A stretch of 64,000 bases of DNA from Thermoanaerobaculia bacterium. GTDB taxonomy: Bacteria > Acidobacteriota > Thermoanaerobaculia > UBA5066. This document shows, piece after piece, positions 1 to 64,000 of this stretch. Below the pieces are notes generated by a model. That model ran no database searches, had not been told where the DNA came from, and worked only from the letters and a program-made list of their open reading frames with translations. Positions within the stretch are counted from its first letter, which is position 1, and every line of letters begins with the position of its first letter. The position numbers and the translations under genes are program-made. The stretch lies in NCBI GenBank assembly GCA_963746875.1, contig CAVVDA010000006.1:65111-129110 (forward strand). The letters are read 5' to 3'.

Positions 1-96
1 CGCGGCGCGTCAGGCACTCCTCGTAGCGAAGCGCGCCGGAGGAAGAGCGAAACGCGGTGTGCGGCTTCGGCGGGCACCTCGCCGAGCTGCATCCGG

Positions 97-1268
97 TCAA
101 TCATCAGCCGACGACCTCGAGGGCGCCGGGGAGCCCTCGCGCTGCGTCGCCTCGATGGACTCGAAGAGCGCGCGGAAGTTGCCGTAGCCGAATCCGCGGT
201 CGCCCTCGCGCTGGATGATCTCGTAGAAGAAGGGGCCGGCCTTCTCGTCGCCGTACATCGCCATGGCGTCGAGCATGAAGATCTGGAGCATGTACTTGTC
301 GTCGGCGCCGTCCAGGAGGATGTGGTTGCGCCGAAGAGCGTCCATCGGCTCCTTGACGTTCGTGATCTTCACGTCCTCGAGGCGCTTCGGCAGCCGGTCG
401 TAGTAGGCGCCCGGAGCCTTCAGGAACTGAATGCCCTCCGCGCGAAGGGCCTCGACCGCGGGAATGATCTCCTTCACGAGGAACGCGATGTGCTGCACGC
501 CCGCGCCGTGATGGTCCTCGCAGAAACGGTTGATCTGGCTCTCGCGGAAGAACGGCCGCATGGGCTCGTTCGTGGCGAACTTCACGCCGCTCTCGGGATC
601 GGCCATGACGATGGACCGCAGGCCGGAGCCCGTCAGCCGGCTGGCCGCCCGCCATCTCGGCCGTGTGGAACTCGACGTCCCAGTAGTGCGTGAACCCGAG
701 GACGTCGCGGTACCAGTTCACGACGGGCAGCATCGTGTAGGCGTTCGACGTCACGTGGTCGATCGTCGCGAAGCCGTGCGGGTTCTCGCGCGGCTTCCCG
801 TCGCCCACGTCCTCGAAATCCGGCGCGAAGCGCGGGTATTTTCCCTTGCGCTCGATGAATCGGAACGTCACGTCGTCGAGCGGCGTCGCGATGTTGAACG
901 TCTTGAAGGTGCCGCCCGGAGCCTCGTCCACCGCGATGTCCGACAGGAACGTCGCGTTGCGCGCCGCCAGGAAATCCCAGGCGCCCTGGATGTCGCGCAC
1001 GCGGAGCGCGAGCGAGGAGATGCCGTCGGGATGGATCCTCAGGAAGCGCGCCGCGCGCGAGTCCTTCCGCTCCGGGCTGGAGACGAGGACGCGGATCTGT
1101 CCGGCGCCGAAGACGGACGCGACCTCGCCGCCCTTTTCGATCTTCGAAGCGGAGGCGCGCGCCACCTCGGAGAAGCCGAGCCCCGCGTAAAACCGGCGGC
1201 TCCGTGTCGAGATCGGCCACGACGAAGTGGAACGAGTCGTAGCCCACGATGCCGAGCGAATCGACCAT
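97..1268 (-). pseudogene. hppD: 4-hydroxyphenylpyruvate dioxygenase; reading frame broken twice as assembled
   Basis: ORF 97..606 holds the C-terminal half (HIAFLV, FLKAPGAYYDRL, QIFMLD, GPFFYEIIQREG, GFGYGNFRALFESIE). The N-terminal VOC domain continues in two other frames up to ATG 1268 (MVDSLGIVGYDSFHFVV; GFTHYWDVEFHTAEM). Frame switches lie near 648 and 1200. Confidence 0.85.
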
Positions 1269-1315
1269 AATGCGATCTTAGTCCGGGGGACCGCCGGGCG
1301 GGAAGACGGCCCGGC

Positions 1316-2602
1316 GTGGAAGGCGCGATGGATCCGCAACGCCTCGTGTACGACTGGAACCGGGCCGCGGGCGAGGGCCGGCCCCGGCACGTTCCCGTCG
1401 AGCTCGTCGACGAGACGCTTCGGGACGGGCTCCAGTCTCCCTCGGCGGTCGCGCCGACGCTCGAGGAGAAGTTCGAGCTTCTCGTCCTGATGGAGCGGCT
1501 CGGGGTCGACACGGCCGTCATCGGGATCCCGGCCGCGGGCGGCAGCTCCGTCGCGGACCTGGAGTGGCTCGTGCGGCGCATGACGGAGGCGCGGCTGTCG
1601 CTCGCGCCCTGCTGCGCGGCGCGCACGCTCGCGTCCGACATCGAGCCGATCATCGAGATCTCGCAGCACACGGGGCGGGCGCTGGAGATGACGACGTTCA
1701 TCGGGTCGTCGCCGATCCGGCAGTACGTGGAGGACTGGGACCTCTCGCGCATGATGAAGCTGACCCGCGACGCCGTGTCGCTCGGCGTCCGCAACTCCCT
1801 TCACGTCACGTTCGTCACCGAGGACACGACGCGCGCCCGCCCCGAGGATCTCGTCTCGCTCTACGGGACGGCCATCGCCGCGGGCGCCACGCGAATCTGC
1901 GTCTGCGACACGGTGGGCCACGCCACGCCCGAGGGCGCCGCCGCGCTCGTGGGCTTCCTCGCGGAGTTCGTGACGCGCGAGAACCCGGCCGTGCGCATCG
2001 ACTGGCACGGCCACGAGGACCGCGGGCTCTCGGTCGCGAACTCGCTCGCGGCGCTGCGCGCCGGGGCGCACCGGGTCCACGGCTGCGGGCTGGGAGTGGG
2101 GGAGCGCGTGGGAAACACGCCGCTCGACCAGCTCCTCGTGAACCTCCAGCTCCTCGGCTGGATCGACCGCGACCTCTCGGCCCTCGCCACGTACGTCGGG
2201 AAGGTCTCGGCCTACCTGAAAGTGCCGATCCCGGACGGCTACCCGGTGGTCGGGCGCGACGCTTTCCGGACCGGGACGGGCGTCCATGCGGCCGCGATCG
2301 TGAAGGCGCGCGCGAAGGGCGACGATTGGCTCGCGGACAGGATCTACTCGGGCGTGCCCGCGGGCATGGTCGGCCTCACGCAGGTCATCGAGGTGGGCCC
2401 GATGTCCGGCGAGTCGAACGTGTTCTTCTGGCTGCGGGCGCGCGGCATCGATCCGACGCCCGGGCGGGTCGCCGCGCTCTACCGGGCCGCGAAGGCCTCC
2501 GACCACGTCCTCTCGGAGTCGGAGATCCGCACGGTGCTTTCGGCCCTGCCGGACCCGGTCGCGGTCGGAAGCGCCCTCCCCGGAGGCCTTCCGCCGTCCT
2601 GA
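1316..2602 (+). CDS. HMGL-like synthase (2-isopropylmalate/citramalate/homocitrate synthase family)
   Basis: Intact 428-aa ORF with a DRE-TIM metallolyase signature (VDETLRDGLQSP), WHGHEDRGLSVANSLAAL and GERVGNTPLD. Divergent from hppD. Confidence 0.75.
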   Translation: MEGAMDPQRLVYDWNRAAGEGRPRHVPVELVDETLRDGLQSPSAVAPTLEEKFELLVLMERLGVDTAVIGIPAAGGSSVADLEWLVRRMTEARLSLAPCCAARTLASDIEPIIEISQHTGRALEMTTFIGSSPIRQYVEDWDLSRMMKLTRDAVSLGVRNSLHVTFVTEDTTRARPEDLVSLYGTAIAAGATRICVCDTVGHATPEGAAALVGFLAEFVTRENPAVRIDWHGHEDRGLSVANSLAALRAGAHRVHGCGLGVGERVGNTPLDQLLVNLQLLGWIDRDLSALATYVGKVSAYLKVPIPDGYPVVGRDAFRTGTGVHAAAIVKARAKGDDWLADRIYSGVPAGMVGLTQVIEVGPMSGESNVFFWLRARGIDPTPGRVAALYRAAKASDHVLSESEIRTVLSALPDPVAVGSALPGGLPPS

Positions 2603-2640
2603 GCGCGACGCTATGGGCGCGCCTTCCGTAGAATGGCTGA

Positions 2641-3569
2641 GTGAGTTCGGGATCTCCTGCCAAAGCGCCGGCCGGCGTCTTCTTTCAGAGGCACCTCCCG
2701 CTCTTCCTCGACTACCTCTCGGCGGAGAAGGGTCTCGCCCCGAACACGCTGGAGGCCTATCGGCCGCGATCTCGCGGGATTCGGCCGGTTCCTGGCGTCC
2801 TCGCGCACCGACCCCGAGGTCGTCACGCGCGGCGACATCGTGGCGTTTCTCGGCGCGAGGCGCGCGGACGGCATGTCGCCCCGCACGCTGGCGCGGGTGA
2901 CCTCGGCGCTGCGCGGCCTCTACGGGTTTCTCTCGGCGGAAAAGGTCCTCGCCGGCGGACCCGACGGCCGACCTCACGAACGCCCGCCGGTGGGCGATGC
3001 TCCCGAAGGTGCTGTCGCCCGAGGACGTGACGCGGCTGCTCGACACGCCCGACGTCTCGACGCCCAGGGGCCTCCGAAACCGGGCGCTGTTCGAGCTGCT
3101 CTACGCGTGCGGCCTCCGCGTCTCCGAGCTCGCCGCCCTTCCCGTGGAGGCGCTGCGCCTTCCGGAGGGGTTTCTCCTCGTTCGCGGCAAGGGCTCGAAG
3201 GAGCGCGTCGTGCCGATCGCCGACTCGTCCGCCCGCTGGGTCGCGCGCTACCTCGAGGCGGTCCGGGCCGAAAAGCCGGGCGCGGCGGGACGATGGGTCT
3301 TCCCCGGCGCGCGCGGGAAGCCGATCACGCGGCAGACGGTCTTCCTCGCGCTGAAGGCCGCCGCGCGGAAGGCGGGCCTGCCGGCGTCGGCCGTGTCGCC
3401 GCACGTCCTGAGGCACGCGTTCGCGACGCACCTCGTGGACAACGACGCCGACCTGCGCGCCGTGCAGATGATGCTCGGCCACGCCGACATCGCCACGACC
3501 GAGATCTACACTCACGTGTCCCGCTCGCGCGTCCGGAAGGTCTACGACCGGACGCACCCGCGGGCATAG
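2641..3569 (+). pseudogene. xerD: tyrosine recombinase XerD/XerC; two +1 frame switches
   Basis: N-terminal SAM-like domain (FLDYLSAEKGLAPNTLEAY, then RRDLAGFGRFL in the next frame). Catalytic domain intact in ORF 2997..3569 (RNRALFELLYACGLRVSEL, HVLRHAFATHL, LGHADIATTEIYTHV). Switches lie near 2763 and 2955; each is explained by one duplicated base. Confidence 0.85.
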
Positions 3570-3646
3570 CAGATGGACATGTCCGAAGAGAACCGGAAGA
3601 GGAGATTTTGCTTAAGAGGGAAACCGGAGAGACAGATCTCTGACGG

Positions 3647-4411
3647 GTGCTTCGCCTGCTGCCGGTCTGGAGCGGGCTCTTTCTCTCGTGCTTGCGGCGC
3701 CCTCCGCCGCCGCCTCCCTCGTCGTCTTCGAGGACGGGCGCCACATGCGGGTCGCGGACTACGAGGTCGTCGAGGACGACCGCCTCACGGTCGCGCTCGT
3801 GGGCGGCGGCTCGATGACGATCCCTCTCGACGTCGTCGAGCGCATCGTGGACGAGGAATACGAGCGCCCGGCGCCGCGCCCGAGAGCGCCGCCGACGGCC
3901 TCGCGGGCGAGGCGCTCGCGCCCGCGGTCAGTTCGCGCCTTCTCGGAGATCTCCTCTCCCTCGCGGGCCGCGTCTTCGCTCTTCGACACGTCCTCTTCTT
4001 CTGCCTCTTCGCCCTTCTCCTCCCAGATCCTCGAAGCGGCGAAGCAGCACCGGATCGACCCGGCTCTCATCGCCGCGGTCATCCGCGCGGAGTCGAACGG
4101 GTACCCGCGCGCCGTGTCGCGGAAGGGGGCGCGCGGGCTCATGCAGCTCATGCCGGCGACGGCGCGGCGGCTCGGCGTGAAGAGCGCGTTCGACCCGCGG
4201 GAGAACATCCGGGCGGGCACGGCCTACCTCGCCGAGCTCGCCGAGCGATTCGGCGAGACGAACGCGGACCTGATCCTCGCGGCGTACAACGCGGGAGAGC
4301 ACGCGGTCGAGGAGCACGGCGGCGTCCCGCCCTACCGCGAGACTCGCGACTACGTCAGGCGCGTTCTCGCGCTCTGGGGCTCGCCGGCGCTTTCGGCGCC
4401 CGGCGCTCTGA
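3647..4411 (+). pseudogene. soluble lytic murein transglycosylase (SLT domain) with probable signal peptide; ends uncertain
   Basis: SLT catalytic motifs in ORF 3688.. ([41 protein letters not shown]). A better signal peptide ([18 protein letters not shown] 3647) lies in the neighbouring frame. The SLT frame has no stop before guaA, so the true stop (possibly TGA 4409..4411) must lie in another frame. Confidence 0.65.
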
Positions 4412-4414
4412 CGA

Positions 4415-4980
4415 GTGTTCCGCATCGCGCGGGCGTTTCTCGTCGTGGCGCCCGCGGCGTTCGTGCTCGTGCTCGTCGCGTATCTCGCGGCGCATCCGCG
4501 CGCGGCCGAGTCCTTCGTCCCCTATCCGCTGCTGGCCGACGCGCTCGGCGCGGCCCTCTCGAAGCGGCCCTTCGTGCGGTTCATGCGCGGCCGCGATCGT
4601 GTTCTTCGTCCCTCTCTACCTCATGTCGGGCGTCCTGCTGCTCTTCGCCGACGCGGGGGTCTCGGCCGCGGCGCCTCTGTGGTCGCGCGGCCCGCGCCGG
4701 CGGGCCGACGCGCGATCCCTCCGGAGAGCCGCTGGGCGTTCCTCTCGACGACGGCTGCTCGCCGCGCTGGTGTTCGGCGTCTCCCTGCACCGCGTCGCGC
4801 ACGGCGGTGACCTGCCGGGCGGGATCAACGTGGGGCCGCTGCTCGTGGCGCTCGCCGCGTTCGCGGCGTTGCTCGCGGGTCTCGTCGTCGCCGGCTCTCG
4901 CCGCGATCCCGCGCGCGCTGATCGGCGCGCCTGCGCTCGCCCGCCTGAGCGCTCGCTGCGCCGTCCGTATACTCGGCGCC
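4415..4980 (+). pseudogene. hypothetical small polytopic membrane protein (frame-broken, boundaries uncertain)
   Basis: Hydrophobic segments are spread over three frames: [51 protein letters not shown] and [21 protein letters not shown]. No recognisable family. Confidence 0.3.
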
Positions 4981-6527
4981 GTGAACGCCAGCGCCGATAC
5001 GGTCGTCGTCCTCGACTTCGGCTCCCAGTACACCCAGGTGATCGCGCGGCGGATCCGCGAAGCGAGGGTGCGGTCGGTCGTCCTTCCGTTCGACGCGAAG
5101 GCGCGGGAGATCGCGGCGCTCGCTCCGAAGGGAATCGTCCTGTCGGGAGGTCCCTCGAGCGTGTACGACAAGGGAGCGCCGCAGGGGGACGCGGCGCTCT
5201 TCGATCTCGGCGTGCCCGTCCTCGGCCTGTGCTACGGGATGATGTGGATCGCGCAGCGCCTCGGCGGCCGGGTGGGCAGCGCACCGGGCCGCGAGTACGG
5301 CCGCGCTTCGGTGTCACGTGAGCGGCGGCCGGCTCTTCCGCGGCCTCGGCCCGATCGAGACGATCTGGATGAGCCACGGCGACCACGTCGAGGCCGCGCC
5401 CGCCGGGTTTCACCGTGACGGCTTGCACGGAGAACGCGCCCGTCGCCGCCTTCGAGGACGCCGACGCGCGGCCTCTACGGCATCCAGGGGCACCCGGAGG
5501 TTCACCACTCCGAGCACGGCGCCCAGATGCTCGAGAACTTCCTCTACGACGTCTGCGGCGCGAAGGCCTCGTGGACGATGGCCGGCGTTTCGCGACGCGA
5601 CCGTCGCGCGCCTGCGAGACGAGGTGACGCACGGCGTCGTCCTCGGCGCGCTGTCGGGAGGAGTCGACTCGACGGTCGCCGCGGTCCTGATCGCGCGAGG
5701 CGGTCGGCGACCGCTTTCGCGGCGTCTTCGTGGACACGGGCCTGCTGCGCAAGGACGAGGGGCGGCAGGTGCTCGAGGCGTTCCGGCATCTCGGCCTGCC
5801 CGTGACCGGCGTCGACGCGTCGGAGCGGTTCCTTTCGCGCCCTCGCGGGCGTGGCCGAGCCCGAGAGAAAGCGGAAGATCATCGGCGGCCTCTTCATCGA
5901 CGTCTTCACCGAGAACGCGAAGGCCGTGGACGGCGCGCGAGTGGCTGCTGCAGGGCACGCTCTATCCCGACGTGATCGAGTCGGTCTCGATCAAGGGGCC
6001 TTCGGCGGTCATCAAGACGCACCACAACGTCGGCGGGCTGCCCGGAGAAGCTCGGGTTCCGCCTGCTCGAGCCGCTCCGCGAGCTGTTCAAGGACGAGGT
6101 CCGGCGCCTCGGCGAGGAGCTGGGGATTCCGAAGGAGATGCTCTCCCGCCATCCGTTCCCGGGCCCCGGCCTCGCCGTGCGCATCCCCGGCGAGATCACG
6201 AAAGAGCGCGTGAGGATCCTGCAGGAGGCCGACGCGATCTTTCTCGAGGAGCTGCGGTCGGGCGGCTTCTACGAGAGGACCTCGCAGGCGTTCGCGGTGC
6301 TGCTGCCCGTGAAGAGCGTGGGCGTCATGGGCGACGGCCGCACCTACGAGAGCGTCGTCGCGCTGCGGGCGGTCACGACCGAGGACTTCATGACGGCCGA
6401 CTGGGCCCGCCTGCCGCACGACCTCCTCGACCGCGCCTCCCGCCGCATCGTGGGCGAGGTGCGCGGCGTGAACCGCGTCGTCTACGACGTCACGTCGAAG
6501 CCGCCCGGCACGATCGAGTGGGAGTGA
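4981..6527 (+). pseudogene. guaA: GMP synthase (glutamine-hydrolysing); about 8 frame switches
   Basis: GATase domain ([37 protein letters not shown]), ATP-PPase P-loop (LSGGVDSTV), C-terminal domain in ORF 6138..6527 ending KPPGTIEWE. The pieces follow frames 1,2,0,1,2,0,1,2,0, so every switch is +1. Confidence 0.9.
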
Positions 6528-6564
6528 GGATCTCGGTCGTCATTCCGGCGCGGTACAGGGCAAG

Positions 6565-9500
6565 ATGATCCGCGTGCCGTCGAAGGTCGCCGGCCTTCTC
6601 TTCTGCTCCGGTCTGACGGCGCTCATCTACCAGACGATCTGGTCCCGGCAATTCCGGCTGATCTTCGGCGCCTCCACGTATGCCACGGCAGCCGTGCTGG
6701 CCATCTTCATGGGAGGCCTGGGCGTCGGGAGTCTGCTGCTCGGCAGGCGCGCCGATGGCAAGGCGAGGCCGCTCGCGTTCTACGGGAATCTGGAGCTCCT
6801 GATCGCGACCACTGCTGCGCTGTCGCAACCGCTTCTCTGGATGGCCGGGAAGATCTACATCGCGCTGGGCGGTTCGGCGGTTCTCGGGCTGGGCGGCGCG
6901 TCCGTGCTTCGTCTCGCTCTGGCGGCCGTCGTCATCGGCACGCCGACGTTTCTCATGGGCGGTACGCTGCCGGCCGCCGCGCGTGCGATCGAGACGGGCG
7001 ACGATGTGAGGCGGCGGCGCGTGGCCCTGCTGTACGCGGCGAACACCGTGGGCGCCGTCGCGGGCGCTCTGCTCTCGACCTTCTGGCTGGTCGAGACATT
7101 CGGCAATCGCAAGACCCTGCTGATGGCCGCGCTCGTCAATCTCCTCGTTGGCGTCCTGGCGCGGGCCGCGGCCCGAAAGGAGACACCGCCGGGGGAGCCT
7201 GCCGTGCGCGCGCGGACGGGTGGCGCGCGCGGGCCCGTTCCGCCCCGATTCGTCTTCGGCGCCTCGGCGGTGGCCGGCTTCGCGTTCCTTCTGATGGAGA
7301 TGGTCTGGTACCGGATGCTGACGCCGCTGCTCGGCGGAACGACCTTCATGTTCGGGCTGGTGCTGGCCATCGCGCTGCTCGGAATCGGCGCCGGAGGGGC
7401 CGCGTATTCGTTCTGGCGCTCGGATCGCCCCGCATCGGCCGCGGCGTTCGCGCTGACCTGCGCGCTCGAGGCGGCGGCCATGGCGCTCCCTTTCGCTCTC
7501 GGCGACCGCCTCGCCATCTTCGCCAATTTTCTCCAGCCGCTCGGCCTCGTCGGCTTCGGTGGTCACGTCCTCTCGTGGGCGATGGTCACTCTGATCACGG
7601 TCTTTCCGGCCGCGTTCGTGTCCGGAATCCAGTTCCCGCTCCTGATCGGCCTTCTCGGCAGCGGCAGCGACGAGGTCGGGCGCGATGTCGGCGCGGCCTA
7701 CGCCTGGAACACCGCGGGGGCGATCGCCGGTTCGCTGGCAGGCGGTTTCGGCCTGATGCAACTTCTCTCGGCGCCCGGGATGCTGGCGCGTGGTCGTCGG
7801 CCTGCTCGCGGCGCTCGCGATCGGGACGGTCGTCCTCGGGGTGGCGGACCGCCGAACGGCGATCGCGATCACGGCGGCCGGATTCGCCGCAGCGGCGATC
7901 GCCGCGGACTTCGCCGCCGGCCCCACGGCGGTCTGGAGGCACACGGCGATCGGTTTCGGCCGCGGCCCGAACGTTCAGTCGCTCAACGAGCTGCGGGGTT
8001 GGGAGCGGACCACGCGTCGCACCCTCTTGTGGGACGCCGACGGGCGCGAGAGCGCGATCGCCTTGAGGAACGATCAGGACCTCTCGTTCTTCGTCAACGG
8101 CAAGTCCGACGGAGCGGCCGTCGGGGACGCCGGGACCCAGGTGATGGCCGGTCTCGTGGGTGCCGCCCTGCATGGCGAGCCCCGCTCGGCGCTGGTGATC
8201 GGCCTGGGGACCGGAAGCACGGCCGGATGGCTGGGCGCCGTCGGCTCCATCGAGCGTGTGGACGCGGTCGAGCTCGAGCCGGTCGTGCTGCGGGTCGCGG
8301 AGGCCTGCCGCACCGTCAACCACGAGGTGCTGCACAACCCGAAGGTCCGTGTCCGCATCGCCGACGCGCGCGAGACGCTTCTTGTCTCGCGCGACACGTA
8401 TGACCTGATTTTCTCCGAGCCGTCCAACCCGTACCGCGCCGGCGTTGCCAGCCTGTTCACGCGCGAGTTCTACGGCGCGGCGGCAGCGCGCCTGAACCGA
8501 GGCGGACTGTTCCTCCAGTGGGTGCAAGCCTACGAGATCGACGCCGATACTCTTCGCACCGTCTACGCCACGATCTCCTCGGCCTTTCCCCATACCGAAA
8601 CCTGGTGGACGTCCGGCGGCGATCTGCTTCTCCTGGCCAGCCGCGATCCCGTCATGCACGACGTGGACGTGCTGCGCCGCCGCCTGGCCACCGAGCCCCT
8701 GTCCAGCGCCATGCACAACGCGTGGCGAACGGAGACGGCCGAGGGGTTCCTGTCGCACTTCGTCGGCTCGGCGGCCGTCACCGCGGCGCTCAGCTCCGCG
8801 GCCGCAGGGCTGAACACCGACGATCAGACGCTCATCGAGTTCGGGTTCGCGCGGGCACTGGGCGACAAGTCGCCGATGCGCGTCTCCGAGCTGCTCGCGT
8901 TCGCGCAACGCGTTGGCGGCAACCGCCCCTCGCCGGTGCGCGGCGAGGTCGACTGGAGCTCCGTTGACCTCGAGCTGTCGACGGTGTCGCAGATCGCTTC
9001 CGGTATTCCGCACCTCACGCCGGAGCAGCGGTTTCACTGCGACTTCGACAAGGCCCATCAGGCGGGAAACGCGGACCTCGCGGTCCAGATCTGGGACCGC
9101 CATCAAAAATGGCAGCCGGTCAACACGCGCGAGCTGGCGGGCATCGCGGAGGAGCTGGCTGCGGCCGGCAGGGACGAGGCTGCTGCCCTGACCGACGCCC
9201 TGGCTCGCCTGCAACCGGCGGAGGCGGCGGCCATCCTGGCCCGGCTGCGTTTCCGGCAGGGCCGCTTGGAGGACGCGGCGCTCCTGCTGCGGGATGCCCT
9301 CACGCGATATCGCTCGACACCCTGGCCCGACCAGCAGGTGATGTGGCGCGGCATCCGGTTGGGCGCGATCCTGGCCGAGCGCGACCGGACGCTGGCCCAG
9401 CGGATGTCCGAGGTCCTTGGCGAGCCGTTCGCGGCGCGGCAGAACGACCAGGGACGAGCCATCGAGCGGATCCATGCGGCGTTTTGCGCCGGTGGATGCG

Positions 9501-9676
9501 CGCCGGAGACGATCGCGGCGCTGCGAGCGGTCGAGCCGCATGCACCGTGGCAGCGCGACCTCCTCCTGCTCCGCCGCGACTGCTACGGGAAAGCGGGTCT
9601 GGCGCCGCTCGCGGCAGCGGCCGGGAAGGACCTCGAGCTGTTCGCCTCGGCCGAGGCCCCGACGCTGTCGCGGTGA
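6565..9676 (+). pseudogene. fused polytopic membrane (MFS-like) / spermidine-synthase-like / helical-repeat protein; one frame switch near 7785
   Basis: N-terminal multi-TM region (LIYQTIWSRQFRLIFGAS, AANTVGAVAGALLSTF). SpeE-like methyltransferase fold in ORF 7790..9676 (ALVIGLGTGSTAGWL, VDAVELEPVV, YDLIFSEPSNPY). Long alpha-helical C-terminus. Confidence 0.7.
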
Positions 9677-9740
9677 CGGGCAGGCATGACAGCCGCGGCG
9701 CCCGCGGCGTGGCTCACCGGCATCTGGTAGCTTCCCTCCG

Positions 9741-10598
9741 ATGAAAGACAGGGCGATCCTCCTCATCAGGTGCCCGGACCGCCCGGGCATCGTGGCGACC
9801 GTTTCGTCTTTCCTCTATCGGCATGGCGCGAACATCGTCGAGCTCGACCAGCACTCCACCGAAGACGATCCCGGCGTCTACTTCATGCGCCTGGAGCTGC
9901 AGACCGCGCGTCTCGTCGTGCCGCTCGACACGCTCCGTGGGGCCCTCGCGGGCGAGGTGGCGCGGCCCTTCGGCATGGAGTGGAGGCTCGAGCAGGGGAG
10001 CGAGCGCAAGCGCGTGGCGGTGATGGTCTCCAGGCACGACCACGCTCTCATGGAGCTCCTGTGGGCCTGGAAGCGCGGCGACCTTCACGCGCACGTGGAT
10101 CTCGTGCTGTCGAATCACCCCGACCTGCGCGAGCAGGTCGAGGCGTTCGGCGTGCCGTTCCACCATGTCGCGAACGGCCGCGAAAGCCGCGCGGAGGCCG
10201 AGAGCGAGATCCTGACGCTCCTCGACGGCAAGGCCGATCTGGTCGTGCTGGCCCGTTACATGCAGATCCTGTCGCCCGAGTTCGTGGCGCACTTCCCGAA
10301 CCGGATCATCAACATCCATCACTCGTTCCTGCCCGCCTTCGCCGGCGCCGACCCCTACCGGCAGGCCTGGGAGCGCGGTGTGAAGATCGTGGGGGCGACG
10401 GCGCATTACGTGACGGCCGACCTCGACGCCGGACCGATCATCGAGCAGGACGTCGGCCGCGTTTCGCACCGGCACTCGGTCGAGGATCTGAAGGCGATGG
10501 GGCGCGACCTGGAGCGGCGCGTCCTCGCCCGGGCCGTGAAATGGCACTGCGAGAACCGGGTCATCGTGCACGAGAACAAGACGGTGGTGTTCGTATAG
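9741..10598 (+). CDS. purU: formyltetrahydrofolate deformylase
   Basis: Intact 285-aa ORF with an ACT domain (ILLIRCPDRPGIVATVSSFL) and a formyltransferase core (VVLARYMQILSPEF, NIHHSFLPAFAGADPY, GATAHYVTADLDAGPII). Confidence 0.9.
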   Translation: MKDRAILLIRCPDRPGIVATVSSFLYRHGANIVELDQHSTEDDPGVYFMRLELQTARLVVPLDTLRGALAGEVARPFGMEWRLEQGSERKRVAVMVSRHDHALMELLWAWKRGDLHAHVDLVLSNHPDLREQVEAFGVPFHHVANGRESRAEAESEILTLLDGKADLVVLARYMQILSPEFVAHFPNRIINIHHSFLPAFAGADPYRQAWERGVKIVGATAHYVTADLDAGPIIEQDVGRVSHRHSVEDLKAMGRDLERRVLARAVKWHCENRVIVHENKTVVFV

Positions 10599-10618
10599 CT
10601 TCCCCCGAAGCCTCGCCG

Positions 10619-11516
10619 ATGGTGAATCCCTCGCACGAGCAGATCCGCGCGGATCTGGCCGGATTTCTCTCTCAGCTCCAGGACCGGATCTGCGCGACGC
10701 TCGAGAGCCTCGACGGGCGAGGCCGGTTCGCGAGCGATGCCGTGGCAGCGGCCCGGGGGAGGCGGCGGCGTGACCCGGGTCGTGCACGACGGGGAGCTGC
10801 TGGAAAAGGCGGGCGTGTCTTTCTCCGACGTCCACGGCGAGCTGCCCGAGGCCTTCGCGCGCCGGCTGGCCGGCGAGGGCCGCGCCTTCGCGGCGGTCGG
10901 GCTCTCCCTCGTGCTGCACCCGAGGAGCCCGTTCGTCCCCACGACTCACGCCAACTTCCGCTTCATCGTCCAGGGGGAAAAGGCCTGGTTCGGCGGCGGG
11001 AGCGATCTCACGCCCTACTACCTCTTCGAGGAGGACGCGGCCCACTTCCACCGCACGTTCCGGGCTGCCTGCGACAGGCACGACCCCGGGTACTACCCGC
11101 GATTCAAGCAGGCCTGCGATCGTTACTTCTACCTGCCTCACCGGGCCGAGACGCGCGGCGTGGGCGGCATCTTCTTCGAGGACATGGGGGGAGAGCCGGC
11201 GCGCGAGCTCGAGTTCCTGAAGGACTGCGCCGACAGCTTCCTGCCGGCGTGGGTGCCCATCGCGGAGCGCCGCCGCGGGCTGCCGTTCGGCGAAGCGCAG
11301 CGCGAGTGGCAGGAGATCAGGCGCGGCCGGTACGTGGAGTTCAACCTCCTTTACGACCGGGGAACCGTCTTCGGCCTCGAGACCGGCGGGCGGACGGAGT
11401 CCATCCTGATGTCGCTCCCGCCGAGCGTCCGCTGGGTCTACGATCATCGCCCCGATCCGGGCAGCGACGAGGCGACGCTGCTCGACGCGCTGCGGCATCC
11501 GCGGGATTGGGCCTAG
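10619..11516 (+). pseudogene. hemF: oxygen-dependent coproporphyrinogen III oxidase; one +1 switch near 10740
   Basis: ORF 10737..11516 carries HPRSPFVPTTHANFRF, YYLFEEDAAHFH, RGVGGIFFED and RGRYVEFNLLYDRGTVFGL. The first ~39 codons (ATG 10619, MVNPSHEQIRADLAGFL) are in the preceding frame. Confidence 0.88.
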
Positions 11517-11551
11517 TCGCGCCCCGCCCTTCCTGGCGCGCCCGTGTACCG

Positions 11552-12612
11552 CTAGCGCTTCGTCTCCGGCGCGGGAGCCGGCGGCTCGGCCGCGGGCGGA
11601 GCGGGGCCCTTGCCGAGCAGGTAGTTCACCATGTCGTTCACGTTCATCGTCGAGACGTTCGAGCCCGGCACGATGAGGATCTTCTTCTGCGCGAACTGCC
11701 GGGCGACCTGCATCTTCACGTACGCGTCCCCGCCCAGCTTCGAGAGCGCCTCCGCCTCCTTGCGCACGCCCTCGGCCTCGGCCTGCGCGACCGCGATCGT
11801 GGCCTTCGCCAGGTTCGTCTTCGTCTGGTAGTAGCCGTCCGCCTCGTTCTTGATGCGCCCGGCCTCGCCGAGCGCGTCCTCGAGGCGCTTGTTCCACTCG
11901 GAGCGCTTGCCCTCCAGCTCGCTCTGCTTCTGGACGGCCATGTTCTTCTGCTGCTCGATGAGCGTCTGGACGTCGGCCTCCGCCTGCTTCTGCGCGTTGA
12001 TCGCGTCCTGGTATTCCTTGTCGAAGCGGTGCTGCTGGACCTGGAGCTGGTCGACGAGGACGCCGAAGGCCTCCAGCTCCTTCGAGAGCTGGTCCCGGGC
12101 CTTGGCCGCCATGCGGTTCTTCACGGTGACCTGGTAATACTCCTCGCTCGTGATCTCGTTGAACACGTCGCGGATGACGGAGCGCGAGAGCGGCCTGACG
12201 AGGCGTTCCTTGATCTCGAGCGCCGACTGCCCGACGTTCGAGACGAGGTAATCCGCCTTTTTCGGGTCGATGCGCCACATGACGTTCACGTCGATGTAGA
12301 CGTTGTTGCCGTCCTTCGTCTTGAACGTGATGTCGTCCCGGCCGAGCCGGTCGCCCTCGCCCGGGTTCGCCGTCATCAGGAGATTCTGCTGGGAGATCGG
12401 AAGCGTGTTCCAGGAGTTGATGAGCGGCAGGAAGAAGTACACGCCGCCGGGCGAGTAGATCTCCTGCGTTCCGCGCTTCTCGAAGAACCAGACGAGGCGG
12501 GTTCTCACGCCGACTTCCGTGGACGAAGTCGCGCCGCAGCCCGAGAGCGCGAGCACGAGGAGCAGGGCCACTCCCGCGCGGAGGGGCCGGGACCGGCCGC
12601 CCCGGGCGTTCA
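11552..12612 (-). CDS. SPFH/band-7 domain lipoprotein with long coiled-coil and Pro/Ala-rich tail
   Basis: GTG 12612 followed by the lipobox LLVLALSGC. SPFH core (ITFKTKDGNNVYIDVNVMWRIDP, VIRDVFNEITSEEYY), then a heptad-rich region. Its start overlaps the upstream stop (GTGA). Confidence 0.75.
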
Positions 12613-13711
12613 CTTCCCGCCTCCGGGGGCCGTCCCGGGGTTGACGCCGATGACGCTCCAGGCGTTGCGGATGAACGCGATGTACTGCTCGGGCGTCATG
12701 ACCGCGCCCTCGATGTTGCCGAACATCTTCGCCGTCTCGAGGGCGACGACGTAGCGTCCCCCCGAGGTGTTGAGCGCGTCGGCCTTCAGCCTCTTGGCCT
12801 CGGCGGCGGCGACGTTGATCTCCTTGTCGCCCTTCGCGTGGACCTGCGAGGAATAGAGCTCGGCCTCGGCCCGGATCCTGGAGATCCTCGCGCTCACCTC
12901 GGACTCGGCGATCGTGATGGACGCGTTTCCCTTGGACTCGATCTGGCGGAGCTTCGCTTTCTCCTCGTTGACGAGGCTTTCCTTCCGGTTCTTCTCGGCG
13001 AGCTGGACCGCGACCTTCTTGTCGTGAAGCGACTTCTCGTAGTTCGGCACGTAGGCGTAGCCGCGGAGGAGGAGCTTCTCGACGCGGAAGCCGCGCTCGA
13101 CGAAGCGCTGCTTGAGGGTCGTCTCCGCCTCGAGCACGGCGGCGATGCGGATGGCCTCGTTGTAGAAGGACTCGGCGTTCATCTTGCCGAGCGTCGTCAG
13201 GACGCCGTTCTGGAAGGTGTTGATGACGAAGGACTGGACGTAGAGCGTGCCCCAGCCGAACTCCCGGGCCACCCTCACGGGGTCCGCGATCGAGTACAGG
13301 AGCGTGACGTCCGCGCTCACGGCATAGCCGTCGGACGTCTGGACGTTGATCGCGTCGATGATCCGGTGGGTCGCCCTTCCCAGCACCTTCTCGCGGAGAT
13401 GCGCGCGCTCGGCGGACTCGCTCGAGCTGCCCGCCGCCTCGAGGACGTGGATCTCCCGCGAGAACGTGTGCATCGTGATGCCCGGCCCGACGACGTAGAG
13501 GCCCGGCCCGAACGTCCTCTCCACGATGCCCACCTTGAAGCCGAACTTCCGCTGCTCGACGCCCAGCTCGTTCGGCAGGACGCGGACCGTGCAGGCCGTA
13601 GTAGAGAAAGACCACGGCCAGGATGGCGAGGATGCCCAGGATCCCGAGGCGCCTCACGGACGCCTTCAGCGCGTCGAGGGCGCTCCTTTTCCCGAAGACT
13701 TCCACCATCAG
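12610..13711 (-). pseudogene. SPFH/band-7 domain protein with N-terminal TM anchor; one frame switch near 13590
   Basis: ORF 12610..13533 holds the SPFH core (INVQTSDGYAVSADVTLLYSIADP, VINTFQNGVLTTLGKMNAESFY) and a coiled coil. The TM anchor (MVEVFGKRSALDALKASVRRLGILGILAILAVVFLYY, ATG 13711) is in the adjacent frame. Confidence 0.7.
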
Positions 13712-14412
13712 GAGCTTCCCGTCAGCGTCTTCTGCGCCTGCGCGGCGCGAGCGGCTGCGCCCGGCACCGCGAACGACGCCGCCTCCGAAGGCTCGCCCGC
13801 CGTCAGGTAGTGGGAGTCGATCCGCGCGATCTCGTCGTCGGCCCTCGCCACCAGGTGGTTCAGCTCTCCTTCGTACTGGCGGACCATCAGGAACCGCCGG
13901 ATGTTCGGGAACACGAGTCCCGCGAGCATGAAGGGGATGATCCACTCCTTGGACCAGAGCGGAATGAACGGGGCGAGGATGACGAGCGCCCCCACGGCCA
14001 CGCCGGCCACGGCCCATCCGAAGCGCTCGAGGCCGTGGAACGGCTCCGGCGCGAGGTAGAACGCGTTCCGCTCCCGGGGCGTGAACCGCACGGCGAGGCG
14101 CACGTACGCGGGAATCACGACCTTGCGGATCAGGTCGTCCACCTGCCGGAAATACGCCTCGCAGACCGGGGCGTCGAGCAGCGACTCCTCGCGGCGGATG
14201 ATGTCCTTGAGGCGCGGGATCTCCTTTTCGTAGAGGCCCGAAAAGAACGCCTCGGGCGCCTCGCCCTCCGCTCCCAGAAGCCGGTCGTTCAGACCGGGGC
14301 GGCAGTTCTCGAACGTCTGGAGCAGCGAATCCACGAACCCGTCCAGCGCCCGGATCGAGGTGGATGGGCCGCGGGCCAGCATGCTCAGGGCCCGCGCGAT
14401 GGTGGAGTTCAC
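13708..14412 (-). CDS. hypothetical membrane protein, first gene of the SPFH operon
   Basis: Intact 234-aa ORF with a soluble helical N-terminus, two hydrophobic helices (WAVAGVAVGALVILAPFIPLW, IIPFMLAGLVFPNI) and a helical C-terminus. An ATGA overlap joins it to the next gene. No family recognised, and it is not NfeD-like. Confidence 0.55.
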   Translation of the reverse strand: MNSTIARALSMLARGPSTSIRALDGFVDSLLQTFENCRPGLNDRLLGAEGEAPEAFFSGLYEKEIPRLKDIIRREESLLDAPVCEAYFRQVDDLIRKVVIPAYVRLAVRFTPRERNAFYLAPEPFHGLERFGWAVAGVAVGALVILAPFIPLWSKEWIIPFMLAGLVFPNIRRFLMVRQYEGELNHLVARADDEIARIDSHYLTAGEPSEAASFAVPGAAARAAQAQKTLTGSS

Positions 14413-16327
14413 GGCGGAGTGGATTCTATCTCGATCGTCGGACGGCGCCGCGACCCTGGGTTATCCTTCGCCGCGAGTGCGCCGCGCCGGTTGGATCGCC
14501 GCCGCAGTCCTCGCCGCGGGCGGTCCGGCCGTTTTTCTGCTCGAGCGAAAAGGGAGGCACGAGGCGGCTCTCGGCCTCTGGATCGCCCTACACGTCGTCG
14601 TCATCGCGGCCGTGCTCCTCGAGGCGCCACGCCGGGCTCCGTCAGGCGCGGGCGGTCGCCTGCGAACGGCCGGCCTCGTTGCTGCTCTCACCTTCCTGGC
14701 GGCTCTCGCGGTCGGCTGGAACCTCGCCGGCGTCCCGAGAAACGTCCACAACGACGTGGGCTCCACCGTCGAAGCCGCGCGCGCCCTGGTGGAGGGAAAG
14801 CGGGGGCTCTTCGAGCCCGGCTACGCGGAGATCCCAGGCCCCGGTAGTCTTCCCACCGCCCTTTCGCTGAAGCTCCTCGGAAACACGCTCGTCGGCGGAC
14901 GAGCGGGGGCGGCGGCCATGGGAATTCTGGCCGTTCTCGGTGTCTTCGCCCTCGGTAGCGAGCTGCGAAACCGGCGGGCGGGTTTTGTCGCCGGGATCCT
15001 CCTCGTCGGCTCGGTTCCCTTCGTCCATTACTCGCGCCTGACGCCGTTCGGCGAAGTGACGGCGTGGTCCGTCTGGCTTCTCTGGGCCGTTCTCGCGGCC
15101 GCGCGCGCGAATCGGCCCGCTCCGTGGCTCGCGGCGGGCGTGCTCGGGGGATGGGGTCTCATGCTCTTCTACTCGGCCCGCGTCTCCCTCCTCGGCGCTT
15201 TCGCGGGAGCCGCCTTCCTTCTCGCGAGACCGATTCGCGTGGCTCACCGGAAGCTCGGGTTCCTCGCCCTCTTCGCTCTCGGGGCGGGGATGTCCGTCGC
15301 ACCCGTCGCCCCCGTCTGGCTCGATCGCCCCGCCTCCTTCTTTCACAGGATGGCCGACTCCTTTTCCCTCTACGACCCGGACACGGGATGGCACCCCGAC
15401 GTTCTCGCCCGCGCGCTCGGGGAGCCGATGCGGCAGACCCTCGCGATGTTCTGGCCCGTCCTTTCTCGCGAGCGCGGAGCCGACCTGGCGGGGCAGGGCA
15501 CGCTCGATGTTCCGGTCGGCCCCGCCCTGGGAGTCCTCCTCGCGGCCGGCCTTCTTCTCCTCCTGGCGGACGGCTGGGAAGCGGCGGCCCTTCCCGTCGT
15601 CTGGCTGACCGTCATGCTCCTCGGTTGCGGCGTCTTCGCGCAGGCGACGCCCTGGTACACGCGCCTCGTGCCGGTGATGGCCGTGGCCGCTCTCCTGATG
15701 GCCCGGGCCGTGGACGGCATCGTCTCCCTCGTGCCGGCCGGCTGGCGCCGCCTCGCAGCCGCCGCGGTGGCCGCGGCGCTCCTCGGTTTCGTGGCGCTCC
15801 CGAACGTGAGGAAATACCTGAGATTCGAGGAGGAGCAGGCGCCGACCGTATTCACCGCCTTCCGGGTGGAAACGGAACGGCTTCCCGAAGGAACCCGGTT
15901 CGTCTGCGTCACCCTCGAGCGTCCCGACTTCACCTGTCGTCACTCGTCATTCGGGCCGTTTCTTGCGAGGCCCTTCAGAGAGGACGTGTCCGACCCCGGC
16001 GAGGTCCTTCCGATCCCGCCCGGTCAGCGGGCGGCGTTCCTGATCCCTTTCCAGAGGTTCGTCTCCCATCCGGGCGACCCCGAGCTTCTCGTCGGCGAGA
16101 TTCGGCGCTTCCACCCGGACGCGAGGGTCATCCGGACAGGGGAGCTTTCGGAGGACCCCGGGCGCCCGCTCGGCGCCATCGTCGTCGTGGAGCCGGGCAA
16201 AGTCGACGCGACAAAAGGGGCCGTTAGCGATCCCCCGTGGATCACATCCGTCAAGGCGAGGTGCCACGTTTGCGCCACACGACGGGGCGCACCCGGGCCA
16301 GGACGGCGTCGAAGTCGTCGAAGTTGA
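14360..16327 (+). CDS. polytopic membrane glycosyltransferase-like protein (ArnT/PMT, GT-C-like); start and stop uncertain
   Basis: 655-aa ORF with more than 10 hydrophobic helices and an ArnT-like N-terminal third (LGNTLVGGRAGAAAMGILAVLGVFALGSELRNRRAGF, VHYSRL). The true start is probably downstream of 14412 (overlap with the divergent gene). The last ~25 codons are antisense to the receiver gene, and an alternative stop (TAG 16225..16227) is reachable by a 1-nt shift in an AAAAGGGG run. Confidence 0.5.
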   Translation: MDGPRASMLRARAMVEFTAEWILSRSSDGAATLGYPSPRVRRAGWIAAAVLAAGGPAVFLLERKGRHEAALGLWIALHVVVIAAVLLEAPRRAPSGAGGRLRTAGLVAALTFLAALAVGWNLAGVPRNVHNDVGSTVEAARALVEGKRGLFEPGYAEIPGPGSLPTALSLKLLGNTLVGGRAGAAAMGILAVLGVFALGSELRNRRAGFVAGILLVGSVPFVHYSRLTPFGEVTAWSVWLLWAVLAAARANRPAPWLAAGVLGGWGLMLFYSARVSLLGAFAGAAFLLARPIRVAHRKLGFLALFALGAGMSVAPVAPVWLDRPASFFHRMADSFSLYDPDTGWHPDVLARALGEPMRQTLAMFWPVLSRERGADLAGQGTLDVPVGPALGVLLAAGLLLLLADGWEAAALPVVWLTVMLLGCGVFAQATPWYTRLVPVMAVAALLMARAVDGIVSLVPAGWRRLAAAAVAAALLGFVALPNVRKYLRFEEEQAPTVFTAFRVETERLPEGTRFVCVTLERPDFTCRHSSFGPFLARPFREDVSDPGEVLPIPPGQRAAFLIPFQRFVSHPGDPELLVGEIRRFHPDARVIRTGELSEDPGRPLGAIVVVEPGKVDATKGAVSDPPWITSVKARCHVCATRRGAPGPGRRRSRRS

Positions 16328-16652
16328 ACGGCTTGTGGAAGAACCCGAGGTCCCACTCCCGGAGCGGAGCGCGATCTTCCGCCACGATGCCCGACATGAT
16401 CGCAACCGGGATCTCGGCGAGACTCGCGTCGTGCGAAAGAGCCTCGACGACCTCCCAGCCGTTCAGCCCCGGCATGCCGAGATCGAGGAGGATCACCAGG
16501 GGCCTGAGGCCCTGGTTCAGGAGCGTGAGCGCTTCGAGGCCGTTCGAGGCAGCGCGCGCCGAGAATCCCTCCATCCGGGCGAGCTCGACGAGTCCCTCAC
16601 GGAGGGCGCGGTCATCGTCCACGACGAGCACGTCGCAGTCGACATCCGTCAC
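16251..16652 (-). CDS. stand-alone response-regulator receiver (CheY-like)
   Basis: GTG 16652. Contains DVLVVDDDRALREGL, the phospho-acceptor context LVILLDLGMPGLNGWEV, and FFHKPFNFDDF. Confidence 0.75.
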   Translation of the reverse strand: MTDVDCDVLVVDDDRALREGLVELARMEGFSARAASNGLEALTLLNQGLRPLVILLDLGMPGLNGWEVVEALSHDASLAEIPVAIMSGIVAEDRAPLREWDLGFFHKPFNFDDFDAVLARVRPVVWRKRGTSP

Positions 16653-16720
16653 GGCCTTCCTCCCGTACCGCGGACACACGCAAGCGCCCTGCCAGCCCTT
16701 CCGTGTAACCCTTCCAACGC

Positions 16721-19281
16721 TCACGTCACCGGCGCGAGCTTCACCGGTTTCGTGTGCCAGATCTCGCGGACGTAGTCGCGAATCGACCGGTCCGAGCTGA
16801 AGCGCCCCATCCGCGCGACGTTCAGGATCGAGGCGCTCGTCCAACCGACGACGTCGCTCCAGGCTCTGCGAGACGCGCGCCTGGCATTCGACGTAGGCGC
16901 GGAAGTCGGCCAGGACGAGGAAGGGGTCGCTGCTCGACCAGCGCCGTCGGACGAGGGGCCCGAAGAGGCCCGGCTCGTCCGGGCGCGAAGTGGCCGGACT
17001 CGGATGAGGTCGAGGACGTCGGCCAGCTCGCGGTCCGACTCGACGATGCCGCGCGGGTGGTAACCGCGGCGCGACGCGCGTCCTCCACCTCGGCCGCGGT
17101 CAGCCCGAAGAGGAAGAAGTTCTCCGCGCCGACGGCCTCGCGGATCTCGACGTTCGCGCCGTCGAGCGTGCCGATCGTGAGCGCGCCGTTCAGCGCGAAC
17201 TTCATGTTGCCGGTGCCGGACGCCTCCTTGCCCGCGGTCGAGATCTGCTCCGAGAGGTCGGCGGCCGGGTAGATCCGCTGGGCGTTCTTGACGTTGAAGT
17301 CGGGAACGAAGACGACGGCGAGGAGCTCCTTCGCGACGGGGTGCCGCTCGATGGTCTCCCCGACGGCCGTGGCGAGGCGGATGATGAGCTTCGCCGTCTG
17401 GTAGGCGGGCGCCGCCTTGCCCGCGAAGAGGAACGTGCGCGGCGCGATGCCCGCCACGTCGCCGCGGAGGATCCGCTGGTAGAGCCAGGCGACGTGCAGC
17501 AGGTTGAGGAGCTGCCGCTTGTACTCGTGGATGCGCTTGCACTGCGCGTCGAAGAGCGTGTGCGGGTCGACGGTGCGGCCCATCCGGTCGCGGATCCACT
17601 CCGGCGAGGCGCGCCTTGTTGGCCTGCTTCACGGCGCGCCAGCGCTCCCGGAAGACGGCGTCCGCGGCGAGGCGGCTCCAGCTCGGCGAGGCGGTCGAGG
17701 TCCGTGAGCCAGCCGTCGCCGATCGCCTCGGTGACGAGCGACGACAGGCGCGGGTTCGACTAGCGCGACGAAGCGCCGCGGCGTGACGCCGTTGGTGACG
17801 TTCGTGAAGCGCTCGGGCCACAGCTCGGCGAAGTCGCGGAGGACGGTCTCGCGCAGGAGCCGCGAGTGCAGCGCCGCGACGCCGTTGACCTTGTGGCTGG
17901 CGACCGTCGCGAGGTGCGCCATGCGCACGCTCTTCTCGCCGCGCTCGTCGATGAGGCTGCAGCCGCGAGAGCCGCCCGTCGTCGCCCGGGAAGCGCGTCG
18001 CGCACCTCGTCGAGGAAGCGGCGGTTGATCTCGTAGACGATCTCGAGGTGGCGCGGCAGCAGGCGGCCGAAGAGCGGCAGCGGCCACGTCTCGAGCGCCT
18101 CGGGCAGGAGCGTGTGGTTCGTGTAGGCGAACGAGCGCGACGTGATGTCCCACGCCTCGTCCCAGCCGAGGCCGTGCTCGTCCATGAGGAGCCGCATCAG
18201 CTCGGGAACCGCGAGCGCCGGGTGGGTGTCGTTGAGCTGGATCGCGAACTTGTCGGCGAACTCTGTCGATCGTCGTCCGCTGGAGGAGCAGGCGGATGCA
18301 GTCCTGCAGCGCGCAGGAGACGAAGAAGTACTCCTGCTCGAGCCGCAGCTGCTTGCCGGCCGGTCGAGGCGTCGTTCGGGTAGAGGACCTTCGTGATGTT
18401 CTCGCTGCGGATCTTCTCGTCGACCGCGCGCCAGTACTCGCCGACCTGGAACGCGTCGAGGTCGAACTCCTCGGCGGCGACGGCCGCCCACAGGCGGAGG
18501 AAGTTCGTCGTCACCGTGCCGTAGCCCGACGACCGGCGTGTCGTAGGGGACGCCGCTCACGACGCGCGCGGGGATCCACGTCACGCGGCAGCCGGCCGGC
18601 GTCGTCCACGACGGTCTCGGTGCGTCCGCCGAAGCCGACGGGGTGCTCGATCTCGTACCGGCGGACCTCCCACGGGTTGCCGAACCGGAGCCAGCGGTCG
18701 GTGCGCTCGACCTGCCAGCCGTCGCGGATCTCCTGGTCGAAGATGCCGAACTCGTAGCGGATGCCGTGGCCGATGGCCGGGAAGTCGAGCGTCGCCAGCG
18801 AGTCCATGAAGCAGGCCGCGAGGCGCCCGAGGCCGCCGTTGCCGAGGCCGGGCTCCTCCTCGTGCTCGATCAGCTCGTCGAGGTTGAGGCCCAGCGACTC
18901 CATGGCCTTGCGCGCCGGGCCCTCGATGCCGAGGTTGAGGAGGTTGTTGCCGAGCTGCGGCCCCATCAGGTACTCGGCGGAGAGGTAGATGACCGTGCGG
19001 TGCTGCTCCTCGAGATAGGTGCGCGCCGAGCGGATCCACCGGTGGAGGATCCGGTCGCGCACCGCGCGGGCGAGCGCGAGGTAGTGGTCGTTTCGCGTCG
19101 CGACGCCCGGGAACTTGGCGACCTCGAAGAAGAGCTTCTCGACGAACGACCGGCGGATCGCGGCGGCGTCGAGGCCGAGCACCACGTCGTCCGCGTTGAT
19201 GTCCTTCGCCTGCCGGCCGGAGAGCATGGGCGATGATAGGAGACATCTTCGCCGCCGCGTCGAGGAACGCCTTAGCCATCG
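16721..19281 (-). pseudogene. glgP: glycogen/maltodextrin phosphorylase; about 8 frame switches
   Basis: [19 protein letters not shown] (ORF 18511..19353), [28 protein letters not shown] with the PLP lysine (ORF 16822..17583), and the C-terminal FSSDRSIRDYVREIW (ORF 16721..17821). The start is ATG 19281 (MAKAFLDAAAKM, with a shift) or ATG 19227. Confidence 0.9.
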
Positions 19282-19369
19282 GCACCGCGCCGTGTTTTTC
19301 GCGGAACCGCCTGCAGCAAGGTCGGGCCGGACAGGAGGCGGAGAATAGGACATACTGCACGGAGACAGC

Positions 19370-21817
19370 GTGCCGGACCGGAGACGTGAACCGCGTGGTC
19401 AGATCGGGATGGCCCCAGGCCAGTTACGATCCGTGACGCGTCCCGCCTTCCTCAGGCGTCTCACGTCCTCGCAGCGGGTCCTCCTGATGCCGGTGGTCGC
19501 CGCCGTGGCATTCCTTCTTCTGTTGCTCCTGAACTGGAGCGGCAGCCGCCGCTCCGAGAGGCTCGGGATACGAATGAGGGACGGCTACGTCCCCGCGCTC
19601 GAACTTGCCGTGAGGCTCACGCAGTCTTTCACTCGTCTTCAAAGGACGCTGCAGGACGCCGTGGCCGGCTCCGACATCGACCACCTGCTCGAGGGGGATG
19701 CGGTGAAGGAGGAGATGGTCCGGCAGCTCGAGGCAGGGAGGAGGAATCCGGTCCTGAGCGCGCCGGAGCTGAAGGCGCTCCAAGCCGATGTCGAAAGCTA
19801 CTACGAGCTCGCGAGGTCCACGTCCCTCGCGATGATCGGGCCGGCACCGGGAAGGGACCTGACTCCCTCTCTCGAGCGGATGACGAAGGGCTACAACGAG
19901 CTCAAGACCCGGCTCGACGCCTTCTCGACGCGGCAGAACGCGGAGACGAACGAGGCCTTCGCGAGCACGGAAACGGCTCAACGAAGGTCCGCGGAGCTCT
20001 TCGGCGGCGTCATCCTCGTCTGTCTCGTCCTCCTCGTGGGCCTCTCCGCCGTCATCGGCCGCTCACAGGAGGAGGCAGCCCGGGCTCACCGGGAAAGCGA
20101 GGAGCGCTATCGGCAGCTCTTCGAGCTCAACCCTCAGCCGATGTGGGTCTACGACCGCGAGACGCTGGGTTTCCTGGAGGTCAACGAGGCCGCCATCGTG
20201 CACTACGGCTACTCCCGCGAGGAGTTTCTGGGCCGAATGACCCTTCGGGACATTCGGCCCGAGAGGGACATTCCACAGCTTCTCGAGGACATCGCCAGCC
20301 CGCTGGCCGTCGGCAGCGCACCCCATGTCCGGAAGCACCGGACCAAGGACGGCCGGCTCCTCGACGTCGAAGTGGCCTGGCACGTGATCAGCTATTACGG
20401 CGCGACCGCGCAGCTGGCGCTCCTGACCGACGTGACGGAGAAGAGGAAGGCGGAGGAGCTCCTCCTGAAGAGCCAGAAGATGCTGGAGTACTCCGCGTAT
20501 CACGACGGCCTCACGGCGCTTCCGAATCGTAGTCTCTTCAGCGAGCTTCTGAGCCAGAGCATCGGCCAGGCGCGTCGCCACAACAGGCAGCTGGCCGTGA
20601 TGTTTCTCGACCTCGACCGTTTCAAGTACATCAACGACACGCTCGGACACGAGGCCGGCGACCAGTTGCTCCAGGAGGTCGCCACGAGACTCAAAGCCTG
20701 CTTGCGCGACAGCGACACGGTCGCCCGCCTGGGGGGCGATGAATTCGTCGTGCTGCTCCCGGAGCTGCCCGAAGAGAAGGACGTGACGGCCGTCGCCTGG
20801 AAGATCCTCTCCGGTATTTCCAAGCCCTTCGTCCTTCTGGGACAGGAGTTTCGCGTCACGACGAGCATCGGCATCAGCACCTATCCCGGCGACGGTCTGG
20901 ACGAGCAGACGCTCATGAAGAACGCCGACACAGCGATGTACCGGGCCAAGGAGGAGGGCAAGAACCAGTTTCAGTTCTACTCCGAGAACCTGAACATCCA
21001 GTCCCTCGAGCGTCTCGCTCTCGAGTCGAGCCTGCGGTTTGCCCTGGAGCGCAACGAGTTCGAGCTCCACTATCAGGCCAAGAGGGACATGCGGAGCGGT
21101 CAGATCACCGGCATGGAGGCGCTGCTGCGCTGGCGACACCCCGACCTCGGCACGGTGGCGCCCATGAGATTCATCCCCCTCGCAGAGGAGACCGGTCTCA
21201 TCGTACCGATCGGAAAGTGGGTTCTGAGGACGGCCTGTTTGCAGAATGTCGCGTGGCAACGCCAGGGTTTGCCTCGATTGAGGATGGCCGTCAACCTGGC
21301 GGCGCGTCAGTTTTCCGATGAGGCCTTGCTTCCGGACCTCGTGTCGATCCTCGAGACAACCGGTATGGATGCAAGCCTTCTGGAGCTCGGGATCAACGAG
21401 CGTCTGCTGATGCACGATGTGGAAAGGGCGCTGCGGATCCTGACCGCTCTCAAGGACATCGGAGTGAAGGTCGCGATCGACGATTTCGGGATCGGGTACG
21501 CTTCGCTTTCCACGTTGAAGCGATTCCCTTTCGACACCATCAAGATCGATCGCTCGTTCATCCGCGACGTCGCGAGCGTCGCCGAAGACAAGGCCTTCAC
21601 CGAGGCCATCATCGCGATGGGGAGAACGCTCAGCCTGACGGTCGTCGCCCAGGGCGTCGAGACGAGGGCGCAGGTCGATTTCTTGCGCGAGCACGCCTGC
21701 GACGAATTCCAGGGCTTCTATTACAACAGGCCGGTGCCGGCCGAACAGTTCGCGAAATTGCTCCAGTCGCAAACGGACATTTCGGACAGCGGCACGCATG
21801 TAACCGACGCACCCTGA
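19370..21817 (+). CDS. membrane-bound sensor PAS-GGDEF-EAL protein (c-di-GMP turnover)
   Basis: Intact 815-aa ORF. Two TM helices flank a ~170-aa periplasmic helical domain. Also a PAS domain (YRQLFELNPQPMWVYD), GGDEF with an I-site (RDSDTVARLGGDEF), and an EAL domain (EALLRW, DDFGIGYASLS). The usual EGVE motif reads QGVE. Confidence 0.9.
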   Translation: MPDRRREPRGQIGMAPGQLRSVTRPAFLRRLTSSQRVLLMPVVAAVAFLLLLLLNWSGSRRSERLGIRMRDGYVPALELAVRLTQSFTRLQRTLQDAVAGSDIDHLLEGDAVKEEMVRQLEAGRRNPVLSAPELKALQADVESYYELARSTSLAMIGPAPGRDLTPSLERMTKGYNELKTRLDAFSTRQNAETNEAFASTETAQRRSAELFGGVILVCLVLLVGLSAVIGRSQEEAARAHRESEERYRQLFELNPQPMWVYDRETLGFLEVNEAAIVHYGYSREEFLGRMTLRDIRPERDIPQLLEDIASPLAVGSAPHVRKHRTKDGRLLDVEVAWHVISYYGATAQLALLTDVTEKRKAEELLLKSQKMLEYSAYHDGLTALPNRSLFSELLSQSIGQARRHNRQLAVMFLDLDRFKYINDTLGHEAGDQLLQEVATRLKACLRDSDTVARLGGDEFVVLLPELPEEKDVTAVAWKILSGISKPFVLLGQEFRVTTSIGISTYPGDGLDEQTLMKNADTAMYRAKEEGKNQFQFYSENLNIQSLERLALESSLRFALERNEFELHYQAKRDMRSGQITGMEALLRWRHPDLGTVAPMRFIPLAEETGLIVPIGKWVLRTACLQNVAWQRQGLPRLRMAVNLAARQFSDEALLPDLVSILETTGMDASLLELGINERLLMHDVERALRILTALKDIGVKVAIDDFGIGYASLSTLKRFPFDTIKIDRSFIRDVASVAEDKAFTEAIIAMGRTLSLTVVAQGVETRAQVDFLREHACDEFQGFYYNRPVPAEQFAKLLQSQTDISDSGTHVTDAP

Positions 21818-21923
21818 CGAAGCGTGCGGATTCCCCGGTTCACTTCGCGCAGAACTCGTCGCGCGCGACTAAGCCCTTGAAAAAAGAGGATACTGCTCGA
21901 AGATCGCGTGGGAATCGAGAGGC

Positions 21924-23060
21924 GTGAACAGCATGGTCAGATCGCGATGGTGCGACGTTCTCGGGCCCGTTCTCGTGTCGCTCTCCTGCGCCGCGTCTTC
22001 GGCGCTCGGCCAGGGGGCCGGCTCCGTGATCGAAGTTCACGGGTTCGGGGACTGGGCGTACGGGAGAACTGACTACAATACATATCTCGCGGGGCTCCCC
22101 GAAGGGAACTACAGGCAGGTGAACCTCGCGCTGAACGTGACCGCCAGCGTCGGCGATCGCCTGAGGATTGTGGGCCAGGCGGAGTGGCGCGAGTCCGAGC
22201 ACGGCAGTCGTACGCTGCTCGACTACGCATTCGCAGAATGGAGGTTCTCCGACGTATTCCTGCTTCGAGCCGGCCAGGTCAAGCAGCCGTTCGGCATCTC
22301 AAACGAGGTATCCACCGTCGGGACGCTCCGCCCCTTCTTCGAGCTGCCGCAGGCGATCTATGGGCCGGTCGGCCTGATCGGGCTGGCGTACAGGGGCCTG
22401 GGCGTCACCGGCTCGCGTGACCTGGGAAGGGGATGGAGCCTCTCTTATGACGCCTATTTCGGCAGTACCGTGATCGAGGACTTCGAGCCGCCCGAGGATC
22501 TGCTCCGAGGCAAGCCGGTCGGGGAGGCGTCGGCCATCGAGATCGAAGCGACCCGGGATGCCTACGGCGGGCGCATCGCCCTCAGCACGCCCCTCAGCGG
22601 CCTCAGGGTCGGGTTTTCCGGCTGCCAGGGAAAGCAGATCGACTCCAACCGGCGATGGGTGCTGGGCGCCGATGCCGAGTACCTCACGGACGCCTGGTCG
22701 ATTCGAACGGAATACGGCCAGGAGAGAGTCGTCGAAAGGGAGATCGAGAGGGCCTTCTACTTCGAGGTCGCCTACCGAATAGACCGGAACTGGCAGGTGG
22801 CGGCACAGTACGGTCGGTTTTCCGAGGGTCTTTCCGGGTTCGATGTCTCCAGGGCGCCGTCCCTGCTGGACCACAAGGAGCTCGCGATCGGGCTTAACTA
22901 CTGGTTCAGCCCGGCTCTCGTCTTCAAGCTCGCCTATCACCACGTCGAAGGGAACCGCCTGGCGTCGCCCGAACCGGAGGACCTCACCGAGACCGTCGCC
23001 AAGGGCCAGCTTCGGACGCGGACGAACCTCGTCCAGTTCGGCGCCCAGTTCAGCTTCTAG
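21924..23060 (+). CDS. outer-membrane beta-barrel porin (phosphate-selective OprO/P-like family)
   Basis: Signal peptide (VLVSLSCAASSALGQGA), alternating beta-strand pattern, C-terminal LVQFGAQFSF ending in Phe. Confidence 0.65.
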   Translation: MNSMVRSRWCDVLGPVLVSLSCAASSALGQGAGSVIEVHGFGDWAYGRTDYNTYLAGLPEGNYRQVNLALNVTASVGDRLRIVGQAEWRESEHGSRTLLDYAFAEWRFSDVFLLRAGQVKQPFGISNEVSTVGTLRPFFELPQAIYGPVGLIGLAYRGLGVTGSRDLGRGWSLSYDAYFGSTVIEDFEPPEDLLRGKPVGEASAIEIEATRDAYGGRIALSTPLSGLRVGFSGCQGKQIDSNRRWVLGADAEYLTDAWSIRTEYGQERVVEREIERAFYFEVAYRIDRNWQVAAQYGRFSEGLSGFDVSRAPSLLDHKELAIGLNYWFSPALVFKLAYHHVEGNRLASPEPEDLTETVAKGQLRTRTNLVQFGAQFSF

Positions 23061-23064
23061 GGCC

Positions 23065-23508
23065 GTGAAGCGATCCGTTGCTCCTCTCGCGCTCCTTTCC
23101 CTCCTGTTCTTCGTCTCCGCCGCCGGCCGAGCCGCGGAGCAGCAAGCCGGCTTCTCGGTCATCGTCCATCCCACGAACAGCGCGACGGCATTGACCCGGG
23201 ACGAGGTTTCCCGCTTTTTTCTCAAGAAAGCCACGACGTGGAAAGACGGACGCCCAGTCGCCCCTGTCGATCTCGGCGTGGACTCTCCCGTACGTCGGAA
23301 CTTCTCTCGCGCCACCCACCGCAGGGATGTGCCCGCGATTAGGAGCTACTGGCAGCAGCAGATCTTCTCCGGGCGCGCGGTTCCCCCGCGTCAGATGGAT
23401 TCCGAGGAAGAGGTCGTCCGCTTCGTCGCCGCCTTCCCGGGAGCCATCGGCTACGTTTCGACCGGCACGCCTCTCAGGGACGTCAAGACCCTGAAAATTG
23501 GTGACTGA
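23065..23508 (+). CDS. small periplasmic substrate-binding-like protein (PstS/PBP-like-2 fragment-sized)
   Basis: GTG 23065 lies 5 nt after the porin stop. Signal peptide (VAPLALLSLLFFVSAAGRA), then VIVHPTNSATALTRDEVSRFFLKKATTWKDG and PGAIGYVS, typical of short PstS-like proteins. Confidence 0.55.
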   Translation: MKRSVAPLALLSLLFFVSAAGRAAEQQAGFSVIVHPTNSATALTRDEVSRFFLKKATTWKDGRPVAPVDLGVDSPVRRNFSRATHRRDVPAIRSYWQQQIFSGRAVPPRQMDSEEEVVRFVAAFPGAIGYVSTGTPLRDVKTLKIGD

Positions 23509-23517
23509 CGATGGCCT

Positions 23518-23546
23518 CTCCCCGGGACGGCTACCGGTCCGGGGAG
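23518..23546. terminator. GC-rich hairpin between convergent genes (possible bidirectional terminator)
   Basis: CTCCCCGG (23518..23525) pairs with CCGGGGAG (23539..23546) around a 13-nt loop. It abuts the regulator stop at 23547. There is no clear U-tract. Confidence 0.3.
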
Positions 23547-24194
23547 TCAGTTCGTCAGCTTGCGATCGGCGGCCCAGCGGACCAGTTCGGCGCGGCTCGA
23601 AAGGCCGAGCTTCCCCAGGATGTTCGCGCGGTGGCTCTCGACGGTGCGGATCGAGAGGTCCAGCTCGTCGGCGATCTGGCGATTCGTGTAGCCGCGCGTG
23701 AGGAGCTTCAGGACGCCGGTCTCGCGCTGCGTGAGGGATTCGTCGTCGCCCTTGCGGGGCTTGGGCGGCGCGGAGCACCTGTTCGCTTCGAGAAGCGCCC
23801 GGGTCATGGAGGAGTGGACGTAGAGCTCGCCGCGGCTCGCGGCCTCGATGGCCGCGAGGAGGTCCGACTCCACCGCGCGCTTCACGACGTAGCCCACGGC
23901 GCCGGCCTTCATCGCCTCGCGGAGGAACGCGGCGTCCTCGTGGACGGTCAGGATGAGGACCTTGGTCGCGGGGAGGTCCGCGTGCAGCTTGCGGGTCACC
24001 TCGATGCCCCCGATGCCCGGCATGGAAAGATCCATGAGCACGATGTCGGGCTTCAGCGCGACCGCGGCGCGATACGCCTCGTCGCTGTCCGCGGCCTCGC
24101 CGACGACCTGATAGTTCGACTCGTCGTTCAGGAGCGCGCGGAGGCCGGCGCGCAGGACGCCGTGATCGTCGGCCACCAGAATTCTAAGCCCCAC
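23547..24194 (-). CDS. NarL/FixJ-family response regulator (REC + LuxR HTH)
   Basis: Intact 215-aa ORF with ILVADDH, DIVLMDLSMPGIGG, and the HTH LTQRETGVLKLLTRGYTNRQIADELDLSIRTVESHRANILGKLG. Confidence 0.9.
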   Translation of the reverse strand: MGLRILVADDHGVLRAGLRALLNDESNYQVVGEAADSDEAYRAAVALKPDIVLMDLSMPGIGGIEVTRKLHADLPATKVLILTVHEDAAFLREAMKAGAVGYVVKRAVESDLLAAIEAASRGELYVHSSMTRALLEANRCSAPPKPRKGDDESLTQRETGVLKLLTRGYTNRQIADELDLSIRTVESHRANILGKLGLSSRAELVRWAADRKLTN

Positions 24195-26107
24195 TGGGAA
24201 CCTCCACGACGAGCGTCGTCCCCGACCCGGGGCTGCTTTCCACGAGGAGGTGGCCGCCGAACATCTCGGCGCGCTCGCGAATCCCGAGGAGGCCGAGCCG
24301 CCCCGACCGGTTCGCGACCTCGACGTCGAAGCCGCGGCCGTCGTCCTCGACGACCAGGATGATCTGCCCGTTCCGCCTTTCCGCGACGAGGCTCACGTTC
24401 TTCGCGTCGGCGTGCCGGGTGGCGTTCGTCAGAGCCTCCTGGGCGATCCGGTAAAGGGCGGTCTCGAGGTCGAAGGACAGGCGCCTCCCTTCGAGACCGA
24501 GCGTCTCGAGCTGGACCGACGGTCCCCCGCTCACGGAGTGCTTCGAGGCGAGCTGGCCGAGAGCCGGGACGAGCCCGAGATGCTCGAGAGCGGCCGGCCG
24601 GAGGTCGGTGGCGAGGCGGTGCAGGCCCTCCTGCACCGCGTCCGCGAGGTGCTTCAGCTCCTTGATACGGAGGACGACGGCCTCGGGCCGTCCGGCCTCG
24701 TTTTCCAGCAGGCGCAGGCCGACCAGCAGGGACGTGAGGAGCTGCCCGGCCTCGTCGTGGAGCTCCAGCGCGACCCGCCGGCGTTCGCCCTCCTGCACGT
24801 CCACGAGCTGGCGCGAGAGAACCTGCAGCCGATGGCGACTGGCGCTCGCGTCCTCGAAGAGGCCCGCGTTCGCGATCGCCACCGAGGCGGGCGAGTAGAG
24901 CGCCTCGACGAGACTGACCTGCTCGGGCGTGTAGAAGTTCGGTTCCGCCTTGACGAGCGTGTACAGGCCGATCGCCTGGCCGCCGGCGAGAAGCGGAACG
25001 CCGACCCAGCTCCGCTCGAACTCGGGTCGAATCTGACCGCCCCACACGGGAAGCGCGTGTGTGTCGGCCACGCAGACGCTCCGCTTCGTGAGGAGCACCT
25101 CGTTCACGGCGCTGTTGGCCGCGGAATCGAAGGTGATGAAGGGCAGGTCGGCGAAGTCGACTCTTCCGGTCGGGCTGAAGACCGCCCGCACCTTCAGGCG
25201 CGACGGGCCCTCGAGGAGCATGATCTTGGCCCGGTCGTACGGCACGAGACGGCCGAGATGGTCGAGCATCGCCGCGAAGACGTCCTCGATGTCGAGCGAG
25301 CGGGTGATCGCGAGGCTCGCGGAGCGCAGGGTGTCGGCCGTCTGCCGGGCTCGCTGCTCGGCCTGGAAAAGGGAGGCGTTGTTCACGGCGATGCCCACCT
25401 GCCGGCCGATGGCGCGAAGCAGCGCGGCCGTGGATGCGTCGAGGGGCCGCGGGGTTCGCCAGACGACGTTCAGGATGGCCCCGGCTCGGTCGCCGATGGG
25501 AAGGAGGACGCTCAGGTGCTGCCGGAACCCCGCCTTCTGAAGGGCGTCGCCCGGCACGCTGAGGCACTCCGCGATCTCCGCACCCGCGGCGGACGGAGGC
25601 TTGGCGCACCAGCCGCGGCAGGTGCCGCAGGAGGGCCGGAGCGCCGGCTCTTCGGCATTCACGAGGGACTCCGGAACGCCGCGCGCGGCAATGAAGCGCG
25701 ACGGCCCCGCCGGTCCCCCTCCGAGCACCTGGACCCAGACGGCGTCGCCCTCGAAGACGGGGATGACGACGTCGATCACGTTGAGGAGAAGGCGATCCAC
25801 GTCCAGCTCGCTCGCGGCCGCCGCCGTGACCGCGTAAAGCGCCTCCAGCTCGCGCGTGCGCCGCGTCAGCGTCCGCTCGACCTGCTGGCGATCCGCGCAT
25901 GAGCCGCATCAGCGGGCGGACGATCAGCACCCAGAGAACGGGAGAGACGAGGGCCACCATCAGCGCGATGTCGAGGAGCGTGGCCGACCAGAAAGGGCGC
26001 GGCTTCAGGATCTCGAGGATCGCCATGACGATCAACTCGGCCACGACGATCACCGCGATGGTCACCAGCATCGTCCGGAGCCGCGTGGCCGGTTTCTCGC
26101 TCGCCAA
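24184..26107 (-). pseudogene. membrane GAF-GAF sensor histidine kinase (HisKA_3/NarX type); one +1 switch near 25883
   Basis: ORF 24184..25800 holds two GAF-like regions, the H-box ELHDEAGQLLTSL, and an HATPase domain (LVVEDDGRGF, GLLGIRERAEMFGG). The two-TM N-terminus (MASEKPATRLRTMLVTIAVIVVAELIV...) is in the adjacent frame from ATG 26107. There is an 11-nt overlap with the regulator. Confidence 0.85.
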
Positions 26108-26255
26108 GGCCCCAGGCTGGGACGCCCATGCTCTCCGGGCTCCCCGTCAAAGACGTCGTGACGCGCTGCGGAATCTCCCGCGCCCAACCCCACATTATAG
26201 ATCGGGACCGGCGCGCTCCCGGTGTCCAAATCCACGTCTTTGGGCGTCATCGCAT

Positions 26256-28268
26256 TCACGGGGCGGCCCACACGAAAGCGCCGTCGCCGGTGCGCTGGCC
26301 GGGTGTGGCGCCGTCGTTCAGGACGCCGTAAACGAGGAACGGGCTCGTGCCCGAGGTCCTCACGACGTGCGCATAGCCCTCCGTCACGCCCGGCGCGCTC
26401 GTGGACAGGATGGCGTTGTACTGCGTCCATGCCCGGGCCCCGAGGGAAACTCCGGAGAGCCTCGCCGCGAGCGCACCCGTCGCGCCGTCGTACAGCTCGA
26501 TGTCGAACACGTCCGGCGGGTCACCCGGCTGGCCGAGGTTCGCGAGGGCGAGGTTCGTCCGGGTTTCGGCGTTCTGCTGGAGGCCGAAGAGCCAGAGAGC
26601 GCCGGCGGTCTGCCGCTCCACGACCTGCGCCGTGAAGAAGAGGCCGAACTTCCCGCCGCCTCCCGGAGTCGAGACGCGCGCCCCGAGGACGACGCCCCCG
26701 AGATCGCCGCCGGTCTCCCGGGCGAAGAGATTCCCGGCGAACGTCGGGCCGGCCGGGCCGATTCCCGGCGTTCCCTGCCGGCGCATCCGGTCGACGAAGC
26801 CGGGCAGGATCTGCTGCTCTCCCGGGCCCAGGACGAGCGTCGTGACGGCCGCATGGTCCGGCGTCCCGATCGCGTCCGCGACGTACGTGAGCTGCAGCGT
26901 CTTCGGGGAGGCCGACCAGTTCGTCGCCACGAGCTCGGTCGTGAACGCCGGGGTCTCGACGAGCGCGGGAAGGGCGAGGAGGAGCTGGGTGGCGCCCGTG
27001 CTCGAAGGGACCGCGGGAACGTAGGAGCCGTCGGAGTTCGCCTGGTCGTTGATCACGGCGTAGGCGGCGTAGGGCGCGCTGCCGCTCACCCTCTCGACCC
27101 GGACGTACCCGTTCGCGAGCGAGAGGCCGTTCGAGGCGAGGATGCCGTTGATCTGTGTCCAGCCGCCCGGCGAGAGCGTCACGTCGGGAAGGGTCGTGGC
27201 CGAGGGCGCCGCGGGGTCGCCCGAATAGACCGTGAGCCGGAGCGCCACGTCGCCCGCCGACGCGCTTCCCGCGTTCTGGAGCGCGACGTTCGAGCGGTCC
27301 TGCCCGTTCTGCCTCAGGCCGAAAAGGTACGACGTTCCGGTCAGAGTCGCCGCGGGTGGCAACCCGGAGTAGGCGAGCCCGGCCCGGCCGGTCGGCAGGG
27401 CCGTGGTCGTCCGCGCCGTGAGGCCGATCTCGTGGAGCGGCACGCCCGAGACGAGGACGCGCAGCGTGCCGCCGCGGTCCCCGGAGCTTGGAATCGGGAT
27501 TCCGAGGGAAATCAGGTAGGCGATGGCGTCCGGGACGACGCGCTGCCGCCCCGCGGGGACGAGGTCCGTTCCGACTCCGCCGCCGCCGCCGAAGGCCCCG
27601 GCGTACTCGAAGGTGAGCGTCGCGTCCGACGCCCCCCGGTTCGTCAGCGTCAGCTCCGTCGTGAAGAAAGAGCCGCTTGCTCCGGCGCTGGTCAGGACGA
27701 TCGGCACGAAGAGCGACTCCTCGAGAAGCGCGACGGTCAGGTTGTCGGCCATGAACAGCGCCGAGGATTCCTGGCAGCCCGGGGGGGTGTCGTAATGGAT
27801 CACGACGGAGTTGAAGCCCTGCGCCGCGCCGAGAGTCAGGAGTCCGGTCGGCCAGGTCCCGGGGACGGGAGCGGTCGCGGTGCTCGTCGCCACGAATGCG
27901 CCGTCCATGAACCCGGTGATCCGCATGGTCGCCGACCTGTTGCAGTCGACTTCATCGGGCGCATACATGATCGAGGCGGCCGACAGGGTCCGGGAGAAGC
28001 TGACCGAAAGGTCGGCCGGGGGGGCCCCCAGGTTCGGGTAGAGACACAGGCCGGAGAAGCCGACCGGCGTGAAGCCCAGCACGTCGGCGAGCTGGATCGA
28101 GTAGCTCTGTCCGGGGGCCGTGAACCGCGCCGTGACGCCGCCGGCCGTGAGATCGAGCGGGAGCTGAGCCCTGTACGGCGCGGTGTCGAAGTCGAAGGTC
28201 ACGCTCTGGGCGGACGCCGGACGCGCCATGAGGGTCAAGCCGACGAGGATCAGCAGAATTCGCTTCAT
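26256..28268 (-). CDS. secreted protein of unknown function with two homologous ~240-aa modules
   Basis: ATG 28268 follows AAGGAGG. Signal peptide MKRILLILVGLTLMARPASAQ. The ORF is intact. Internal duplication: FFTTELTLTN ... YLFGLRQNGQDRSNVALQNAG ... GYVRVERVSGSAPYAAYAVINDQANSDGSYV versus AFTTELVATN ... LWLFGLQQNAETRTNLALANLG ... GYAHVVRTSGTSPFLVYGVLNDGATP. Confidence 0.7.
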   Translation of the reverse strand: MKRILLILVGLTLMARPASAQSVTFDFDTAPYRAQLPLDLTAGGVTARFTAPGQSYSIQLADVLGFTPVGFSGLCLYPNLGAPPADLSVSFSRTLSAASIMYAPDEVDCNRSATMRITGFMDGAFVATSTATAPVPGTWPTGLLTLGAAQGFNSVVIHYDTPPGCQESSALFMADNLTVALLEESLFVPIVLTSAGASGSFFTTELTLTNRGASDATLTFEYAGAFGGGGGVGTDLVPAGRQRVVPDAIAYLISLGIPIPSSGDRGGTLRVLVSGVPLHEIGLTARTTTALPTGRAGLAYSGLPPAATLTGTSYLFGLRQNGQDRSNVALQNAGSASAGDVALRLTVYSGDPAAPSATTLPDVTLSPGGWTQINGILASNGLSLANGYVRVERVSGSAPYAAYAVINDQANSDGSYVPAVPSSTGATQLLLALPALVETPAFTTELVATNWSASPKTLQLTYVADAIGTPDHAAVTTLVLGPGEQQILPGFVDRMRRQGTPGIGPAGPTFAGNLFARETGGDLGGVVLGARVSTPGGGGKFGLFFTAQVVERQTAGALWLFGLQQNAETRTNLALANLGQPGDPPDVFDIELYDGATGALAARLSGVSLGARAWTQYNAILSTSAPGVTEGYAHVVRTSGTSPFLVYGVLNDGATPGQRTGDGAFVWAAP

Positions 28269-28340
28269 GAGCGGCCTCCTTGGTTTCTTCGTCCGGCGGC
28301 CTCGCGCCGGACCGGCCCTTAGAAGCACGATTGCTGCCCT

Positions 28341-28375
28341 GGATCGAGAGGAAAAGAAAGGGATCGAGAGGAAAA
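28341..28375. repeat. tandem direct repeat GGATCGAGAGGAAAA x2 (20-bp period) in the leader of the secreted-protein gene
   Basis: 28341..28355 and 28361..28375 are identical 15-mers. On the minus strand they read TTTTCCTCTCGATCC, about 75-105 nt upstream of ATG 28268. Confidence 0.8.
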
Positions 28376-28403
28376 AAAGGGGGGAGGGATTGCTCCCTCC
28401 CCC
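28372..28403 (-). terminator. rho-independent terminator downstream of the large multicopper oxidase
   Basis: Perfect 10-bp stem GGGGGAGGGA (28380..28389) / TCCCTCCCCC (28394..28403) with loop TTGC. On the minus strand it is followed by T7 (28372..28378) and lies 27 nt after the stop at 28430. Confidence 0.8.
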
Positions 28404-28429
28404 AGATCAATACATGTCGTGTCAGTGCC

Positions 28430-31400
28430 TTACGGTACCGTCACCGGGGTCGGAGCCCCGAAGTTGACGTACGCGGAGGGCCCTGCTGCGTTGAAGGACT
28501 GCACGCGGAAGTAGTACGGAACGCCGCGCAGCAGGCCGAGCGTGCCGCCGGGTGTCGTGAACACCGTCACGTTGGCGCCGACAGTGCCCGTGCCCACGCC
28601 GCTCGTGAATGCCGCGTTCCTGTGCCCACTGGACCCTGAATCCGGTCTCGCGTGGTGCTGTTGTCGGTCCACCTGACTGTGAAGATGGCTCTCGTCGCGG
28701 AGAGAACAGCGCCCGTCACGGTGACAGCGCTGGGCGCCGCGGGCACCACGTTGGTGTTGACCAGGGCGGTATTCGAGAATCCGGACGTGGTGGTCTTCGT
28801 GGGGAAGCCCGTAGAAGCCGGGTAGACCTGCGTGTCGCCGACCACGTTCGAGGCGAATACCCTGAAGTAGAACGACGCCGATCGTGTTGCCGATGATGTT
28901 GCTGTAAAGTCGTGACGTTCGGCAGCGACGGTGAAGGTCTGAAGGCCGGTCAGGAAGGCGGCGTCATTCGCCCTCTGGATGGTGAAGCCCGTCTCGTTCA
29001 GGGAGTTGTCCGTCCAGTTCAGGACGATTGCCCTGCCCGAGCCGCTTCCGGTCACGACCGCGCTGAGCCCGGTAGGAGCGTTCGGCGGCGATCGCGAACG
29101 CCGAGCGAGTGCATCATGTCCATCTCTTCGTGGGCGAGGATGTGGCAGTGCCACACGTACTCCCATCCGAAGTTGACGTCGTGGTTCAGGATCTGATTGA
29201 TCGCGATTCCCTGCGGGTCGAGCCAGCCGGCGGGCGGCGGCGGGATCAGCGGGGCGTTGAGAGGCAGCGTCGGGTCGATCAGGCGGACGCTGTTGGGCAC
29301 CTGCGAAGGGGAGCTGCGCCGGGGTGGGAATGATCGGTTTCATCGCGAGGAAAGTGATCTCGAGCGGGTTGATCCTGAACGTGTCCTTCCAGCCCAGCTC
29401 GTTGGCGTCCGGCGGCAGCATGATGCCGTCCTGGCCGACGCGGTTGAGGAGCTGAGCGTTGAACAGGTGGACGTGAATCGGGTGCGTGTCCACGCCGTTG
29501 TGGAAGATCCTCCAGATCTGGGTGCCGTCGCCGAGCGACCCGACGATGGATCCGGACACCGAGCCGGAGATGATGTCGGTGGGCGGGGCTGCATAGCCGT
29601 ACATGGTGAGCAAGCGCGGCTCCGGGCGTCGGGTTGGAGAGCCCGATCATGCCGCTCATGCGGCCGAACTGCGTGTCGTACACGCCGCCCATCTCGTCAT
29701 GGATGCCCTTCGTCTGGAGCGGGATGGTGACAGCAGGCTGCAGAACGCCGGCGCCGTTGATGGGCTGGAAGGTCTTCTGCGTGTCGGCGATCTGCACATA
29801 CTGGGTCGCCGGAGCCGTCGGGAAGATTGTTTCTGTACGCGGAGTTGTAGGCGGCCTGCGGAACGATGATCGGGTCCTGCGTGGCCTCGAAGACGCCGCG
29901 CTTGACGCCGGGGCCCTTGGCGAACACCGCGTTGAGGTTCGCGAGGGTGACGCCGGCAGTCAGCGGCGCCGACGCGGCGATCACCCTGATCTGCATGACC
30001 GTGCGGGTGTTGGGGCCGTAGCCGGGCAGCGTGTCGGGCGCGCCGCCGATGTCGATCTGGCTGCCGTCGCCCGTGTAGTAGTCGTAGACGCTGACGCCCG
30101 CCGGGAACGCCGCGGGAGCGTCGTTGTAGAGGATGAGCGTCTTGCCGGCGAAGGCCGGTGAAGTCGACGATCACGTCGGCCCGCTCGGCCGGTCCGAGGA
30201 GGAGCGAGTGCTGGTTGACGTTGCCGAAGTTGAAGGTCGTCGCGTTGAGGTTCCAGCCGATGGGCTGCTGGGGCACCACGACGGGGGCCGGCAGGAAGCC
30301 GCCCTCGGTGCCGATCTGGATCCAGGCCGGTCCGGCCTTCGCGGCATCGGGGATGCCGCTCGGCGTGAGGGCGTTCTGGTTCGCCGGGTTCACGGTGACC
30401 GGGACCATCGCGACTTCCGTGCAGTTGGCGACAGGTGCGGGTCGACGCAGGGAACGGCCGGCGAAGCCCGATGGGAGCGCCGTGACGCGGCCGTCGTCGG
30501 GGAAGTCTTGTCCGCGGCCACGTAGAGCTGCAGGTTCAAGAACCGGTCATTGGCCGCGTTCAGGACGCGGAACCGGTAGGCCTTGGGCTCGACTTCCATG
30601 TACGGGTAAGCCGTGCCGTTGACGATCGGCGTGTCCATGAAGGCCTCGCCCGGCATGGAGGGGTTCGGGGTGCCCGGCATGAGCGGCGGCTCCCAGGGGG
30701 CGGAGCAGGGGAAGTTGACCGGATCCGGGGGGAACACGTCGCAATTGGGTTCGTGGAAGGGGTTCGGGACCGGCCCGACGTCGATGCACCCCGCCGGGAG
30801 CCCGTTGACGCACGTCGGGGTCGGCGCCACGAACCACGGGCCGTAGTGCCAGCGGCCGAAGGCGTTCGCGCCGGCGAGATCCCACGGATTCTGGGCCGAC
30901 ATGTAGACGTGGGGGTACCAGAGGTCGCCCGCGACGGCGGCCGTCAGTTTTCCGGCGGCATCCCTTGGGCCCGTTCCCCAGTTCCACGTGGGGTCCTGGG
31001 CGAAGATCACGTTCGGGTCCACCCAGGTCTTGTCCTGGATGACGAGGGGAATCCCGATGCCGGGGAGGACCTGGAGCAGGCCGGGGTTCACGCCGGAGAC
31101 GTTCGTTCCGGCGATCATGTCCTGCTCGACCTGGTCGGTGATCACGTAGCCGGCGGCCTCGCCGGCGAAGACGTTGAGGCGCGTGATTCCCATCGCATGG
31201 TCGTGGTAGAACATCAGGCGGGCGCTCTGGGCGTTCGTGTAGTAGAACGTCGCGGCGCCGTCGGGCGGGATCCGGCATGTCGGGCACGTTCCGCGCGCTC
31301 ACGCCCTTCGGGTACGCATGGGCGGAAGCCGGCGCGGGGGTGATCCACTGGTGGGTCGTGCCGTCGCTGATCCACACGGTGTTGTTGCCGTGGAGGTGGA

Positions 31401-32556
31401 TGGTGGCGCGGTTCTGGCTGTACTTGCCGCCGTTGGGGACCCATCCCGGAGCCCATGACCGTCTCGTCCACCGGGAGGACGAGGTCTCCGCCCGACGCCG
31501 GGCGGAAGCAGGTTGTAGAACTTGATGCGGGCGGGCAGGTTGCTGCCGGCCACGATGACAGGCCCCAGGTAATGGGGGAAGTCGAAGGCCGTGACCTGGG
31601 TCGCGGTTCCGGGATAGAGGATCGGGGTGCCGTCGAGATACGTCAGCGGAACCGCGGTGCCGCGCCACGGGACGTTCGTCGGGGTCGTCAACTGCACGTA
31701 GCCCCGCATCCGGGTCGGCGGCAGGTCGGAGTGGAACTTCTCGTAGTACTCCACCAGGCCGATGACGTAAGAGTCGGAGAAGGGGAGGGCTGCCGTGGCG
31801 AAGTTCTCGGCCTTGGCAACCGGGATGTACTGGCCGCTGGTCGAGGCCGGGCCAGGGTCCGAGACGGTTAGGCGTGACGAGGGTGTTCGCGCCGGCTGCC
31901 GTCAGTCCCGGCAGCTTGTCGACGAACTTGCGGATGCCGCCGGTGACGGTCGCGGGATCGAGCGACGCCGTGGCGGCGGCGCCCGTGCCGCAGGCCGGCT
32001 GCGACGGGACACCTGTAACGGATCGATTCGCACCGCAGAGGGTGGGATCGTCCTCGATGAACACGAAGGGAGCCATGTAGCCGGTGCCGCCCAGGCCGCC
32101 GGCGATGGCGGTGATGACACCGGCAGATCAACGGTGAAGCGGAACGAGCCGGCGCCTGATGCCCGCGCCGTAGGCGTCGAGGACGACGCCAAGGGGAGTC
32201 GACGTATCCGCTGCCTCCGGCGTCGAGCGTGACGGCGGCGACGGGTCCCGCGGGGAGCGGGCTGTTGGCCCAGTTAGCGTAGGGACCGAAATAGTGCGGG
32301 GTCCCGCCGGGACCGTCGATGCCCGGGAGGGGCGGGATGGCTGCGCCGGGGGCCCGATGGATGGCCTTGCCCGCGACGCCCGGCTTCAGGCCGAGGGCGC
32401 GCGCGCGCTTCGCCGCTGCCTTCTTCTCCGCGTTCGTGACTTTTCCCTTGAGCACGCCGCCGGCGGCGGGTCTTTGGTCCCCTGCGCGCCTGCCTGACCA
32501 AAGGTCAGGGCGAGCAGTGCCGACAGCACTAGAACCGGGAGCTTCCTACGAATCAT
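28430..32556 (-). pseudogene. large secreted multicopper oxidase with N-terminal extension and two C-terminal FN3 domains; at least 10 frame switches
   Basis: Signal peptide MIRRKLPVLVLSALLALTFGQAGAQG (ATG 32556, preceded by GGAGGAGG). Copper motifs: TIHLHGNNTVWISDG, MFYHDHAMGITRLN, HPIHVHLFNAQLLNR, WHCHILAHEEMDMMH. FN3-like repeats: NWTDNSLNETGFTIQRA ... YFRVFASN, and WTDNST ... YYFRVQSFNAAGPS. Ends TPVTVP, with the stop at 28430. Confidence 0.8.
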
Positions 32557-32720
32557 GATGGTGCCTCCTCCATTGAAAATGCCTGGTTGAGATGCGTTGC
32601 CGGGGATAGGCCCTCCCAGTGAGCCACGAGTTGACGCCGTTGTCGCTGATATCACGGCCAAAGGATGGGTCCGGATCGTACCCGATACAAGAGTGGAAAA
32701 CACGGAACTTATTGCTGCGC

Positions 32721-32778
32721 ATTATGTTAGTAGAGACTACGGAGTCGGCACGCCACGGCTACGTAGAAACTACGGAGT
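32721..32778 (-). promoter_or_regulatory. candidate promoter/operator: two 16-bp direct repeats (33-bp spacing) abutting a -10-like CATAAT
   Basis: GTAGAGACTACGGAGT (32730..32745) and GTAGAAACTACGGAGT (32763..32778) match at 15 of 16 positions. On the minus strand the proximal repeat is followed by TAACATAAT (-10-like at 32726..32721). They sit in a low-GC 225-bp spacer between the TonB receptor stop and the oxidase start. Confidence 0.4.
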
Positions 32779-32782
32779 ACAA

Positions 32783-35109
32783 TCAGAAGCGCCATCCGAC
32801 GTTCGCGAAGAACATCCGTCCGGGCTCGGGGACACGGACCCCGGACCGGTACGGGTCGCGCTGGTAGGAGAGAGCTTCGTAGTAGAAGCGGTCGAAGAGG
32901 TTCGCGACCCCGCCCGTCAGGACGAACCCGCCGACGTTCGCTCCCAGCCTGAGGTTGGCGATGCCCCACCCCGCCGTCGGGGTCTCCTCGAGGTCGGTGT
33001 CCACCCGCGTCTGGGCCGCGGTGAAAACTCCCTCGGCTTCCGCCCAGAGGCGGCCCGTGTCGTACCGGAGTCCGAGGCGCCCGCGCAGCGGGGGCATCTC
33101 GGCGAGGTTCGTCGAGTAGATCCCGAGCGCCGGCTGCGCGTCCTGGCTCCCACGCACGTAGGAAAGATCGCCCGAGAGAAAGATCCGGTCCGTCAGGGTC
33201 GCCACCGCGTTCATCTCGCCGCCGAGCAGCGTCGCGTCCACGTTCGCGTACGAGCGGGCGGACGTGTTCATGACGCCGGGTGCGATGTTGACGCGCGTCT
33301 GGTCGTGAAGCGCGACGAAGTCGGTCACCCGGTTCGCGAAGAGGTTCGACGCCCGCGTAGATGCCGGAGCGGCGGATCGAGAGCGCGACGTCGAGCCCCG
33401 TGTTGCGGCTCGGCGAGAGCGCCGGATTCCCGACCCAGTCGTTCCCGGTGCGCTTCACGGCGTAGTAGAGCTCGCTCGGCTCCGCGACGCGCACCTTGGT
33501 TCCGACCCCGCCCGAGATCTCGGTCCCTTCGGAGGGCTGGAACACGAGCCGGACGGAGCCCGACGGGAAGGACGTCCGCGTACGACGTCGAGCGCGTGTC
33601 GTTGTAGGCGTAGTAGAGATTCGTGTTGGCCTTCGCGGGATCGGCTCCGCCGGACGCCCAGTCGACCCGGGCTCCCGCGACGAAGCTCAGCCTGGCCGGA
33701 GAGCGGGTGCTTCCAGTCCGCGTAGAGGCCGGCGATGTCGGCGGTGGCTCCGGGGAGGCCGTACGAGGACATGTACGACCCCATCATGCTCATCTGGCCG
33801 ATCGTCTCCCAGAAGCGGTGGAACGCCTCGACACCGGCCGTGACCTCGGAGAAGAGGGTCGCCTGCAGCTTTCCGCCGAGGGTCCTGGAATTCGCGAGCG
33901 TCCCCATGCTGTAGCCGAGCGGGGCCGTTCCCGCGGACGTCCGGAACTGGTCGGTCATGAAGTGATCCACCTGCGTGTAGTACCCGAGGAGCTTCACGGC
34001 CGAGACGGCGCTTCCACCGCCCGCGATGTCGTAGGCGAGGCTGAGGCGGTCGGAGCGGTCCCACGGGCTGTCCATCTTCAGGTAGGGATAGAAGACCTGG
34101 TTCGCCTCCTGATGCGTCCACGCGACTTCCGCCGCGTGGCCCGCGAGCGGAGCGACGCGCAGCTTTCCCCACGCCGTTCCGACCTTGAAGGCGGCCGAGT
34201 CCACCTCCGACGGCTTGTAGTTCGTGAGCTCGGTGAAGCGCTTCCCCGAGCCGTCCACGTACGCGTCCGAGGAGCGCCACGAGAACCCCGCGAGCGCCGA
34301 GACCGTCTCGCCGCCGAACGAGACCGACGCCGCCGGGTTGAGGTAGCCCGCGGAGCCCGCCGCGAGGTTCGCCGTGGCATGCCAGCCCGCGTCGGGCTGC
34401 CGCGTCACGATGTTCACGGTTCCGCCGAGGCCGCCCTCGTTCTTCACGTCGAAGGGGCCCTTCCCGACCTCGATCCGGTCGACCTCGGCGAAGTCGAGCG
34501 TGGAACGAGGGCGGGTCCATGTGGCTCGGGCAGGCGCCGTAGATTCGCTGGCCGTCGATCAGGACGTTCAGGTTGTCCGACTGGAAGCCGCGCACGACGA
34601 CCTCGTTCGCGATGCCTCCCTTCCGGAGCTTCCAGACGCCGGGCGTTCCGGCGAGCGCTTCGCCGACGTCGCGCGCGGGGCTCTCGCGGATCTCCGCCGC
34701 CTCCACGCTGTCGCGGGGCGAGTCGCCGACGACCGTGACGGACTCACGGACGGTCGAGACGGCGAGCGCGAGGGTGACTTCCTTCGACTCGCCGGCCGCG
34801 AGGCGGAAGGGGGGAAGCGCCGTCGGCGAAAAGCCGGTCGCCTCCGCGACCAGGACGTACGTGCCGGGCGCGAGGCCTCGCGCGCGAAAGACTCCGCGCT
34901 CGCCGGCGGCCACGCGCAGGGCGCGGGCTCCGTCGGACGGAGTCACGGTGACGACGGATCCGGGCAGGCCGGTGCCGTCCACGGAGACGACCGCTCCGGT
35001 GATGGACGCGGTCGAGGTCTGGGCGAGCGCCGGGAGCGCACACGATGAGAAGAGGAAGAAGGACGAGCGCCGCGACGAGGCCGGGCGCCGAGTTCATTCG
35101 GAATCGCAT
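32783..35109 (-). pseudogene. TonB-dependent outer-membrane receptor, OprC/NosA-like copper type, with CarboxypepD_reg-like N-domain; at least 5 frame switches
   Basis: Signal peptide MRFRMNSAPGLVAALVLLPLLI, then a CarboxypepD_reg-like domain (GSVVTVTPSDG ... GTYVLVAEATGF). Plug domain: GIANEVVVRGFQSDNLNVLIDGQRIYGACPSHMDPP. Barrel fragments in ORFs 33455..34447 and 32783..33328, ending FANVGWRF. CPSHM is at 34518..34532 and HFM at 33956..33964. Confidence 0.8.
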
Positions 35110-35213
35110 CGAAAAACCCTCCATGAGATCGATGTGGAAGACGAGACTGCGGCCGCGGATCGGATTGCCGGGATTTGCATCCTCGGCGGCGAGTCCGCGG
35201 GCGAAGAGGCTCG

Positions 35214-35584
35214 TCAGATCTCGGGCGGAGGGGTCTCGGGCGGAAGCCGGCTGGAAAGGGCGCGATCGGGCGCGATCGGGCCCCCGATACGGGACCGGGC
35301 CGGCGCGGGAAGCGTCGGCGTCCCGGCGGGAAGCGGCGCTGCTATTCCCGTCGCCGGCGCGGAGCCGGGCGGCAGGGGAGCGTTCACGGAGTCATTGCAT
35401 CCGCAGCCGCGAGTCGGAAGGGCACTGGCATTCCGCCCCGGCGCACGGGGCAGCACACGCAGAGCATTCGCCCGCCACAGGAGCTGCCGGCCGGGAAGGC
35501 ACCCGTGATGACGGAGGCGAGGAAAACAAAAGCCGCCGCGAGCACCGTCGCGTGTGTTCCGGAGGGGCGTCTCGGACCGACCAT
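35214..35584 (-). pseudogene. candidate small secreted/anchored Cys-rich, Pro-rich protein (frame uncertain)
   Basis: ATG 35584: MVGPRRPSGTHATVLAAAFVFLASVITGAFPAGSSC. The next ~100 nt encode Cys clusters in all three frames (CGGRMLCVCCP / GECSACAAPCAGAECQCP / GCGCND). A GC3-rich Pro-rich frame (NAPLPPGSAPATGIAAPLPAGTPTLPAP ... PPETPPPEI) then runs to the stop at 35214, about 100 nt upstream of the receptor start. Confidence 0.3.
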
Positions 35585-35801
35585 GGCTCTCGGAGAAATA
35601 TCGGGCCGTCCAGTGCTCAAGAAAAGCGTGGAAAATACGGGCTGTCTCCGCGCTTTACACGGACCCGGAAACTGTTCAGAGACCGTATGTTCTGCGGTTG
35701 ATTATCCCCTCTTCGACAATCCAAATTGACCCCTTAAGAGAGTTGCCACGTGTTGGCGAATTACTGGGGCGGTGAATTCACCTGCCCGGAGGAGGCTTGA
35801 A

Positions 35802-38103
35802 ATGCTGAATCGACGTGACCTGATCAAGACCGGCCTTGGAGCAGGCGCTGGCCTTGCCCTCGGGAGGTGGGGCAAGTGGGGAAGCGCTAACGCCGCGTTC
35901 TTCAACCAGAGCCCCAACATTCCGCTCTTCAAGACCGCGCTCCGCGGCGTGGGCCCGGGGGGAATTCCGGTGGCGGTCCCGGGCTTCCTCGGGGGCTTCA
36001 CGAAGGCGCCCGTGACCGGCGTGTCGCATTACGAGATCGGCATCATCCAGTTCCAGGATCAGATCTGCCCTCCCGAAAGCGGTCTCGGCCCGACGAAGCT
36101 CTGGGGCTACGCCCCGGCAAAAGGGCTGGGCGGGTACATCAAGCCGACGCACCTGAGCGGCCTGATCGTCGGGAAGGGTCGCTCGCCTGGCGTCCCAGGA
36201 CAGCGGCGCAGCCGATCCAGATCAGCTTCCAGAACCTGCTCTTCGTCAACAAGCACATCCTGCCCGTCGACACGGACCATCCCGGGCGCGGAGCAGGCGA
36301 TCAACCGGACGGCCGTCCACCTGCACGGCGGCCTCGTCCCCTGGATCAGCGACGGCGGCCCCTTCGACTGGTTCGACCCGTACGGGCGTCACGGCGCGAG
36401 CTTCCTGAACAACAAGGTCCTGAATCCGCTCGCCCTTCCCGGCTCCGCCGAGTACTACTACCCGCTGAACCAGAGCGCCCGGTTCATGTGGTACCACGAC
36501 CACGCCGTCGGCATCACGCGGCTGAACGCCTATGCCGGAATCGCCTCCGGCATGCTGATCCGGGACACCTTCGAGGCGGGCCTGATCAACAAGGGCCTGC
36601 CCAACTACGTCGAGGCCGGCGGCAACGAGATCCCGCTCGTCATTCAGGACAAGATCTTCGTCGGCACGAGCCACATTCACAACTCCGACCCGACCTGGCC
36701 GGGCCCGACGGCGCCCGGCAGCCTCTGGTACGCGCACGTCTACGATCCGGACGCGGTGGGAGCTGTCGCCCGGAGGCCTGACGCCTTCCGGATCCGTCCT
36801 GCATCCCCGAGTTCTTCGGCGACACGATGCTGGTCAACGGCACCGTCTTCCCGCAGGCCACCGTCCAGGCGCGCCGCTACCGCCTGCGGCTTCCTCAACG
36901 CCTGCAACGCCCGGTTCCTGAACCTGCAGCTCTACGTGGCCGACGGCAGCCCGAACGGGATCACGCTGGATCCCCACACGGCAATCCGACGAACGACGCC
37001 TTTCGTCAACGCCGCCACGGGCGACTCGTCCTTCCTCCAGATCGGCACCGAGGGGGGCTTCCTCGCGCACCCGGTGAAGGTCCCGTGCAACCAGCCGCTG
37101 ATCGTGCCTCTCGACAGCCCGATCGGAATCCGGTCAGCCGACCCGTCGAAGGTCAGCAAGTCGCTCCTCGTGGCGCCGGCGGAGCGGCCCGACGTCATCG
37201 TCGACTTCAGCACGTTATGCCGGGCAGAGCATCATCCTCTACAACGACGCGCCCGCCCCGTTCCCGGGTGGAGACGACCGGTGACGACTACTTCCCGGGC
37301 CTTGCGAACGACGGCGGCAACCCGGTCAACGGCTCACGACGCGGACGGCTTCGGCCCCAACACCCGGGTCCTCATGCGGTTCAACGTGGTCGCGGCGTCA
37401 GGCGCCGCCGACTGACCTGCGCATCGACACCGCCCGACGGACCTGTCAAGCCGGCATCGATCCGTTCCTGGTCCCCTGGGGCATGACGACGCAGCTGCCT
37501 CACTCCGGGGTCACCGCGCGCTTCCTGAGCCTGAACGAGTACTTCGACGAGTACGGACGGCTCATCCAGATCCTCGGCAATGCCGCAGCGCCGTTCGGCT
37601 CGCCCTATGAAGGAACGCGCCACGTACCTCGGCTATCCGCCGTACGGCAACCCGACGTGGGGGCTACCGAGGAGTCGGTCCACTACGGCGACACGGAAGT
37701 GTGGGAGATCTACAACACCACCGGCGACGTCCACCCGATGCACTTCCACCTCGTGAACGTCCAGGTCATCAACCGGCAGTTGTTCGACGTGACGGCGCAT
37801 TCTCCGACTTCGCTTCACGCGGACCCGTCATCCCGCCCGAGCCGAACGAGCTGGGGTGGAAGGAGACGGTGCCGATGTATCCGGGCACGGTCACCCGGGT
37901 CATCATGAAGTTCGACCTGCCGCTCGATCGTCGACAGCAAGGGGAAGACCGTCAACACGAAGGAGATCCGCGGCTTCCAGCTGCCCATCACGAACGGGCA
38001 GCCGCCCGTCAGCCCGCGGACCGGCGGCGACGAGTACGTCTGGCACTGCCACATCCTGGAGCACGAAGAGCACGACATGATGCACGCGCTCGTCGTCAAA
38101 TAA
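35802..38103 (+). pseudogene. Tat-exported three-domain multicopper oxidase (CotA/bilirubin-oxidase-like); at least 6 frame switches
   Basis: GGAGGAGG precedes ATG 35802. Twin-arginine signal MLNRRDLIKTGLGAGAGLALG. Copper motifs: TAVHLHGGLVPWISDG, FMWYHDHAVGITRLN, HPMHFHLVNVQVINR, YVWHCHILEHEEHDMMHALVVK, then the stop at 38101..38103. Confidence 0.85.
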
Positions 38104-38247
38104 CGGAATCCGGAATCAAGAGATCCGGTGAGACTCCGATTGGCCCCGGCGCTTCGGCGCCGGGGCCATTCTTCTTCTCGGTGCCTGAGCAGCCTGCTTC
38201 ATGGCGTTCGAGCAGCGGTTTTCCGGCATAAGGTGAGGAGGCGGAAT

Positions 38248-39690
38248 ATGAAGCGGCCTGTCGTCATCACTGCCGTCCTCGCGAGCGCCCTCTTTCTCTT
38301 CCTCGCGGGAGTCTGGGCCGGCCACCGCTCGCCGGGCGGGGCCGCCGCAGCCGCGAGCGGGAAGAAAGTCCTCTACTGGGTGGACCCGATGCACCCGGCG
38401 TACAAGGCCGACAAGCCCGGCATCGCCCCCGACTGCGGCATGCAGCTCGAGCCCGTCTACGCGGACGGGAGCACGGGGGACGGCAAGGCCCTTCCGGCCG
38501 GCGCCGCGAAGGTGACGTCCGAGCGCCGGCAGATGATCGGGGTGAAGGTCGGGACGGCCGTCGAGGCCGGCGGGACGCAGAGCATCCGGACGCTCGGGCG
38601 CGTGGCCGCGGACGAGACGCGGGTCTACCGCGTGACCGCGGCGGGCGACGGCTGGATCCGCGAGGTCCTGCCCGTGACGGCCGGCAGCCTCGTGAAGAAG
38701 GACCAGATCCTGGCGTCCTTCTACGCCCGCGAGTTCCTCGCGGCCCAGCAGAGCTACCTCTACGCGCTGCGCGCGCTCAACCGCTTCGAGGCCGACAAGA
38801 CGGAGACGCCCGACCAGATCAGGCAGACGAACGCCAACATCCAGTCGGCGAAGGAGAGCCTCGAGAACCTCGGCATGAGCGAGCGGCAGGTCGAGGAGAT
38901 CGCGAAGAGCCGCGAGCTGGCCAAGAAGATCTACATCGTCGCCCCGGCCGACGGGTTCGTTCTGGCGCGAAACATCAACATCGGGCAGCGGTTCGAGAAG
39001 GGGTTCGAGCTCTACCGCCTCGCCGACCTGTCGCGCGTCTGGATCCTCGCCGACCTCTTCGAGCGGGAAGGGCAGGACATCAGGCCCGGACAGGTCGCGA
39101 AGGTGACGCTTCCCTACCAGGGGAAGACCTTCGCCGCGAAGGTCAGCGACATCCCTCCGCAGTTCGACCCGGCCACGCGGACGCTGAAGGTGCGCCTCGA
39201 GACGGACAACCCGGGTTTCGCCCTGCGCCCCGAGATGTTCGTCGACGTGGAGTTCGCCGTCGCTTATCCGCCCACGCTGACCGTTCCGATGGATGCCGTC
39301 CTCGACTCGGGGCTTCGGCAGACCGTCTACGTCGAGACGGAGGCGGGCGTCTTCGAGCCGCGGAGGGTCGAGACCGGCCGGAGCTTCGGCGACAACGTGG
39401 AGATCGTGAAGGGGCTCATGCCGGGGGAGAAGATCGTCCTCTCCGGCAACTTCCTCATCGACTCCGAGAGCCGGATGAAGGCGGCCGTGGCGGGCGTGCG
39501 CGGCGACTCGTCGAAGGACCCGGTCTGCGGAATGGACGTGGACGAGACGAAGGCCCGCGCCGCGGGAAAGACGAGCCAGCACGGCGGCGTCTCGTACTTC
39601 TTCTGCTCGGAGGCGTGCAAGAAGGAGTTCGACGCGAATCCCGCGAAGCACGCGGGCGCCCTGAAGGACGGCGGACCGGGACATGGTTGA
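38248..39690 (+). CDS. cusB: RND efflux periplasmic adaptor, CusB-like, with C-terminal YHS-type metal-binding domain
   Basis: GGAGG precedes ATG 38248; TM anchor present. N-terminal metal-binding motif [28 protein letters not shown], HlyD-type body, and C-terminal [45 protein letters not shown]. The ORF is intact. Confidence 0.85.
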
Positions 39691-42600
39691 GAAGGTCATC
39701 GACTTCTCGGTCAAGAACAAGCTCGTCGTCTTCATCCTCGTCGCCGCCGCGTCGATCTGGGGTGCCTGGTCGCTGAAGCAGGTGCCGCTCGACGCGATTC
39801 CCGACCTCTCCGACACGCAGGTCATCATCTACTCGAAGTGGGACCGGAGCCCGGACCTCGTCGAGGACCAGGTCACGTACCCCATCGTGACGGCGCTGCT
39901 CGGCGCGCCGAAGGTGAAGACGGTGCGGGGCTTCTCGGATTTCGGCTACTCGTACGTCTACGTCATCTTCGAGGACGGGACCGACATCTACTGGGCCCGG
40001 TCGCGGACGCTGGAGTATCTCTCCGGCGTCCTGCCGGGGCTCCCCGCCGGAGTGAAGACCGAGCTCGGTCCCGACGCCACCGGCCTCGGCTGGATCTTCC
40101 AGTACGTGCTCGTCGACACCTCGGGAAAGCACAGCCTCGCGGATCTGCGCTCCTACCAGGACTGGACTCTGCGCTACCACCTCCGGTCGGTGCCCGGGCG
40201 TGGCCGAGGTGGCGCCCATCGGCGGCTTCGGCCTGCAGTACCAGGTGAACGTCGACCCGAACCGGCTGCAGGCCTACGGCATCCCGATCGGCCGCGTCGT
40301 GGAGGCGGTGCGCGGCGGCAACTCGGAGACGGGAGGCCGCCTCATCGAGTTCGGCGGCACCGAGTACATGGTGCGCGGGCGCGGGCTACGCGAAGTCGCT
40401 CCAGGACTTCGAGAACATCGTCCTCTCCGCGTCGGAGACGGGGACGCCCATCCGGATCCGGGACGTCGGGCAGGTCACGATCGGGCCGGACCTTCGGCGG
40501 GGGGTCACGGATCTCGACGGCGAGGGCGAGGCCGTCTCCGGCATCGTCGTCATGCGGCAAGGGCAGAACGCCCTCGAGGTGATCGACCGCGTGAAGGCGA
40601 AGATCAAGGAGATCGAGCCGGGGCTTCCCGAGGGGACCAGGATCGTCCCGATCTACGACCGCTCGGAGCTGATCCACCGGTCGATCGACAACCTCCGGAC
40701 GACGCTGATCGAGGTGATCGTCACCGTCGTGCTCGTGATCCTCCTCTTCCTCTGGCACATCCCGAGCGCCCTCATTCCCGTGATCACCATTCCCGTCGCG
40801 GTCCTCATCTCGTTCATCCCCTTCCGCGCGATGGGGCTCACGGCGAACATCATGTCCCTCGGCGGCATCGCCATCGCGATCGGCGCCCTGGTGGACGCCG
40901 CGATCGTCGTGGTCGAGCAGACGCACAAGAAGCTGGAGGAGTGGGAGAAGAACGGCCGCCCCGGCAGCTATCAGGACGTCGTCGTGTCGGCGGTGAAGCA
41001 GGTCGCCGGCCCGAGCTTCTTCGCGCTTCTCGTCATCGCGGTCTCGTTCCTGCCGGTGCTGACGCTCGAGGCGCAGGAGGGGCGCCTCTTCAAGCCGCTC
41101 GCCTACACGAAGAACCTCTCGATGATCGTGGCGGCGGTCCTCGCCATCACCCTCGACCCGGCCCTCCGCCTCCTCCTGACGCACGTGAGAACCTTCGGCT
41201 TCCGCCCCGTGTGGCTCTGCAGGCTGGCGAACGCCGCGCTGGTGGGCAAGATCCACTCCGAGGAGAAACACCCGGTCAGCCGGTTCCTCATCCGGCTCTA
41301 CGAGCCCGTCGTGAAATGGTCGCTCCGGTGGAAGTGGGCGGTCATCGGCGGCGCGGTCTTTCTCCTCGTCGCCACGGTGCCGGTCTTCCGGCGGCTCGGC
41401 TCGGAGTTCATGCCGCCGCTCGACGAGGGGACGCTGTTCTACATGCCCTCGACGATGCCGGGCATCTCGATCACCGAAGCGCAGAAGCTGCTGCAGGTCA
41501 CCGACCGCGTCATCAAGCAGTTCCCCGAGGTGGACCGCGTCCTCGGGAAGGCGGGCCGCGCGGAGACCTCGACCGACCCGGCTCCGCTCTCGATGCTCGA
41601 GACGGTCATCACCCTGAAGCCCGCGTCGGAGTGGCGAACGGTGCCGACGTGGTACTCCGGATGGGCGCCGGAGTGGCTGAAGGGAATCCTGCGGCGCGCC
41701 TGGCCGGACCGGATCTCCAAGGAAGAGCTCGTCGACCAGCTCAACGAGGCGCTCAAGATCCCCGGCGTTTCGAACGCCTGGACGATGCCGATCCGGGCCC
41801 GGATCGACATGCTGACCACCGGGATCAGGACGCCGGTGGGGCTGAAGATCTCCGGGGCCGACCTGAAGGTGATCGAGGAGATCGGCGCCCAGGTCGAGGC
41901 GATCCTTCCCTCCGTGCCGGGGACGCGCAGCGTCTTCGCGGAACGGACGGGAGGCGGCTTCTTCCTCGATTTCGAGTGGAATCGCGACGAGCTGGCGCGC
42001 TACGGGCTGAGCGTCGAGGAGGCGCAGCAGCTCGTCCAGAACGCCATCGGGGGCGAGAACGTCACGACGACCATCGAGGGGCGGGCGCGGTACCCGGTCA
42101 ACGTGCGCTACATGCGCGATTTCCGGGCCGACCGGAACGCCCTCGAGCGCGTGCTGGTGCCGGTCGCGGGCGGGCAGAAGCACATTCCGCTCGGGCAGCT
42201 CGCGACCATGCGCGCGGCGAGCGGCCCCTCGATGATCCGGAACGAGAACGGGCTCCTGACCGGCTACGTCTACGTCGACCTTTCCGGGCGCGATCCCGCC
42301 GGCTACGTGGACGAGGCGGCGCAGCTTCTCCGCGAGAAGGTGAAGCTGCCGGCCGGCTACGCCCTCTCCTGGAGCGGCCAGTGGGAGGCCATGCAGCGCG
42401 TGCGCGAGCGGCTGGCGGTCCTCGTCCCCGTGACGCTCTTCCTCGTCTTTCTCCTCCTCTACATGAACACCCGCTCCGTCGTGAAGACGGGCATCGTCCT
42501 CCTCGCGGTTCCCTTCTCGGCGATCGGCGCCGTCTGGTTCCTCTGGCTGCTCGGCTACAACATGAGCGTCGGCGTCTGGGTCGGGCTCATCGCGCTGCTC

Positions 42601-42975
42601 GGGGTCGACGCGGAGACCGGCGTCTTCATGCTCCTCTACCTCGACCTCTCCTACGAGCAGGCGCGGAAGGAAGGGCGGCTGACCTCGCTCGCGGACCTGC
42701 GCGCCGCCATCGTCCAGGGCGCGGCGAAGCGGATCCGGCCGAAGTTCATGACGGTGGCGACGACCTTCCTCGGGCTCGTCCCGATCATGTGGGCCACGGG
42801 CACCGGATCCGACGTCATGAAGCGGATCGCGGCCCCGATGATCGGCGGCATCTTCACGTCGTTCCTCCTCGAGCTCGTCGTCTACCCGGCCATCTACGAG
42901 ATCTGGCGGTGGAACTTCGAGCTGAAGCGGAAGGTGGAACCCGTCGCGGACGCGCTCGCGACAGCGCCCGCCTGA
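39683..42975 (+). pseudogene. cusA: heavy-metal RND efflux pump, CusA type; two +1 frame switches (about 40198 and 40386)
   Basis: 8-nt overlap with cusB. N-terminus [22 protein letters not shown]. The TM4 signature GGIAIAIGALVDAAIVVVEQ is CusA-like rather than CzcA-like. The long intact part is ORF 40552..42975. Both switches are G-run expansions (cccgGGcgtg, cgcgGGctac). Confidence 0.9.
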
Positions 42976-42990
42976 AGAGGGAAGCCGCTC

Positions 42991-43347
42991 TCAGCGCGGC
43001 CGGCCGGCCCGGGACGACTCTTTCCGCTGCGCTCCGCGAAGCTGGGATTGCAGCGCGCGCAGGCGGCAGCCGCCGGGCGTCGCCAGGATCTGGGAGACGC
43101 ACGCCTGGTCGCAGCCCGCCTTGCCGGGCCAGCGCGAGCAGTACTTCAGGCGCACTTCGTTGCGGCCCGTGACGCGGCTGGCGATCGCCTGCGCGACGGC
43201 AATCCTGACGAGGGCCGCGTCCTTGGTCTCGGGACAGACGATCTCGCGATCGCCGCTGAGCGCACGATAAGCGCGGACGCCGGCGACGGCCGCCGGAACC
43301 GAGGCCAGAACCGTCGTGGCCGTGACGACCGTCGAAGTGGCGTCCAT
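42991..43347 (-). CDS. small membrane-anchored Cys-containing protein of unknown function
   Basis: Intact 118-aa ORF with an N-terminal hydrophobic helix (VVTATTVLASVPAAVAGV). Five Cys residues in IVCPETKD, LKYCSRWPGKAGCDQACVSQI and PGGC. Convergent with cusA. Confidence 0.5.
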   Translation of the reverse strand: MDATSTVVTATTVLASVPAAVAGVRAYRALSGDREIVCPETKDAALVRIAVAQAIASRVTGRNEVRLKYCSRWPGKAGCDQACVSQILATPGGCRLRALQSQLRGAQRKESSRAGRPR

Positions 43348-43434
43348 GCGATCGCTTTCTCCAGGCCGAAATATACGAACTCAATTCCCTCCCGGCATCC
43401 GTAGAAACCCGCACCTCGCGAAGCGCGTCGGCCG

Positions 43435-45133
43435 CTACCTCCGCTTCCGGTAGAGCTGCACGGTCTCGTTCGGCGACGCCACCAGCGGCTCTCCCAGCGG
43501 TTCCCATTCCCCGGTCGCGCAGCACCCTGGTCTTCACCGCCCGCGCTTTGGTGTTCGCGAAGTTGAAGGCGCGGTTCTTCTCCATCCAGTCGAGCGACCG
43601 CGCGTCGGGCAGGAAGATGTAGTCGAGGTCCCGGGAGGCGAGCGATACCAGCGTCGCCAGCTTCTCCTCGTCGTTGCGTCCGGCCACGTCCCGTTCCCAG
43701 GCGACGGGGACCGCGGTGCCGAACGCAACCGTGTCCTCGGGCCGGAAAGTCACTCCCCCGTAGGTCAGCGCGTTGTTGCGCGGCCTGGCGCCGTACTCGA
43801 AGACGAGCACGCTGCGCAGCGCTACGGCGTCGAAATCCGCGATGTGGACGGTTACGAAGCGGGCCAGGGTCCTGCCGGCGCTCAGCGTGTCGTCGCGCAT
43901 CAGTTCCACCGCGCGGCGCAGCGCCGGCATCGTCGGAGCCAGCCCCGGCGGATCCAGGTGCATCCGGTAGCCCAGGGCGACGTTCGCGAGGCAGGCCGCC
44001 ACGGCCAGCGCGGCCGTCACGTTGCGGCCGAGAGAGCTGCCACTCGTGTCCTTTTCAAAGGGGAGCCAGCAGAAAAGGAGCCAGCCGAACACCGCGGGCA
44101 TGGAGACAAAAGGGTTCAAGCCGGCGCCCATGAGCACCAGCATCAGCACCGGCGCCGTGCCGAGCCACAGCACTCTCCAGTGCAGAGCCTTCGCCCACTT
44201 CCCCCAATTGCGACCGAACTCTCTTCGCCGGTCCCACACCTGCAGCAACAGCGCCGAAACGGCGGCGAGCGTCAACGGAATCCCGATGCTGAAGCCGGCC
44301 AGCAGCACGTGGAGGTAGCTGCGTGACAACGGCAGATTCGCGTTCGGATCGGCGCCCCACACGAAGTAGTAGTCGTGGAGCCCCTCGAAGTTGGCGAGGA
44401 GCGCGAGAGAACCCGCGACCGCGGGCGGTCCCCACCACGTCAGCAGGCGCGTCGCCAGGCGGATCCGCTCCGCCCGGGAACCGAAGAAGATCCGGGCCGC
44501 CAGCAGAGGTCCGAACATCACGGCCATGTAGACCGGTGCCGTGGCCCGGTTCAGAATCGCCAGCAGAAGGAACAGCCCGCTCGCCGCCCACGGGCCCCAC
44601 GACGCCGTTTCATACGTGGCCAGATACCAAACCGCCATGTTGGACAGCAGCAGATACAGCATCAGGTCCATGCGGAAATCCGAGACGCCTCCATTTGCGG
44701 CGAAGACCGCGCGGAACGCCAGAAACGGCAGCGTCAGGCAAAACGCGCGGGCGGCGGGCAGGCGGCGGTATCGCGCGAGGTAAAGGAAGACGGACCATCC
44801 CAGCGACAGCATCCAGATCTCCTGAAACCAGATGCCGGCGTGCCGGGACCACGGCAGGACGGGGCTGAACAGGGCCGTGAAGATCCAGGGCAGGGAGACC
44901 GTGCCGACGTGAAGCGCCAGCTTCAACCCCGCCAGGACGCCCTCGTCCCGGGACACCGCCAGGACCGTCGCGTAGTCGTGGAGGTAGGCCATGGAATCGT
45001 AGAACGGTCCCGTCCGGGCATACAGCAGCGTGTTCAGCCGCATCGCGTAGAAGGTCTGCGCGAGTACGCCGAGCGCGACCAGAAGGAGGCCCGCGCGAAG
45101 AGCTCTCCGATCTTCAGCCATGGGATGACCCAT
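43435..45133 (-). pseudogene. polytopic membrane protein with C-terminal soluble domain, unknown function (possibly GT-C-like); one frame switch near 43515
   Basis: About 11 hydrophobic helices (LLLVALGVLAQTFYAM ... MPAVFGWLLFCWLPF) within ORF 42854..45346. After a shift the natural end reads EWEPLGEPLVASPNETVQLYRKRR, with the stop at 43435..43437. Divergent from dnaE. Confidence 0.45.
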
Positions 45134-45161
45134 GGAAGGGCGCACTACAATCGCCGGCCGG

Positions 45162-48100
45162 ATGTCCGGCGACTTCGTCCACCTGCACCTCCACACCCAG
45201 TATTCCCTCCTCGACGGCGCGAACCGGCTCAAGGACCTGATCAAGCAGGTGAAGGCGTCCGGGATGGACGCCGTGGCGGTGACCGACCACGGGAACATGT
45301 TCGGGGCGTACGAGCTCCAGACGACCGCGCTCGAGGCGGGCATCAAGCCGATCCTCGGCGTCGAGGCCTACATCGCGCCCGGATCGCGCTTCGACCGCGA
45401 GAGCGTGAGGACGTTCGACGGCGAGGGGAACAACTATCACCTGACGCTGCTCGTCGAGACGCCGGACGGCTACCGGAACCTGGCGCGGCTCGTGTCCGAG
45501 GCGTTCCTCACCGGCTTCTATTACAAGCCGCGCATGGACTGGGAGCTCCTCGAGAAGTACCACGAGGGAATCATCGCGCTCTCGGGCTGCCTGAACTCGG
45601 AGGTCTCGAAGCGGCTCCGGATGGGCGACTACGAGGGCGCGAAGAAGACGGCCCTGAGGTATCGCGACCTCTTCGGCAAGGACCGCTACTTCATCGAGAT
45701 CATGGATCACGGCCTCCCGGAGCAGCGGCAGATCCTGCCGGACCTGCTGCGGCTCTCCTCGGAGACCGGCATTCCGCCGGTCGCGACGAACGACGCGCAC
45801 TACCTGACGCGCGACGACGCCGCGGCGCAGGACGTCCTCCTCTGCATCGGGATGGGGAAGACGCTCAACGACGCGAAGCGGATGAAGTTCTACAACTCGG
45901 AGTTCTACGTGAAGAACCCCGAGGAGATGAGCGACGTGTTCCGCCCGCTCACGCTCGAGGCCGTGAAGAACACGGCCGCCATCGCGGAGCGCGTCACGCC
46001 CAGCGTCATCGTGGACACGGGGCTCAAGATCCCGATGTTCCCCGTCCCCGGCGGCGACCGGACGCCCGAGGCGTATCTCGAGGACCTCGCGAAGGAGGGG
46101 CTCGAGCGGCGCCTCGAGCCCCAGCGCGCGGCGTTCGAGAACGGCACCGCGAAGAAGCCGCGGCAGGAGTACGACGAGCGGCTGGCGTGGGAGCTCTCGG
46201 TCATCCGGAAGATGGGCCTCTCGAGCTACTTCCTGATCGTCTGGGACTTCATCAAGTACGCGAAGGACGAGGGAATCCCCGTGGGCCCGGGGCGGGGGAG
46301 CGCGGCGGGCTCGCTCGTCGCGTACGCGCTCGCGATCACGGACGTCGACCCGCTCGCTGTACGACCTCCTCTTCGAGCGCTTCCTGAATCCCGGACCGCA
46401 TCTCGATGCCCGACATCGACGTCGACCTCTGCGAGCGCCGCCGCGGCGAGGTCATCGAGTACGTGCGCGGCAAGTACGGGCGCGAGAACGTCGGCCAGAT
46501 CATCACGTTCAACTCGATGAAGGCGCGGGCCGTCATTCGCGACGTGGGCCGCGTCCTCGACGTCCCGCTCGCCGAGGTGAACCGGCTCTGCTCGCTCATC
46601 CCGGCGAACCCGGGCAAGCCGACGATGCTCGCCGAGGCGCGGCGCGACGTGAAGGAGCTGGCGGACGCGCTGCAGGGACAACGAGACCTACCGGCGCCTC
46701 TTCGACCTGGGCGAGCGGCTCGAGGGCGTGTCGCGCCACGCGGGCGTCCACGCGGCCGGCGTCCTCATCGCCCCGAGGCCGCTCGTCGAGTACCTGCCGC
46801 TCTACCGGAACAGCAACGACGAGATCACGACCCAGTTCGAGATGAAGTCGGTCGACCGGATGGGCCTCCTCAAGATGGACTTCCTCGGGCTCATCACGCT
46901 GACGATCCTCGACGACGCGCTGCGCTTCGTGGAGAAGAAGACCGGGAAAGCGCCCGGACCTCGACGACGATCCCGCTCGACGACCCCGAGGTCTACCGGC
47001 TCTTCGCGGACGGACGCACGGACGGCGTCTTCCAGTTCGAGTCGTCCGGCATGCGCGACCTGCTCCGCCGGGTGAGGCCCGAGGTGTTCGACGACCTCGC
47101 CGCCCTCAACGCGCTCTACCGTCCGGGCGCGCTCGACGCCGGAACCGTCGAGGTCTACATCCAGCGCCGCCGCGGGAACGAAGTTCGAGTACCCCCTGCC
47201 GCAGCTCGAGCCGATCCTCAAGGACACGTACGGCGTCCTCGTCTACCAGGAGCAGGTCATGCTCGCGGCGCGTGCCGTGGCCGGGCTATTCGCCCGGCGA
47301 GGCGGACAAGCTCCGCAAGGCCATCGGCAAGAAGGACGAGGCGCTCCTCAAGGCCGAGGGCGACAAGTTCATCAAGAAGGCGGTCGCGAACGGGACGCCG
47401 AAGAAGAAGGCCGAGGAGCTGTGGGCGCTCATCCTGCCGTTCGGCCGCTACGGCTTCAACAAGTCGCATTCGGTCGTCTACGCGCTCCTCGCGTACCGCA
47501 CGGCGTGGATGAAGGTGCACCACCCGGTGGAGTTCCTCGCGGCCACGCTCACGGCCAGCTCGGGCAGCTCGGACGACGTCGTCAAGTACGTGAACACCTG
47601 CCGGGAGATGAAGATCCCCGTGCTGCCGCCGGACGTCAACGCGTCGGACCTTTCGTTCACGCCGGACGGGCCGGCGATCCGGTTCGGCCTCGGAGCCGTG
47701 AAGGGCGTCGGGGAAGGCGCCGTCGCCTCCGTCCTCGCGGCGCGCGCGGGCGACGGCCCGTTCAAGTCCCTGACGGATTTCTGCTCGCGCGTCGACCTCC
47801 GCCTGAACAACCGGCGGGTCATCGAGGCGCTCGATCAAGTCGGGCTGCTTCGACTCCCTCGGGAAGAGCCGCGCGGCGTTTCTCGACGGGCTCGACCATG
47901 CGATCGACGTGGCGGCCGACGCGCGCGAGGCCGCGTCGTCGAATCAGAGCTCTCCTCTTCGACGTCCCGAAGGAGACGCAGATCGAGGACCAGTTTCCCG
48001 ACAAGCCGGAGTGGAGCGTCGACGAGAAGATCCGCTACGAGAAGGAGACGCTCGGCTTCTACATCACGGGCCATCCGCTCGCGCGATTCGAGGACGAGAT

Positions 48101-48723
48101 CCGGATGTTCGGCGACGTGACGTGCGAGACGCTGCGCGAGCGCCTCGACGCGCAGGTGAAGCTCGTCGGGCCTCGTCGGGGCGGTCAAGAAGACCCAGAT
48201 CAAGAAGGGCCAGAACGAGGGGAAGATGATGGCGAAGGCCGTCGTCGAGGACCTCACGGGCTCCGTGCCGGTGACCGTCTTCGCGAGCCTTCTCGAGCGC
48301 GTCGGGTCGTGGCTCGCGCCGGGCCGGCCCGTGCTCGTCACGGGAACGGTGCGCCTCGTCCATGGCGCCCGGCGGCGCGACGCACGATCCGTCCGAAAAC
48401 GAGTCCGCCGGCATGCCGATCGAGATCATCGCGCGCGAGATCCAGCTCGTCGAGGGCATGAAGGAGCAGAGCGCGCGGGAGGTCCTCATCGTCGCCTCCG
48501 AACTTCGAGACGTTCGACGAGGAGGCGCTGGGAGAGATTCTGCAGAAGGTACCCCGGCTCGATGCCCGTCTCGCTCGAGATGCGGCGGCCGGGCCAGTTC
48601 GCGGCGCCGCCACAAGATCTCTCCTCGACCTGTGGGTGCGACCGAGCGCCCGAGTTCACGGCGTCGATGGAGACCCTCCTCGGCCCGGACTCCGTCCGAT
48701 ACTCCTACGCGGCTTCTCCATGA
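45162..48723 (+). pseudogene. dnaE: DNA polymerase III alpha subunit; about 8 frame switches
   Basis: PHP domain ([29 protein letters not shown]), [64 protein letters not shown]. The OB-fold/C-terminus is in ORFs 47272.. and 48226..48723. Confidence 0.92.
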
Positions 48724-48780
48724 CCGCCGAGGGCGAACGCCACGCCCGCGTTCGCCGCCGAGGAGGTCGCCGCCCAGCTC

Positions 48781-49698
48781 GTGCGCGCGGGCGAAGTCGC
48801 CGACCGGCGCGAGGTGGGGTTGTGGTTCGTCGGAGGGGCGCTGCGCGACCTGCTCCTCGGCCGCCCGCTTCACGACGTGGATCTCGCCGTGGAGGCGGCC
48901 GCCGCGACCGCGCTCGAGCTCGCGACGCGTCTCGGCGCGCTGCCCGGCTGGACGCTCGAGAAGTCCCACGCGCGGTTCGGCACGGCGAGGCTCCGGGCGC
49001 CCGGCGGCCTGCGCGTGGACGTCGCCGCCACGCGCCGCGAGGAGTATCCGGCGCCGGCGAGCCTGCCGGTCGTCACGGGCACGACCACGATCGAGGAGGA
49101 TCTCGGGCGCCGGGACTTCACGATCAACGCGATGGCCCGGCGCGTCGGCAGGCGCGGCCTCGACGGGAAGCGTCCTCGACCCTTTCGGCGGCCGAAGGGA
49201 CCTCGACTTCGAAGAACGCTCCGCCTCCTGCACCCGAAATCCCTCGTCGACGACCCGACGCGCGCGTACCGGGCGGTGAAATACGCCGTGCGGCTCGGAT
49301 TCGCGTGGGACGGGGAATTCTCGAGAATGCTCAAGAAGGCCCGCGCAGCGGGAGCATTCGGCGCTCTCTCGGGTGACCGAATGCGCAGGGGATTCGAAGA
49401 GATTTTCTTAGAAGGGGAATGGGAGCGGGCGGCGCAGCTCATCGAGGAGCTCGAACTCCTGGGCGACGTCCTTCCCGGCTGGGCAATCCCCCATTCACCT
49501 TCTAAGAAGAAATCGACCGTCTCGATCCGCAGCTGCGGCATCGCTCGACGCGCCCCGCCGGAGCCCGAGCGTCCGAAAGCAGAAATCTCCTGGAAGCGCC
49601 TCCTCGAGCCGCTGACGGCCGTCGAGCGCGCGGCCGTCGCGTCCCGCCTGAACTTTCCGAAAGCGCTGCGGCGCGCCGCGGACGCGGAGGTGCGATGA
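48781..49698 (+). pseudogene. tRNA nucleotidyltransferase (CCA-adding)/poly(A) polymerase family protein; two compensating frame switches near 49150-49205
   Basis: GGALRDLLLGRPLHDVDLAV, RRDFTINAMA, then LDPFGGRRDL in another frame, returning to HPKSLVDDPTRAYRAVKYAVRLGF. The start may instead be ATG 48720, which overlaps the dnaE stop. Confidence 0.7.
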
Positions 49699-50440
49699 CC
49701 CGGCGCCTGCTTCTCGCGGCTGCTCCTCGCGACAGCTCCGTCTCCGTCGCCCGCTCCGACGCCGACGGCCCTTCCGACGCCGACGCCCGAGAAGCGCGAT
49801 CCTCGTCTCGTCGCCGCGCTCGAGTCCCGGCAGGGCATCGGCATGGAGCGCGTGGCGCTCTTCGACGACGGGACGCTCGTGAGGGTCCGCGGATACCGCG
49901 CCGAGCGGATCGTGGACCGCAAGTCGATCTCGCCGGAGGAGCTCGACGTGGTGCGGAGGGTCTGTCTCGAGGCCCTGGCCGTGCGCGCGAGGGACGTCGA
50001 GGACCCGGCCCGGTCGGCGCTCGGGGACGCGCAGGCGCGGCGCATCACGATCGAGATCGCCGATCCGGCCGGGGGCTCGCGCGTCTACACGTACGACGAC
50101 CTCACGTCGCTGCCGCTGGCGGTGGGGAGAGCGCGGGGAGCGCTGGAGGACCTGCGGTCGCGGTTCGAGAAGCAGGACCTCGCCGAGACGAAGTGGGAGA
50201 CGAAGGCCCTGAAGAGCAGGCGCGTTTCTTCGGCGGCGGGCCGACGGCGTCTGGTATCGCGTCGTCCACGACGACGCGTTGGATCACGATTTCGAGCTCG
50301 AGGAGCTGGACGCGGGCGGCGAGCAGGGGAGCCACAAGGTGAGGATCTTCGTGTATCGCGGCGACATCCCGCGCCTCTTCGAGGATCCCGCCACCGCGGG
50401 TCCGCGGCCGCCCGCGCCCTCGCCTGCCGCGAGGCGCTGA
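49695..50440 (+). pseudogene. hypothetical secreted/lipoprotein-like protein; 2-3 frame switches
   Basis: ATGA overlap with the upstream stop. A Pro/Thr-rich linker, then a GC3-consistent frame (ORF 49843.. MERVALFDDGTLVRVRGYRAERIV ... YTYDDLTSLPLAVGRARGALEDL). The tail (VWYRVVHDDALDHDFELEE ... IFVYRGDIPRLFEDP) ends at TGA 50438..50440. Confidence 0.4.
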
Positions 50441-50442
50441 GC

Positions 50443-51036
50443 ATGGTGCGCCTGACCGCGGCGGAACCTGGCGCGGGCGGAAGCTCGAGATCCCGCCGGG
50501 CATCCGGCCGACGACCGAGCTCGCGCGCAAGGCGGCGTTCGACATCCTCGGGGATGCGGTCGTCGGCGCCAGGGTGCTGGACGCGTGCGCGGGCTCGGGA
50601 GCGTACGGCCTCGAGGCGCTCTCGCGGGGCGCCGCGCACGCGACGTTCGTCGAAGCGGATCGGTGGCGTCGCGAAGAGTCTTGAGGGGGAATGTGGAGCG
50701 GCTCGGTGCGGGGGAGCGCGCGTCCATCGAAGAGATGTCCGTGGCCCGTTTTTCTTCGATGACCCATTCACGGTGAAGAGGTGAGCAGGCCCTGGCTGCG
50801 CCCGGACGCGACCGCGTTCGACGTGGTCTTTCACGATCCCCCTTTCGAAGAAAATCCTCCGAATCCGACCTTCAGCTTCTCTTGTCACTCGTGCGCGCAG
50901 GCGGCTGGCTCTTTCACGAGCGCGGGGACGACCGCGTGTTCTCGTCCCGGCGGGACTCGAGCCAGCCGACCGCCGGCGCTACGGCACGACGCGTTTCCTC
51001 ATTTTCCGCCCCTCGCGGGCCCGATCGCCCTGCTAA
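50443..51036 (+). pseudogene. rsmD: 16S rRNA (guanine966-N2)-methyltransferase RsmD-like; 3-4 frame switches
   Basis: [46 protein letters not shown], and the C-terminal [13 protein letters not shown], distributed over three frames. Confidence 0.6.
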
Positions 51037-51077
51037 ACTCCGCCCTTCGCCGCAGCGCGGCTTTGGAGCATAGAAAC

Positions 51078-52246
<1,169 letters not shown>

Positions 52247-52292
52247 GAAGAGAAGACCTGCTTAGAAGGTGAATAGGCCGCAGGTCGCATCC

Positions 52293-55770
<3,478 letters not shown>

Positions 55771-56951
55771 CCCTCGTGGGGCTGGGCGTTTGAACGGCGG
55801 CCGCCGTTGCCGTCGCGACCGCCGGAGCGGCGGCCTTCACCGGCAGGGAGAAGACGGCCTTGTCCCGCCGCACGCGGGCGAGCGCGAAGACGCCGAACGC
55901 CAGGAGGAGGAGGTTCGGCAGCCACATCGCGAGAGCCGGTGACATCCGACCCTCGATCGCGCGGGCCTCGCCCGTGGCGAGGAGGGCGTAGTAGAGAAGC
56001 ACGATCGCGACCGACACCGCGAATCCGGCCGCCCGCCCCCCGCGCCGGTTGACGATTCCGAGCGGCAGCCCGATGAGGCCGAAGACGAGGCAGGCTGCCG
56101 GCAGCGCGAACTTCTTGTGGACCTCGGTGAGCGCGAGCCTCCGGTCCTCGGGCCGCCGCGTGCGGGCCGCGGCGCGTTCCAGAAGCTCGCGCAGCGTCTG
56201 CTCGCGGATCTGCTTCTCCGTGACGCCGCGCGCCGGGCCGTTGTCCTGCAGGACCATGCGGTGCCGGGAGAAGGACGTCACGTCGTACCGCGTGCCGCCG
56301 TCCTGCATGTGGTGGGTCTCGGCGTCCTCGACGCGCAGCCAGAGACGGCCCTGGTCCTCCTCGAGCTCCAGCCAGCCTCTCCTCGCGAGCGTCAGCCGTT
56401 CCCCTTCGGCGCTGGAGCGGTCCGAGATGATGAGACCCGTGAGCTCGCGGCGATCGGTCGAGGCCCCCTCGGCGTAGACCCTCAGGCCCGGCGATCTCCG
56501 GGACTGAAGACGCCCGGCTGGATCCTCTGGGCGAACGCGAAGCTCGAGAGGCGGAGCTTCATCGCGTAGAGCAGGTGATTCGTGCGCGGGACGACGGCGA
56601 GCATCAGCGCGAGCGTCGCGGCTCCGATCGCAACGGCGAGGAATCCGATCGGGCCGGTAGAGGGTCAGCAGATCGACGCCCGAGGCGCGCAGGGCGGTCA
56701 GCTCGGAGTCGGCCGACAGCCGTCCGATGCCGATCAGGAGCCCCAGGAGAAACGCGATGGGCAGCGTGAGGACGACGATGTGCGGGAGCGAGAGGGCGAC
56801 GACCAGCGCCGGCCTCGACGAACGGCTGCTCGCTCTGGACGAGAAGCTCCGAGAACTGCACGAGCCCGCGGACGGCCATGAACCCCGTGTAGGCGAGGAA
56901 GCCCACGAGCGTGGGCGCGAGAACCTCTCGAAAGACGTAACGGTTCAACAG
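55771..56951 (-). pseudogene. lptF: LPS export permease LptF (YjgP/YjgQ family); at least 4 frame switches, no stop before lptG as assembled
   Basis: N-terminus LNRYVFREVLAPTLVGFLAYTGFMAVRGLVQFSELLV (CTG/TTG start near 56951-56948). LPIAFLLGLLIGIGRLSADSELTALRASG is in another frame. The C-terminal TM helices (FALPAACLVFGLIGLPLGI, LAMWLPNLLLLAFGVFAL) are in ORF 54659..56308. Confidence 0.65.
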
Positions 56952-57070
56952 CGCGCTGCACGGAGCCGATGGTAGCCGAAGGAAGGATCTCCAGCTCTTC
57001 CCAGCGCCAATACGCAACGTCCGATAATATTTATTATGTTAAATACTAGATGACACCTTGCCTGAAATCA

Positions 57071-58159
57071 TTAGGCGTGCCAGAGGACCGGCTCTCCCGA
57101 CGATCTCGTCGAGTGACGGGCGCGCCGAGGTAACGCGCAGCTCCGGTGGCGAGCGCGGCCTGATCTCACGACGCCGTCGCGTGCGTCGAGCGGACGTTCC
57201 GCGCACCTGCAGCGAAGATCGGCCGCTCCGACGCTCGTTCGTCGGGAGCGTTCTATTTCTTCGTTCGCTTTCGCCTTCACGAAGCGGCCCTGCGTCTCGA
57301 GGTCGATGTCCCCTGCTTCGATCCGCCGCGCGAGATCGCGAATCGCTTCGAGGATCTCGTCCTTCTTGTGGAGGCGGCCCTTGAGCACGAGGCTCACCTT
57401 GTAGCGCTTGTCCTCCGGAGCGAAGTCGAGCGTGTAGGCCTTCTTCAGTCCACCGAGCTTCGAGCTTCGGGCCGCGCCGCGCGTCCTTCTTCACCTCCCG
57501 CAGAACGTCGCGGCTCAACGATCTCGCCGCTCGCCATCGCCCTCACCGCGGCGAGCATGAGGTCTTCGTCCTTCAGCCTTCCGAGCTCGAGCAGGAACGA
57601 CCGCGACCCGATGTCGGCGCGCCGACATTCCGCCTGCACGCGATCCGGAAGCCGTCGCGATCGACAGCGCCTCCGTGATCGTCACGCGCGACTTCCCCAC
57701 GGCGTCGGCGATCTGCTCGTGCGTGTACCCGTGGCGTTCCTGAAGCGCCTTGTAGCCCTCGGCCTCCTCGAACGGACTCAGGTCCTTGCGCTGCAGGTTC
57801 TCGATGAGCGCGATCTCGAGCAGCTCGTTGTCCGGGCACGTCCATCTCGATGCACGGAATCTCCGAGAGACCCGCGTCGAGGGCACGCGCGGAAGCGGCG
57901 CTCGCCCGAGATGATCGTGAAGCGCCCGTCGCCTCGGGGCCGCACGAGGATCGGCTCGAGGACGCCCTTGTCGACGATCGACTTCGTGAGCTCGGCGAGG
58001 TCTCCCATCGCGCTGCGCGGCTGATCGGGATTCGCCTCGATGAGGTGAATGGGAATGCGGCGCCCGACCGGGAGCTCGTCCGCACGGACGAGCTGCTCGA
58101 CGAAGTGCGAGTCGTGACGCATGCGCGAAGATCTCGGGCAGGCCGCGGCGCTTAGACAC
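57071..58159 (-). pseudogene. parB: chromosome partitioning protein ParB/Spo0J; 4-5 frame switches, 3' end uncertain
   Basis: GTG 58159 overlaps the parA stop (VSKRRGL...). Contains [55 protein letters not shown] and the [25 protein letters not shown]. The C-terminal part is spread over ORFs 57445.., 57039.. and 57071..57397. Confidence 0.8.
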
Positions 58160-58913
58160 GGGACAGAATCTCCTCCGTCAGGCTGTAGTACTCGAGCGCG
58201 CCTGACGAGCGCGGAGCAAATGTGAAGATGGATTCCCGATACGCCGGCGACTCCTCGAGGCGAATGGACTTCGAGATCGTCGTCTTGAAGAGCTTTCCCT
58301 TGAAGACCTGGTCGATCTGGTTCTGGATGTCTTTCCCGAGCGTCGTGCGCTTGTCGTGAAGCGTGATCACGACGCCCAGGATCTGGAGGTTCGGATTCGG
58401 CCGGCTCTTGATCTTCTCGATCGTCTCGAGGAGATCGTCCGTGCCTTCGAGCGCGAAGTACGAGGACTGGATCGGAATCAGGATGTGCGTCGAGGCGACG
58501 AGCGCGTTCACCGTGATCATGCCGAGCGTGGGCGGCGTGTCGATGAGGATCGCGTCGTACTCCCCCGACTCTCGCACGACCTGGAGCTTGTCCTTGAGCC
58601 GGAAGTGCCCGTCCAGCTCGCCGAGGAGCTTCGACTCGACCTTCGCGAGCGAGATGCGGGCAGGCGCCACCGTGAGCTTCGGGACGCTCGTCTCCTTGAC
58701 GATGTCGAAGAACGAGACGTTCGGGTCGGTGAGCACGTCGTACATCGACTTTTCCACGTCCTTGCGGTCCACGAAGGACATCGTGGAGTTGCCCTGGGGA
58801 TCGAGGTCGATGAGGAGAGTCCGGAGACCCTTTTGCGCGAGCGCGGCGGCGAGATTGATCGCGGTCGTGGTCTTCCCCACGCCGCCCTTCTGATTTGCAA
58901 CGGTGATGATCAT
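58152..58913 (-). CDS. parA: chromosome partitioning ATPase ParA/Soj
   Basis: Intact 253-aa ORF with the deviant Walker A motif [16 protein letters not shown], plus [12 protein letters not shown] and [10 protein letters not shown]. Confidence 0.95.
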
Positions 58914-58985
58914 GCGCCGGCGACGCGGATGATACGGAGGGGGCGAGGAGGCTTCAAGGACGAATCGTGCGTCCCGCCCGGAAAA

Positions 58986-59473
58986 TCACATCCGGTACTT
59001 GCCGAGGGTGTCCGGATCGGCTTCCTCGAGCCACTTTCTCAAGCCGCTCGGCGTTCTGCGCTTCCGCGGTGTCTTCCCCGCTCCGGCTCATCTCGAGGAC
59101 CGACTCCTCCACGAAGACGGGCGCCCGGAGCCGGAGAGCCAGCGCGATCGCATCCGACGGGCGGCTGTCGACGAGCACGTCCTTGTTCGCGACCCGGAGG
59201 TGGATCTGGGCGTAGAACGTGTTTTCCTTGAGGCTGTTGATGACGACGCGCAGCACGTCGCCCTCGATCTGCGTGATGAGGTTCTTGAGGAGATCGTGAG
59301 TCATCGGCCTGCGGCGTCGTGACGCCCTCCATCTGCAGCGCGATGGCGTTCGCCTCGAAGACTCCGACCCAGATCGGCAGGAAGTTCTTCTCCTCCTCGT
59401 CGCGCAGGATCACGACCGGCATGTTCGCGATCGGATCGACGATCAGCGCTTTGACGTCCATCTTGACGCTCAA
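58986..59473 (-). pseudogene. bifunctional nuclease family protein (DUF151/BFN); two +1 frame switches
   Basis: MPVVILRDEEEKNFLPIWVGVFEANAIALQMEG (ORF 59039..59473), then HDLLKNLITQIEGDVLRVVINSLKENTFYAQIHL ... DSRPSDAIALALRLRAPVFV (ORF 58954..59304). The natural end reads KWLEEADPDTLGKYRM, with the stop at 58986..58988. Confidence 0.7.
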
Positions 59474-59602
59474 GGCGGTCTCTCCTGGGACTCAATCTAG
59501 GGAGGAAACGCGGATAAAGCAAGGAAGAGGCCACAATCCACAGGCATTCGTCTGCTGTTAACTTCTTTTTTTAGAATGAATTAGAGAAGATTTCCAGAAG
59601 AC

Positions 59603-59701
59603 GGAAAAACCGGGATTTCTTAGAAGGTGCCCGTGCCGGGATCGCCCGCTCGTCGGCACTCGAGCTACGGCATCTCTCATTCGACCTTTCTAAGAAAATC
59701 C
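59603..59701 (-). terminator. long imperfect hairpin starting at the miaB stop, followed by a T5 run; arms belong to the recurrent TTCTTAGAAGGT motif
   Basis: GGATTTCTTAGAAGGT (59613..59628) pairs with ACCTTTCTAAGAAAATCC (59684..59701); the only differences are run lengths. Nested inner stems: GTGCCG/CGGCAC and CCGT/ACGG. On the minus strand the stem is followed by CGGTTTTTCC (59603..59612). Confidence 0.45.
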
Positions 59702-61058
59702 TCCTCTTCGATTCTCTCGTCTTCTTCCGAGCAGCGAGTTCGGAAAGCCCCGCTCGATCCGCACGTTCACGAGCGTGCCCGGGGGCAGCGCGGACTCCCC
59801 CGCGATGTTCACGACGCGGTTGCAGCGGGAGCGGCCGGAGCTGATGCGCCGCTTTCTGTCGAGACCCTCGACGAGCACCTCGAGCGTCCGTCCTTCCAGC
59901 TCGCGGTTCAGCTCGCCGCTGGATCTCCTGCTGAATCGCCATGAGGCGCGCGAGGCGCGCGAGACGCCTCCCGCGGCGTGACGTCGTGCTCCCAGCGGAG
60001 CGCGGCGGTCTGCGGGCGAGGCGAATACGTGAACGAGAAGACACCGGCGAACCTGCACCTCTTCGAGCAGCGAGAGCGTTGCGGCGAAGTCGTCGTCCGT
60101 CTCGCCCGGGAAGCCCACGATGACGTCGGTCGAGAGCGCGAGGTCCGGAATGGCGTCGCGCAGAGACGCCGACGAGGTCGAGGTACTCCGCGCGCGTGTA
60201 CTGGCGCTTCATGCGGCGCAGCACCGCGTCGGAGCCGGACTGGACCGGCAGGTGCAGCGCGGGAACGACCGCGGGCGTCTCGGCCATCGCCGCGATGAGG
60301 CGGGCGGAGAAATTGCGCGGGTGGGACGTCACGAAGCGCAGGCGCCGGAGTCCCGGCAGCGCGCCGACCGCGCGCAGGAGATCGGCGAGATCCTCGCCCG
60401 TCTCCGGATCGCGGAACGCGTTCACGGTCTGCCCGAGGAGCTCGATCTCCAGGGCTCCCTCGGCGAGCAGGCGGCGGGACTCGTCCACGACGTCGCTGCA
60501 GCCGGCGATTGCGCTCGCGCCCGCGCGTGCGGGGGACGACGCAGAAGGTGCAGTTCTTGTTGCAGCCCTCGATGACCGTGATCGCGGCGCGGTACGCCAC
60601 CGAGCGCGCGATCGCGCCCGGCGTGTAGACGACCTCGTCCGGGTCGAAGCCGGTCTCGCAGGGCCGGTCGTCCTCTTCCTCGACGCGGCGCAGAACCGAC
60701 GGAAGGGCTCTCGATGCGTCCCGTTCCGAGCACGAAGTCGACCTGCGGCAGGCGCTCGAGGAGTCTCTCCCCTTCCTGCTGCGCGACGCAGCCGCAGACG
60801 CCGAGCACGGTGTCCGGGCGCTCGCGCTTCAGCTTCGCGAGGCGCCCGAGCCGGTCGTAGACCTTCTGCTCGGCCTTGTCGCGAACCGAGCAGGTGTTGA
60901 GGAGAATGACGCCGGCTTCCTCGGGCGACGCCGCTTCGGAGAAGCCCTCGCGAGCGAGAAGCCCGACGAACCGCCGCCCGTCGAGGACGTTCATCTGGCA
61001 GCCCCACGTCTCCACGAAGACGCTTCGGGCCGCGCGGCGGAAGCGGAGGAACGCTCAC
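59690..61058 (-). pseudogene. miaB: tRNA (N6-isopentenyl-A37) methylthiotransferase MiaB; at least 5 frame switches
   Basis: ETWGCQMN, NTCSVRDKAEQKV, GVCGCVAQQEG, the radical-SAM cluster EGCNKNCTFCVVP (ORF 59908..60600), and a TRAM-like C-terminus (ORF 59690..60118). Confidence 0.85.
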
Positions 61059-61095
61059 GTCGCGAGCTTAGCAGGAGCGAAATCCTCGGTCGGCT

Positions 61096-61816
61096 CTATC
61101 GCAGCCAGCCCGGAGGGGCGTTCGACTTGCGGGCGTCCTCGGAGAGGTCGTCGAAGGCCTTGCGCGCGTCCTCGAGCTCCTGGCGCGCCTTCGCGAGGTC
61201 CTCGCGCGCCTTGTCCCACGCGGGCTTGACGACGGCGTCGCGCCTGTTGCCGTCGCTCATCGCGTAGAAGTCGTTCTCGAGCTGCTTCGATTTCGTCTCG
61301 AGCTCGCGCACGCGCAACTCGCCGTTCGCGACGGACGCTTTCGCACGTTCCACGAGGCTCCTCCAGTCGTCTTCGCTTCGCCCCTTGTCGTCGCGAGCGA
61401 CGTAAGGGGTGGCGGCCGGCGACGGAGCCGCCGAAGGCGCCTCCTTCCCGGAGGCCTTGGCCGGAAGAGCTCTTGCCGGCCGCGCCTTTGGGCGTCGGGG
61501 TCGGCGTGCCTCCTTTTCTCACGTTGTCGTTCGTGATCGTCCCGAGGGACTTTTTCGGCGGCTGATCCTTGCGCGCCTCCTTGGAGAGCTTCACGACGTC
61601 GGCGAGCGAGCGCCCGCTTCCCGAGGTCTGGGCCTTCCCCCCGGACAGAACGGGCGCGGCCGGGGTCGGGACCGGGGTCATCGACGTCGCGGACGCCGGG
61701 GTGGGCTCCGGGGTCAGGCCGGACAGCGCGGGCTCCTGTGCCGCGTTGACCGCGAGCGCGAGCGCGAGCGACCGCCGCGAGCGAGGTCAGCGCCTCGGCG
61801 GACCGCACGTCTTCAT
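61096..61816 (-). pseudogene. secreted coiled-coil protein of unknown function; 2-3 frame switches
   Basis: ATG 61816 overlaps the upstream stop (ATGA). Signal-like LTSLAAVARALALAV, a Pro/Thr/Lys-rich linker (ORF 61055..61681), and a C-terminal coiled coil intact in ORF 61096..61353 (LRVRELETKSKQLENDFYAMSD ... ARQELEDARKAFDDL). Confidence 0.4.
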
Positions 61817-62198
61817 GGCGTCGACGTTCCTTCGCGGCCGTAGCGGTCGGCGAGCCGGACCACGTCGTCGAGCTCCGGCGTCGAGACCTCGACGACGAGG
61901 CAGTCGGCTTCGCCCGCGTACATGCGGTGCCGCGTCCCGGGCTCCACGTGAAAGGTCTCACCGGGAGCGAGCCGGAGATCGGCCTTCTCCCCGGCCCTCT
62001 CGACCTCGAGCCCGAGGATTCCCTCGAGGACGTGGATCGTCTCTTCCTTGCGATTGTGGTACTGGTAGCGAGAGCGACTCGCCCGCCCGGATGAGGATCA
62101 GCTTGCCGGCGTACCGCCCGGTTTCGGCGAAGATGCGCTCCTCGCCCCACGGCTTCGGCGACGACCCGCGGCCGGCCGGTTCCGAAGGGCCCGCTCAT
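61813..62198 (-). pseudogene. small cupin-domain protein; 1-2 frame switches
   Basis: ATG 62198 overlaps the ptsI stop. Stitched frames give KPWGEERIFAETGRYAGKLILIRAGE ... HNRKEETIHVLEGILGLEVE ... LAPGETFHVEPGTRHRMYAGE ... VVEVSTPELDDVVRLADRYGR. Confidence 0.5.
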
Positions 62199-63968
62199 GC
62201 GCCGACCGCGGCGAGGTCGCGCAGCTCCTGCGCGAGGAACGACGCGACTTCATCCGCGGTCGACATCGAGAGCGCGGCCTGCGCGACGCGCTCGGCGTCC
62301 CGTGTGGAGACTCCGCGCAGGAATTCCTTCACCACCGGGACCGTGCGCGGCGCCCATCGAGAATTCGCGAATTCCGAGGCCGAGAAACAGCAGGACGAGC
62401 GCGGGGTCCGCGGCCATCTCGCCGCACACGGAGAGCGGCTTCTGGGCGGTCCGGGCCGCGTCGGCGACGCGCGCCACGAGGCGCAGCACCGCGGGATGTG
62501 TCGGCCGGAACAGGTCCGAGACCGTCTCGTTCGCACGGTCCACGGCGAGCGTGTACTGGATGAGGTCGTTCGTCCCGAGGGCGAGGAAGTCCACCTCGGG
62601 CGCGAGCAGATCGGCCGTCATCGCGGCCGAAGGAACTTCGATCATCGCGCCGAGCGGGACGTCGTCGGGCACGGCGATGCCCCGCTCGAGCACGTCCTCC
62701 CGCGCCTCCTTCAGGAGAATCCGCACGCGGCGGATCTCCTCGACGCCCGAGACCATCGGGACGAGGATGCGGAGGTTGCCGCCGAAGCGGCGGCGGCCAG
62801 CAGGGCCCGCAGCTGCGTGGAGAACATCTCCGGGCGCGCGAAGCACAGGCGCACGCCCCGGAGCCCGAGGACCGGATTGGATCTCGTCGGACCCGACGAG
62901 ATGGCGGGCGCCTTTCTTGCCGCCGAGGTCGTACGTCCGGATCACGACGGGGCGCGGCGCGAGACTCTCGAGGACCTCGCGGTACGCGAGCGACTGCTCT
63001 TCCTCGGACGGGAACTCGGTCGCCGTCCTTGGAAAGGTAGAGAAACTCGGACCGGAACAGGCCGACCCCGTCGGCCCCGTATTCCAGGACGTCGCGGACC
63101 TCGTTCAGGAGCTCGATGTTCGCCCGCACGAAAACCTCGGCGCCGTCGTGCGTGCGGGTGATGCCGTCGTGGCTGCGCTCCTTGAGCGACTTCTCGTGGC
63201 GGGCCTCCTGGTCGCGGCGCTCGCGGAAGAGACGCGACGACGCTCTCGGACGGCTCGCGCCAGACGAGCCCGTCCCGGCCGTCGACCACGACGCGGTCGC
63301 CCTCCGCGATTTCCGCGAGGAGCTGCGGCACGCCGACCACCGCGGGAAGGCCGAAGGAACGGGCGAGGATCGCGGCGTGGGACGTGCGGCCGCCGCGCTC
63401 GGTCACGAAGGCCACGACGCGGTCGCGCGGGATGCGCACGGCATCGGACGGCGTGAGCTCGTCCGCCACGAGGACGATCGCCTCTCCCGCGAGGTCCTCC
63501 ATCCTCAGGCGCGAGTACTCTTCGCCGCCGAGGTGCTTCTTGAGGATGCGCGCGACGTCGTCGATGTCGGCTCCGTGATGCGCGAAATCCTCGTCCGGCA
63601 GACTCCGGAACCGCGCCGAGAGGTCCGACGGTCGTTTCGGCGACCGCCCACTCGGCGTTGACTTTCTCGTGCGCGATCCGGCGCTCGATCGGGCCGAGAA
63701 AGGTGCGGTCCTTCAGGAACAGGGCGTGCGCCTGGAAGATCCCCGCGTACTCGGCGCCGAGGCTCTCCTTCACGTGCCGGGCCGTGGACTCGATCTCGTG
63801 GACGGCGGACTCGGCCGCCCGGCGGAACCGCTCGATCTCGGACTCGATCTCCTCCGGCTCGAGAGTCCGCTTCGGCGAGGAATCCTCTCGCGAGACCCAG
63901 AGCACGGCACGCCCGACGGCGACGCCGGGCGATACGGGGATCCCGGTGAGCGAAAGCGGACGCTTCAC
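62195..63968 (-). pseudogene. ptsI: phosphoenolpyruvate-protein phosphotransferase (PTS enzyme I); at least 6 frame switches
   Basis: GTG 63968 (KRPLSLTGIPVSPGVAVGRAV), the phospho-His motif GGRTSHAAILARSFGLPAVVG, then [29 protein letters not shown] and SVCGEMA. Confidence 0.9.
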
Positions 63969-64000
63969 CGTCCTATTGTAACGGTCGCGGCGTTCTAGTC

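Follow-up and report, generated by a model that had tools for sequence, protein, structure and literature searches.

Extra bases in conserved genes of a 64-kb Thermoanaerobaculia assembly stretch, probably consensus errors from reads of closely related strains

Genes and frame breaks in the window

The window analysed in this study, a stretch of 64,000 nucleotides from an assembled genome of Thermoanaerobaculia bacterium, carries dnaE, guaA, metK, glgP, ptsI, miaB, lptFG, parB and xerD, together with hemF, hppD, cusA, ahcY and the further genes listed in Table 1. Frame-shifting events were counted by aligning intact proteins of related Thermoanaerobaculia assemblies to the window in a frameshift-aware manner, and 39.9 kb was covered. 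This homology-guided tally comprised 103 insertions and 5 deletions of one base, and 11 insertions and 2 deletions of two bases. One-base insertions outnumbered one-base deletions with p = 7e-25 (sign test), in line with a preliminary description of this DNA, according to which almost all frame breaks are +1 shifts by a single base. Among the 129 events of the whole window, 121 were homology-guided and eight rest on codon usage only. When relatives were aligned with each other by the identical method, no event was called in nine genes. One-base gaps in blastn alignments between relatives were balanced (9 vs 9), and those between the relative L081 and the window numbered 46 vs 6.

Insertions were counted in each of the nine conserved genes named first above, all of which had been described as readable only by changing frame, and the eight switches in one direction reported for guaA correspond to eight one-base insertions. 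The breaks previously located near 2763 and 2955 in xerD and near 25883 in the histidine kinase gene were recovered at or close to these positions (Table 1), and the hemF break reported near 10740 was seen as one +1 switch at 10733/10734, across which Pfam coverage was unbroken. The minus-strand hppD and BFN-domain genes contained only insertions, in agreement with the shift direction reported for them. Apparent -1 switches on the codon-usage path (12612, 13717, 23057, 24201 and 43017) were attributed to gene boundaries or spurious ORF extension and not to deletions.

Table 1 Frame-shifting events, allele doublets and event-free stretches in the window. Counts for single genes are from frameshift-aware alignment.
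Feature	Position	Strand	Detail
Whole window	1..64000	.	129 frame-shifting events: 111 one-base and 11 two-base insertions, 5 one-base and 2 two-base deletions
dnaE			16 one-base, 0 two-base insertions
guaA			8 one-base, 0 two-base insertions
metK			2 one-base, 0 two-base insertions
glgP			13 one-base, 2 two-base insertions
ptsI			5 one-base, 1 two-base insertions
miaB			6 one-base, 0 two-base insertions
lptFG			6 one-base, 0 two-base insertions
parB			6 one-base, 0 two-base insertions
xerD	2764, 2954		2 one-base, 0 two-base insertions
hppD			2 one-base, 1 two-base insertions
BFN-domain gene			2 one-base, 0 two-base insertions
cusA	40193, 40383		2 one-base, 0 two-base insertions
Histidine kinase gene	25900		1 one-base, 0 two-base insertions
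Error block: hypothetical gene and guaA	4586..6041	+	12 events, including the 8 one-base insertions in guaA
Error block: glgP	16868..18588	-	15 events = 17 extra bases; no deletions vs the 91%-identical L087 and L103
Error blocks: large multicopper oxidase	28607..32128	-	13 events; relatives distant, so that two-base deletion/one-base insertion and one-base deletion/two-base insertion are indistinguishable
TonB-dependent receptor	33347..35061	-	five +1 frame switches, codon usage only
Error block: second multicopper oxidase	36208..37923	+	15 events
Error block: 3' two-thirds of dnaE, cca, hypothetical gene, rsmD	46359..50945	+	27 events
Error block: 5' part of lptFG and parB	56489..58132	-	10 events
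Error blocks: BFN-domain gene, miaB, cupin gene, ptsI	59043..63629	-	17 events
Event-free stretch: GGDEF-EAL gene, porin-like gene, response regulator, most of kinase	18589..25899	.	7.3 kb, the longest
Event-free stretch: most of cusA, membrane protein gene, first third of dnaE	40384..46358	.	6.0 kb
Methyltransferase gene tail	53264..53278	+	net +1
Seven extra bases at ahcY stop	54630..54636	+	GGACGTA ahead of GGACCTA
Doublet GC	16929..16930	-	L087 C, L103 G
Doublet GC, dnaE	46672..46673	+	L081 C, L086 G
Doublet AC, dnaE	46967..46968	+	L081 GCG (Ala), L086 GAG (Glu)
Doublet GA, dnaE	47833..47834	+	L081 A, L086 G
Doublet GC, parB	57836..57837	-	L081 C, L086 G

The events were strongly clustered. 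In 1-kb bins, the ratio of variance to mean was 2.69, as compared to a simulated maximum of 1.74, and blocks with ca. 6 breaks per kb were separated by clean gaps. Block edges fell within dnaE, cusA and lptFG; in dnaE, the first 1.2 kb is clean with no event up to 46355, and all 16 events follow. Isolated single events were found at 7788, 10734, 13590 and 25900. Event density showed no correlation with substitution divergence. The PAS-GGDEF-EAL gene of the window, which shares no synteny with its nearest relatives, is closest to genes of Steroidobacteraceae (73%).

Relatives, soil contigs and corrected frames

Comparison with related genomes showed that the extra bases are absent from the assemblies L081-L087, L103 and L226. 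In glgP, alignment with L087 and L103 (91% nucleotide identity) gave 15-16 insertions and no deletion. As an independent check, short-read contigs from eight soil runs with 93-99% identity were examined. One base was left out in nine of the nine indel rows for glgP and in 11 of the 12 best-supported rows for the dnaE region, in both cases mostly at the sites called by alignment, and no soil short-read contig carrying an insertion was seen in these two regions. A search of public sequencing runs returned soil runs only, each containing at most 0.22 of the words of the window; these runs represent relatives and not the source. An exact look-up of the ParA protein of the window gave no match.

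When the extra bases were skipped, full-length orthologues were obtained for DnaE (1-1181 of 1181, 90% identical to the best relative), GuaA (1-512 of 512) and GlgP (1-842 of 842). The corrected glgP gave a single continuous match to Pfam Phosphorylase (2-712 of 713), and no stop codon occurred in the corrected frames. These observations bear on whether the extra bases could be real, either through gene decay or through pervasive +1 recoding, four-base codons or transcript editing. The bases are present in the deposited sequence, and their single direction resembles that of known +1 recoding systems. However, they are missing from all relatives and soil contigs, the breaks begin and end within genes, larger deletions are absent, and dnaE, guaA, metK, parB and ptsI would all have to be dead, yet their corrected frames are free of stops and match orthologues end to end. 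This explanation is extremely improbable. Its particular forms were each rejected: genome decay on the excess of insertions over deletions (103 vs 5), the stop-free corrected frames, the essential genes affected and the conservation of DnaE; programmed +1 frameshifting or four-base decoding on the lack of both a shift-site motif (no position around the insertion sites exceeded 0.15 bit) and the extra base in relatives; and transcriptional slippage, which needs long A or T runs, on sites that are mostly single bases in a G+C-rich context. Decoding of CGGN as a four-base codon was rejected as well, since the CGG-Gly form was found in 1 of 67 events and CGG is an ordinary triplet, with 86 in-frame occurrences in six unbroken frames. 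The frame breaks are an assembly artefact and not a biological feature, and the genes would be intact in the organism.

Inserted bases and adjacent alleles

The preliminary description had ascribed the breaks to a systematic consensus error, and not to pseudogenisation, programmed frameshifting or slippage. This part agrees with the unshifted relatives and the stop-free frames, whereas its more specific proposal, that G or C runs were lengthened by one base in base calling or consensus building, does not, because the insertions are mostly outside runs. Among 99 insertions typed on DNA, a position next to an identical base was possible for 33 and obligatory for 22. Simulation predicted 47-53% for random insertion and 89-96% for run extension; the observed share is below the former (p = 0.004), so the identity of neighbouring bases noted earlier is at or below chance. 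Counted per relative, run-compatible events made up 31-39% as against the 89-96% of the run-extension model (p = 6e-42). In 50 well-typed events, the inserted bases were G18, C15, T9 and A8, which corresponds to the genome composition (p = 0.76) and means that 34% were A or T, and 15 of the 50 did extend a run. Many insertions of a non-run base have perfect flanks, such as gaaTccc, aactCtgt and agcccGacg. Homopolymer over-calling fits GGG at 40385, GG at 17003, CC at 18361 and GGG at 57836, but as a general explanation it is very improbable. An identical base on both flanks was seen in 14 of 35 events vs 24% expected, a modest excess.

Individual sites gave the same picture. In cusA, both extra Gs had been said to extend runs; this holds at 40385 but not at the site given as 40198, where the G lies between T and C (40192) and the G run of the relative is longer, not shorter, than that of the window. 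In dnaE, the site near 46392, taken as a duplicated G, was typed with zero mismatches as an inserted T flanked by A and C at 46389. The ahcY gene had been singled out as the one exception, short of one base at about 54627. Its body aligned without a shift, and seven extra bases were found at its stop, where the Thr-stop region stands in two tandem variants differing in one letter; deletion of seven bases restored the terminus EEGT followed by the stop, as in relatives.

The frequency with which two relatives gap different, non-equivalent neighbouring bases at one insertion was compared with that in simulated random insertions. For L087 and L103, gap placement was discordant at 6 of 13 sites vs 6.8% simulated (p = 1e-4), and for L081 and L086, at 18 of 32 sites vs 18% simulated (p = 1.5e-6). 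In such alignments the window reads XY, against X in one relative and Y in the other (doublets in Table 1). At about half of the insertion sites, the window thus carries both alleles of a variable site in tandem. At the remaining sites, approximately half, gap placement was concordant between relatives.

The extra bases are therefore probably errors of consensus building or polishing from reads of at least two closely related, co-occurring strains, and we infer that a long-read or hybrid consensus step on mixed strains was the source. At a strain-variable site, the alignment may have represented the two alleles by one insertion and one deletion instead of a mismatch; retention of both letters would then have turned a substitution into a one-base insertion. 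The seven-base doublet at the ahcY stop may be a larger instance of this event, and stretches that derive from a single strain or are identical between strains would have remained clean, giving the block pattern. The shortage of identical neighbours is expected from mixed strains if one neighbour is the alternative allele, and the concordant sites would require that the second allele be private to the sample.

Plain insertion noise of error-prone long reads (ca. 0.6%), polished with short reads only where these mapped well and involving no strain variation, is another candidate, which we regard as unlikely. It accounts for errors that are insertions only, for blocks of ca. 6 per kb beside clean blocks, for the isolated events and for inserted bases that follow the genome composition. 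Codon positions are compatible with random placement too: 18 of 25 well-typed non-run insertions touched the third position, for which the expectation is 67% at random and an estimated ca. 86% under a model of mostly synonymous SNPs, and a second method gave 19:9:8. However, such noise predicts neither that the inserted base equals the adjacent-site allele of a second relative (46-56% observed vs 7-18% simulated) nor the shortage of neighbour-identical insertions. That the tandem allele pairs are real DNA, for example from recombination between diverged strains and a repair that keeps both mismatched bases, with hundreds of +1 shifts in essential genes tolerated through recoding, has next to no probability, and nothing in the data of this analysis supports it.

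Known consensus errors and use of the assembly

In the PacBio assembly of Trypanosoma brucei Lister 427, INDEL errors were introduced where allelic variants lay close by when alleles were collapsed (Cosentino, Brink and Siegel 2021, PMC8445201). Allelic variants shifted read alignments, consensus INDELs truncated ORFs, and phasing restored full-length genes (PMC8445201). The mixed-strain reading of the window resembles that case in that INDELs at nearby variants break ORFs in a collapsed consensus. In T. brucei, the two haplotypes were those of a diploid eukaryote and the reads were in hand, whereas here the haplotypes would be those of bacterial strains sharing a soil metagenome, read from the assembly alone; moreover, unlike in T. 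brucei, nearly all errors are insertions of one base. Passages in the descriptions of long-read metagenome assembly (proovframe, 10.1101/2021.08.23.457338; Sereika et al. 2022, PMC9262707) report that small consensus indels break gene calls in healthy MAG genes, and name indels from homopolymer regions as the classic Nanopore problem. The window is similar to what these passages describe in that small indels break the gene calls of otherwise healthy genes, and different in having hardly any deletions and in that two thirds of its events are not located in a run.

The relevance of these findings is to quality control and not to biology. The signature, namely insertions only, outside runs, in blocks and with adjacent alleles, distinguishes the artefact both from homopolymer errors and from genuine recoding. 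Assemblies of this kind could be flagged or repaired on that basis, and false claims of recoding prevented. This genome serves as a species representative, and frameshift errors occur at ca. 6 per kb in about one third of the window. Gene calls and pseudogene counts derived from the genome will be wrong, as will estimates of its completeness and protein databases that draw on it; for example, the methyltransferase gene loses its stop through the net +1 in its tail and is thereby joined in frame to ahcY, producing an artefactual ORF of 784 aa.

Number and direction of the frame breaks

A codon-usage Viterbi path run across all six frames of the window contained dozens of frame switches, nearly all from phase k to k+1 from left to right on both strands. 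The breaks were counted with a frameshift-tolerant protein-to-DNA aligner written for this analysis, with the relatives' intact proteins as queries and the window as target. Over 39.9 kb, this alignment yielded 103 one-base insertions, 11 two-base insertions, five one-base deletions, and two two-base deletions, although in the two multicopper oxidases, whose relatives are distant, a two-base deletion and a one-base insertion are indistinguishable, as are a one-base deletion and a two-base insertion. Eight further +1 switches outside this total came from codon usage alone. Pfam domain coverage was unbroken over the hemF junction and along the stitched GlgP. No frameshift was called when nine proteins of L081 were aligned to the DNA of L086 (both loci from related assemblies). 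One-base gaps in blastn numbered 9 versus 9 between relatives and 46 versus 6 between the window and L081. The frameshift-aware alignment proposed as a check in the preliminary description thus bore out its claim of pervasive +1 insertions.

Frame-shifting events and allele doublets in the window (ins1, one-base insertion; alignment, frameshift-aware alignment)
Feature	Position	Event or doublet	Basis or relatives' bases
dnaE		16 ins1	alignment
guaA		8 ins1	alignment
glgP		13 ins1 + 2 two-base	alignment
lptFG		6 ins1	alignment
parB		6 ins1	alignment
miaB		6 ins1	alignment
ptsI		5 ins1 + 1 two-base	alignment
metK		2 ins1	alignment
xerD		2 ins1	alignment
cusA		2 ins1	alignment
kinase		1 ins1	alignment
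HMGL, cusB, methyltransferase body, ahcY body, parA		0 each	alignment
speE-like gene	7788	+1 switch	codon usage alone
hemF	10734	+1 switch	codon usage alone
SPFH gene	13590	+1 switch	codon usage alone
TonB receptor		five +1 switches	codon usage alone
doublet	16929	GC	C / G
doublet	46672	GC	C / G
doublet	46967	AC	GCG (Ala) / GAG (Glu)
doublet	47833	GA	A / G
doublet	48491	GT	T / G
doublet	57836	GC	C / G

The extra bases are an artefact and not a biological feature. Real pseudogenes or recoding, already rejected in the preliminary description, are contradicted by corrected frames that are intact, by the lack of the extra bases in relatives, by block edges that are independent of genes, and by the insertion sites, around which no sequence motif was found. 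Recoding is further opposed by the ordinary use of CGG, which occurs 86 times in frame in unbroken genes, and by the CGG-Gly form occurring in only 1 of 67 events. The orthologues of the stitched DnaE, in records named Thermoanaerobaculia (Acidobacteriota), are intact at 1181–1182 aa, the top match being 90% identical.

Identity of the inserted bases

For each one-base insertion, all deletion positions minimising mismatches to a relative were listed in a 21-base frame. Insertions could be placed beside an identical base in 31–39% of cases per relative (33 of 99 after merging relatives), whereas the same procedure gave 47–53% for simulated random bases and 89–96% for simulated run extension. 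Well-typed inserted bases (G18, C15, T9, A8) followed genome composition; the G+C content of the window is 69%. Hence, while the artefact reading stands, the accompanying proposal that homopolymer over-calling duplicated a neighbouring G or C fails its own test.

Two relatives placed the gap on different neighbouring bases at 6 of 13 sites (L087/L103, glgP loci) and 18 of 32 sites (L081/L086), compared with 6.8% and 18% when random insertions were simulated on these alignments (p = 1e-4 and p = 1.5e-6, respectively), because the window reads XY against X in one relative and Y in the other. The insertions thus fall at naturally variable sites, with both alleles carried, which also explains a neighbour identity below the random level. 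At the ahcY stop, described previously as an exception with a G-run one base short, there are instead seven extra bases, GGACGTA in front of GGACCTA; the relatives' Thr codon there is ACG or ACC, and removing the seven bases gives EEGT*, matching the relatives. This duplication is an allele doublet on a larger scale. The methyltransferase tail carries a net +1, joining that gene to ahcY.

We infer that reads from co-occurring strains were merged into one sequence, with mismatches resolved as insertions; collapsed alleles in a PacBio assembly are a published precedent (PMC8445201).

Distribution in blocks and soil contigs

The blocks held 115 events in 19.1 kb (ca. 6 per kb), and event-free stretches between them reached 7.3 kb. 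In 2000 uniform simulations, the longest event-free gap was 5.5 kb and the variance/mean of 1-kb bins did not exceed 1.74, compared with 2.69 in the window. Block edges fell within genes: dnaE was event-free to 46355 and carried 16 events thereafter, cusA had two events 190 bases apart followed by 2.6 kb of clean sequence, and lptFG was dirty, clean, and dirty along its length. Event density showed no correspondence with substitution divergence. Simple insertion noise from long reads, polished patchily, accounts for the blocks but leaves the allele doublets unexplained. Isolated insertion pairs lay in otherwise clean sequence at 2764/2954, 40193/40383, and 54747/54916, and their spacing (190, 190, and 169 bases) may reflect the patch size of a consensus or polishing step.

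Public run searches found no source reads; the share of the window's words present in any one run was at most 0.22. Relatives at 93–99% identity were present in many soil metagenomes. Among the 12 indel rows with the best support over 44000–50000, 11 were soil contigs leaving out one base, mostly at alignment-called sites, as were 9 of 9 indel rows over glgP (17500–18700), at alignment-called sites; no contig with an insertion was seen in the latter interval.

Window and related loci

L081–L085 were syntenic from dnaE to ptsI (45145–63982; 81–86% nucleotide identity) and L086 from hppD to guaA and from dnaE to parA (78–83%); L087 and L103 matched glgP (91%), and L226 matched the kinase and the stretch from the second multicopper oxidase gene to cusBA (72–88%). 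In L086, dnaE almost directly follows guaA, whereas ca. 38.5 kb (6525–45100) separates them in the window, carrying a spermidine-synthase-like membrane protein, purU, hemF, SPFH genes, glgP, a GGDEF-EAL gene, a two-component pair, and a copper block (two multicopper oxidases, TonB receptor, cusBA). The glgP flanks are unlike those of the relatives, although glgP itself is 91% identical. This interval could represent variable sequence, a chimeric join being another possibility.

P0053, called in a relative's record (JGI contig, 6018 bases), is a 1520-aa product with DnaE and poly(A)-polymerase/CCA domains together; since the two genes share an ATGA overlap in other relatives, it looks like a fusion from one frameshift in another assembly. 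The glgP frame is 1005 aa in L103 (MFD05942.bin.2.82) and 842 aa in L087, and the aligner found one shift near either end of the L103 gene; this long-read MAG may have end errors of its own there.

Four copies of an AT-rich palindromic word, TTCTNAGAA, are present in the window (0.25 expected by chance). They form two pairs, one spaced by 95 bases within the 3' part of cca (49405–49508) and one spaced by 71 bases between the BFN gene and miaB (59617–59696).

Follow-up and report, generated by a model that had tools for sequence, protein, structure and literature searches.

The window, a stretch of 64,000 nucleotides from a Thermoanaerobaculia contig, contains two divergent copper units, which are chromosomal and surrounded by housekeeping genes (dnaE, metK, ahcY, guaA and parAB). 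On the minus strand, unit 1 runs from a short leader ORF through a hairpin spacer and an OprC/NosA-type receptor to a giant multicopper oxidase (MCO) and a terminator, and on the plus strand unit 2 consists of a twin-arginine MCO (MCO2) followed by CusB and CusA. All the genes named in an earlier note on this DNA were found near the positions it had given, but only after frame repair. The features are as follows, with loci of related genomes designated by L numbers here and below.

About 23550..26129, minus strand: membrane GAF/HisKA_3 histidine kinase and NarL/GerE-type response regulator (Pfam GAF, HisKA_3, HATPase_c, Response_reg and GerE)
28370..28403, minus strand: intrinsic terminator at the end of the leader-receptor-giant MCO unit (stem 28403..28380 of 10 pairs, 8 of them GC, a 4-nt loop and then the T-run CTTTTTTTCC)
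28430..32556, minus strand: giant secreted MCO of about 1,370 aa, made up of a Sec signal peptide, a CotA-like copper core expanded by large insertions, and two C-terminal FN3 domains
32783..35109, minus strand: OprC/NosA-type TonB-dependent copper receptor of 773 aa (Pfam CarboxypepD_reg at the N-terminus, Plug and TonB_dep_Rec_b-barrel)
35110..35213, minus strand: leader spacer of 104 nt with a predicted long hairpin, in which CCUCC in the last leader codons pairs with the GGAGG Shine-Dalgarno (SD) of the receptor
35214..35584, minus strand: CutF/CruR-like leader ORF of about 122 aa, whose sequence, pieced together across three frames, agrees with L082, L083 and L011
35802..38103, plus strand: second MCO (MCO2) of 761 aa, with an RRDLIK twin-arginine N-terminus, a CotA-like core and four copper motifs
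38248..39690, plus strand: CusB-type periplasmic adaptor with intact frame (N-terminal HMBD, HlyD_D23 at 204 bits, C-terminal YHS)
39683..42975, plus strand: CusA-type Cu(I)/Ag(I) RND pump of 1,096 aa (TIGR00914, 1091 bits against a cut-off of 701)

Indel-type frameshifts occur throughout the window, and the genes become readable after repair, for which a codon-usage dynamic programme was employed. This programme needed about 17 frame changes in the giant MCO, 5-7 in the receptor, about 12 in MCO2, two in CusA (assembly frameshifts near 40193 and 40374) and none in CusB. Along the giant MCO gene, the 1,370-aa homologue P0002 aligns in alternating frames, which confirms the frame changes. Since the essential dnaE carries the same damage, the frameshifts reflect faulty assembly rather than decay of the genes: a full-length alignment of dnaE to Pol III alpha is obtained only with about 11 repairs, and the glycogen phosphorylase gene has the same defect. 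The many interruptions, which affect five of the seven genes, might suggest pseudogenes in decay, or unrelated genes adjacent by chance, but this is highly improbable given the equal damage in dnaE and other housekeeping genes, the recurrence of the linkage across many genomes and the orthologous modules with intact frames held by other assemblies (short-read contigs L084 and L091). Frame repair had been proposed beforehand as a check on the copper ligands and receptor motifs, and both are retained after it.

MCO2 matches Cu-oxidase_2 (E 7e-13) and, slightly under the cut-off, TAT_signal (21.6 against 22.7 bits). Its nearest solved structures are CotA-type laccases (E 1e-48 to 1e-50), and in L082 and L015 an orthologue precedes CusB. 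CusB, for which a start at ATG 38248 is favoured over GTG 38128, scores 129 bits with TIGR01730, over the cut-off, and its stop overlaps the start of CusA by 8 nt. CusA scores 1023 bits with E. coli CusA and 490 with ZneA, and keeps the Cu(I) methionine triad, with Met at the equivalents of M573, M623 and M672. These parts recall CusCFBA and CueO of E. coli and the pco/sil islands, both in the Cu(I) RND pump with its Met triad and CusB adaptor and in the pairing of a periplasmic Tat-exported MCO with a pump for detoxification. In contrast to those systems, MCO2 shares the operon and stands ahead of cusBA, no CusC, CusF or CusRS is encoded here, CusB has HMBD and YHS domains, and MCO2 is 761 aa long, contains large insertions and lacks a Met-rich segment. 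The absence of copA, cueR, cusC, cusF and pcoB from the window, already claimed in the earlier note, was upheld. Pfam scans of 1..14450 and 54660..64000, within which the weakly coding 61500..62400 was read by eye only, revealed no P-type ATPase, MerR, OEP, CusF or CopB/PcoB domains, and a Pfam scan of four further flank proteins gave none of the searched copper domains; the other flanks, read by eye only, hold housekeeping genes. Unit 2 may constitute a Cu(I) detoxification arm in which the pump would expel Cu(I) and MCO2 would oxidise periplasmic Cu(I) to Cu(II), with CusBA requiring an outer-membrane factor encoded elsewhere.

The best PDB match of the receptor is OprC (6FOK, E 1e-34 over 650 residues), and its best NCBIfam match is TIGR01778, 'TonB-dependent copper receptor', at 196 bits, under the cut-off of 472. 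It has all four copper ligands of OprC (Cys-Met-His-Met), with CxxxM and HxM aligned (GACPSHMDPP with GACPNRMDAP, VDHFMTD with ADHIMDN). Like OprC of Pseudomonas aeruginosa and NosA of P. stutzeri, it combines a Plug with a 22-strand barrel, but it carries an extra N-terminal CarboxypepD_reg domain, its TIGR01778 score is under the cut-off, its sequence similarity to OprC is weak, and the gene 3' of it encodes the giant MCO and not a PepSY-type protein. NosA is classically tied to NosZ and is thought to supply its copper. A comparable link is seen here: orthologues of the receptor reach 75-92% identity, and those at 63% and 55% sit directly upstream of nos (N2O reductase) clusters in Thermoanaerobaculia and Holophagales MAGs, followed by Fe-S, Rieske, cyt b, cyt c, NosZ and NosD genes and preceded by small ORFs that combine a membrane segment with a Cys cluster and PPP.

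The gap between the receptor and the giant MCO measures 226 nt and leaves room for a separate promoter. A terminator search gave no convincing terminator between the two genes and a strong one 3' of the MCO, 27 nt past its stop codon at 28430, where such an element had indeed been noticed before. The giant MCO has all four copper motifs (HLHG, FYHDH, HPIHVH and HCHILAHEEMDMM), matches Cu-oxidase_2 and, after repair, shows two fn3 domains at 35 bits. It has more than 4,400 homologues of 1,300-1,750 aa, the best at 64% identity; the family is found across anaerobes, including methanogens and Clostridia, and a Geobacteraceae MAG (L074) encodes a homologue at 45-48% identity. On reading the stitched sequences, neither the giant MCO nor MCO2 showed the Met-rich segment that characterises cuprous oxidases. 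The giant MCO resembles OmpB/OmpC of Geobacter sulfurreducens and MofA of Leptothrix discophora in its length of over 1,300 aa, signal peptide, CotA-like core and FN3 domain(s), a likeness of architecture. It is conceivable, if rather doubtful, that it belongs with the OmpB/MofA-type surface enzymes and acts on Fe, Mn or organic substrates, in mineral redox or polymer oxidation, and that the copper genes feed and protect it. Its large size and FN3 domains, as in OmpB, which is also a large protein with such domains (PMC5566968), would agree with this role, as would the Geobacteraceae homologue, the spread of the family among anaerobes and the MofB-like FKBP isomerase genes that adjoin the MCO in nine related loci, as in the MofA system. 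Against it, the window holds no MofC-like cytochrome, SCO1 or FKBP genes and the protein has a single EXXE motif; in addition, the giant MCO differs from OmpB and MofA in having no MofC-like cytochrome or SCO1 neighbour and in its linkage to a copper receptor here and to CusBA elsewhere. Such a role overlaps the copper-supply reading preferred below, from which it differs only in making the job of the oxidase the point of the locus.

The leader ORF has an N-terminal membrane/export segment, a Cys cluster of the form CGG-x3-CVCC-x5-EC-x-CP-x-DS-x-CGC, inside which the two assembly frameshifts fall, and a C-terminus that reads PETPPPEI-stop. Its homologues P0241-P0245 are intact at 121-122 aa, and in relatives the Cys cluster does not vary, while PETPPP ends two residues short of the stop. 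It gave no Pfam match, DUF2946 included, and belongs to a tiny family in a search of 1.84 billion representatives. A rule-based scan of all loci located CutF-like ORFs almost only upstream of receptors, and the leader was never attached to MCO-CusBA strings. The spacer that follows is 103-104 nt long in L084-L087 and L091. In an alignment of six sequences from about four lineages, the consensus fold pairs 84% of cells, against 35-48% in slid controls, and contains 12 compensatory pairs against 1-4. Minimum-free-energy folds of single sequences agree with it, and those for the window, for L082, L083, L084 and L086 and for the more remote L081 contain the CCUCC-GGAGG pairing; this helix 1 (anti-SD/SD) is invariant and therefore has no covariation support of its own. 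The CCTCC lies within the PPP codons in 10 of 10 loci, while CCT makes up just 9.7% of the Pro codons of the window genes.

Judged from these sequence features, the ORF qualifies under operational criteria as a leader of the CutF/CruR type, whose published mechanisms use the same elements (PMC9973294, PMC9426467, bioRxiv 10.1101/2025.02.05.636593). With CutF-CutO of Rhodobacter capsulatus and CruR-BfrG of Bordetella pertussis it shares a small exported protein, a Cys metal motif, a C-terminal proline stalling motif by the stop and a same-strand downstream gene with its ribosome-binding site shielded by a stem-loop; with CruR it also shares an OprC-type receptor as the downstream gene. It differs from these DUF2946 proteins in lacking that Pfam match, in its seven-Cys cluster (C-x5-C-x-CC ... 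C-x-C ... C-x-C, against CXXC or CxxxC), in stalling motif (PETPPP against RAPP), in placing the anti-SD inside the PPP codons and in its occurrence in Acidobacteriota within a very small family. By analogy, the leader would be exported co-translationally, its Cys cluster sensing periplasmic copper while the ribosome stands on the PPP codons near the end of the ORF. During a pause at these codons, the ribosome would mask the CCUCC anti-SD and leave the ribosome-binding site of the receptor free, and upon its departure the hairpin would re-form to shut receptor translation. Copper has opposite effects on CutF and CruR, and for an importer copper would be expected to turn the leader-controlled receptor off, as with CruR. 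The receptor itself would import ionic copper into the periplasm, where the giant MCO, Sec-exported unfolded, would take up its four copper atoms much as NosA would serve NosZ; the FN3 domains might attach the oxidase to the cell surface or to a solid substrate, in line with a proposal made for OmpB.

Each part of the locus is of a known kind, and their combination recurs in relatives and connects an enigmatic class of giant oxidases with copper trafficking. Co-localisation in related genomes, another check suggested at the outset, is thus observed. L082 retains the divergent MCO2-CusB-CusA/leader-receptor core of the window, and in L081 the giant MCO, CusB, CusA, an FKBP gene, a small Cys-rich ORF and the receptor all lie on one strand. 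In 17 of 80 species-level loci, CusB and/or CusA are found no more than 10 kb away from the giant MCO. This oxidase stands beside CusBA more often than beside the receptor, and in at least seven other genomes it heads an MCO-CusB-CusA string on one strand. The layout, which had been regarded as unlike the classic cop/pco/cue/cus arrangements, is accordingly less exotic when viewed as two units. Because of these strings, the case for a detoxification role of the oxidases is as strong as that for a copper supply to maturing oxidases, which the earlier note had proposed and which the nos-heading receptor orthologues and the CutF/CruR-like leader indirectly support. Extended to the whole block, this would make it a copper-resistance island in which both MCOs are cuprous oxidases, the giant one taking the Cu(I) that CusBA pumps out as its substrate at the cell surface, and in which copper switches receptor and leader on, by CutF-type logic, for sensing or buffering and not for nutrition. 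The strings, the adjacency in the 17 loci and the one-strand arrangement of L081 are consistent with such an island; moreover, the CutF leader switches on an MCO as copper rises (PMC9973294), and CutF-like ORFs are most often found upstream of Cus components. It is nonetheless unlikely, if worth serious consideration, as the receptor keeps the copper-import site of OprC and has orthologues heading nos clusters, where copper is a nutrient, the leader goes with the receptor and never with MCO-CusBA strings, and no Met-rich cuprous-oxidase segment is visible. The copper-handling locus is real, and the sequence evidence leans gently towards a regulated copper supply to secreted copper enzymes combined with a Cu(I) detoxification arm.

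The histidine kinase and the NarL-type regulator are conserved partners of the module. L083, L084 and L091 show the full order kinase-NarL regulator-leader-receptor-giant MCO(-GGDEF), the truncated contigs L085 and L086 retain its 5' part, and L011 holds leader, receptor and giant MCO plus the end of a NarL regulator. In L083, kinase and regulator orthologues of 64-70% identity immediately precede the leader ORF, and the same order is repeated in L084, L085, L086 and L091. This linked two-component system probably sets transcription. The reported lack of copRS/cusRS is correct for OmpR-type CopRS/CusRS and overlooks the GAF/HisKA_3-NarL pair; since that pair is a module partner, the absence of a two-component system holds only for the OmpR type. 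The pair, whose boundaries are approximate, is located just outside the 28430-43347 range covered by the earlier note. At the other end of that range, a terminal 118-aa ORF (42991..43347), described there as a convergent small Cys membrane protein closing the block, showed no linkage to it and was rejected as a member, being beside CusA in no fetched locus; elsewhere it is a called gene, lying 3' of a neighbouring membrane-protein gene.

Each protein of the copper block is of a known kind: an OprC/NosA-like TonB-dependent receptor, a multicopper oxidase with a CotA-type core (MCO2), an OmpB/MofA-like giant multicopper oxidase, a CusBA exporter and a CutF/CruR-like leader ORF. The earlier note had described a copper block that combines an import receptor, two oxidases and a CusBA exporter, an observation that is confirmed here with three corrections, concerning errors in the reading frames, the terminal ORF and a two-component system that had been missed. 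The features are the following:

35584..35214, minus strand: leader, a small Cys-rich ORF of 122 aa
104 nt, minus strand: spacer between leader and receptor
35109..32783, minus strand: receptor, 773 aa, with CarboxypepD_reg, Plug and barrel domains (Pfam)
226 nt, minus strand: gap between receptor and giant oxidase
32556..28430, minus strand: giant oxidase, about 1,370 aa (1,367 aa as stitched), with a Sec-type signal peptide
28403..28370, minus strand: intrinsic terminator after the giant oxidase, 10-bp stem (8 GC pairs) and T-run
~26129..23550, minus strand: GAF/HisKA_3 membrane kinase and NarL/GerE regulator, two genes downstream of the giant oxidase
35802..38103, plus strand: MCO2, 761 aa, with a putative twin-arginine N-terminus (RRDLIK) and four copper motifs
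38248..39690, plus strand: CusB, with HMBD, HlyD_D23 and YHS domains
39683..42975, plus strand: CusA, its start overlapping the CusB stop

The G+C content of the window is 65-72%, and across large stretches of it the frame switches every few hundred bases, as traced by third-position G+C and a codon-usage Viterbi path. These indel-type shifts are clustered (3685..6524, 16270..19231, 28430..40400, 45100..52250 and 57600..61350) and clean genes lie among them (19444..21771, 26259..28256, 38248..39690, 40400..42975 and 52323..54674), a patchiness that suggests uneven polishing or coverage in a long-read metagenome assembly. Continuous proteins were obtained with a codon-usage stitcher that allows skips of 1 or 2 nt, which required about 17 shifts in the giant oxidase, 5-7 in the receptor, about 12 in MCO2, 2 in CusA and 0 in CusB, at positions too imprecise for judging their homopolymer context. 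In the giant oxidase, residues 33-1370 of a 1,370-aa homologue (P0002) align in alternating frames. Pseudogenisation specific to the block is rejected because the shifts are equally dense in housekeeping genes, dnaE and glgP among them; once stitched, dnaE yields 1,061 aa that match Pol III alpha structures end to end (7PU7, 781 bits), and the glycogen phosphorylase gene also needs frame repair. The orthologous modules are unbroken in two short-read contigs (L084, L091), and the nearest relatives detected (L082, L083) are contigs broken up in a similar way. Since the essential dnaE is as broken as the block and intact modules exist in L084 and L091, the frameshifts are assembly errors.

After frame repair, the giant oxidase shows the signal peptide MIRRKLPVLVLSALLALTFGQAGAQG, as read from the sequence, and carries the copper motifs HLHG, FYHDH, HPIHVH and HCHILAHEEMDMM together with two fn3 domains (35.2 bits; cut-off 25). 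When tested for the CotA/CueO-type ligand motifs HxHG, HxH, HxxHxH and HCHxxxHxxxxM, both this protein and MCO2 possess all four, and both score above the Pfam Cu-oxidase_2 cut-off. The closest solved structures to MCO2 are CotA-type laccases, and its putative twin-arginine signal MLNRRDLIKTGLGAGAGLAL is visible, but Pfam TAT_signal, at 21.6 bits, remains just below the cut-off of 22.7. CusA reaches 1090.8 bits to TIGR00914 (cut-off 701) and 1023 bits to Escherichia coli CusA versus 490 to the CzcA-like ZneA, and when aligned with the E. coli protein it keeps the periplasmic Cu(I) methionine triad M573/M623/M672 in full (3/3). A complete CusCFBA system encodes CusC and CusF with cusBA, but neither an OEP (CusC) nor a CusF domain turned up where the window was scanned or among the called genes of L081-L083.

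The likeness of the giant oxidase to OmpB and MofA is one of architecture, namely a length above 1,300 aa, a signal peptide and FN3 domains, as described for OmpB-like giant oxidases (PMC5566968). EXXE iron-binding motifs were uninformative, only one being present. A Geobacteraceae MAG (L074) encodes a homologue with 45-48% identity. The window differs from OmpB/MofA loci in that neither a MofB-like isomerase nor a MofC-like cytochrome adjoins the oxidase, and a search of the window for an FKBP gene (MofB-like peptidyl-prolyl isomerase) gave no match. Elsewhere, an FKBP isomerase gene adjoins the giant oxidase in 9 related loci (L009, L012 with two copies, L015, L016, L025, L034/L081, L057 and L071), pairs that recall the Leptothrix mofA-mofB neighbours. 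The family is large, with more than 4,400 matches of 1,300-1,750 aa, many of them with fn3, and, at one genome per species, its hosts comprise Deltaproteobacteria, Anaeromyxobacteraceae, Acidobacteriota, Syntrophobacteraceae, Thermodesulfovibrionales, Clostridia, Paenibacillus, Chloroflexota, Planctomycetota and methanogenic archaea. Homologues with 46-54% identity occur in methanogenic and other anaerobic archaea (Methanothrix, Methanoperedens, Methanosphaerula, Methanomassiliicoccales) and in Clostridia (L031, L052, L053, L059-L063, L065-L068, L070, L072, L073, L075, L076, L078, L079), an odd range for an O2-dependent enzyme class.

The receptor scores 67 bits to Plug and 92 bits to TonB_dep_Rec_b-barrel (Pfam), and of the NCBIfam models TIGR01778 ('TonB-dependent copper receptor') fits it best, at 195.8 bits; as this is below the equivalog cut-off of 472.45, the protein is classed as OprC-like and not as an equivalog. 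Its best solved relative is OprC itself (6FOK, E 1e-34), and in the alignment to that structure the copper-site segments match (GACPSHMDPP and VDHFMTD in the receptor, GACPNRMDAP and ADHIMDN in OprC), these being the CxxxM and HxM motifs whose copper-binding residues are C143, M147, H323 and M325 in OprC. In sister lineages, receptor orthologues sit directly 5' of a nos cluster, in a Thermoanaerobaculia MAG (L088, 63% identity) and in a Holophagales MAG (L089, 55%), where the receptor and its own Cys-rich leader ORF with a PPP motif are followed by genes for an Fe-S flavoprotein, a Rieske protein, cytochrome b, cytochrome c, NosZ and NosD (9001..20334 and 9001..19239, respectively), a NosA-like arrangement in Acidobacteriota. 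In the classical NosA situation, an OprC-family receptor is associated with the provision of copper for a periplasmic copper enzyme. The client of the receptor in the lineage of the window would, by analogy, be the giant oxidase encoded downstream.

At the regulation level, the small ORF upstream of the receptor resembles the leaders of the CutF/CruR type. When read in three frames against L082, L083 and L011, the leader of the window is one ORF broken by two assembly shifts, and its intact homologues (P0241-P0245) are 121-122 aa long, with a basic N-terminus, a hydrophobic segment, an invariant cysteine cluster (G-P-C-x-G-x3-C-x-CC ... E-C-x-C-P-P-x-S-x-C-G-C-R-D) and a PETPPP separated from the stop by two residues. 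Three more distant members retain the cysteine cluster and PE/D-T/V-PPP, and when 1.84 billion representatives were searched in full with an HMM, only four clusters of the family were found. CutF-like ORFs have been defined as shorter than 150 aa, with an N-terminal export signal, a Cys/His motif, a PP among the final 15 residues and, no more than 1,000 nt downstream, a gene on the same strand (Ozturk et al. 2023). The leader fits this definition, with 122 aa, a hydrophobic N-terminus, seven cysteines, a PETPPPEI-stop end and the receptor 104 nt downstream. A rule-based scan of 91 loci on this basis returned 10 ORFs, all directly upstream of a receptor, plus 2 probable false hits, and none upstream of the strings of oxidase and CusBA genes. 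Upstream of the receptor orthologues of L088, L089, L090 and L081 lie small ORFs that look unrelated but are built to the same design, with a membrane segment, a cluster of Cys/His and a PPP close to their end; the 146-aa Cys-rich ORF of L081 was rejected as a sequence homologue of the leader, having the design alone in common and no tblastn similarity. Membership of DUF2946 was likewise discarded, as three members of the leader family gave no Pfam match at E up to 10. The leader may work like CutF/CruR without being a member of DUF2946.

The spacer between leader and receptor, 103-104 nt in six contigs, is predicted to form a long hairpin (RNAalifold, six sequences), with 84% of cells paired versus 35-48% in slid controls and 12 compensatory pairs versus 1-4; twelve pairs were reached by 7 of 500 shuffles and the covariation score by none of 500. 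In the predicted closing helix, the T-P-P codons of the leader (CCCUCC) pair with the GGAGG of the receptor. The compensatory changes fall in the inner helices, and since this Shine-Dalgarno/anti-Shine-Dalgarno helix is invariant, covariation is silent on its pairing. Two other observations speak for it. The same pairing recurs when the window, L082, L083, L084, L086 and the distant L081 are each folded singly by minimum free energy, and analogous pairings of the leader 3' end with the region just 5' of the receptor start are found in L088 and L089. Furthermore, CCTCC lies inside the PPP codons in 10 of 10 loci, although CCT makes up only 9.7% of the proline codons in the genes of the window. 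The logic of CutF/CruR leaders has been published, including that of Bordetella pertussis CruR, which contains CXXC and RAPP motifs and lies upstream of a TonB-dependent transporter gene (PMC9973294, PMC9426467, bioRxiv 10.1101/2025.02.05.636593). CutF and CruR respond to copper with opposite sign; for an importer, the expected logic would be that copper switches it off.

The possibility raised in the earlier note that these genes are co-localised in no related genome is clearly contradicted by L081-L084, L091, L011 and 17 of the 80 loci kept at one genome per species. In the latter 17, all from Deltaproteobacteria, Acidobacteriota or allies, CusB and/or CusA lie within 10 kb of the giant oxidase, with CusA at 70-78% identity to that of the window, and in at least seven (L001, L002, L007, L009, L022, L025, L034) they follow it on the same strand. 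In L081, which lies at the site of L034 on a distant Acidobacteriota chromosome, one strand carries giant oxidase, CusB, CusA, FKBP, small Cys-rich ORF and receptor. The divergent core of the window, CusA/CusB/MCO2 against leader/receptor, is repeated in L082 (receptor 92% identical). L083 (receptor 88%, CusA 95%) has the order CusB, CusA, PAS kinase, response regulator, GAF/HisKA_3 kinase, NarL regulator, receptor, giant oxidase and GGDEF protein. Kinase, NarL regulator, 122-aa ORF, receptor, giant oxidase and GGDEF protein follow each other in L084 and L091, the truncated contigs L085 and L086 hold the 5' part of the module, and in L011 the end of the NarL regulator precedes leader, receptor and giant oxidase. 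The two-component system linked to the block in the window, GAF/HisKA_3 kinase and NarL/GerE regulator, had been overlooked. In L082 (12374..21839), the nearest relative of the receptor locus, a second CusB-CusA pair and a second giant oxidase paralogue (44% identity, fn3) occur immediately 3' of the receptor; within this lineage, modules have been duplicated and shuffled.

The interpretation of the earlier note is partly supported: its reading, in which the receptor serves copper supply to the oxidase, is plausible and has gained comparative support. The frequent partnership of the giant oxidase with CusBA keeps an explanation by detoxification alive beside copper supply. A further and rather improbable proposal would make the giant oxidase itself a component of uptake and more than a client of the receptor: attached to the cell surface, it would act on reduced Cu(I) (or Fe(II)) bound to minerals or sulfide, oxidising or mobilising the metal for capture by the adjacent TonB-dependent receptor, in an outer-membrane analogue of the Fet3-Ftr1 oxidase-permease logic, and the CusBA adjacent to it elsewhere would be a dedicated metallation or recycling route rather than resistance. 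If this were true, acquiring metal would be the task of the OmpB-type 'multicopper proteins' of anaerobes.

In the literature searched, four arrangements seem undescribed: an operon of an OprC-type receptor and an OmpB-type giant oxidase under a leader, the recurrent adjacency of giant oxidase and CusBA, a divergent leader family with the anti-Shine-Dalgarno within its polyproline codons, and, at the head of nos clusters in sister lineages, the same unit of receptor and leader. Their value lies in the testable links among giant oxidases, copper import and efflux, and leader-peptide control, and not in a new kind of system. OmpB/MofA-type proteins, which are widespread in anaerobes including methanogens, become embedded in copper trafficking, with a NosA/OprC-type importer and its leader as partners in Acidobacteriota and CusBA in many Deltaproteobacteria and Acidobacteriota. 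Control of the CutF/CruR type would be extended to a further phylum and to a family that Pfam does not recognise, with the anti-Shine-Dalgarno built into polyproline codons, and the receptor-plus-leader unit before nos clusters bears on copper supply to N2O reductase in uncultured soil Acidobacteriota.

Around the block, the Pfam scan covered 1..14450, 54660..64000 (minus the weakly coding 61500..62400) and four flank proteins, the remaining flanks being read by eye. The scanned flanks are housekeeping (HPPD, XerD-like recombinase, SLT, GuaA, PurU, HemF, Band-7, LptFG, MiaB, ParAB, PtsI), glycogen phosphorylase, GGDEF-EAL, DnaE, MetK and AhcY were recognised by eye, and in neither part was a P-type ATPase, MerR, OEP, CusF or CopB/PcoB domain found. 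The 118-aa ORF (42991..43347) with which the block had been closed is to be removed from it, as it has no family match and lies beside CusA in none of the fetched loci; in two other assemblies (two small Logan contigs) it follows the neighbouring membrane-protein gene. Identical sequence for one ORF is present in the runs ERR15459708 and ERR12036786. Just past the terminator, the gene at 26256..28328 (minus strand) has a secreted product, about 690 aa long, that matches no Pfam family, and since a homologue with 85% identity lies in L083 (18159..19685) downstream of the receptor-oxidase-GGDEF module, after the GGDEF gene, this protein may belong to the system. The kinase of the window has at ~25500..25900 (minus strand) about 150 extra aa that are absent from the 519-aa orthologues of L083, L084 and L086 and contain a CGTCRGWC motif, a possible metal- or redox-sensing insert. 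Upstream of the two-component system, 19444..23057 (plus strand) encodes a PAS-GGDEF-EAL protein and a Porin_O_P-like outer-membrane protein; a GGDEF protein is a fixed neighbour of the giant oxidase in L083, L084 and L091. A stand-alone receiver domain follows glycogen phosphorylase (16270..16730, minus strand). Finally, 52323..54674 (plus strand), just downstream of MetK (51.1-52.2 kb), joins in one open frame, by translation only, an ArsR-type HTH and a SAM-methyltransferase domain with adenosylhomocysteinase.

Follow-up and report, generated by a model that had tools for sequence, protein, structure and literature searches.

A single gene on the minus strand of the window, the stretch of 64,000 nucleotides analysed here, encodes a giant multicopper oxidase of about 1375 residues, and the clade to which this oxidase belongs is specifically linked to the genes of a CusB(YHS)-CusA copper exporter. 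With modest confidence, we favour the explanation that the gene is intact in vivo, that its many frame breaks are assembly errors, and that its product, a Sec-exported member of a widespread giant family, would act as an extracytoplasmic metallo-oxidase in copper handling. The gene and its surroundings are as follows.

28430..32556, minus strand: giant multicopper oxidase gene, whole, including the stop codon, about 1375 aa after frame correction
28380..28403, minus strand: intrinsic-terminator-like hairpin with a 10-bp stem of 8 GC pairs followed by a T run, 27 nt past the oxidase stop
32783..35109, minus strand: TonB-dependent receptor immediately upstream of the oxidase on the same strand, with Pfam CarboxypepD_reg and Plug matches
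35772..38103, plus strand: short oxidase paralogue of about 770 aa with a Tat motif and with neither extension nor tail, directly upstream of cusB
38239..43172, plus strand: CusB (HMBD and C-terminal YHS) and CusA, assigned by Pfam

The oxidase gene starts with ATG at 32556 and its stop codon lies at 28430-28432. All of the listed motifs were found on the minus strand of 28430-32556, scattered across three frames; the longest open reading frame at the locus has no more than 526 codons, and no single one covers the gene. The frame map was drawn with tblastn, and a GC3 frame plot over the whole window was too noisy for mapping the breaks. When we aligned the locus with intact orthologues of 1450-1520 aa in a frameshift-aware manner, about 17 frame changes were found, mostly +1 insertions, and correcting them yields a single collinear product of about 1375 aa, written in 1391 letters when X placeholders are counted, which has 0 in-frame stops and is 65-68% identical to the orthologues L001, L004 and L006. 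Since the protein is collinear with intact orthologues, carries no in-frame stop after correction and is followed by a terminator-like hairpin past its stop, the locus is one gene and not several. The sequence-only reading had taken it as one gene and had named a split into two or more genes with real stops as the contrary outcome; no such split was seen.

The frame breaks and the sites at which related contigs restore the frame are distributed as follows.

28559..32461, minus strand: about 17 frame breaks in the oxidase gene, mostly one extra base
5' part, approximate, minus strand: 32453-61, 32203, 32160, 32128-36, 31860-84, 31496, 31426-38, 31260-72
3' part, approximate, minus strand: 30442-60, 30156, 29825, 29605-17, 29304, 29102, 29089, 28650, and 1-2 more within 28559-28625
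Frame-restoring indel in contigs of relatives: 32461, 31495, 31435, 31267/9, 29828, 29611/15, 29303, 29101, 29088, 28650

Relatives that are 93-99% identical carry a frame-restoring indel at 10 of the predicted sites, as read from independent short-read contigs of DNA and RNA; since these contigs derive from samples or strains other than the source, they show that near-identical relatives are intact rather than giving formal proof for the source strain. CusA also contains 2 frame breaks, at 40193 and 40383, and CusB none. Based on these two observations, the restored frame in relatives and the broken CusA, we suggest that the breaks in the oxidase are most likely single-base consensus errors of the assembly and not decay. 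We also searched for the source sequencing run and did not find it, the best run containing 23% of the sampled words. A recently decayed pseudogene, in which the roughly 17 indels would be real mutations of the source strain, agrees with the break density, which at about 4 per kb in the oxidase exceeds that in cusA (about 1 per kb) and cusB (0), but it has to accommodate about 1375 codons free of in-frame stops together with a normal identity to orthologues. Moreover, conserved neighbouring genes are broken too, the short paralogue among them, and the extra base is missing at 31267 and at 28650 from contigs that are 98-99% identical. Breaks of the insertion type are also concentrated in a single class of MAG assemblies; in other genomes, 8 of 20 oxidase copies from 'MFD..bin' MAGs are fragmented, against 2 of 39 copies from other assemblies. 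True decay was largely rejected on the absence of stops, the broken neighbours and the frame restored in the reads of relatives, and we regard it as very improbable. Programmed frameshifting was rejected as well, with about 17 sites, no common motif among them and other genes affected. A model of homopolymer errors only was unsupported, the break sites lying mostly outside long homopolymers. The case also cautions, for practical work, that a healthy 4.1-kb gene can take on the look of a pseudogene through about 17 single-base errors in an assembly.

The catalytic part of the protein occupies the middle of the gene and holds all four copper motifs.

29103..31941, minus strand: CotA-like three-cupredoxin core with about 450 aa of insertions
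31381-31407, minus strand: copper motif ATIHLHGNN
31170-31214, minus strand: copper motif MFYHDHAM
29458-29487, minus strand: copper motif THPIHVHLF
29103-29153, minus strand: copper motif WHCHILAHEEMDMM, with Met at the axial position

The four copper-ligand patterns (HxH, HxH, HxxHxH and HCHxxxHxxxxM) are represented by HLHG, YHDH, HPIHVH and HCHILAHEEMDMM, so that the four motifs and the axial Met proposed earlier were all located on the minus strand. The corrected protein passes the Pfam Cu-oxidase_2 cut-off of 20.4 with 29.2 bits, and in an oxidase fragment Cu-oxidase_3 stays below its cut-off (17.7 against 21). The best sequence matches in the PDB are CotA of Bacillus subtilis (E=1e-30), bilirubin oxidase and phenoxazinone synthase, and these enzymes have in common with the window oxidase the type-1 motif HCHILxHE..DMM with an axial Met. 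The fold was read from the orthologue L026, which is 66% identical, in place of the broken oxidase sequence of the window; its model (pTM 0.87) has CotA as its best structural match, with a target TM-score of about 0.8, E=1e-30 and one copy. The core is thus modelled as a three-domain CotA-type fold with one type-1 and one trinuclear copper site. A six-domain architecture resembling MnxG or ceruloplasmin was rejected on the single motif set and the single CotA-like core. Compared with the CotA group, the window oxidase is about 2.7 times longer and adds the core insertions, N-terminal repeats, two fibronectin type III (FN3) domains and a signal peptide, and its NCBIfam scores remain far under all equivalog cut-offs (for PhsA, 83-122 bits where 950 are required).

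The regions outside the core comprise a signal peptide, an N-terminal extension and a C-terminal tail.

32479..32556, minus strand: Sec-type signal peptide MIRRKLPVLVLSALLALTFGQAGAQG with a short basic n-region, a 14-residue hydrophobic core and an AGA-Q cleavage region
32047..32434, minus strand: N-terminal extension with a Lys/Ala-rich helix (NAEKKAAAKRARALGL), a PHYFGPYANWA motif and two tandem GGxGY repeats of about 38 aa
32204-32242, minus strand: extension segment LDAGGSGY
32047-32124, minus strand: extension segment GGLGGTGYMAPF
28744..29088, minus strand: FN3 module 1, present in nearly all family members
28969-29022, minus strand: tail segment NWTDNSLNETGFTIQRA
28834-28872, minus strand: tail segment YFRVFASN
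28433..28743, minus strand: FN3 module 2, C-terminal, containing 2-3 of the frame breaks
28654-28677, minus strand: tail segment WTDNST
28433-28516, minus strand: tail segment YYFRVQSFNAAGPS

From its signal peptide, the giant oxidase is predicted to leave the cytoplasm by the Sec route and would then be located at the cell surface or exterior. The RR pair in the signal is not kept in the N-termini of orthologues, and a C-terminal sorting signal was not seen in the protein. The N-terminal GGxGY-repeat extension described in the sequence-only reading is present, and the two tandem repeats belong to a segment that is kept in the family consensus, missing from the 1130-aa Bacillota forms and, in the orthologue model, beta-rich with pLDDT values of 76-88. 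It matched no Pfam family even at E<=10. The proposal of two FN3 modules after the last copper motif also held, although by different evidence for each. Module 2 reaches the Pfam fn3 cut-off with 25.0-25.3 bits against 25. Module 1 has no Pfam match and a weak PDB sequence match to an FN3 domain of MyBP-C (E=0.006), and is an FN3 domain by predicted fold only: an AlphaFold2 model of 28654-29088 has a pLDDT of 92, and the 50 Foldseek matches listed for module 1 are almost all FN3 domains (neogenin FN5-6, titin Fn3, monobodies). In the alignment, module 1 is 34-53% identical to 39 orthologues. Carbohydrate-binding modules also occur among the C-terminal tails of relatives, as with CBM_4_9 in a Methanoperedens copy.

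The detected relatives of 1300-1750 aa number more than 5000, and among them the size and architecture that had first been called unusually large are the norm, with the extension and the first FN3 module conserved across the family. The window copy brings no architectural novelty. Secreted multicopper oxidases of very large size, in which a single set of copper motifs is combined with a fibronectin type III domain, are known from Geobacter sulfurreducens (OmpB, GSU1394, and OmpC, GSU2657) and from Leptothrix discophora (MofA) (PMC5566968, PMC3495685). By description, the window oxidase resembles them in its length of about 1375 aa (above roughly 1100) and in its combination of a single core with FN3; homology was measured against other Geobacteraceae copies and against Geothrix copies. 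These homologues are 39-48% identical and collinear over residues ~210-1170. In a FastTree phylogeny of trimmed cores, in which the supports are SH-like only and Bacillus CotA-like sequences served as outgroups, with Geobacteraceae copies included, the window oxidase falls in a clade that has 98-100% support and is separate from the Geobacteraceae clades, and the short paralogue branches basally to the giant family. The carriers of the family include soil and sediment bacteria, and the family is abundant among strict anaerobes and methanogens. Anaeromyxobacter sp. PSR-1, Paenibacillus rhizophilus and Citrifermentans bremense are among its cultured carriers.

The neighbourhood of the window oxidase differs from that of the OmpB, OmpC and MofA type, consisting of the TonB-dependent receptor, the short Tat paralogue and CusB(YHS)-CusA; a mofB-like PPIase, a mofC-like cytochrome and SCO1 were not among the neighbours by Pfam, while FKBP PPIases are present at the Geobacter locus L148. 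CusB/CusA genes occur within about 5 kb in 21 of 43 loci at 55% identity or more, compared with 6 of 140 more distant loci (Fisher p=7e-11), and all CusBA-linked rows of the tree lie in the window's clade, except the window's own short paralogue. These results reveal a specific linkage of this oxidase clade to CusB(YHS)-CusA, which is a new point; a search of the literature for earlier descriptions of a giant multicopper oxidase linked to CusBA returned nothing relevant. Neither cusC nor cusF was seen beside the window cusBA, and a downstream protein of 670 aa has no Pfam match. The receptor upstream of the oxidase, putatively OprC-like and of the importer type, has counterparts of 78-85% identity in the same position at L028 and L041, two more loci of Acidobacteriota. 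Its presence in the oxidase unit fits the supply of copper to the enzyme as well as detoxification. As had been noted from the sequence, the short paralogue carries a Tat-type motif (here MLNRRDLIK) and no tail. It also lacks the extension and ends right after HCHILEHEEHDMMHALVVK. Since this motif is of the Tat type, separate export routes for the paralogue and the giant oxidase are plausible.

CueO and PcoA are periplasmic cuprous oxidases acting beside CusCFBA in the copper homeostasis of E. coli, and CueO carries a Tat signal. The window oxidase is similarly linked to genes of a Cus-type RND copper exporter, and its short paralogue shares the Tat signal with CueO. The giant enzyme itself, however, differs from CueO and PcoA in its Sec-type signal and FN3 tail, and its match to the CueO model is weak (21-32 bits, where the cut-off is 525). 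A Met-rich Cu(I)-binding segment of the CueO/PcoA type was sought in the core and is absent (Met 2.3%, never more than 3 Met among 25 consecutive residues), an observation that speaks against a role in copper handling.

Based on the clade that travels with CusBA, the OprC-like receptor and the Tat paralogue, we suggest that a metallo-oxidase in copper handling is the most likely role. The type-1 copper would take single electrons from the substrate and the trinuclear cluster would reduce O2 to water. The oxidase would work outside the cytoplasm on Cu(I), and possibly on Fe(II) too, and the GGxGY module, the core insertions of about 450 aa and the two FN3 domains, presumably non-catalytic, would most likely serve as surface spacers or attachment modules.

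The copper genes might instead merely supply or balance the cofactor of an enzyme that acts on Fe(II), Mn(II) or in a mineral-surface reaction, as proposed for OmpB/OmpC and MofA; OmpB and OmpC of Geobacter are reportedly needed for Fe(III)-oxide reduction. The Geobacteraceae and Geothrix copies within the giant family, the importer-type receptor in the transcription unit of the oxidase and the missing Met-rich motif are all in line with this explanation. We nevertheless consider it rather unlikely, as the window clade stands apart from the Geobacteraceae clades, the CusBA exporter linkage is particular to that clade, the mofB-like PPIase neighbours of a Geobacter locus are lacking, and neither a cytochrome nor an SCO1 partner was seen beside the window oxidase.

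A laccase-like enzyme that oxidises phenolic or humic polymers and is held on them by its FN3 tail would agree with CotA laccase and bilirubin oxidase as nearest solved structures, with the CBM_4_9 tail found among relatives and with carriers from soil and sediment. It is improbable in view of the conserved neighbours, which are metal-handling and regulatory genes rather than genes of aromatic or polymer catabolism, of the abundance of the family among strict anaerobes and methanogens, and of FN3 being a generic spacer domain. That same abundance could point to an extracellular shield that consumes O2 for oxygen-sensitive cells without a specific substrate. Such a shield would still need an electron donor and leaves the clade-specific CusBA linkage unexplained, and nothing within the window indicates oxygen defence; we regard it as quite improbable.

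Returning to copper handling, a narrower proposal is that the CusBA-linked clade represents a dedicated surface cuprous oxidase for the Cu(I) expelled by CusB(YHS)-CusA. We put this forward tentatively, as a possible but doubtful refinement. If this holds, one branch of the OmpB/MofA-like oxidases would for the first time be given a concrete substrate and a function in physiology, and copper, rather than iron or manganese, would be suggested as the ancestral business of the giant enzymes. Soil, sediment and methanogenic communities abound in giant OmpB/MofA-like oxidases, and the CusBA linkage, here together with a putative copper-type outer-membrane receptor, provides a testable copper-handling hypothesis for part of this family.

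The multicopper oxidase gene at 28430-32556 on the minus strand (hereafter giant oxidase) is not covered by a long ORF on either strand, and the longest open stretch, of 526 codons, lies in a non-coding frame. The motifs quoted in the sequence-only reading were nevertheless all found in the translation of the window on the minus strand, though split among three frames, as listed below.

Motifs of the giant oxidase located in the window translation
32204-32242 and 32047-32124, minus strand, two GGxGY segments
31381-31407, minus strand, copper motif ATIHLHGNN
31170-31214, minus strand, copper motif MFYHDHAM
29458-29487, minus strand, copper motif THPIHVHLF
29103-29153, minus strand, copper motif WHCHILAHEEMDMM
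28969-29022 and 28834-28872, minus strand, FN3-like signature 1
28654-28677 and 28433-28516, minus strand, FN3-like signature 2

The largest in-frame piece, used as the query of a genome scan, gave 80 loci from bacteria and archaea, in which intact homologues have 1130-2400 aa, mostly 1450-1520 aa. When five homologues were compared with the window using tblastn, each gave a single collinear match switching among the three minus-strand frames. A purpose-written frameshift-tolerant protein-to-DNA alignment against three orthologues required 15-17 frame changes, nearly all of which are one extra base in the window. The corrected translation contains no in-frame stops, and over ~1240-1340 aligned residues it shares 65-68% identity with the orthologues. 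It starts at ATG 32556, followed by a hydrophobic signal (MIRRKLPVLVLSALLALTFGQAGAQG), and stops at 28430-32, with a 10-bp GC-rich hairpin and a T run 27 nt further on. The claim of a single gene thus holds, since the locus is collinear and stop-free after correction and several genes with real stops were not found. The plus-strand GC skew across the gene (28001-32000) is +0.12 to +0.15, compared with ~0 to 0.06 elsewhere, and therefore the coding strand is unusually C-rich.

We compared the locus with short-read contigs of 93-99% identity that come from public metagenomes and metatranscriptomes of soil and sediment, seven in total. One base is missing in these contigs at 31495, 31435, 31267/9, 29828, 29611/15, 29303, 29101, 29088, and 28650, and one is gained at 32461. 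Corrections were seen at 10 of the ~17 predicted break sites, that is, at every predicted site covered by contigs, and two of the contigs (31189-31388 and 28623-28762) are 98-99% identical to the window. Break density is uneven, with ~4 per kb in the giant oxidase, ~1 per kb in the adjoining cusA (single-base insertions at 40193 and 40383), and none in cusB (38239-39678), while a second, short multicopper oxidase in the window contains about 8-12 breaks. The oxidase break sites share no common motif, and most fall outside long homopolymers. Among the homologues, the gene was broken up into multiple ORFs in 8 of the 20 'MFD..bin' MAG copies (fragmented loci L007, L012, L020, L030, L041, L057, L060, and L065) versus 2 of 39 from other assemblies, which suggests a systematic indel problem of this assembly series for the GC-rich oxidase gene. 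Judging from the contigs of relatives and from the breaks in other genes and assemblies, we are confident that the breaks are consensus errors of the assembly and not decay, and a true pseudogene is the less likely explanation.

The domain reading made from the sequence alone, with a copper core, a repeat extension, and FN3 modules, was correct. Read from the sequence, the signal is of the Sec type, and its RR is not kept in orthologues. The N-terminal extension of ~200 aa matched no Pfam family; its elements are a helix rich in Lys and Ala, the motif PHYFGPYxNWA, and a tandem pair of ~38-aa repeats with the pattern I..IT...GGxGY..P.V.I.D..GTG..A.A. These elements are kept in the family consensus and are beta-rich in an orthologue model, and 1130-aa Bacillota forms do not contain the extension. 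The catalytic core (residues ~208-1160, minus strand) matches Pfam Cu-oxidase_2 above threshold and scores far under every NCBIfam equivalog cut-off. Among solved structures, its closest sequence matches are CotA (1e-30), bilirubin oxidase, and phenoxazinone synthase. When the AlphaFold2 model of an intact, 66% identical orthologue (L026; pTM 0.87, mean pLDDT 78) was superposed on CotA, the target TM-score was ~0.8 (alignment of ~950 columns, target of 500 residues), indicating one three-cupredoxin core with ~450 inserted residues rather than a six-domain enzyme. Of 84 family members sampled, 79 have Met as the axial residue of the type-1 site and five have Phe, namely Geothrix rubra, one Geobacteraceae MAG, and three CusBA-linked Acidobacteriota copies (L010, L029, and L053).

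The FN3-like segments were borne out as domains, narrowly so by profile models. Module 2 lies at the Pfam fn3 cut-off (25.0-25.3 bits against 25). Module 1 has no Pfam match and a weak PDB sequence match to an FN3 domain of MyBP-C (E=0.006), and is recognized by its fold: the window's own 145-aa in-frame piece was predicted with pLDDT 92, and nearly all of the 50 Foldseek matches listed are FN3 domains. It is kept at 34-53% identity in 39 orthologues regardless of the distal tail, which differs across the family (FN3, DUF11, Ig with CBM_4_9, FG-GAP, CarboxypepD_reg, or SLH). Between cupredoxin domains 2 and 3 is a loop (IHDEMGGVYDTQFGRMSGM; 29648-29704, minus strand, residues 958-976) that is conserved in the family, contains many His, Asp, Glu, and Met residues, and could bind metal or substrate; orthologues have up to 6 Met per 25 residues here, and the orthologue model is of low confidence nearby (residues ~890-940).

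The enzyme had also been called unusually large, which does not hold. A protein search at E<=1e-10 gave more than 5000 relatives, and the best 120 of them (54-65% identical) have 1229-1758 aa, so the giant oxidase is normal-sized for its family. These 120 carry only the names 'FtsP/CotA-like multicopper oxidase' or 'hypothetical'. Carriers include Acidobacteriota, Myxococcota, Thermodesulfobacteriota, Nitrospirota, Chloroflexota, Bacillota, and others, as well as Methanothrix, Methanoperedens, and Bathyarchaeota. Copies from Geobacteraceae (cultured carriers include Pelotalea, Geomonas, and Citrifermentans) and Geothrix are 39-48% identical to the window's protein and collinear across residues ~210-1170. 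OmpB and OmpC of Geobacter have been described as surface multicopper proteins, the former with an FN3 domain (PMC5566968, PMC3495685). Going by published descriptions and the Geobacteraceae copies, the window's protein likely belongs to the family of GSU1394 (OmpB), GSU2657 (OmpC), and Leptothrix MofA. The giant oxidase is a further member of a known, very large family. In Geobacter sp. H2geo (L148, 2-7999), two multicopper oxidase genes, one giant-type and one divergent, flank two FKBP-type PPIase genes, an arrangement resembling mofA-mofB.

In the window, the giant oxidase is the final gene of a minus-strand unit, after a TonB-dependent receptor (domains CarboxypepD_reg and Plug). Two further Acidobacteriota loci have this receptor upstream of the oxidase and on its strand. 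The divergent unit encodes the short paralogue, CusB with HMBD and YHS domains, and CusA. The short paralogue (35772-38103, plus strand, ~770 aa) carries the Tat motif MLNRRDLIK, ends at HCHILEHEEHDMMHALVVK, and has neither extension nor tail; its Tat signal and missing tail had been read correctly from the sequence alone. It occupies the place directly upstream of cusB, where at least 15 related loci have the giant oxidase.

Clustering of neighbouring ORFs at the 80 loci showed that the giant oxidase in many bacterial loci is immediately followed by CusB(YHS)-CusA; it also placed two-component or sigma-54 regulators upstream. We counted CusA/B within ~5-kb flanks of 201 fetched giant-oxidase loci, tabulating those with at least 4 kb of flank.

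CusA/B linkage by identity to the window's protein
55% or more: 43 loci, CusA/B in 21
48-55%: 47 loci, CusA/B in 2
Below 48%: 93 loci, CusA/B in 4

The linkage is enriched in the first group versus the rest (Fisher's exact test, p=7e-11). A FastTree analysis of 89 cores, with Bacillus CotA-like proteins as the root, placed the window's protein in a clade of 21-24 members with 98-100% support. All CusBA-linked rows lie inside this clade, with the sole exception of the window's own short paralogue, which branches basal to the whole giant family; the Geobacteraceae copies are also outside. This CusBA-linked clade, passed over in the earlier reading like the assembly errors, is a useful lead.

The giant oxidase has a CotA-like core holding the complete set of copper sites, with Met as the axial residue; it also has an export signal and non-catalytic beta-sandwich modules, and its gene is linked to copper-transport genes. 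In the mechanism we propose, the protein would be exported by Sec and loaded with four coppers outside the cytoplasm, and would reside at the outer membrane or outside it, where the FN3 modules would serve as its stalk or anchor, oxidizing a one-electron donor and reducing O2 to water. Since the CusBA linkage is clade-specific, we tentatively favor Cu(I) as the donor, perhaps along with Fe(II), and the enzyme might then do at the surface what CueO does in its arrangement with Cus, a reading that we regard as possible rather than probable. In the main rival reading, the copper genes would only supply the cofactor, and the enzyme would act on Fe/Mn or in a mineral-related reaction, as for OmpB/MofA. 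The receptor in the oxidase's unit is of the importer type and no Met-rich segment was found in the giant oxidase; both count against Cu(I) and fit this rival equally well. A laccase bound to a polymer, or a shield that consumes oxygen, is less likely.

Just downstream of the oxidase terminator lies a gene for a predicted secreted protein of 670-690 aa (26256-28328, minus strand) with no Pfam match. Its N-terminal ~200 residues match an Acidobacteriota locus at 55% identity (L028, 10598-11188), ~1.4 kb downstream of the oxidase there. A PAS/GAF-HisKA_3 kinase and a NarL/LuxR-type response regulator adjoin giant oxidase genes in 8-11 loci (L001, L023, L028, L032, L037, L041, L053, and L057), and a similar pair is found in the window at 23556-26107; a sigma-54 activator takes their place in L025, L027, L046, and L084.

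Follow-up and report, generated by a model that had tools for sequence, protein, structure and literature searches.

The locus analysed here raises the question of whether a frame-broken TonB-dependent receptor gene, found in a stretch of DNA of 64,000 nucleotides (the window), encodes a copper importer comparable to OprC. OprC is, to our knowledge, the only structurally defined ionic copper import route in Gram-negative bacteria, and it has previously been described as a proteobacterial protein. From the observed homology to OprC, the invariance of four residues, the fold and the gene context, we consider the window gene probably to encode an OprC-type TonB-dependent copper receptor, its copper binding, direction of transport and regulation being deduced from these observations.

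Receptor gene and reading frame

The receptor gene and its parts are arranged as follows.

32783..35109, minus strand: OprC-like TonB-dependent transporter gene, from ORF fragments and three-frame translation
34764..35006, minus strand: CarboxypepD_reg-like Ig-fold extension, residues 36-116 (Pfam PF13620)
34725..34745, minus strand: Ton box ESVTVVG, residues 123-129, aligned with OprC 68-PSVVTGV-75
34421..34718 (approximate), minus strand: plug domain, residues ~132-230 (Pfam PF07715, 66.3 bits)
34518..34532, minus strand: CPSHM, plug half of the predicted metal site (C194/M198)
33956..33964, minus strand: HFM, barrel-wall half of the predicted metal site (H383/M385)

The gene starts with ATG at 35109 and stops at 32785..32783, and is interrupted by five +1 insertions at approximately 35042, 34497, 33697, 33572 and 33349, which divide it into six frame segments. 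The insertions were located via ORF fragments, three-frame translation and DNA alignment with two related loci, L001 and L002. The frame-corrected product has about 776-777 residues, composed of a signal peptide, the CarboxypepD_reg extension (52.2 bits against a Pfam cut-off of 32.3), the Ton box, the plug with Cys194/Met198 and a 22-strand barrel with His383/Met385. The plug-domain stretch spans the insertion at ~34497, and the motif codons are untouched by all five. The reverse complements of 34518..34532 (TGCCCGAGCCACATG) and 33956..33964 (CACTTCATG) translate to CPSHM and HFM, verifying the positions given for both motifs in a preliminary description of the locus; they lie in the peptides GQRIYGACPSHMDPP (34509..34553, minus strand) and YYTQVDHFMTDQF (33944..33982, minus strand). 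That description had counted about 189 codons between the motifs, and the corrected protein indeed has 189 residues from C194 to H383, compared with 180 between the half-sites of OprC.

The frame breaks might also be genuine, in which case five real frameshifts would have inactivated the receptor next to decaying oxidase genes, and no functional product would be made here. Five breaks occur within 2.3 kb, with two more in a small leader ORF and many in both neighbouring oxidase genes, and frame switches are much denser at 28.4-38.1 kb than across most of the window. Compared with two or three relatives, however, each break amounts to one extra base, and removal of the insertions leaves a fully open receptor frame with zero in-frame stops. 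The substitutions on the window branch (38 nonsynonymous and 50 synonymous, a ratio of 0.76) hardly differ from those on the sister branch (32 and 39, a ratio of 0.82; p = 0.87, Fisher test), and the window and L001 receptor genes give a dN/dS of 0.255. Moreover, the related long-read contigs L001 and L002 have private, different indels in the same genes, a cusA homologue is fragmented in L002, and a further window gene outside this region, for DNA polymerase III alpha, is likewise split between frames. Because the substitution pattern is that of purifying selection and the indels differ among related long-read contigs, assembly error is likelier than decay as the source of the receptor frame breaks, and we regard a genuine pseudogene as unlikely.

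Sequence and fold match to OprC

OprC is the best PDB sequence match of the corrected receptor (E 5e-35, 124 bits, query residues 122-777), the next protein scoring 41 bits, and the two proteins are 23-25% identical. Whether both motifs sit in homologous OprC columns was the check proposed in the preliminary description. Both phmmer and MAFFT place C194/M198/H383/M385 in the columns of OprC C143/M147/H323/M325. These four OprC residues make up its metal site, the Cys/Met pair lying in the plug and the His/Met pair in the barrel wall (PMC8610252), in agreement with the site named in the preliminary description. The alignment begins at residue 122, corresponding to the OprC Ton box, which is named in the structure paper (PMC8610252); therefore the N-terminal extension has no OprC equivalent, as had been noted before for the CarboxypepD_reg-like domain (52 bits in Pfam).

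The AlphaFold2 model of the corrected receptor has a pLDDT of 91 and a pTM of 0.89, with pLDDT values of 85-96 over the CarboxypepD_reg block, and places H383/M385 at the end of a predicted strand, 369-386. When the model was compared using Foldseek, the best 28 matches were all OprC (E 1e-45 to 3e-40, TM 0.83-0.86), the best non-OprC match having an E value of 7e-32. Haem, siderophore and zinc receptors, including ZnuD, are clearly farther than OprC in both sequence and fold. Among NCBIfam models, TIGR01778 (TonB-copper) scores best with 192.3 bits, followed by a haem model (110) and a siderophore model (93). Since 192.3 bits falls below the TIGR01778 equivalog cut-off of 472.45, the receptor is classed as a member of an OprC-like clade and not as an OprC orthologue. 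The earlier proposal of a copper rather than a siderophore receptor is supported by this ranking, together with the copper-gene neighbours described below.

The likeness extends in part to the OprC methionines. Of the three Ag2-site ligands of OprC, M286 and M343 have counterparts here in M346 and M402, both of which are invariant in the family, where the equivalent of OprC M558/M559 is nearly invariant as well. The positions of OprC M339 and M341 are occupied by Leu and Tyr, and another Met-rich loop, GQMSMMGSYMS, is found at approximately residues 436-446.

Conservation of the four residues

In a set of 120 database homologues with 49-92% identity, the Cys, Pro and Met of the plug motif are kept in 119, the remaining one being a fragment gapped there, and the His and Met of the barrel are kept in all 120. 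All four site residues, as well as the Pro of the plug motif, are also kept in each of 82 related loci (40-91% identity). The members found here are almost entirely from Acidobacteriota, and the few from Aquificota are devoid of the CarboxypepD_reg domain.

Could an ordinary receptor for siderophores or haem show these motifs by chance? The patterns are short, and six-frame translations of the window give expectations of about 0.21 (CxxxM) and 0.14 (HxM) per 777 residues, so that the bare patterns are weak evidence. Relatives, furthermore, are publicly named 'iron complex outermembrane receptor protein' or 'BtuB'; these names are automatic generic labels. The evidential weight of the motifs comes instead from their column position and conservation. 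They occupy the exact OprC columns, are invariant over 200 diverged sequences, and belong to a protein whose best match, far ahead of the rest, is OprC in sequence and in fold searches alike. A chance origin is thereby effectively refuted, and we give it a negligible probability.

Substrate and proposed mechanism

A different objection accepts the receptor as real and questions its substrate: in place of free ionic copper, this might be a different soft metal (Ag, Cd, Zn), or else a metallophore or chelated copper. The conserved residues speak against this objection, as the full Cys/Met/His/Met set is invariant across the family. Receptors of the CrtA type have no conserved Cys or Met. In OprC itself, the same four-residue set is highly copper-specific, and zinc coelution was not seen (PMC8610252). 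On the other hand, the identity to OprC is low, the score is under the equivalog cut-off, and there are differences from OprC in the extracellular loops and over most of the methionine track. There are also precedents for other substrates: zinc is bound at a nearby position by ZnuD (PMC8610252), and chelate-taking copper receptors exist, copper chelates or metallophores having been proposed as the substrates of CrtA and MbnT (PMC12914433). However, the window receptor is clearly farther from ZnuD and from the haem and siderophore receptors, by sequence as well as by fold, than from OprC. On balance, we consider a substrate other than free ionic copper very unlikely, and ionic copper is the substrate that we prefer.

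The alignment and the fold match suggest that the four side chains converge on one site. By analogy with OprC, they would form a single tetrahedral site at the plug-barrel interface, composed of a thiolate, two thioethers and an imidazole, which may capture ionic Cu(I)/Cu(II) directly with no chelator. The conserved M346, M402 and M616 could be part of a track by which the metal approaches this site. Bound metal would then make the Ton box accessible, and copper would be freed into the periplasm as TonB remodels the plug.

Neighbouring genes

The preliminary description had placed the receptor between copper enzymes. Both neighbours prove to be multicopper oxidases by their motifs and by Cu-oxidase_2 matches, and the surrounding genes are as follows.

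23547..25908, minus strand: two-component system, GAF/HisKA_3 histidine kinase and NarL-type (GerE) response regulator
28430..32556, minus strand: multicopper oxidase 1, about 1,370 residues, many frameshifts (three-frame translation, Pfam)
35214..35584, minus strand: small leader ORF, about 120 residues, two +1 insertions (DNA alignment with the L003 copy)
35772..38103, plus strand: multicopper oxidase 2, TAT signal, many frameshifts (divergent transcription, Pfam)
38128..39690, plus strand: CusB-type membrane-fusion protein with HMBD and YHS metal-binding domains
39683..42975, plus strand: CusA/CzcA-family heavy-metal RND pump, frame break near the 5' end

The receptor belongs to a copper island, in which the Cys-rich leader and the large, secreted multicopper oxidase 1 share its strand, and the TAT-exported multicopper oxidase 2 is transcribed divergently together with cusBA. 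Multicopper oxidase 1 is the next gene downstream of the receptor, and the two genes are probably in one operon. Its stitched protein, which scores 33.9 bits for Cu-oxidase_2 (cut-off 20.4), combines a Sec-type signal and a C-terminal extension made of repeats with the motifs HLHG, YHDH, HPIHVH and HCHILAHEEMDMM. A fibronectin type III label for the C-terminal repeats was dropped, Pfam having given no domain there. Multicopper oxidase 2 carries HLHG, WYHDH, HPMHFH and HCHILEHEEHDMM and scores 49 bits for Cu-oxidase_2 against the same cut-off; PhsA and CueO are its best NCBIfam matches, both under cut-off. All four copper-ligand motifs (HxHG, HxH, HxxHxH and HCHxxxHxxxxM) are present in both oxidases. 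The RND pump scores 575 bits for ACR_tran and 797 bits for TIGR00914 (cut-off 701). The kinase and regulator pair listed above is found directly upstream of the receptor in the relatives L001-L004.

Linkage to the oxidases was rejected as a trait of the family, since it is confined to the five closest loci (L001-L005), and linkage to cusBA is seen in approximately 13 of the 82 related loci; the context consequently supports the copper reading for this lineage only. The nearby efflux genes fit copper homeostasis in general and do not specify import. From this context, the role of the receptor is likely to be copper acquisition for exported cuproenzymes, balanced by efflux.

An Rfam scan of the whole window at gathering thresholds gave no match. 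Between 32.4 and 36.0 kb, a sigma-70 promoter scan found none, and terminator-like sites occurred only at chance level.

Cys-rich leader ORF

The small ORF upstream of the receptor encodes an export signal and a Cys cluster (CGGRMLCVCC..C.C..RCGC) that a spacer of some 50 residues separates from a C-terminal ETPPPEI, after which comes the stop codon. Its copy in L003 is intact, publicly annotated and identical to P0122. Clear copies precede an OprC-like receptor in 33 Acidobacteriota loci in addition to the window, with a median gap of 58 nt to the receptor, whose starts were estimated; the leader is also present in L085 and L086. The family forms 48 clusters at 50% identity, and every representative has a hydrophobic N-terminal segment and then a Cys cluster. 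In 46 of the 48 representatives the sequence ends in (P)TPPP[RK], at most 11 residues from the stop. The spacing between the Cys cluster and the prolines is also constrained, with a median of 50 (IQR 48-53) in the 33 loci and of 52 in the 48 representatives, where values of 50-55 are commonest.

These features make the ORF a candidate copper-sensing leader peptide resembling CutF and CruR. CutF-like proteins have been defined by rule, as proteins of less than ~150-170 residues with an N-terminal signal, a Cys/His metal motif and PP within the last 15 residues (PMC9973294), and the leader family falls within this definition. Acidobacteriota are unnamed in the main text of that survey (PMC9973294). 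Membership in DUF2946/CruR itself was rejected, and only the functional analogy is retained. PF11162 (DUF2946) had no match in ten diverse leaders with E values listed up to 10, a range in which the HMMER filters drop most hits above ~0.1; none of 21 database relatives of the leader carries a precomputed Pfam domain; and hhalign against a taxonomically narrow alignment of 33 enterobacterial DUF2946 sequences returned a probability of 1.7%.

The RNA between the two genes was folded over the following region.

35110..35232, minus strand: last Pro codons of the leader and the 104-nt intergenic region

Its minimum free energy is -59.2 kcal/mol (z -3.7), and in the predicted fold CCCUCCG (35232..35226) forms pairs with the Shine-Dalgarno sequence of the receptor, UGGAGGG (35123..35117). 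Such pairing would correspond to the stem-loop of CutF-like leaders, which hides the Shine-Dalgarno sequence of the next gene until the paused ribosome opens it. Pairing of the leader tail with the Shine-Dalgarno sequence is predicted in 16 of 29 loci, as opposed to 10, 11 and 10.2 in three controls, which constitutes weak support. CCT codons are enriched in the tails of the leader family (p = 3e-5), and this enrichment suits an anti-Shine-Dalgarno role and rare-codon pausing equally. The C-over-G skew of the intergenic region is uninformative as a proxy for a Rho site, because the Pro-rich ORF has an equal skew.

We tentatively suggest, without holding it to be the probable case, that Acidobacteriota OprC-type receptors are governed by this previously undescribed family of exported Cys-rich leaders, which matches no Pfam family and is without detectable homology to DUF2946. 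The leader might couple receptor expression to copper via ribosome pausing at the terminal PTPPP(R/K)-stop. With the ribosome on the prolines, a distance of ~52 residues from the last cysteine of the cluster would let the cluster just clear the ribosome and translocon. The proline codons are biased to CCUCC, the anti-Shine-Dalgarno sequence. If this suggestion is true, copper on the nascent chain would tune pausing and thereby set the expression of the copper importer and the downstream multicopper oxidase, and the family would be a convergent or extremely diverged counterpart of CutF/CruR.

Implications

An invariant Cys/Met/His/Met set in a large and deeply diverged clade would extend the OprC mechanism to major soil phyla. 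Hundreds of these receptors are presumably mislabelled in public databases as iron or B12 receptors, and the four-residue signature enables their re-annotation. Judged by conservation in the family, the essential design of OprC may consist of the four ligands and the equivalents of M286 and M343, while the N-terminal architecture and the other positions of the methionine track seem to be dispensable. With its very short, invariant arrest-like motif, the leader ORF linked to the receptor would allow copper-responsive translational control to be tested outside Proteobacteria.

Comparison with known systems

The closest known systems are the TonB-dependent ionic copper importers OprC (PA3790, Pseudomonas aeruginosa) and NosA (P. 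stutzeri), represented by PDB entries 6FOK, 6FOM and 6Z8Q, among others, and by TIGR01778. The window receptor shares with OprC the plug and 22-strand barrel, a Ton box in the aligned position, CxxxM in the plug and HxM in the barrel wall in identical columns, and the equivalents of M286, M343 and M558/M559. It differs in the CarboxypepD_reg domain ahead of the Ton box, in its identity of ~24% and score below the TIGR01778 cut-off, in the half-site spacing (189 vs 180) and in the M338-M343 methionine cluster, which is mostly absent. The OprC 'lid' residue Asn145 is Ser in the window receptor, although it is Asn in most of its family. The hosts are Acidobacteriota and Aquificota, as opposed to Proteobacteria for OprC/NosA. 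A small Cys-containing ORF precedes the receptor here just as a DUF2946 gene precedes the copper receptor on Klebsiella plasmids; unlike that Klebsiella gene, the window leader is not detectably DUF2946.

TonB-dependent transporters with an N-terminal CarboxypepD_reg domain, SusC-like and others, are common in Bacteroidota and Acidobacteriota, where they carry glycans, vitamins and similar substrates. The window receptor resembles them in the Ig-like CarboxypepD_reg domain ahead of the Ton box. However, these transporters are not known to have the Cys/Met/His/Met site, and the window locus has no SusD-like partner.

A distant OprC relative with 21.8% identity, G2EC70 of Bizionia argentinensis (Bacteroidota), retains CxxxM-HxM (PMC11213822), so that the motif pair is already on record beyond Proteobacteria. 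G2EC70, which we compare by description only, is a single protein mentioned in passing on bioinformatic grounds, with neither a family-level analysis nor a leader ORF.

The leader is comparable to CutF (Rhodobacter capsulatus) and CruR (DUF2946, Bordetella pertussis). Differences are seen in the Cys motif, which is a multi-Cys cluster (CC, CxC) in the window leaders and a single CxxC or CxxxC in CutF/CruR, and in the terminal motif, which is PTPPP(R/K), usually 0-8 residues before the stop, instead of RAPP. The spacer is hydrophilic and of low complexity, whereas it is hydrophobic in the Klebsiella DUF2946 protein. The Cys-to-Pro spacing is conserved at ~50-55 residues, about 5-8 longer than the 45 of CutF and CruR. 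Like both of them, the leader is small (~120-170 residues), with an N-terminal export signal, a metal-binding Cys motif and a proline-rich arrest-like motif a few residues before the stop. It heads a probable copper operon with a TonB-dependent transporter, as CruR does, and a multicopper oxidase follows farther down its operon, as is the case for CutF.

Reading frame of the receptor gene

The receptor gene, which encodes an OprC-like TonB-dependent transporter, extends on the minus strand from an ATG at 35109 to a stop at 32783. Three-frame translation demonstrates that its coding signal passes through frames 0, 1, 2, 0, 1 and 2, with no single ORF. The protein analyzed here is stitched from these frame pieces into 777 residues, one of which, where the first two pieces join within the signal peptide, is surplus, giving a true length of ~776. 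Both motifs reported in the preliminary description are read directly from the minus strand, inside the peptides quoted there: CPSHM (TGCCCGAGCCACATG) at 34518..34532 and HFM (CACTTCATG) at 33956..33964. In the stitched numbering they are C194-P-S-H-M198 and H383-F-M385, separated by 189 residues, and their codons are untouched by any frame break.

DNA alignment with the two closest relatives, the loci L001 (91.5% identity to the window) and L002 (83.5%), reveals that each break is one surplus window base relative to both. The two loci come from ENA assembly ERZ25039490; under the name contig_20883, the L002 contig also appears in the Acidobacteriota MAG MFD02199.bin.2.63 (L004).

Surplus bases in the receptor gene, from DNA alignment with L001 and L002
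about 35042, 34497, 33697, 33572 and 33349, minus-strand gene: one surplus base each

Without these five bases, the reading frame runs uninterrupted to the stop. For the receptor, dN/dS is 0.255 when the window is compared with L001, and 0.29 for L001 against L002. With L002 as the outgroup, 38 nonsynonymous and 50 synonymous changes fall on the window branch, against 32 and 39 on the L001 branch, implying that the window lineage has evolved without relaxation. Both relatives have their own, differing indels in the receptor gene and in the small ORF upstream of it, and cusA is broken into fragments in L002. A DNA polymerase III alpha gene of the window (45129..about 48500, plus strand) is also divided over at least two frames, with the PHP domain and positions 2-85 of DNA_pol3_alpha in one ORF and positions 101-185 and the finger domain in another. 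Because of these observations, the receptor breaks are very probably indel errors of long-read assembly rather than decay. Recent decay of the gene through true frameshifts would fit the uneven spread of the breaks, which in the GC3 phase plot are dense at 28.4-38.1 kb and in a few other stretches, a pattern that counts against assembly error; however, the unrelaxed window branch and its dN/dS value speak against decay, which we consider less likely.

Single-base frame switches cluster at 28400..38100, about 46400..48500 and about 59100..63900, and other window genes of 2.4-3.6 kb hold one frame throughout. The indel-dense stretches include the copper island and the DNA polymerase III alpha (dnaE or dnaE2-type) gene. 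Such clustering may reflect a locally poor long-read consensus, e.g. low coverage or strain variation.

Similarity to OprC and conservation of the copper site

Pfam assigns residues 36-116 to CarboxypepD_reg and residues 132-230 to Plug. Of the NCBIfam models, TIGR01778 ('TonB-dependent copper receptor') scores highest, at 192 bits across positions 11-637 of the 637-position profile, compared with 110 for a haem and 93 for a siderophore model; the score is well under the equivalog cut-off of 472. Among all PDB sequences, the six top matches are variants of OprC (PA3790), the copper receptor of Pseudomonas aeruginosa (E 5e-35, 124 bits), and the next protein scores 41 bits. Query residues 122-777 align to chain residues 68-723, and counting along this alignment places C194/M198 on C143/M147 and H383/M385 on H323/M325. 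In OprC, the plug contributes C143/M147 and the barrel wall H323/M325 to a tetrahedral CxxxM-HxM site for copper (PMC8610252), the same four residues that the preliminary description names. A MAFFT alignment with homologues likewise puts both motifs in the metal-site columns. The query segment RESVTVVG is aligned to the OprC Ton box, 68-PSVVTGV-75 (PMC8610252).

The AlphaFold2 model of the receptor, built on 115 sequences, has a mean pLDDT of 91 and a pTM of 0.89. In a Foldseek search of the PDB with this model, OprC chains take the first 28 places (E 1e-45 to 3e-40, 23-25% identity, TM 0.83-0.86 normalised to target); Cir, PhuR, ChuA and ZnuD follow, beginning at E 7e-32.

At E <= 1e-10, 622 relatives emerged from a database search. 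The top 120, with lengths of about 760-780 aa, are at 49-92% identity, and almost all show the CarboxypepD_reg, Plug and barrel architecture; the few that are named belong to Thermoanaerobaculia, Holophagales or 'Acidobacteria'. In the MAFFT alignment of these 120 with OprC, the first motif keeps its Cys, Pro and Met, and the second its His and Met, in every sequence apart from one gapped fragment. At the 'lid' position, equivalent to OprC Asn145, 100 of the 120 relatives have Asn and the window protein has Ser. Also invariant are M346 and M402, whose aligned OprC residues, M286 and M343, belong to the three ligands of the Ag2 methionine-track site (PMC8610252). M616, aligned with OprC M559, is nearly invariant, and the positions of OprC M339 and M341 are not Met in the receptor.

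Scanning GTDB with one genome per species confirmed 170 relatives; the analysis retained the best 80 loci, which comprise Acidobacteriota of many classes and three Aquificota. The C, P, M, H, M residues and M402 are present in 82/82 loci. Since the Aquificota copies begin at the Ton box, lacking the N-terminal extension, the CarboxypepD_reg domain is a lineage-specific accessory; that OprC has no such domain, as previously described, agrees with an alignment starting at query residue 122.

As judged from alignment and the predicted model, the receptor resembles OprC on every testable feature, i.e. ligand set, Ton box, fold and part of the methionine track, which supports the earlier reading as a putative copper receptor. 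Given the additional domain and the score under the curated threshold, we file it as a distinct OprC-like clade and not as an orthologue. Earlier work mentions one OprC-like receptor with the CxxxM-HxM motif beyond Proteobacteria, from a Bacteroidota genome (PMC11213822), and the papers searched here include none tying OprC-type receptors to Acidobacteria.

Gene neighbourhood

Genes of the copper island around the receptor
32556..~28430, minus strand: oxidase 1, downstream of the receptor on the same strand, ~1,370 aa, heavily frame-broken, signal peptide
35772..38103, plus strand: oxidase 2, divergent from the receptor, TAT signal
beyond oxidase 2: CusB-type adaptor with HMBD and YHS domains
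after the CusB-type adaptor: CusA/CzcA pump
26259..28406, minus strand: 716-aa ORF on the far side of oxidase 1, strong coding signal
far side of oxidase 1: GAF/HisKA_3 kinase and NarL-type regulator

The flanking copper enzymes proposed in the preliminary description prove to be multicopper oxidases: oxidase 1 carries IHLHG, FYHDH, HPIHVH and HCHILAHEEMDMM, oxidase 2 carries VHLHG, WYHDH, HPMHFH and HCHILEHEEHDMM, and both, once stitched, match Pfam Cu-oxidase_2 above threshold. Oxidase linkage is confined to the five closest loci, and cusBA linkage occurs in about 13/82; therefore, gene context supports the copper reading for the window lineage only.

The C-terminal extension of oxidase 1 (28430..about 29300, minus strand) contains two repeats with the common pattern W-T-D-N-S..(E/D)-G-F-x-(I/V)-Q, in which no Pfam domain was found and which possibly serve surface attachment. 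The 716-aa ORF has no Pfam or NCBIfam match and is kept beside the copper genes in L001 (84% identity) and L003 (55%). A PAS-GGDEF-EAL protein and a phosphate-porin-like (Porin_O_P) gene (19349..23057, plus strand) adjoin the two-component system, and GGDEF proteins accompany the locus in L001-L004 too.

By eye, we assigned a GltD-like FeS/FAD oxidoreductase of about 650 aa downstream of the receptor in 15 loci (L009-L025 and others), and also a cytochrome b-like protein of about 446 aa in 11. These Holophagales/Thermoanaerobaculia-type loci have no multicopper oxidases in that place, and the neighbours hint at an association with a respiratory or redox module. In the Aquificaceae locus L069, a 149-aa secreted protein (2807-3256), which bears the His-rich stretch HHHDHDHEH in its N-terminal part as well as a CPHC motif, stands upstream of the receptor instead of a Cys-rich ORF; it is possibly a different metal-binding partner.

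A putative cysteine-rich leader ORF

The most interesting and directly testable lead of our analysis is a family of small ORFs, here termed leaders, located directly upstream of the receptor on the same strand in the window and at least 33 related Acidobacteriota loci.

Leader ORFs
35584..35214, minus strand: window leader, two surplus bases by DNA alignment
L003 7474-7842, L009 31-438, L070 7500-7940: examples of copies in related loci

The leaders, which public gene callers predict independently, combine a predicted basic and hydrophobic N-terminal export signal, 6-12 clustered cysteines that include CC and CxC motifs, a spacer of poorly conserved sequence and constant length, and a C-terminal [D/E]P..P(T)PPP(R/K) motif 0-11 residues before the stop. 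Over 33 loci, the last cysteine of the cluster and the Pro motif lie a median of 50 residues apart (IQR 48-53). In an alignment of 21 database proteins, the Cys columns and the terminal PPP are invariant. Profile searching, run exhaustively over 1.84 billion representative proteins, returned 48 leader clusters, 46 of which end in (P)TPPP[RK], with commonest spacings of 50-55 residues. For two distant representatives, the next gene starts with a signal peptide and a CarboxypepD_reg-like N-terminus.

From the last leader codons to the receptor start, the window RNA has a predicted fold with an MFE of -59.2 kcal/mol (z -3.7), in which the two segments below pair with each other.

Predicted pairing segments in the leader RNA
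35226..35232, minus strand: CCCUCCG, leader T-P-P-P codons
35117..35123, minus strand: UGGAGGG, receptor Shine-Dalgarno sequence

In the related loci, which are not independent of each other, the rare Pro codon CCT is enriched in leader tails (41/170 Pro codons vs 84/1,198 in receptor genes), stands first in PP pairs in 31/65 cases vs 10/70 (p = 3e-5), and CCTCC occurs within the last 12 codons in 25/29 loci vs 9% of random windows. A stem of C-terminal leader codons that would mask the receptor Shine-Dalgarno sequence is unproven, because pairing is predicted in only 16/29 loci vs about 10/29 in controls, a marginal excess among mutually related loci. Rare-codon pausing would explain the CCT bias equally well.

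Comparison with CruR and CutF

We also considered the leader as a member of DUF2946 (PF11162), which is unsupported: the acidobacterial ORFs have no PF11162 match, and they show no profile-profile similarity to an alignment of enterobacterial DUF2946 sequences. On a Klebsiella pneumoniae plasmid (NZ_CP015501.1; L083 4379-6944), a DUF2946 gene (CGYC ... RAPPAAFLSAN) is separated by 82 nt from the downstream gene for a TonB-dependent copper receptor, annotated as such and 59% identical to OprC, implying that OprC-type, and not just CrtA-type, receptors are headed by CruR-like ORFs in Enterobacteria.

CruR (DUF2946) of Bordetella, which heads a copper-repressed TonB-dependent transporter operon, has an export signal, CxxC, a 45-residue spacing and a C-terminal RAPP (PMC9426467). 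CutF of Rhodobacter has a signal peptide, CxxxC, a 45-residue spacing and a proline-rich C terminus, and controls a downstream multicopper oxidase via a stem-loop masking the Shine-Dalgarno sequence (PMC9973294). The leader ORFs satisfy a rule-based 'CutF-like' definition and share with both peptides the export signal, Cys motif, near-constant spacing and C-terminal Pro motif, although their median spacing is 50 residues over the 33 loci rather than 45.
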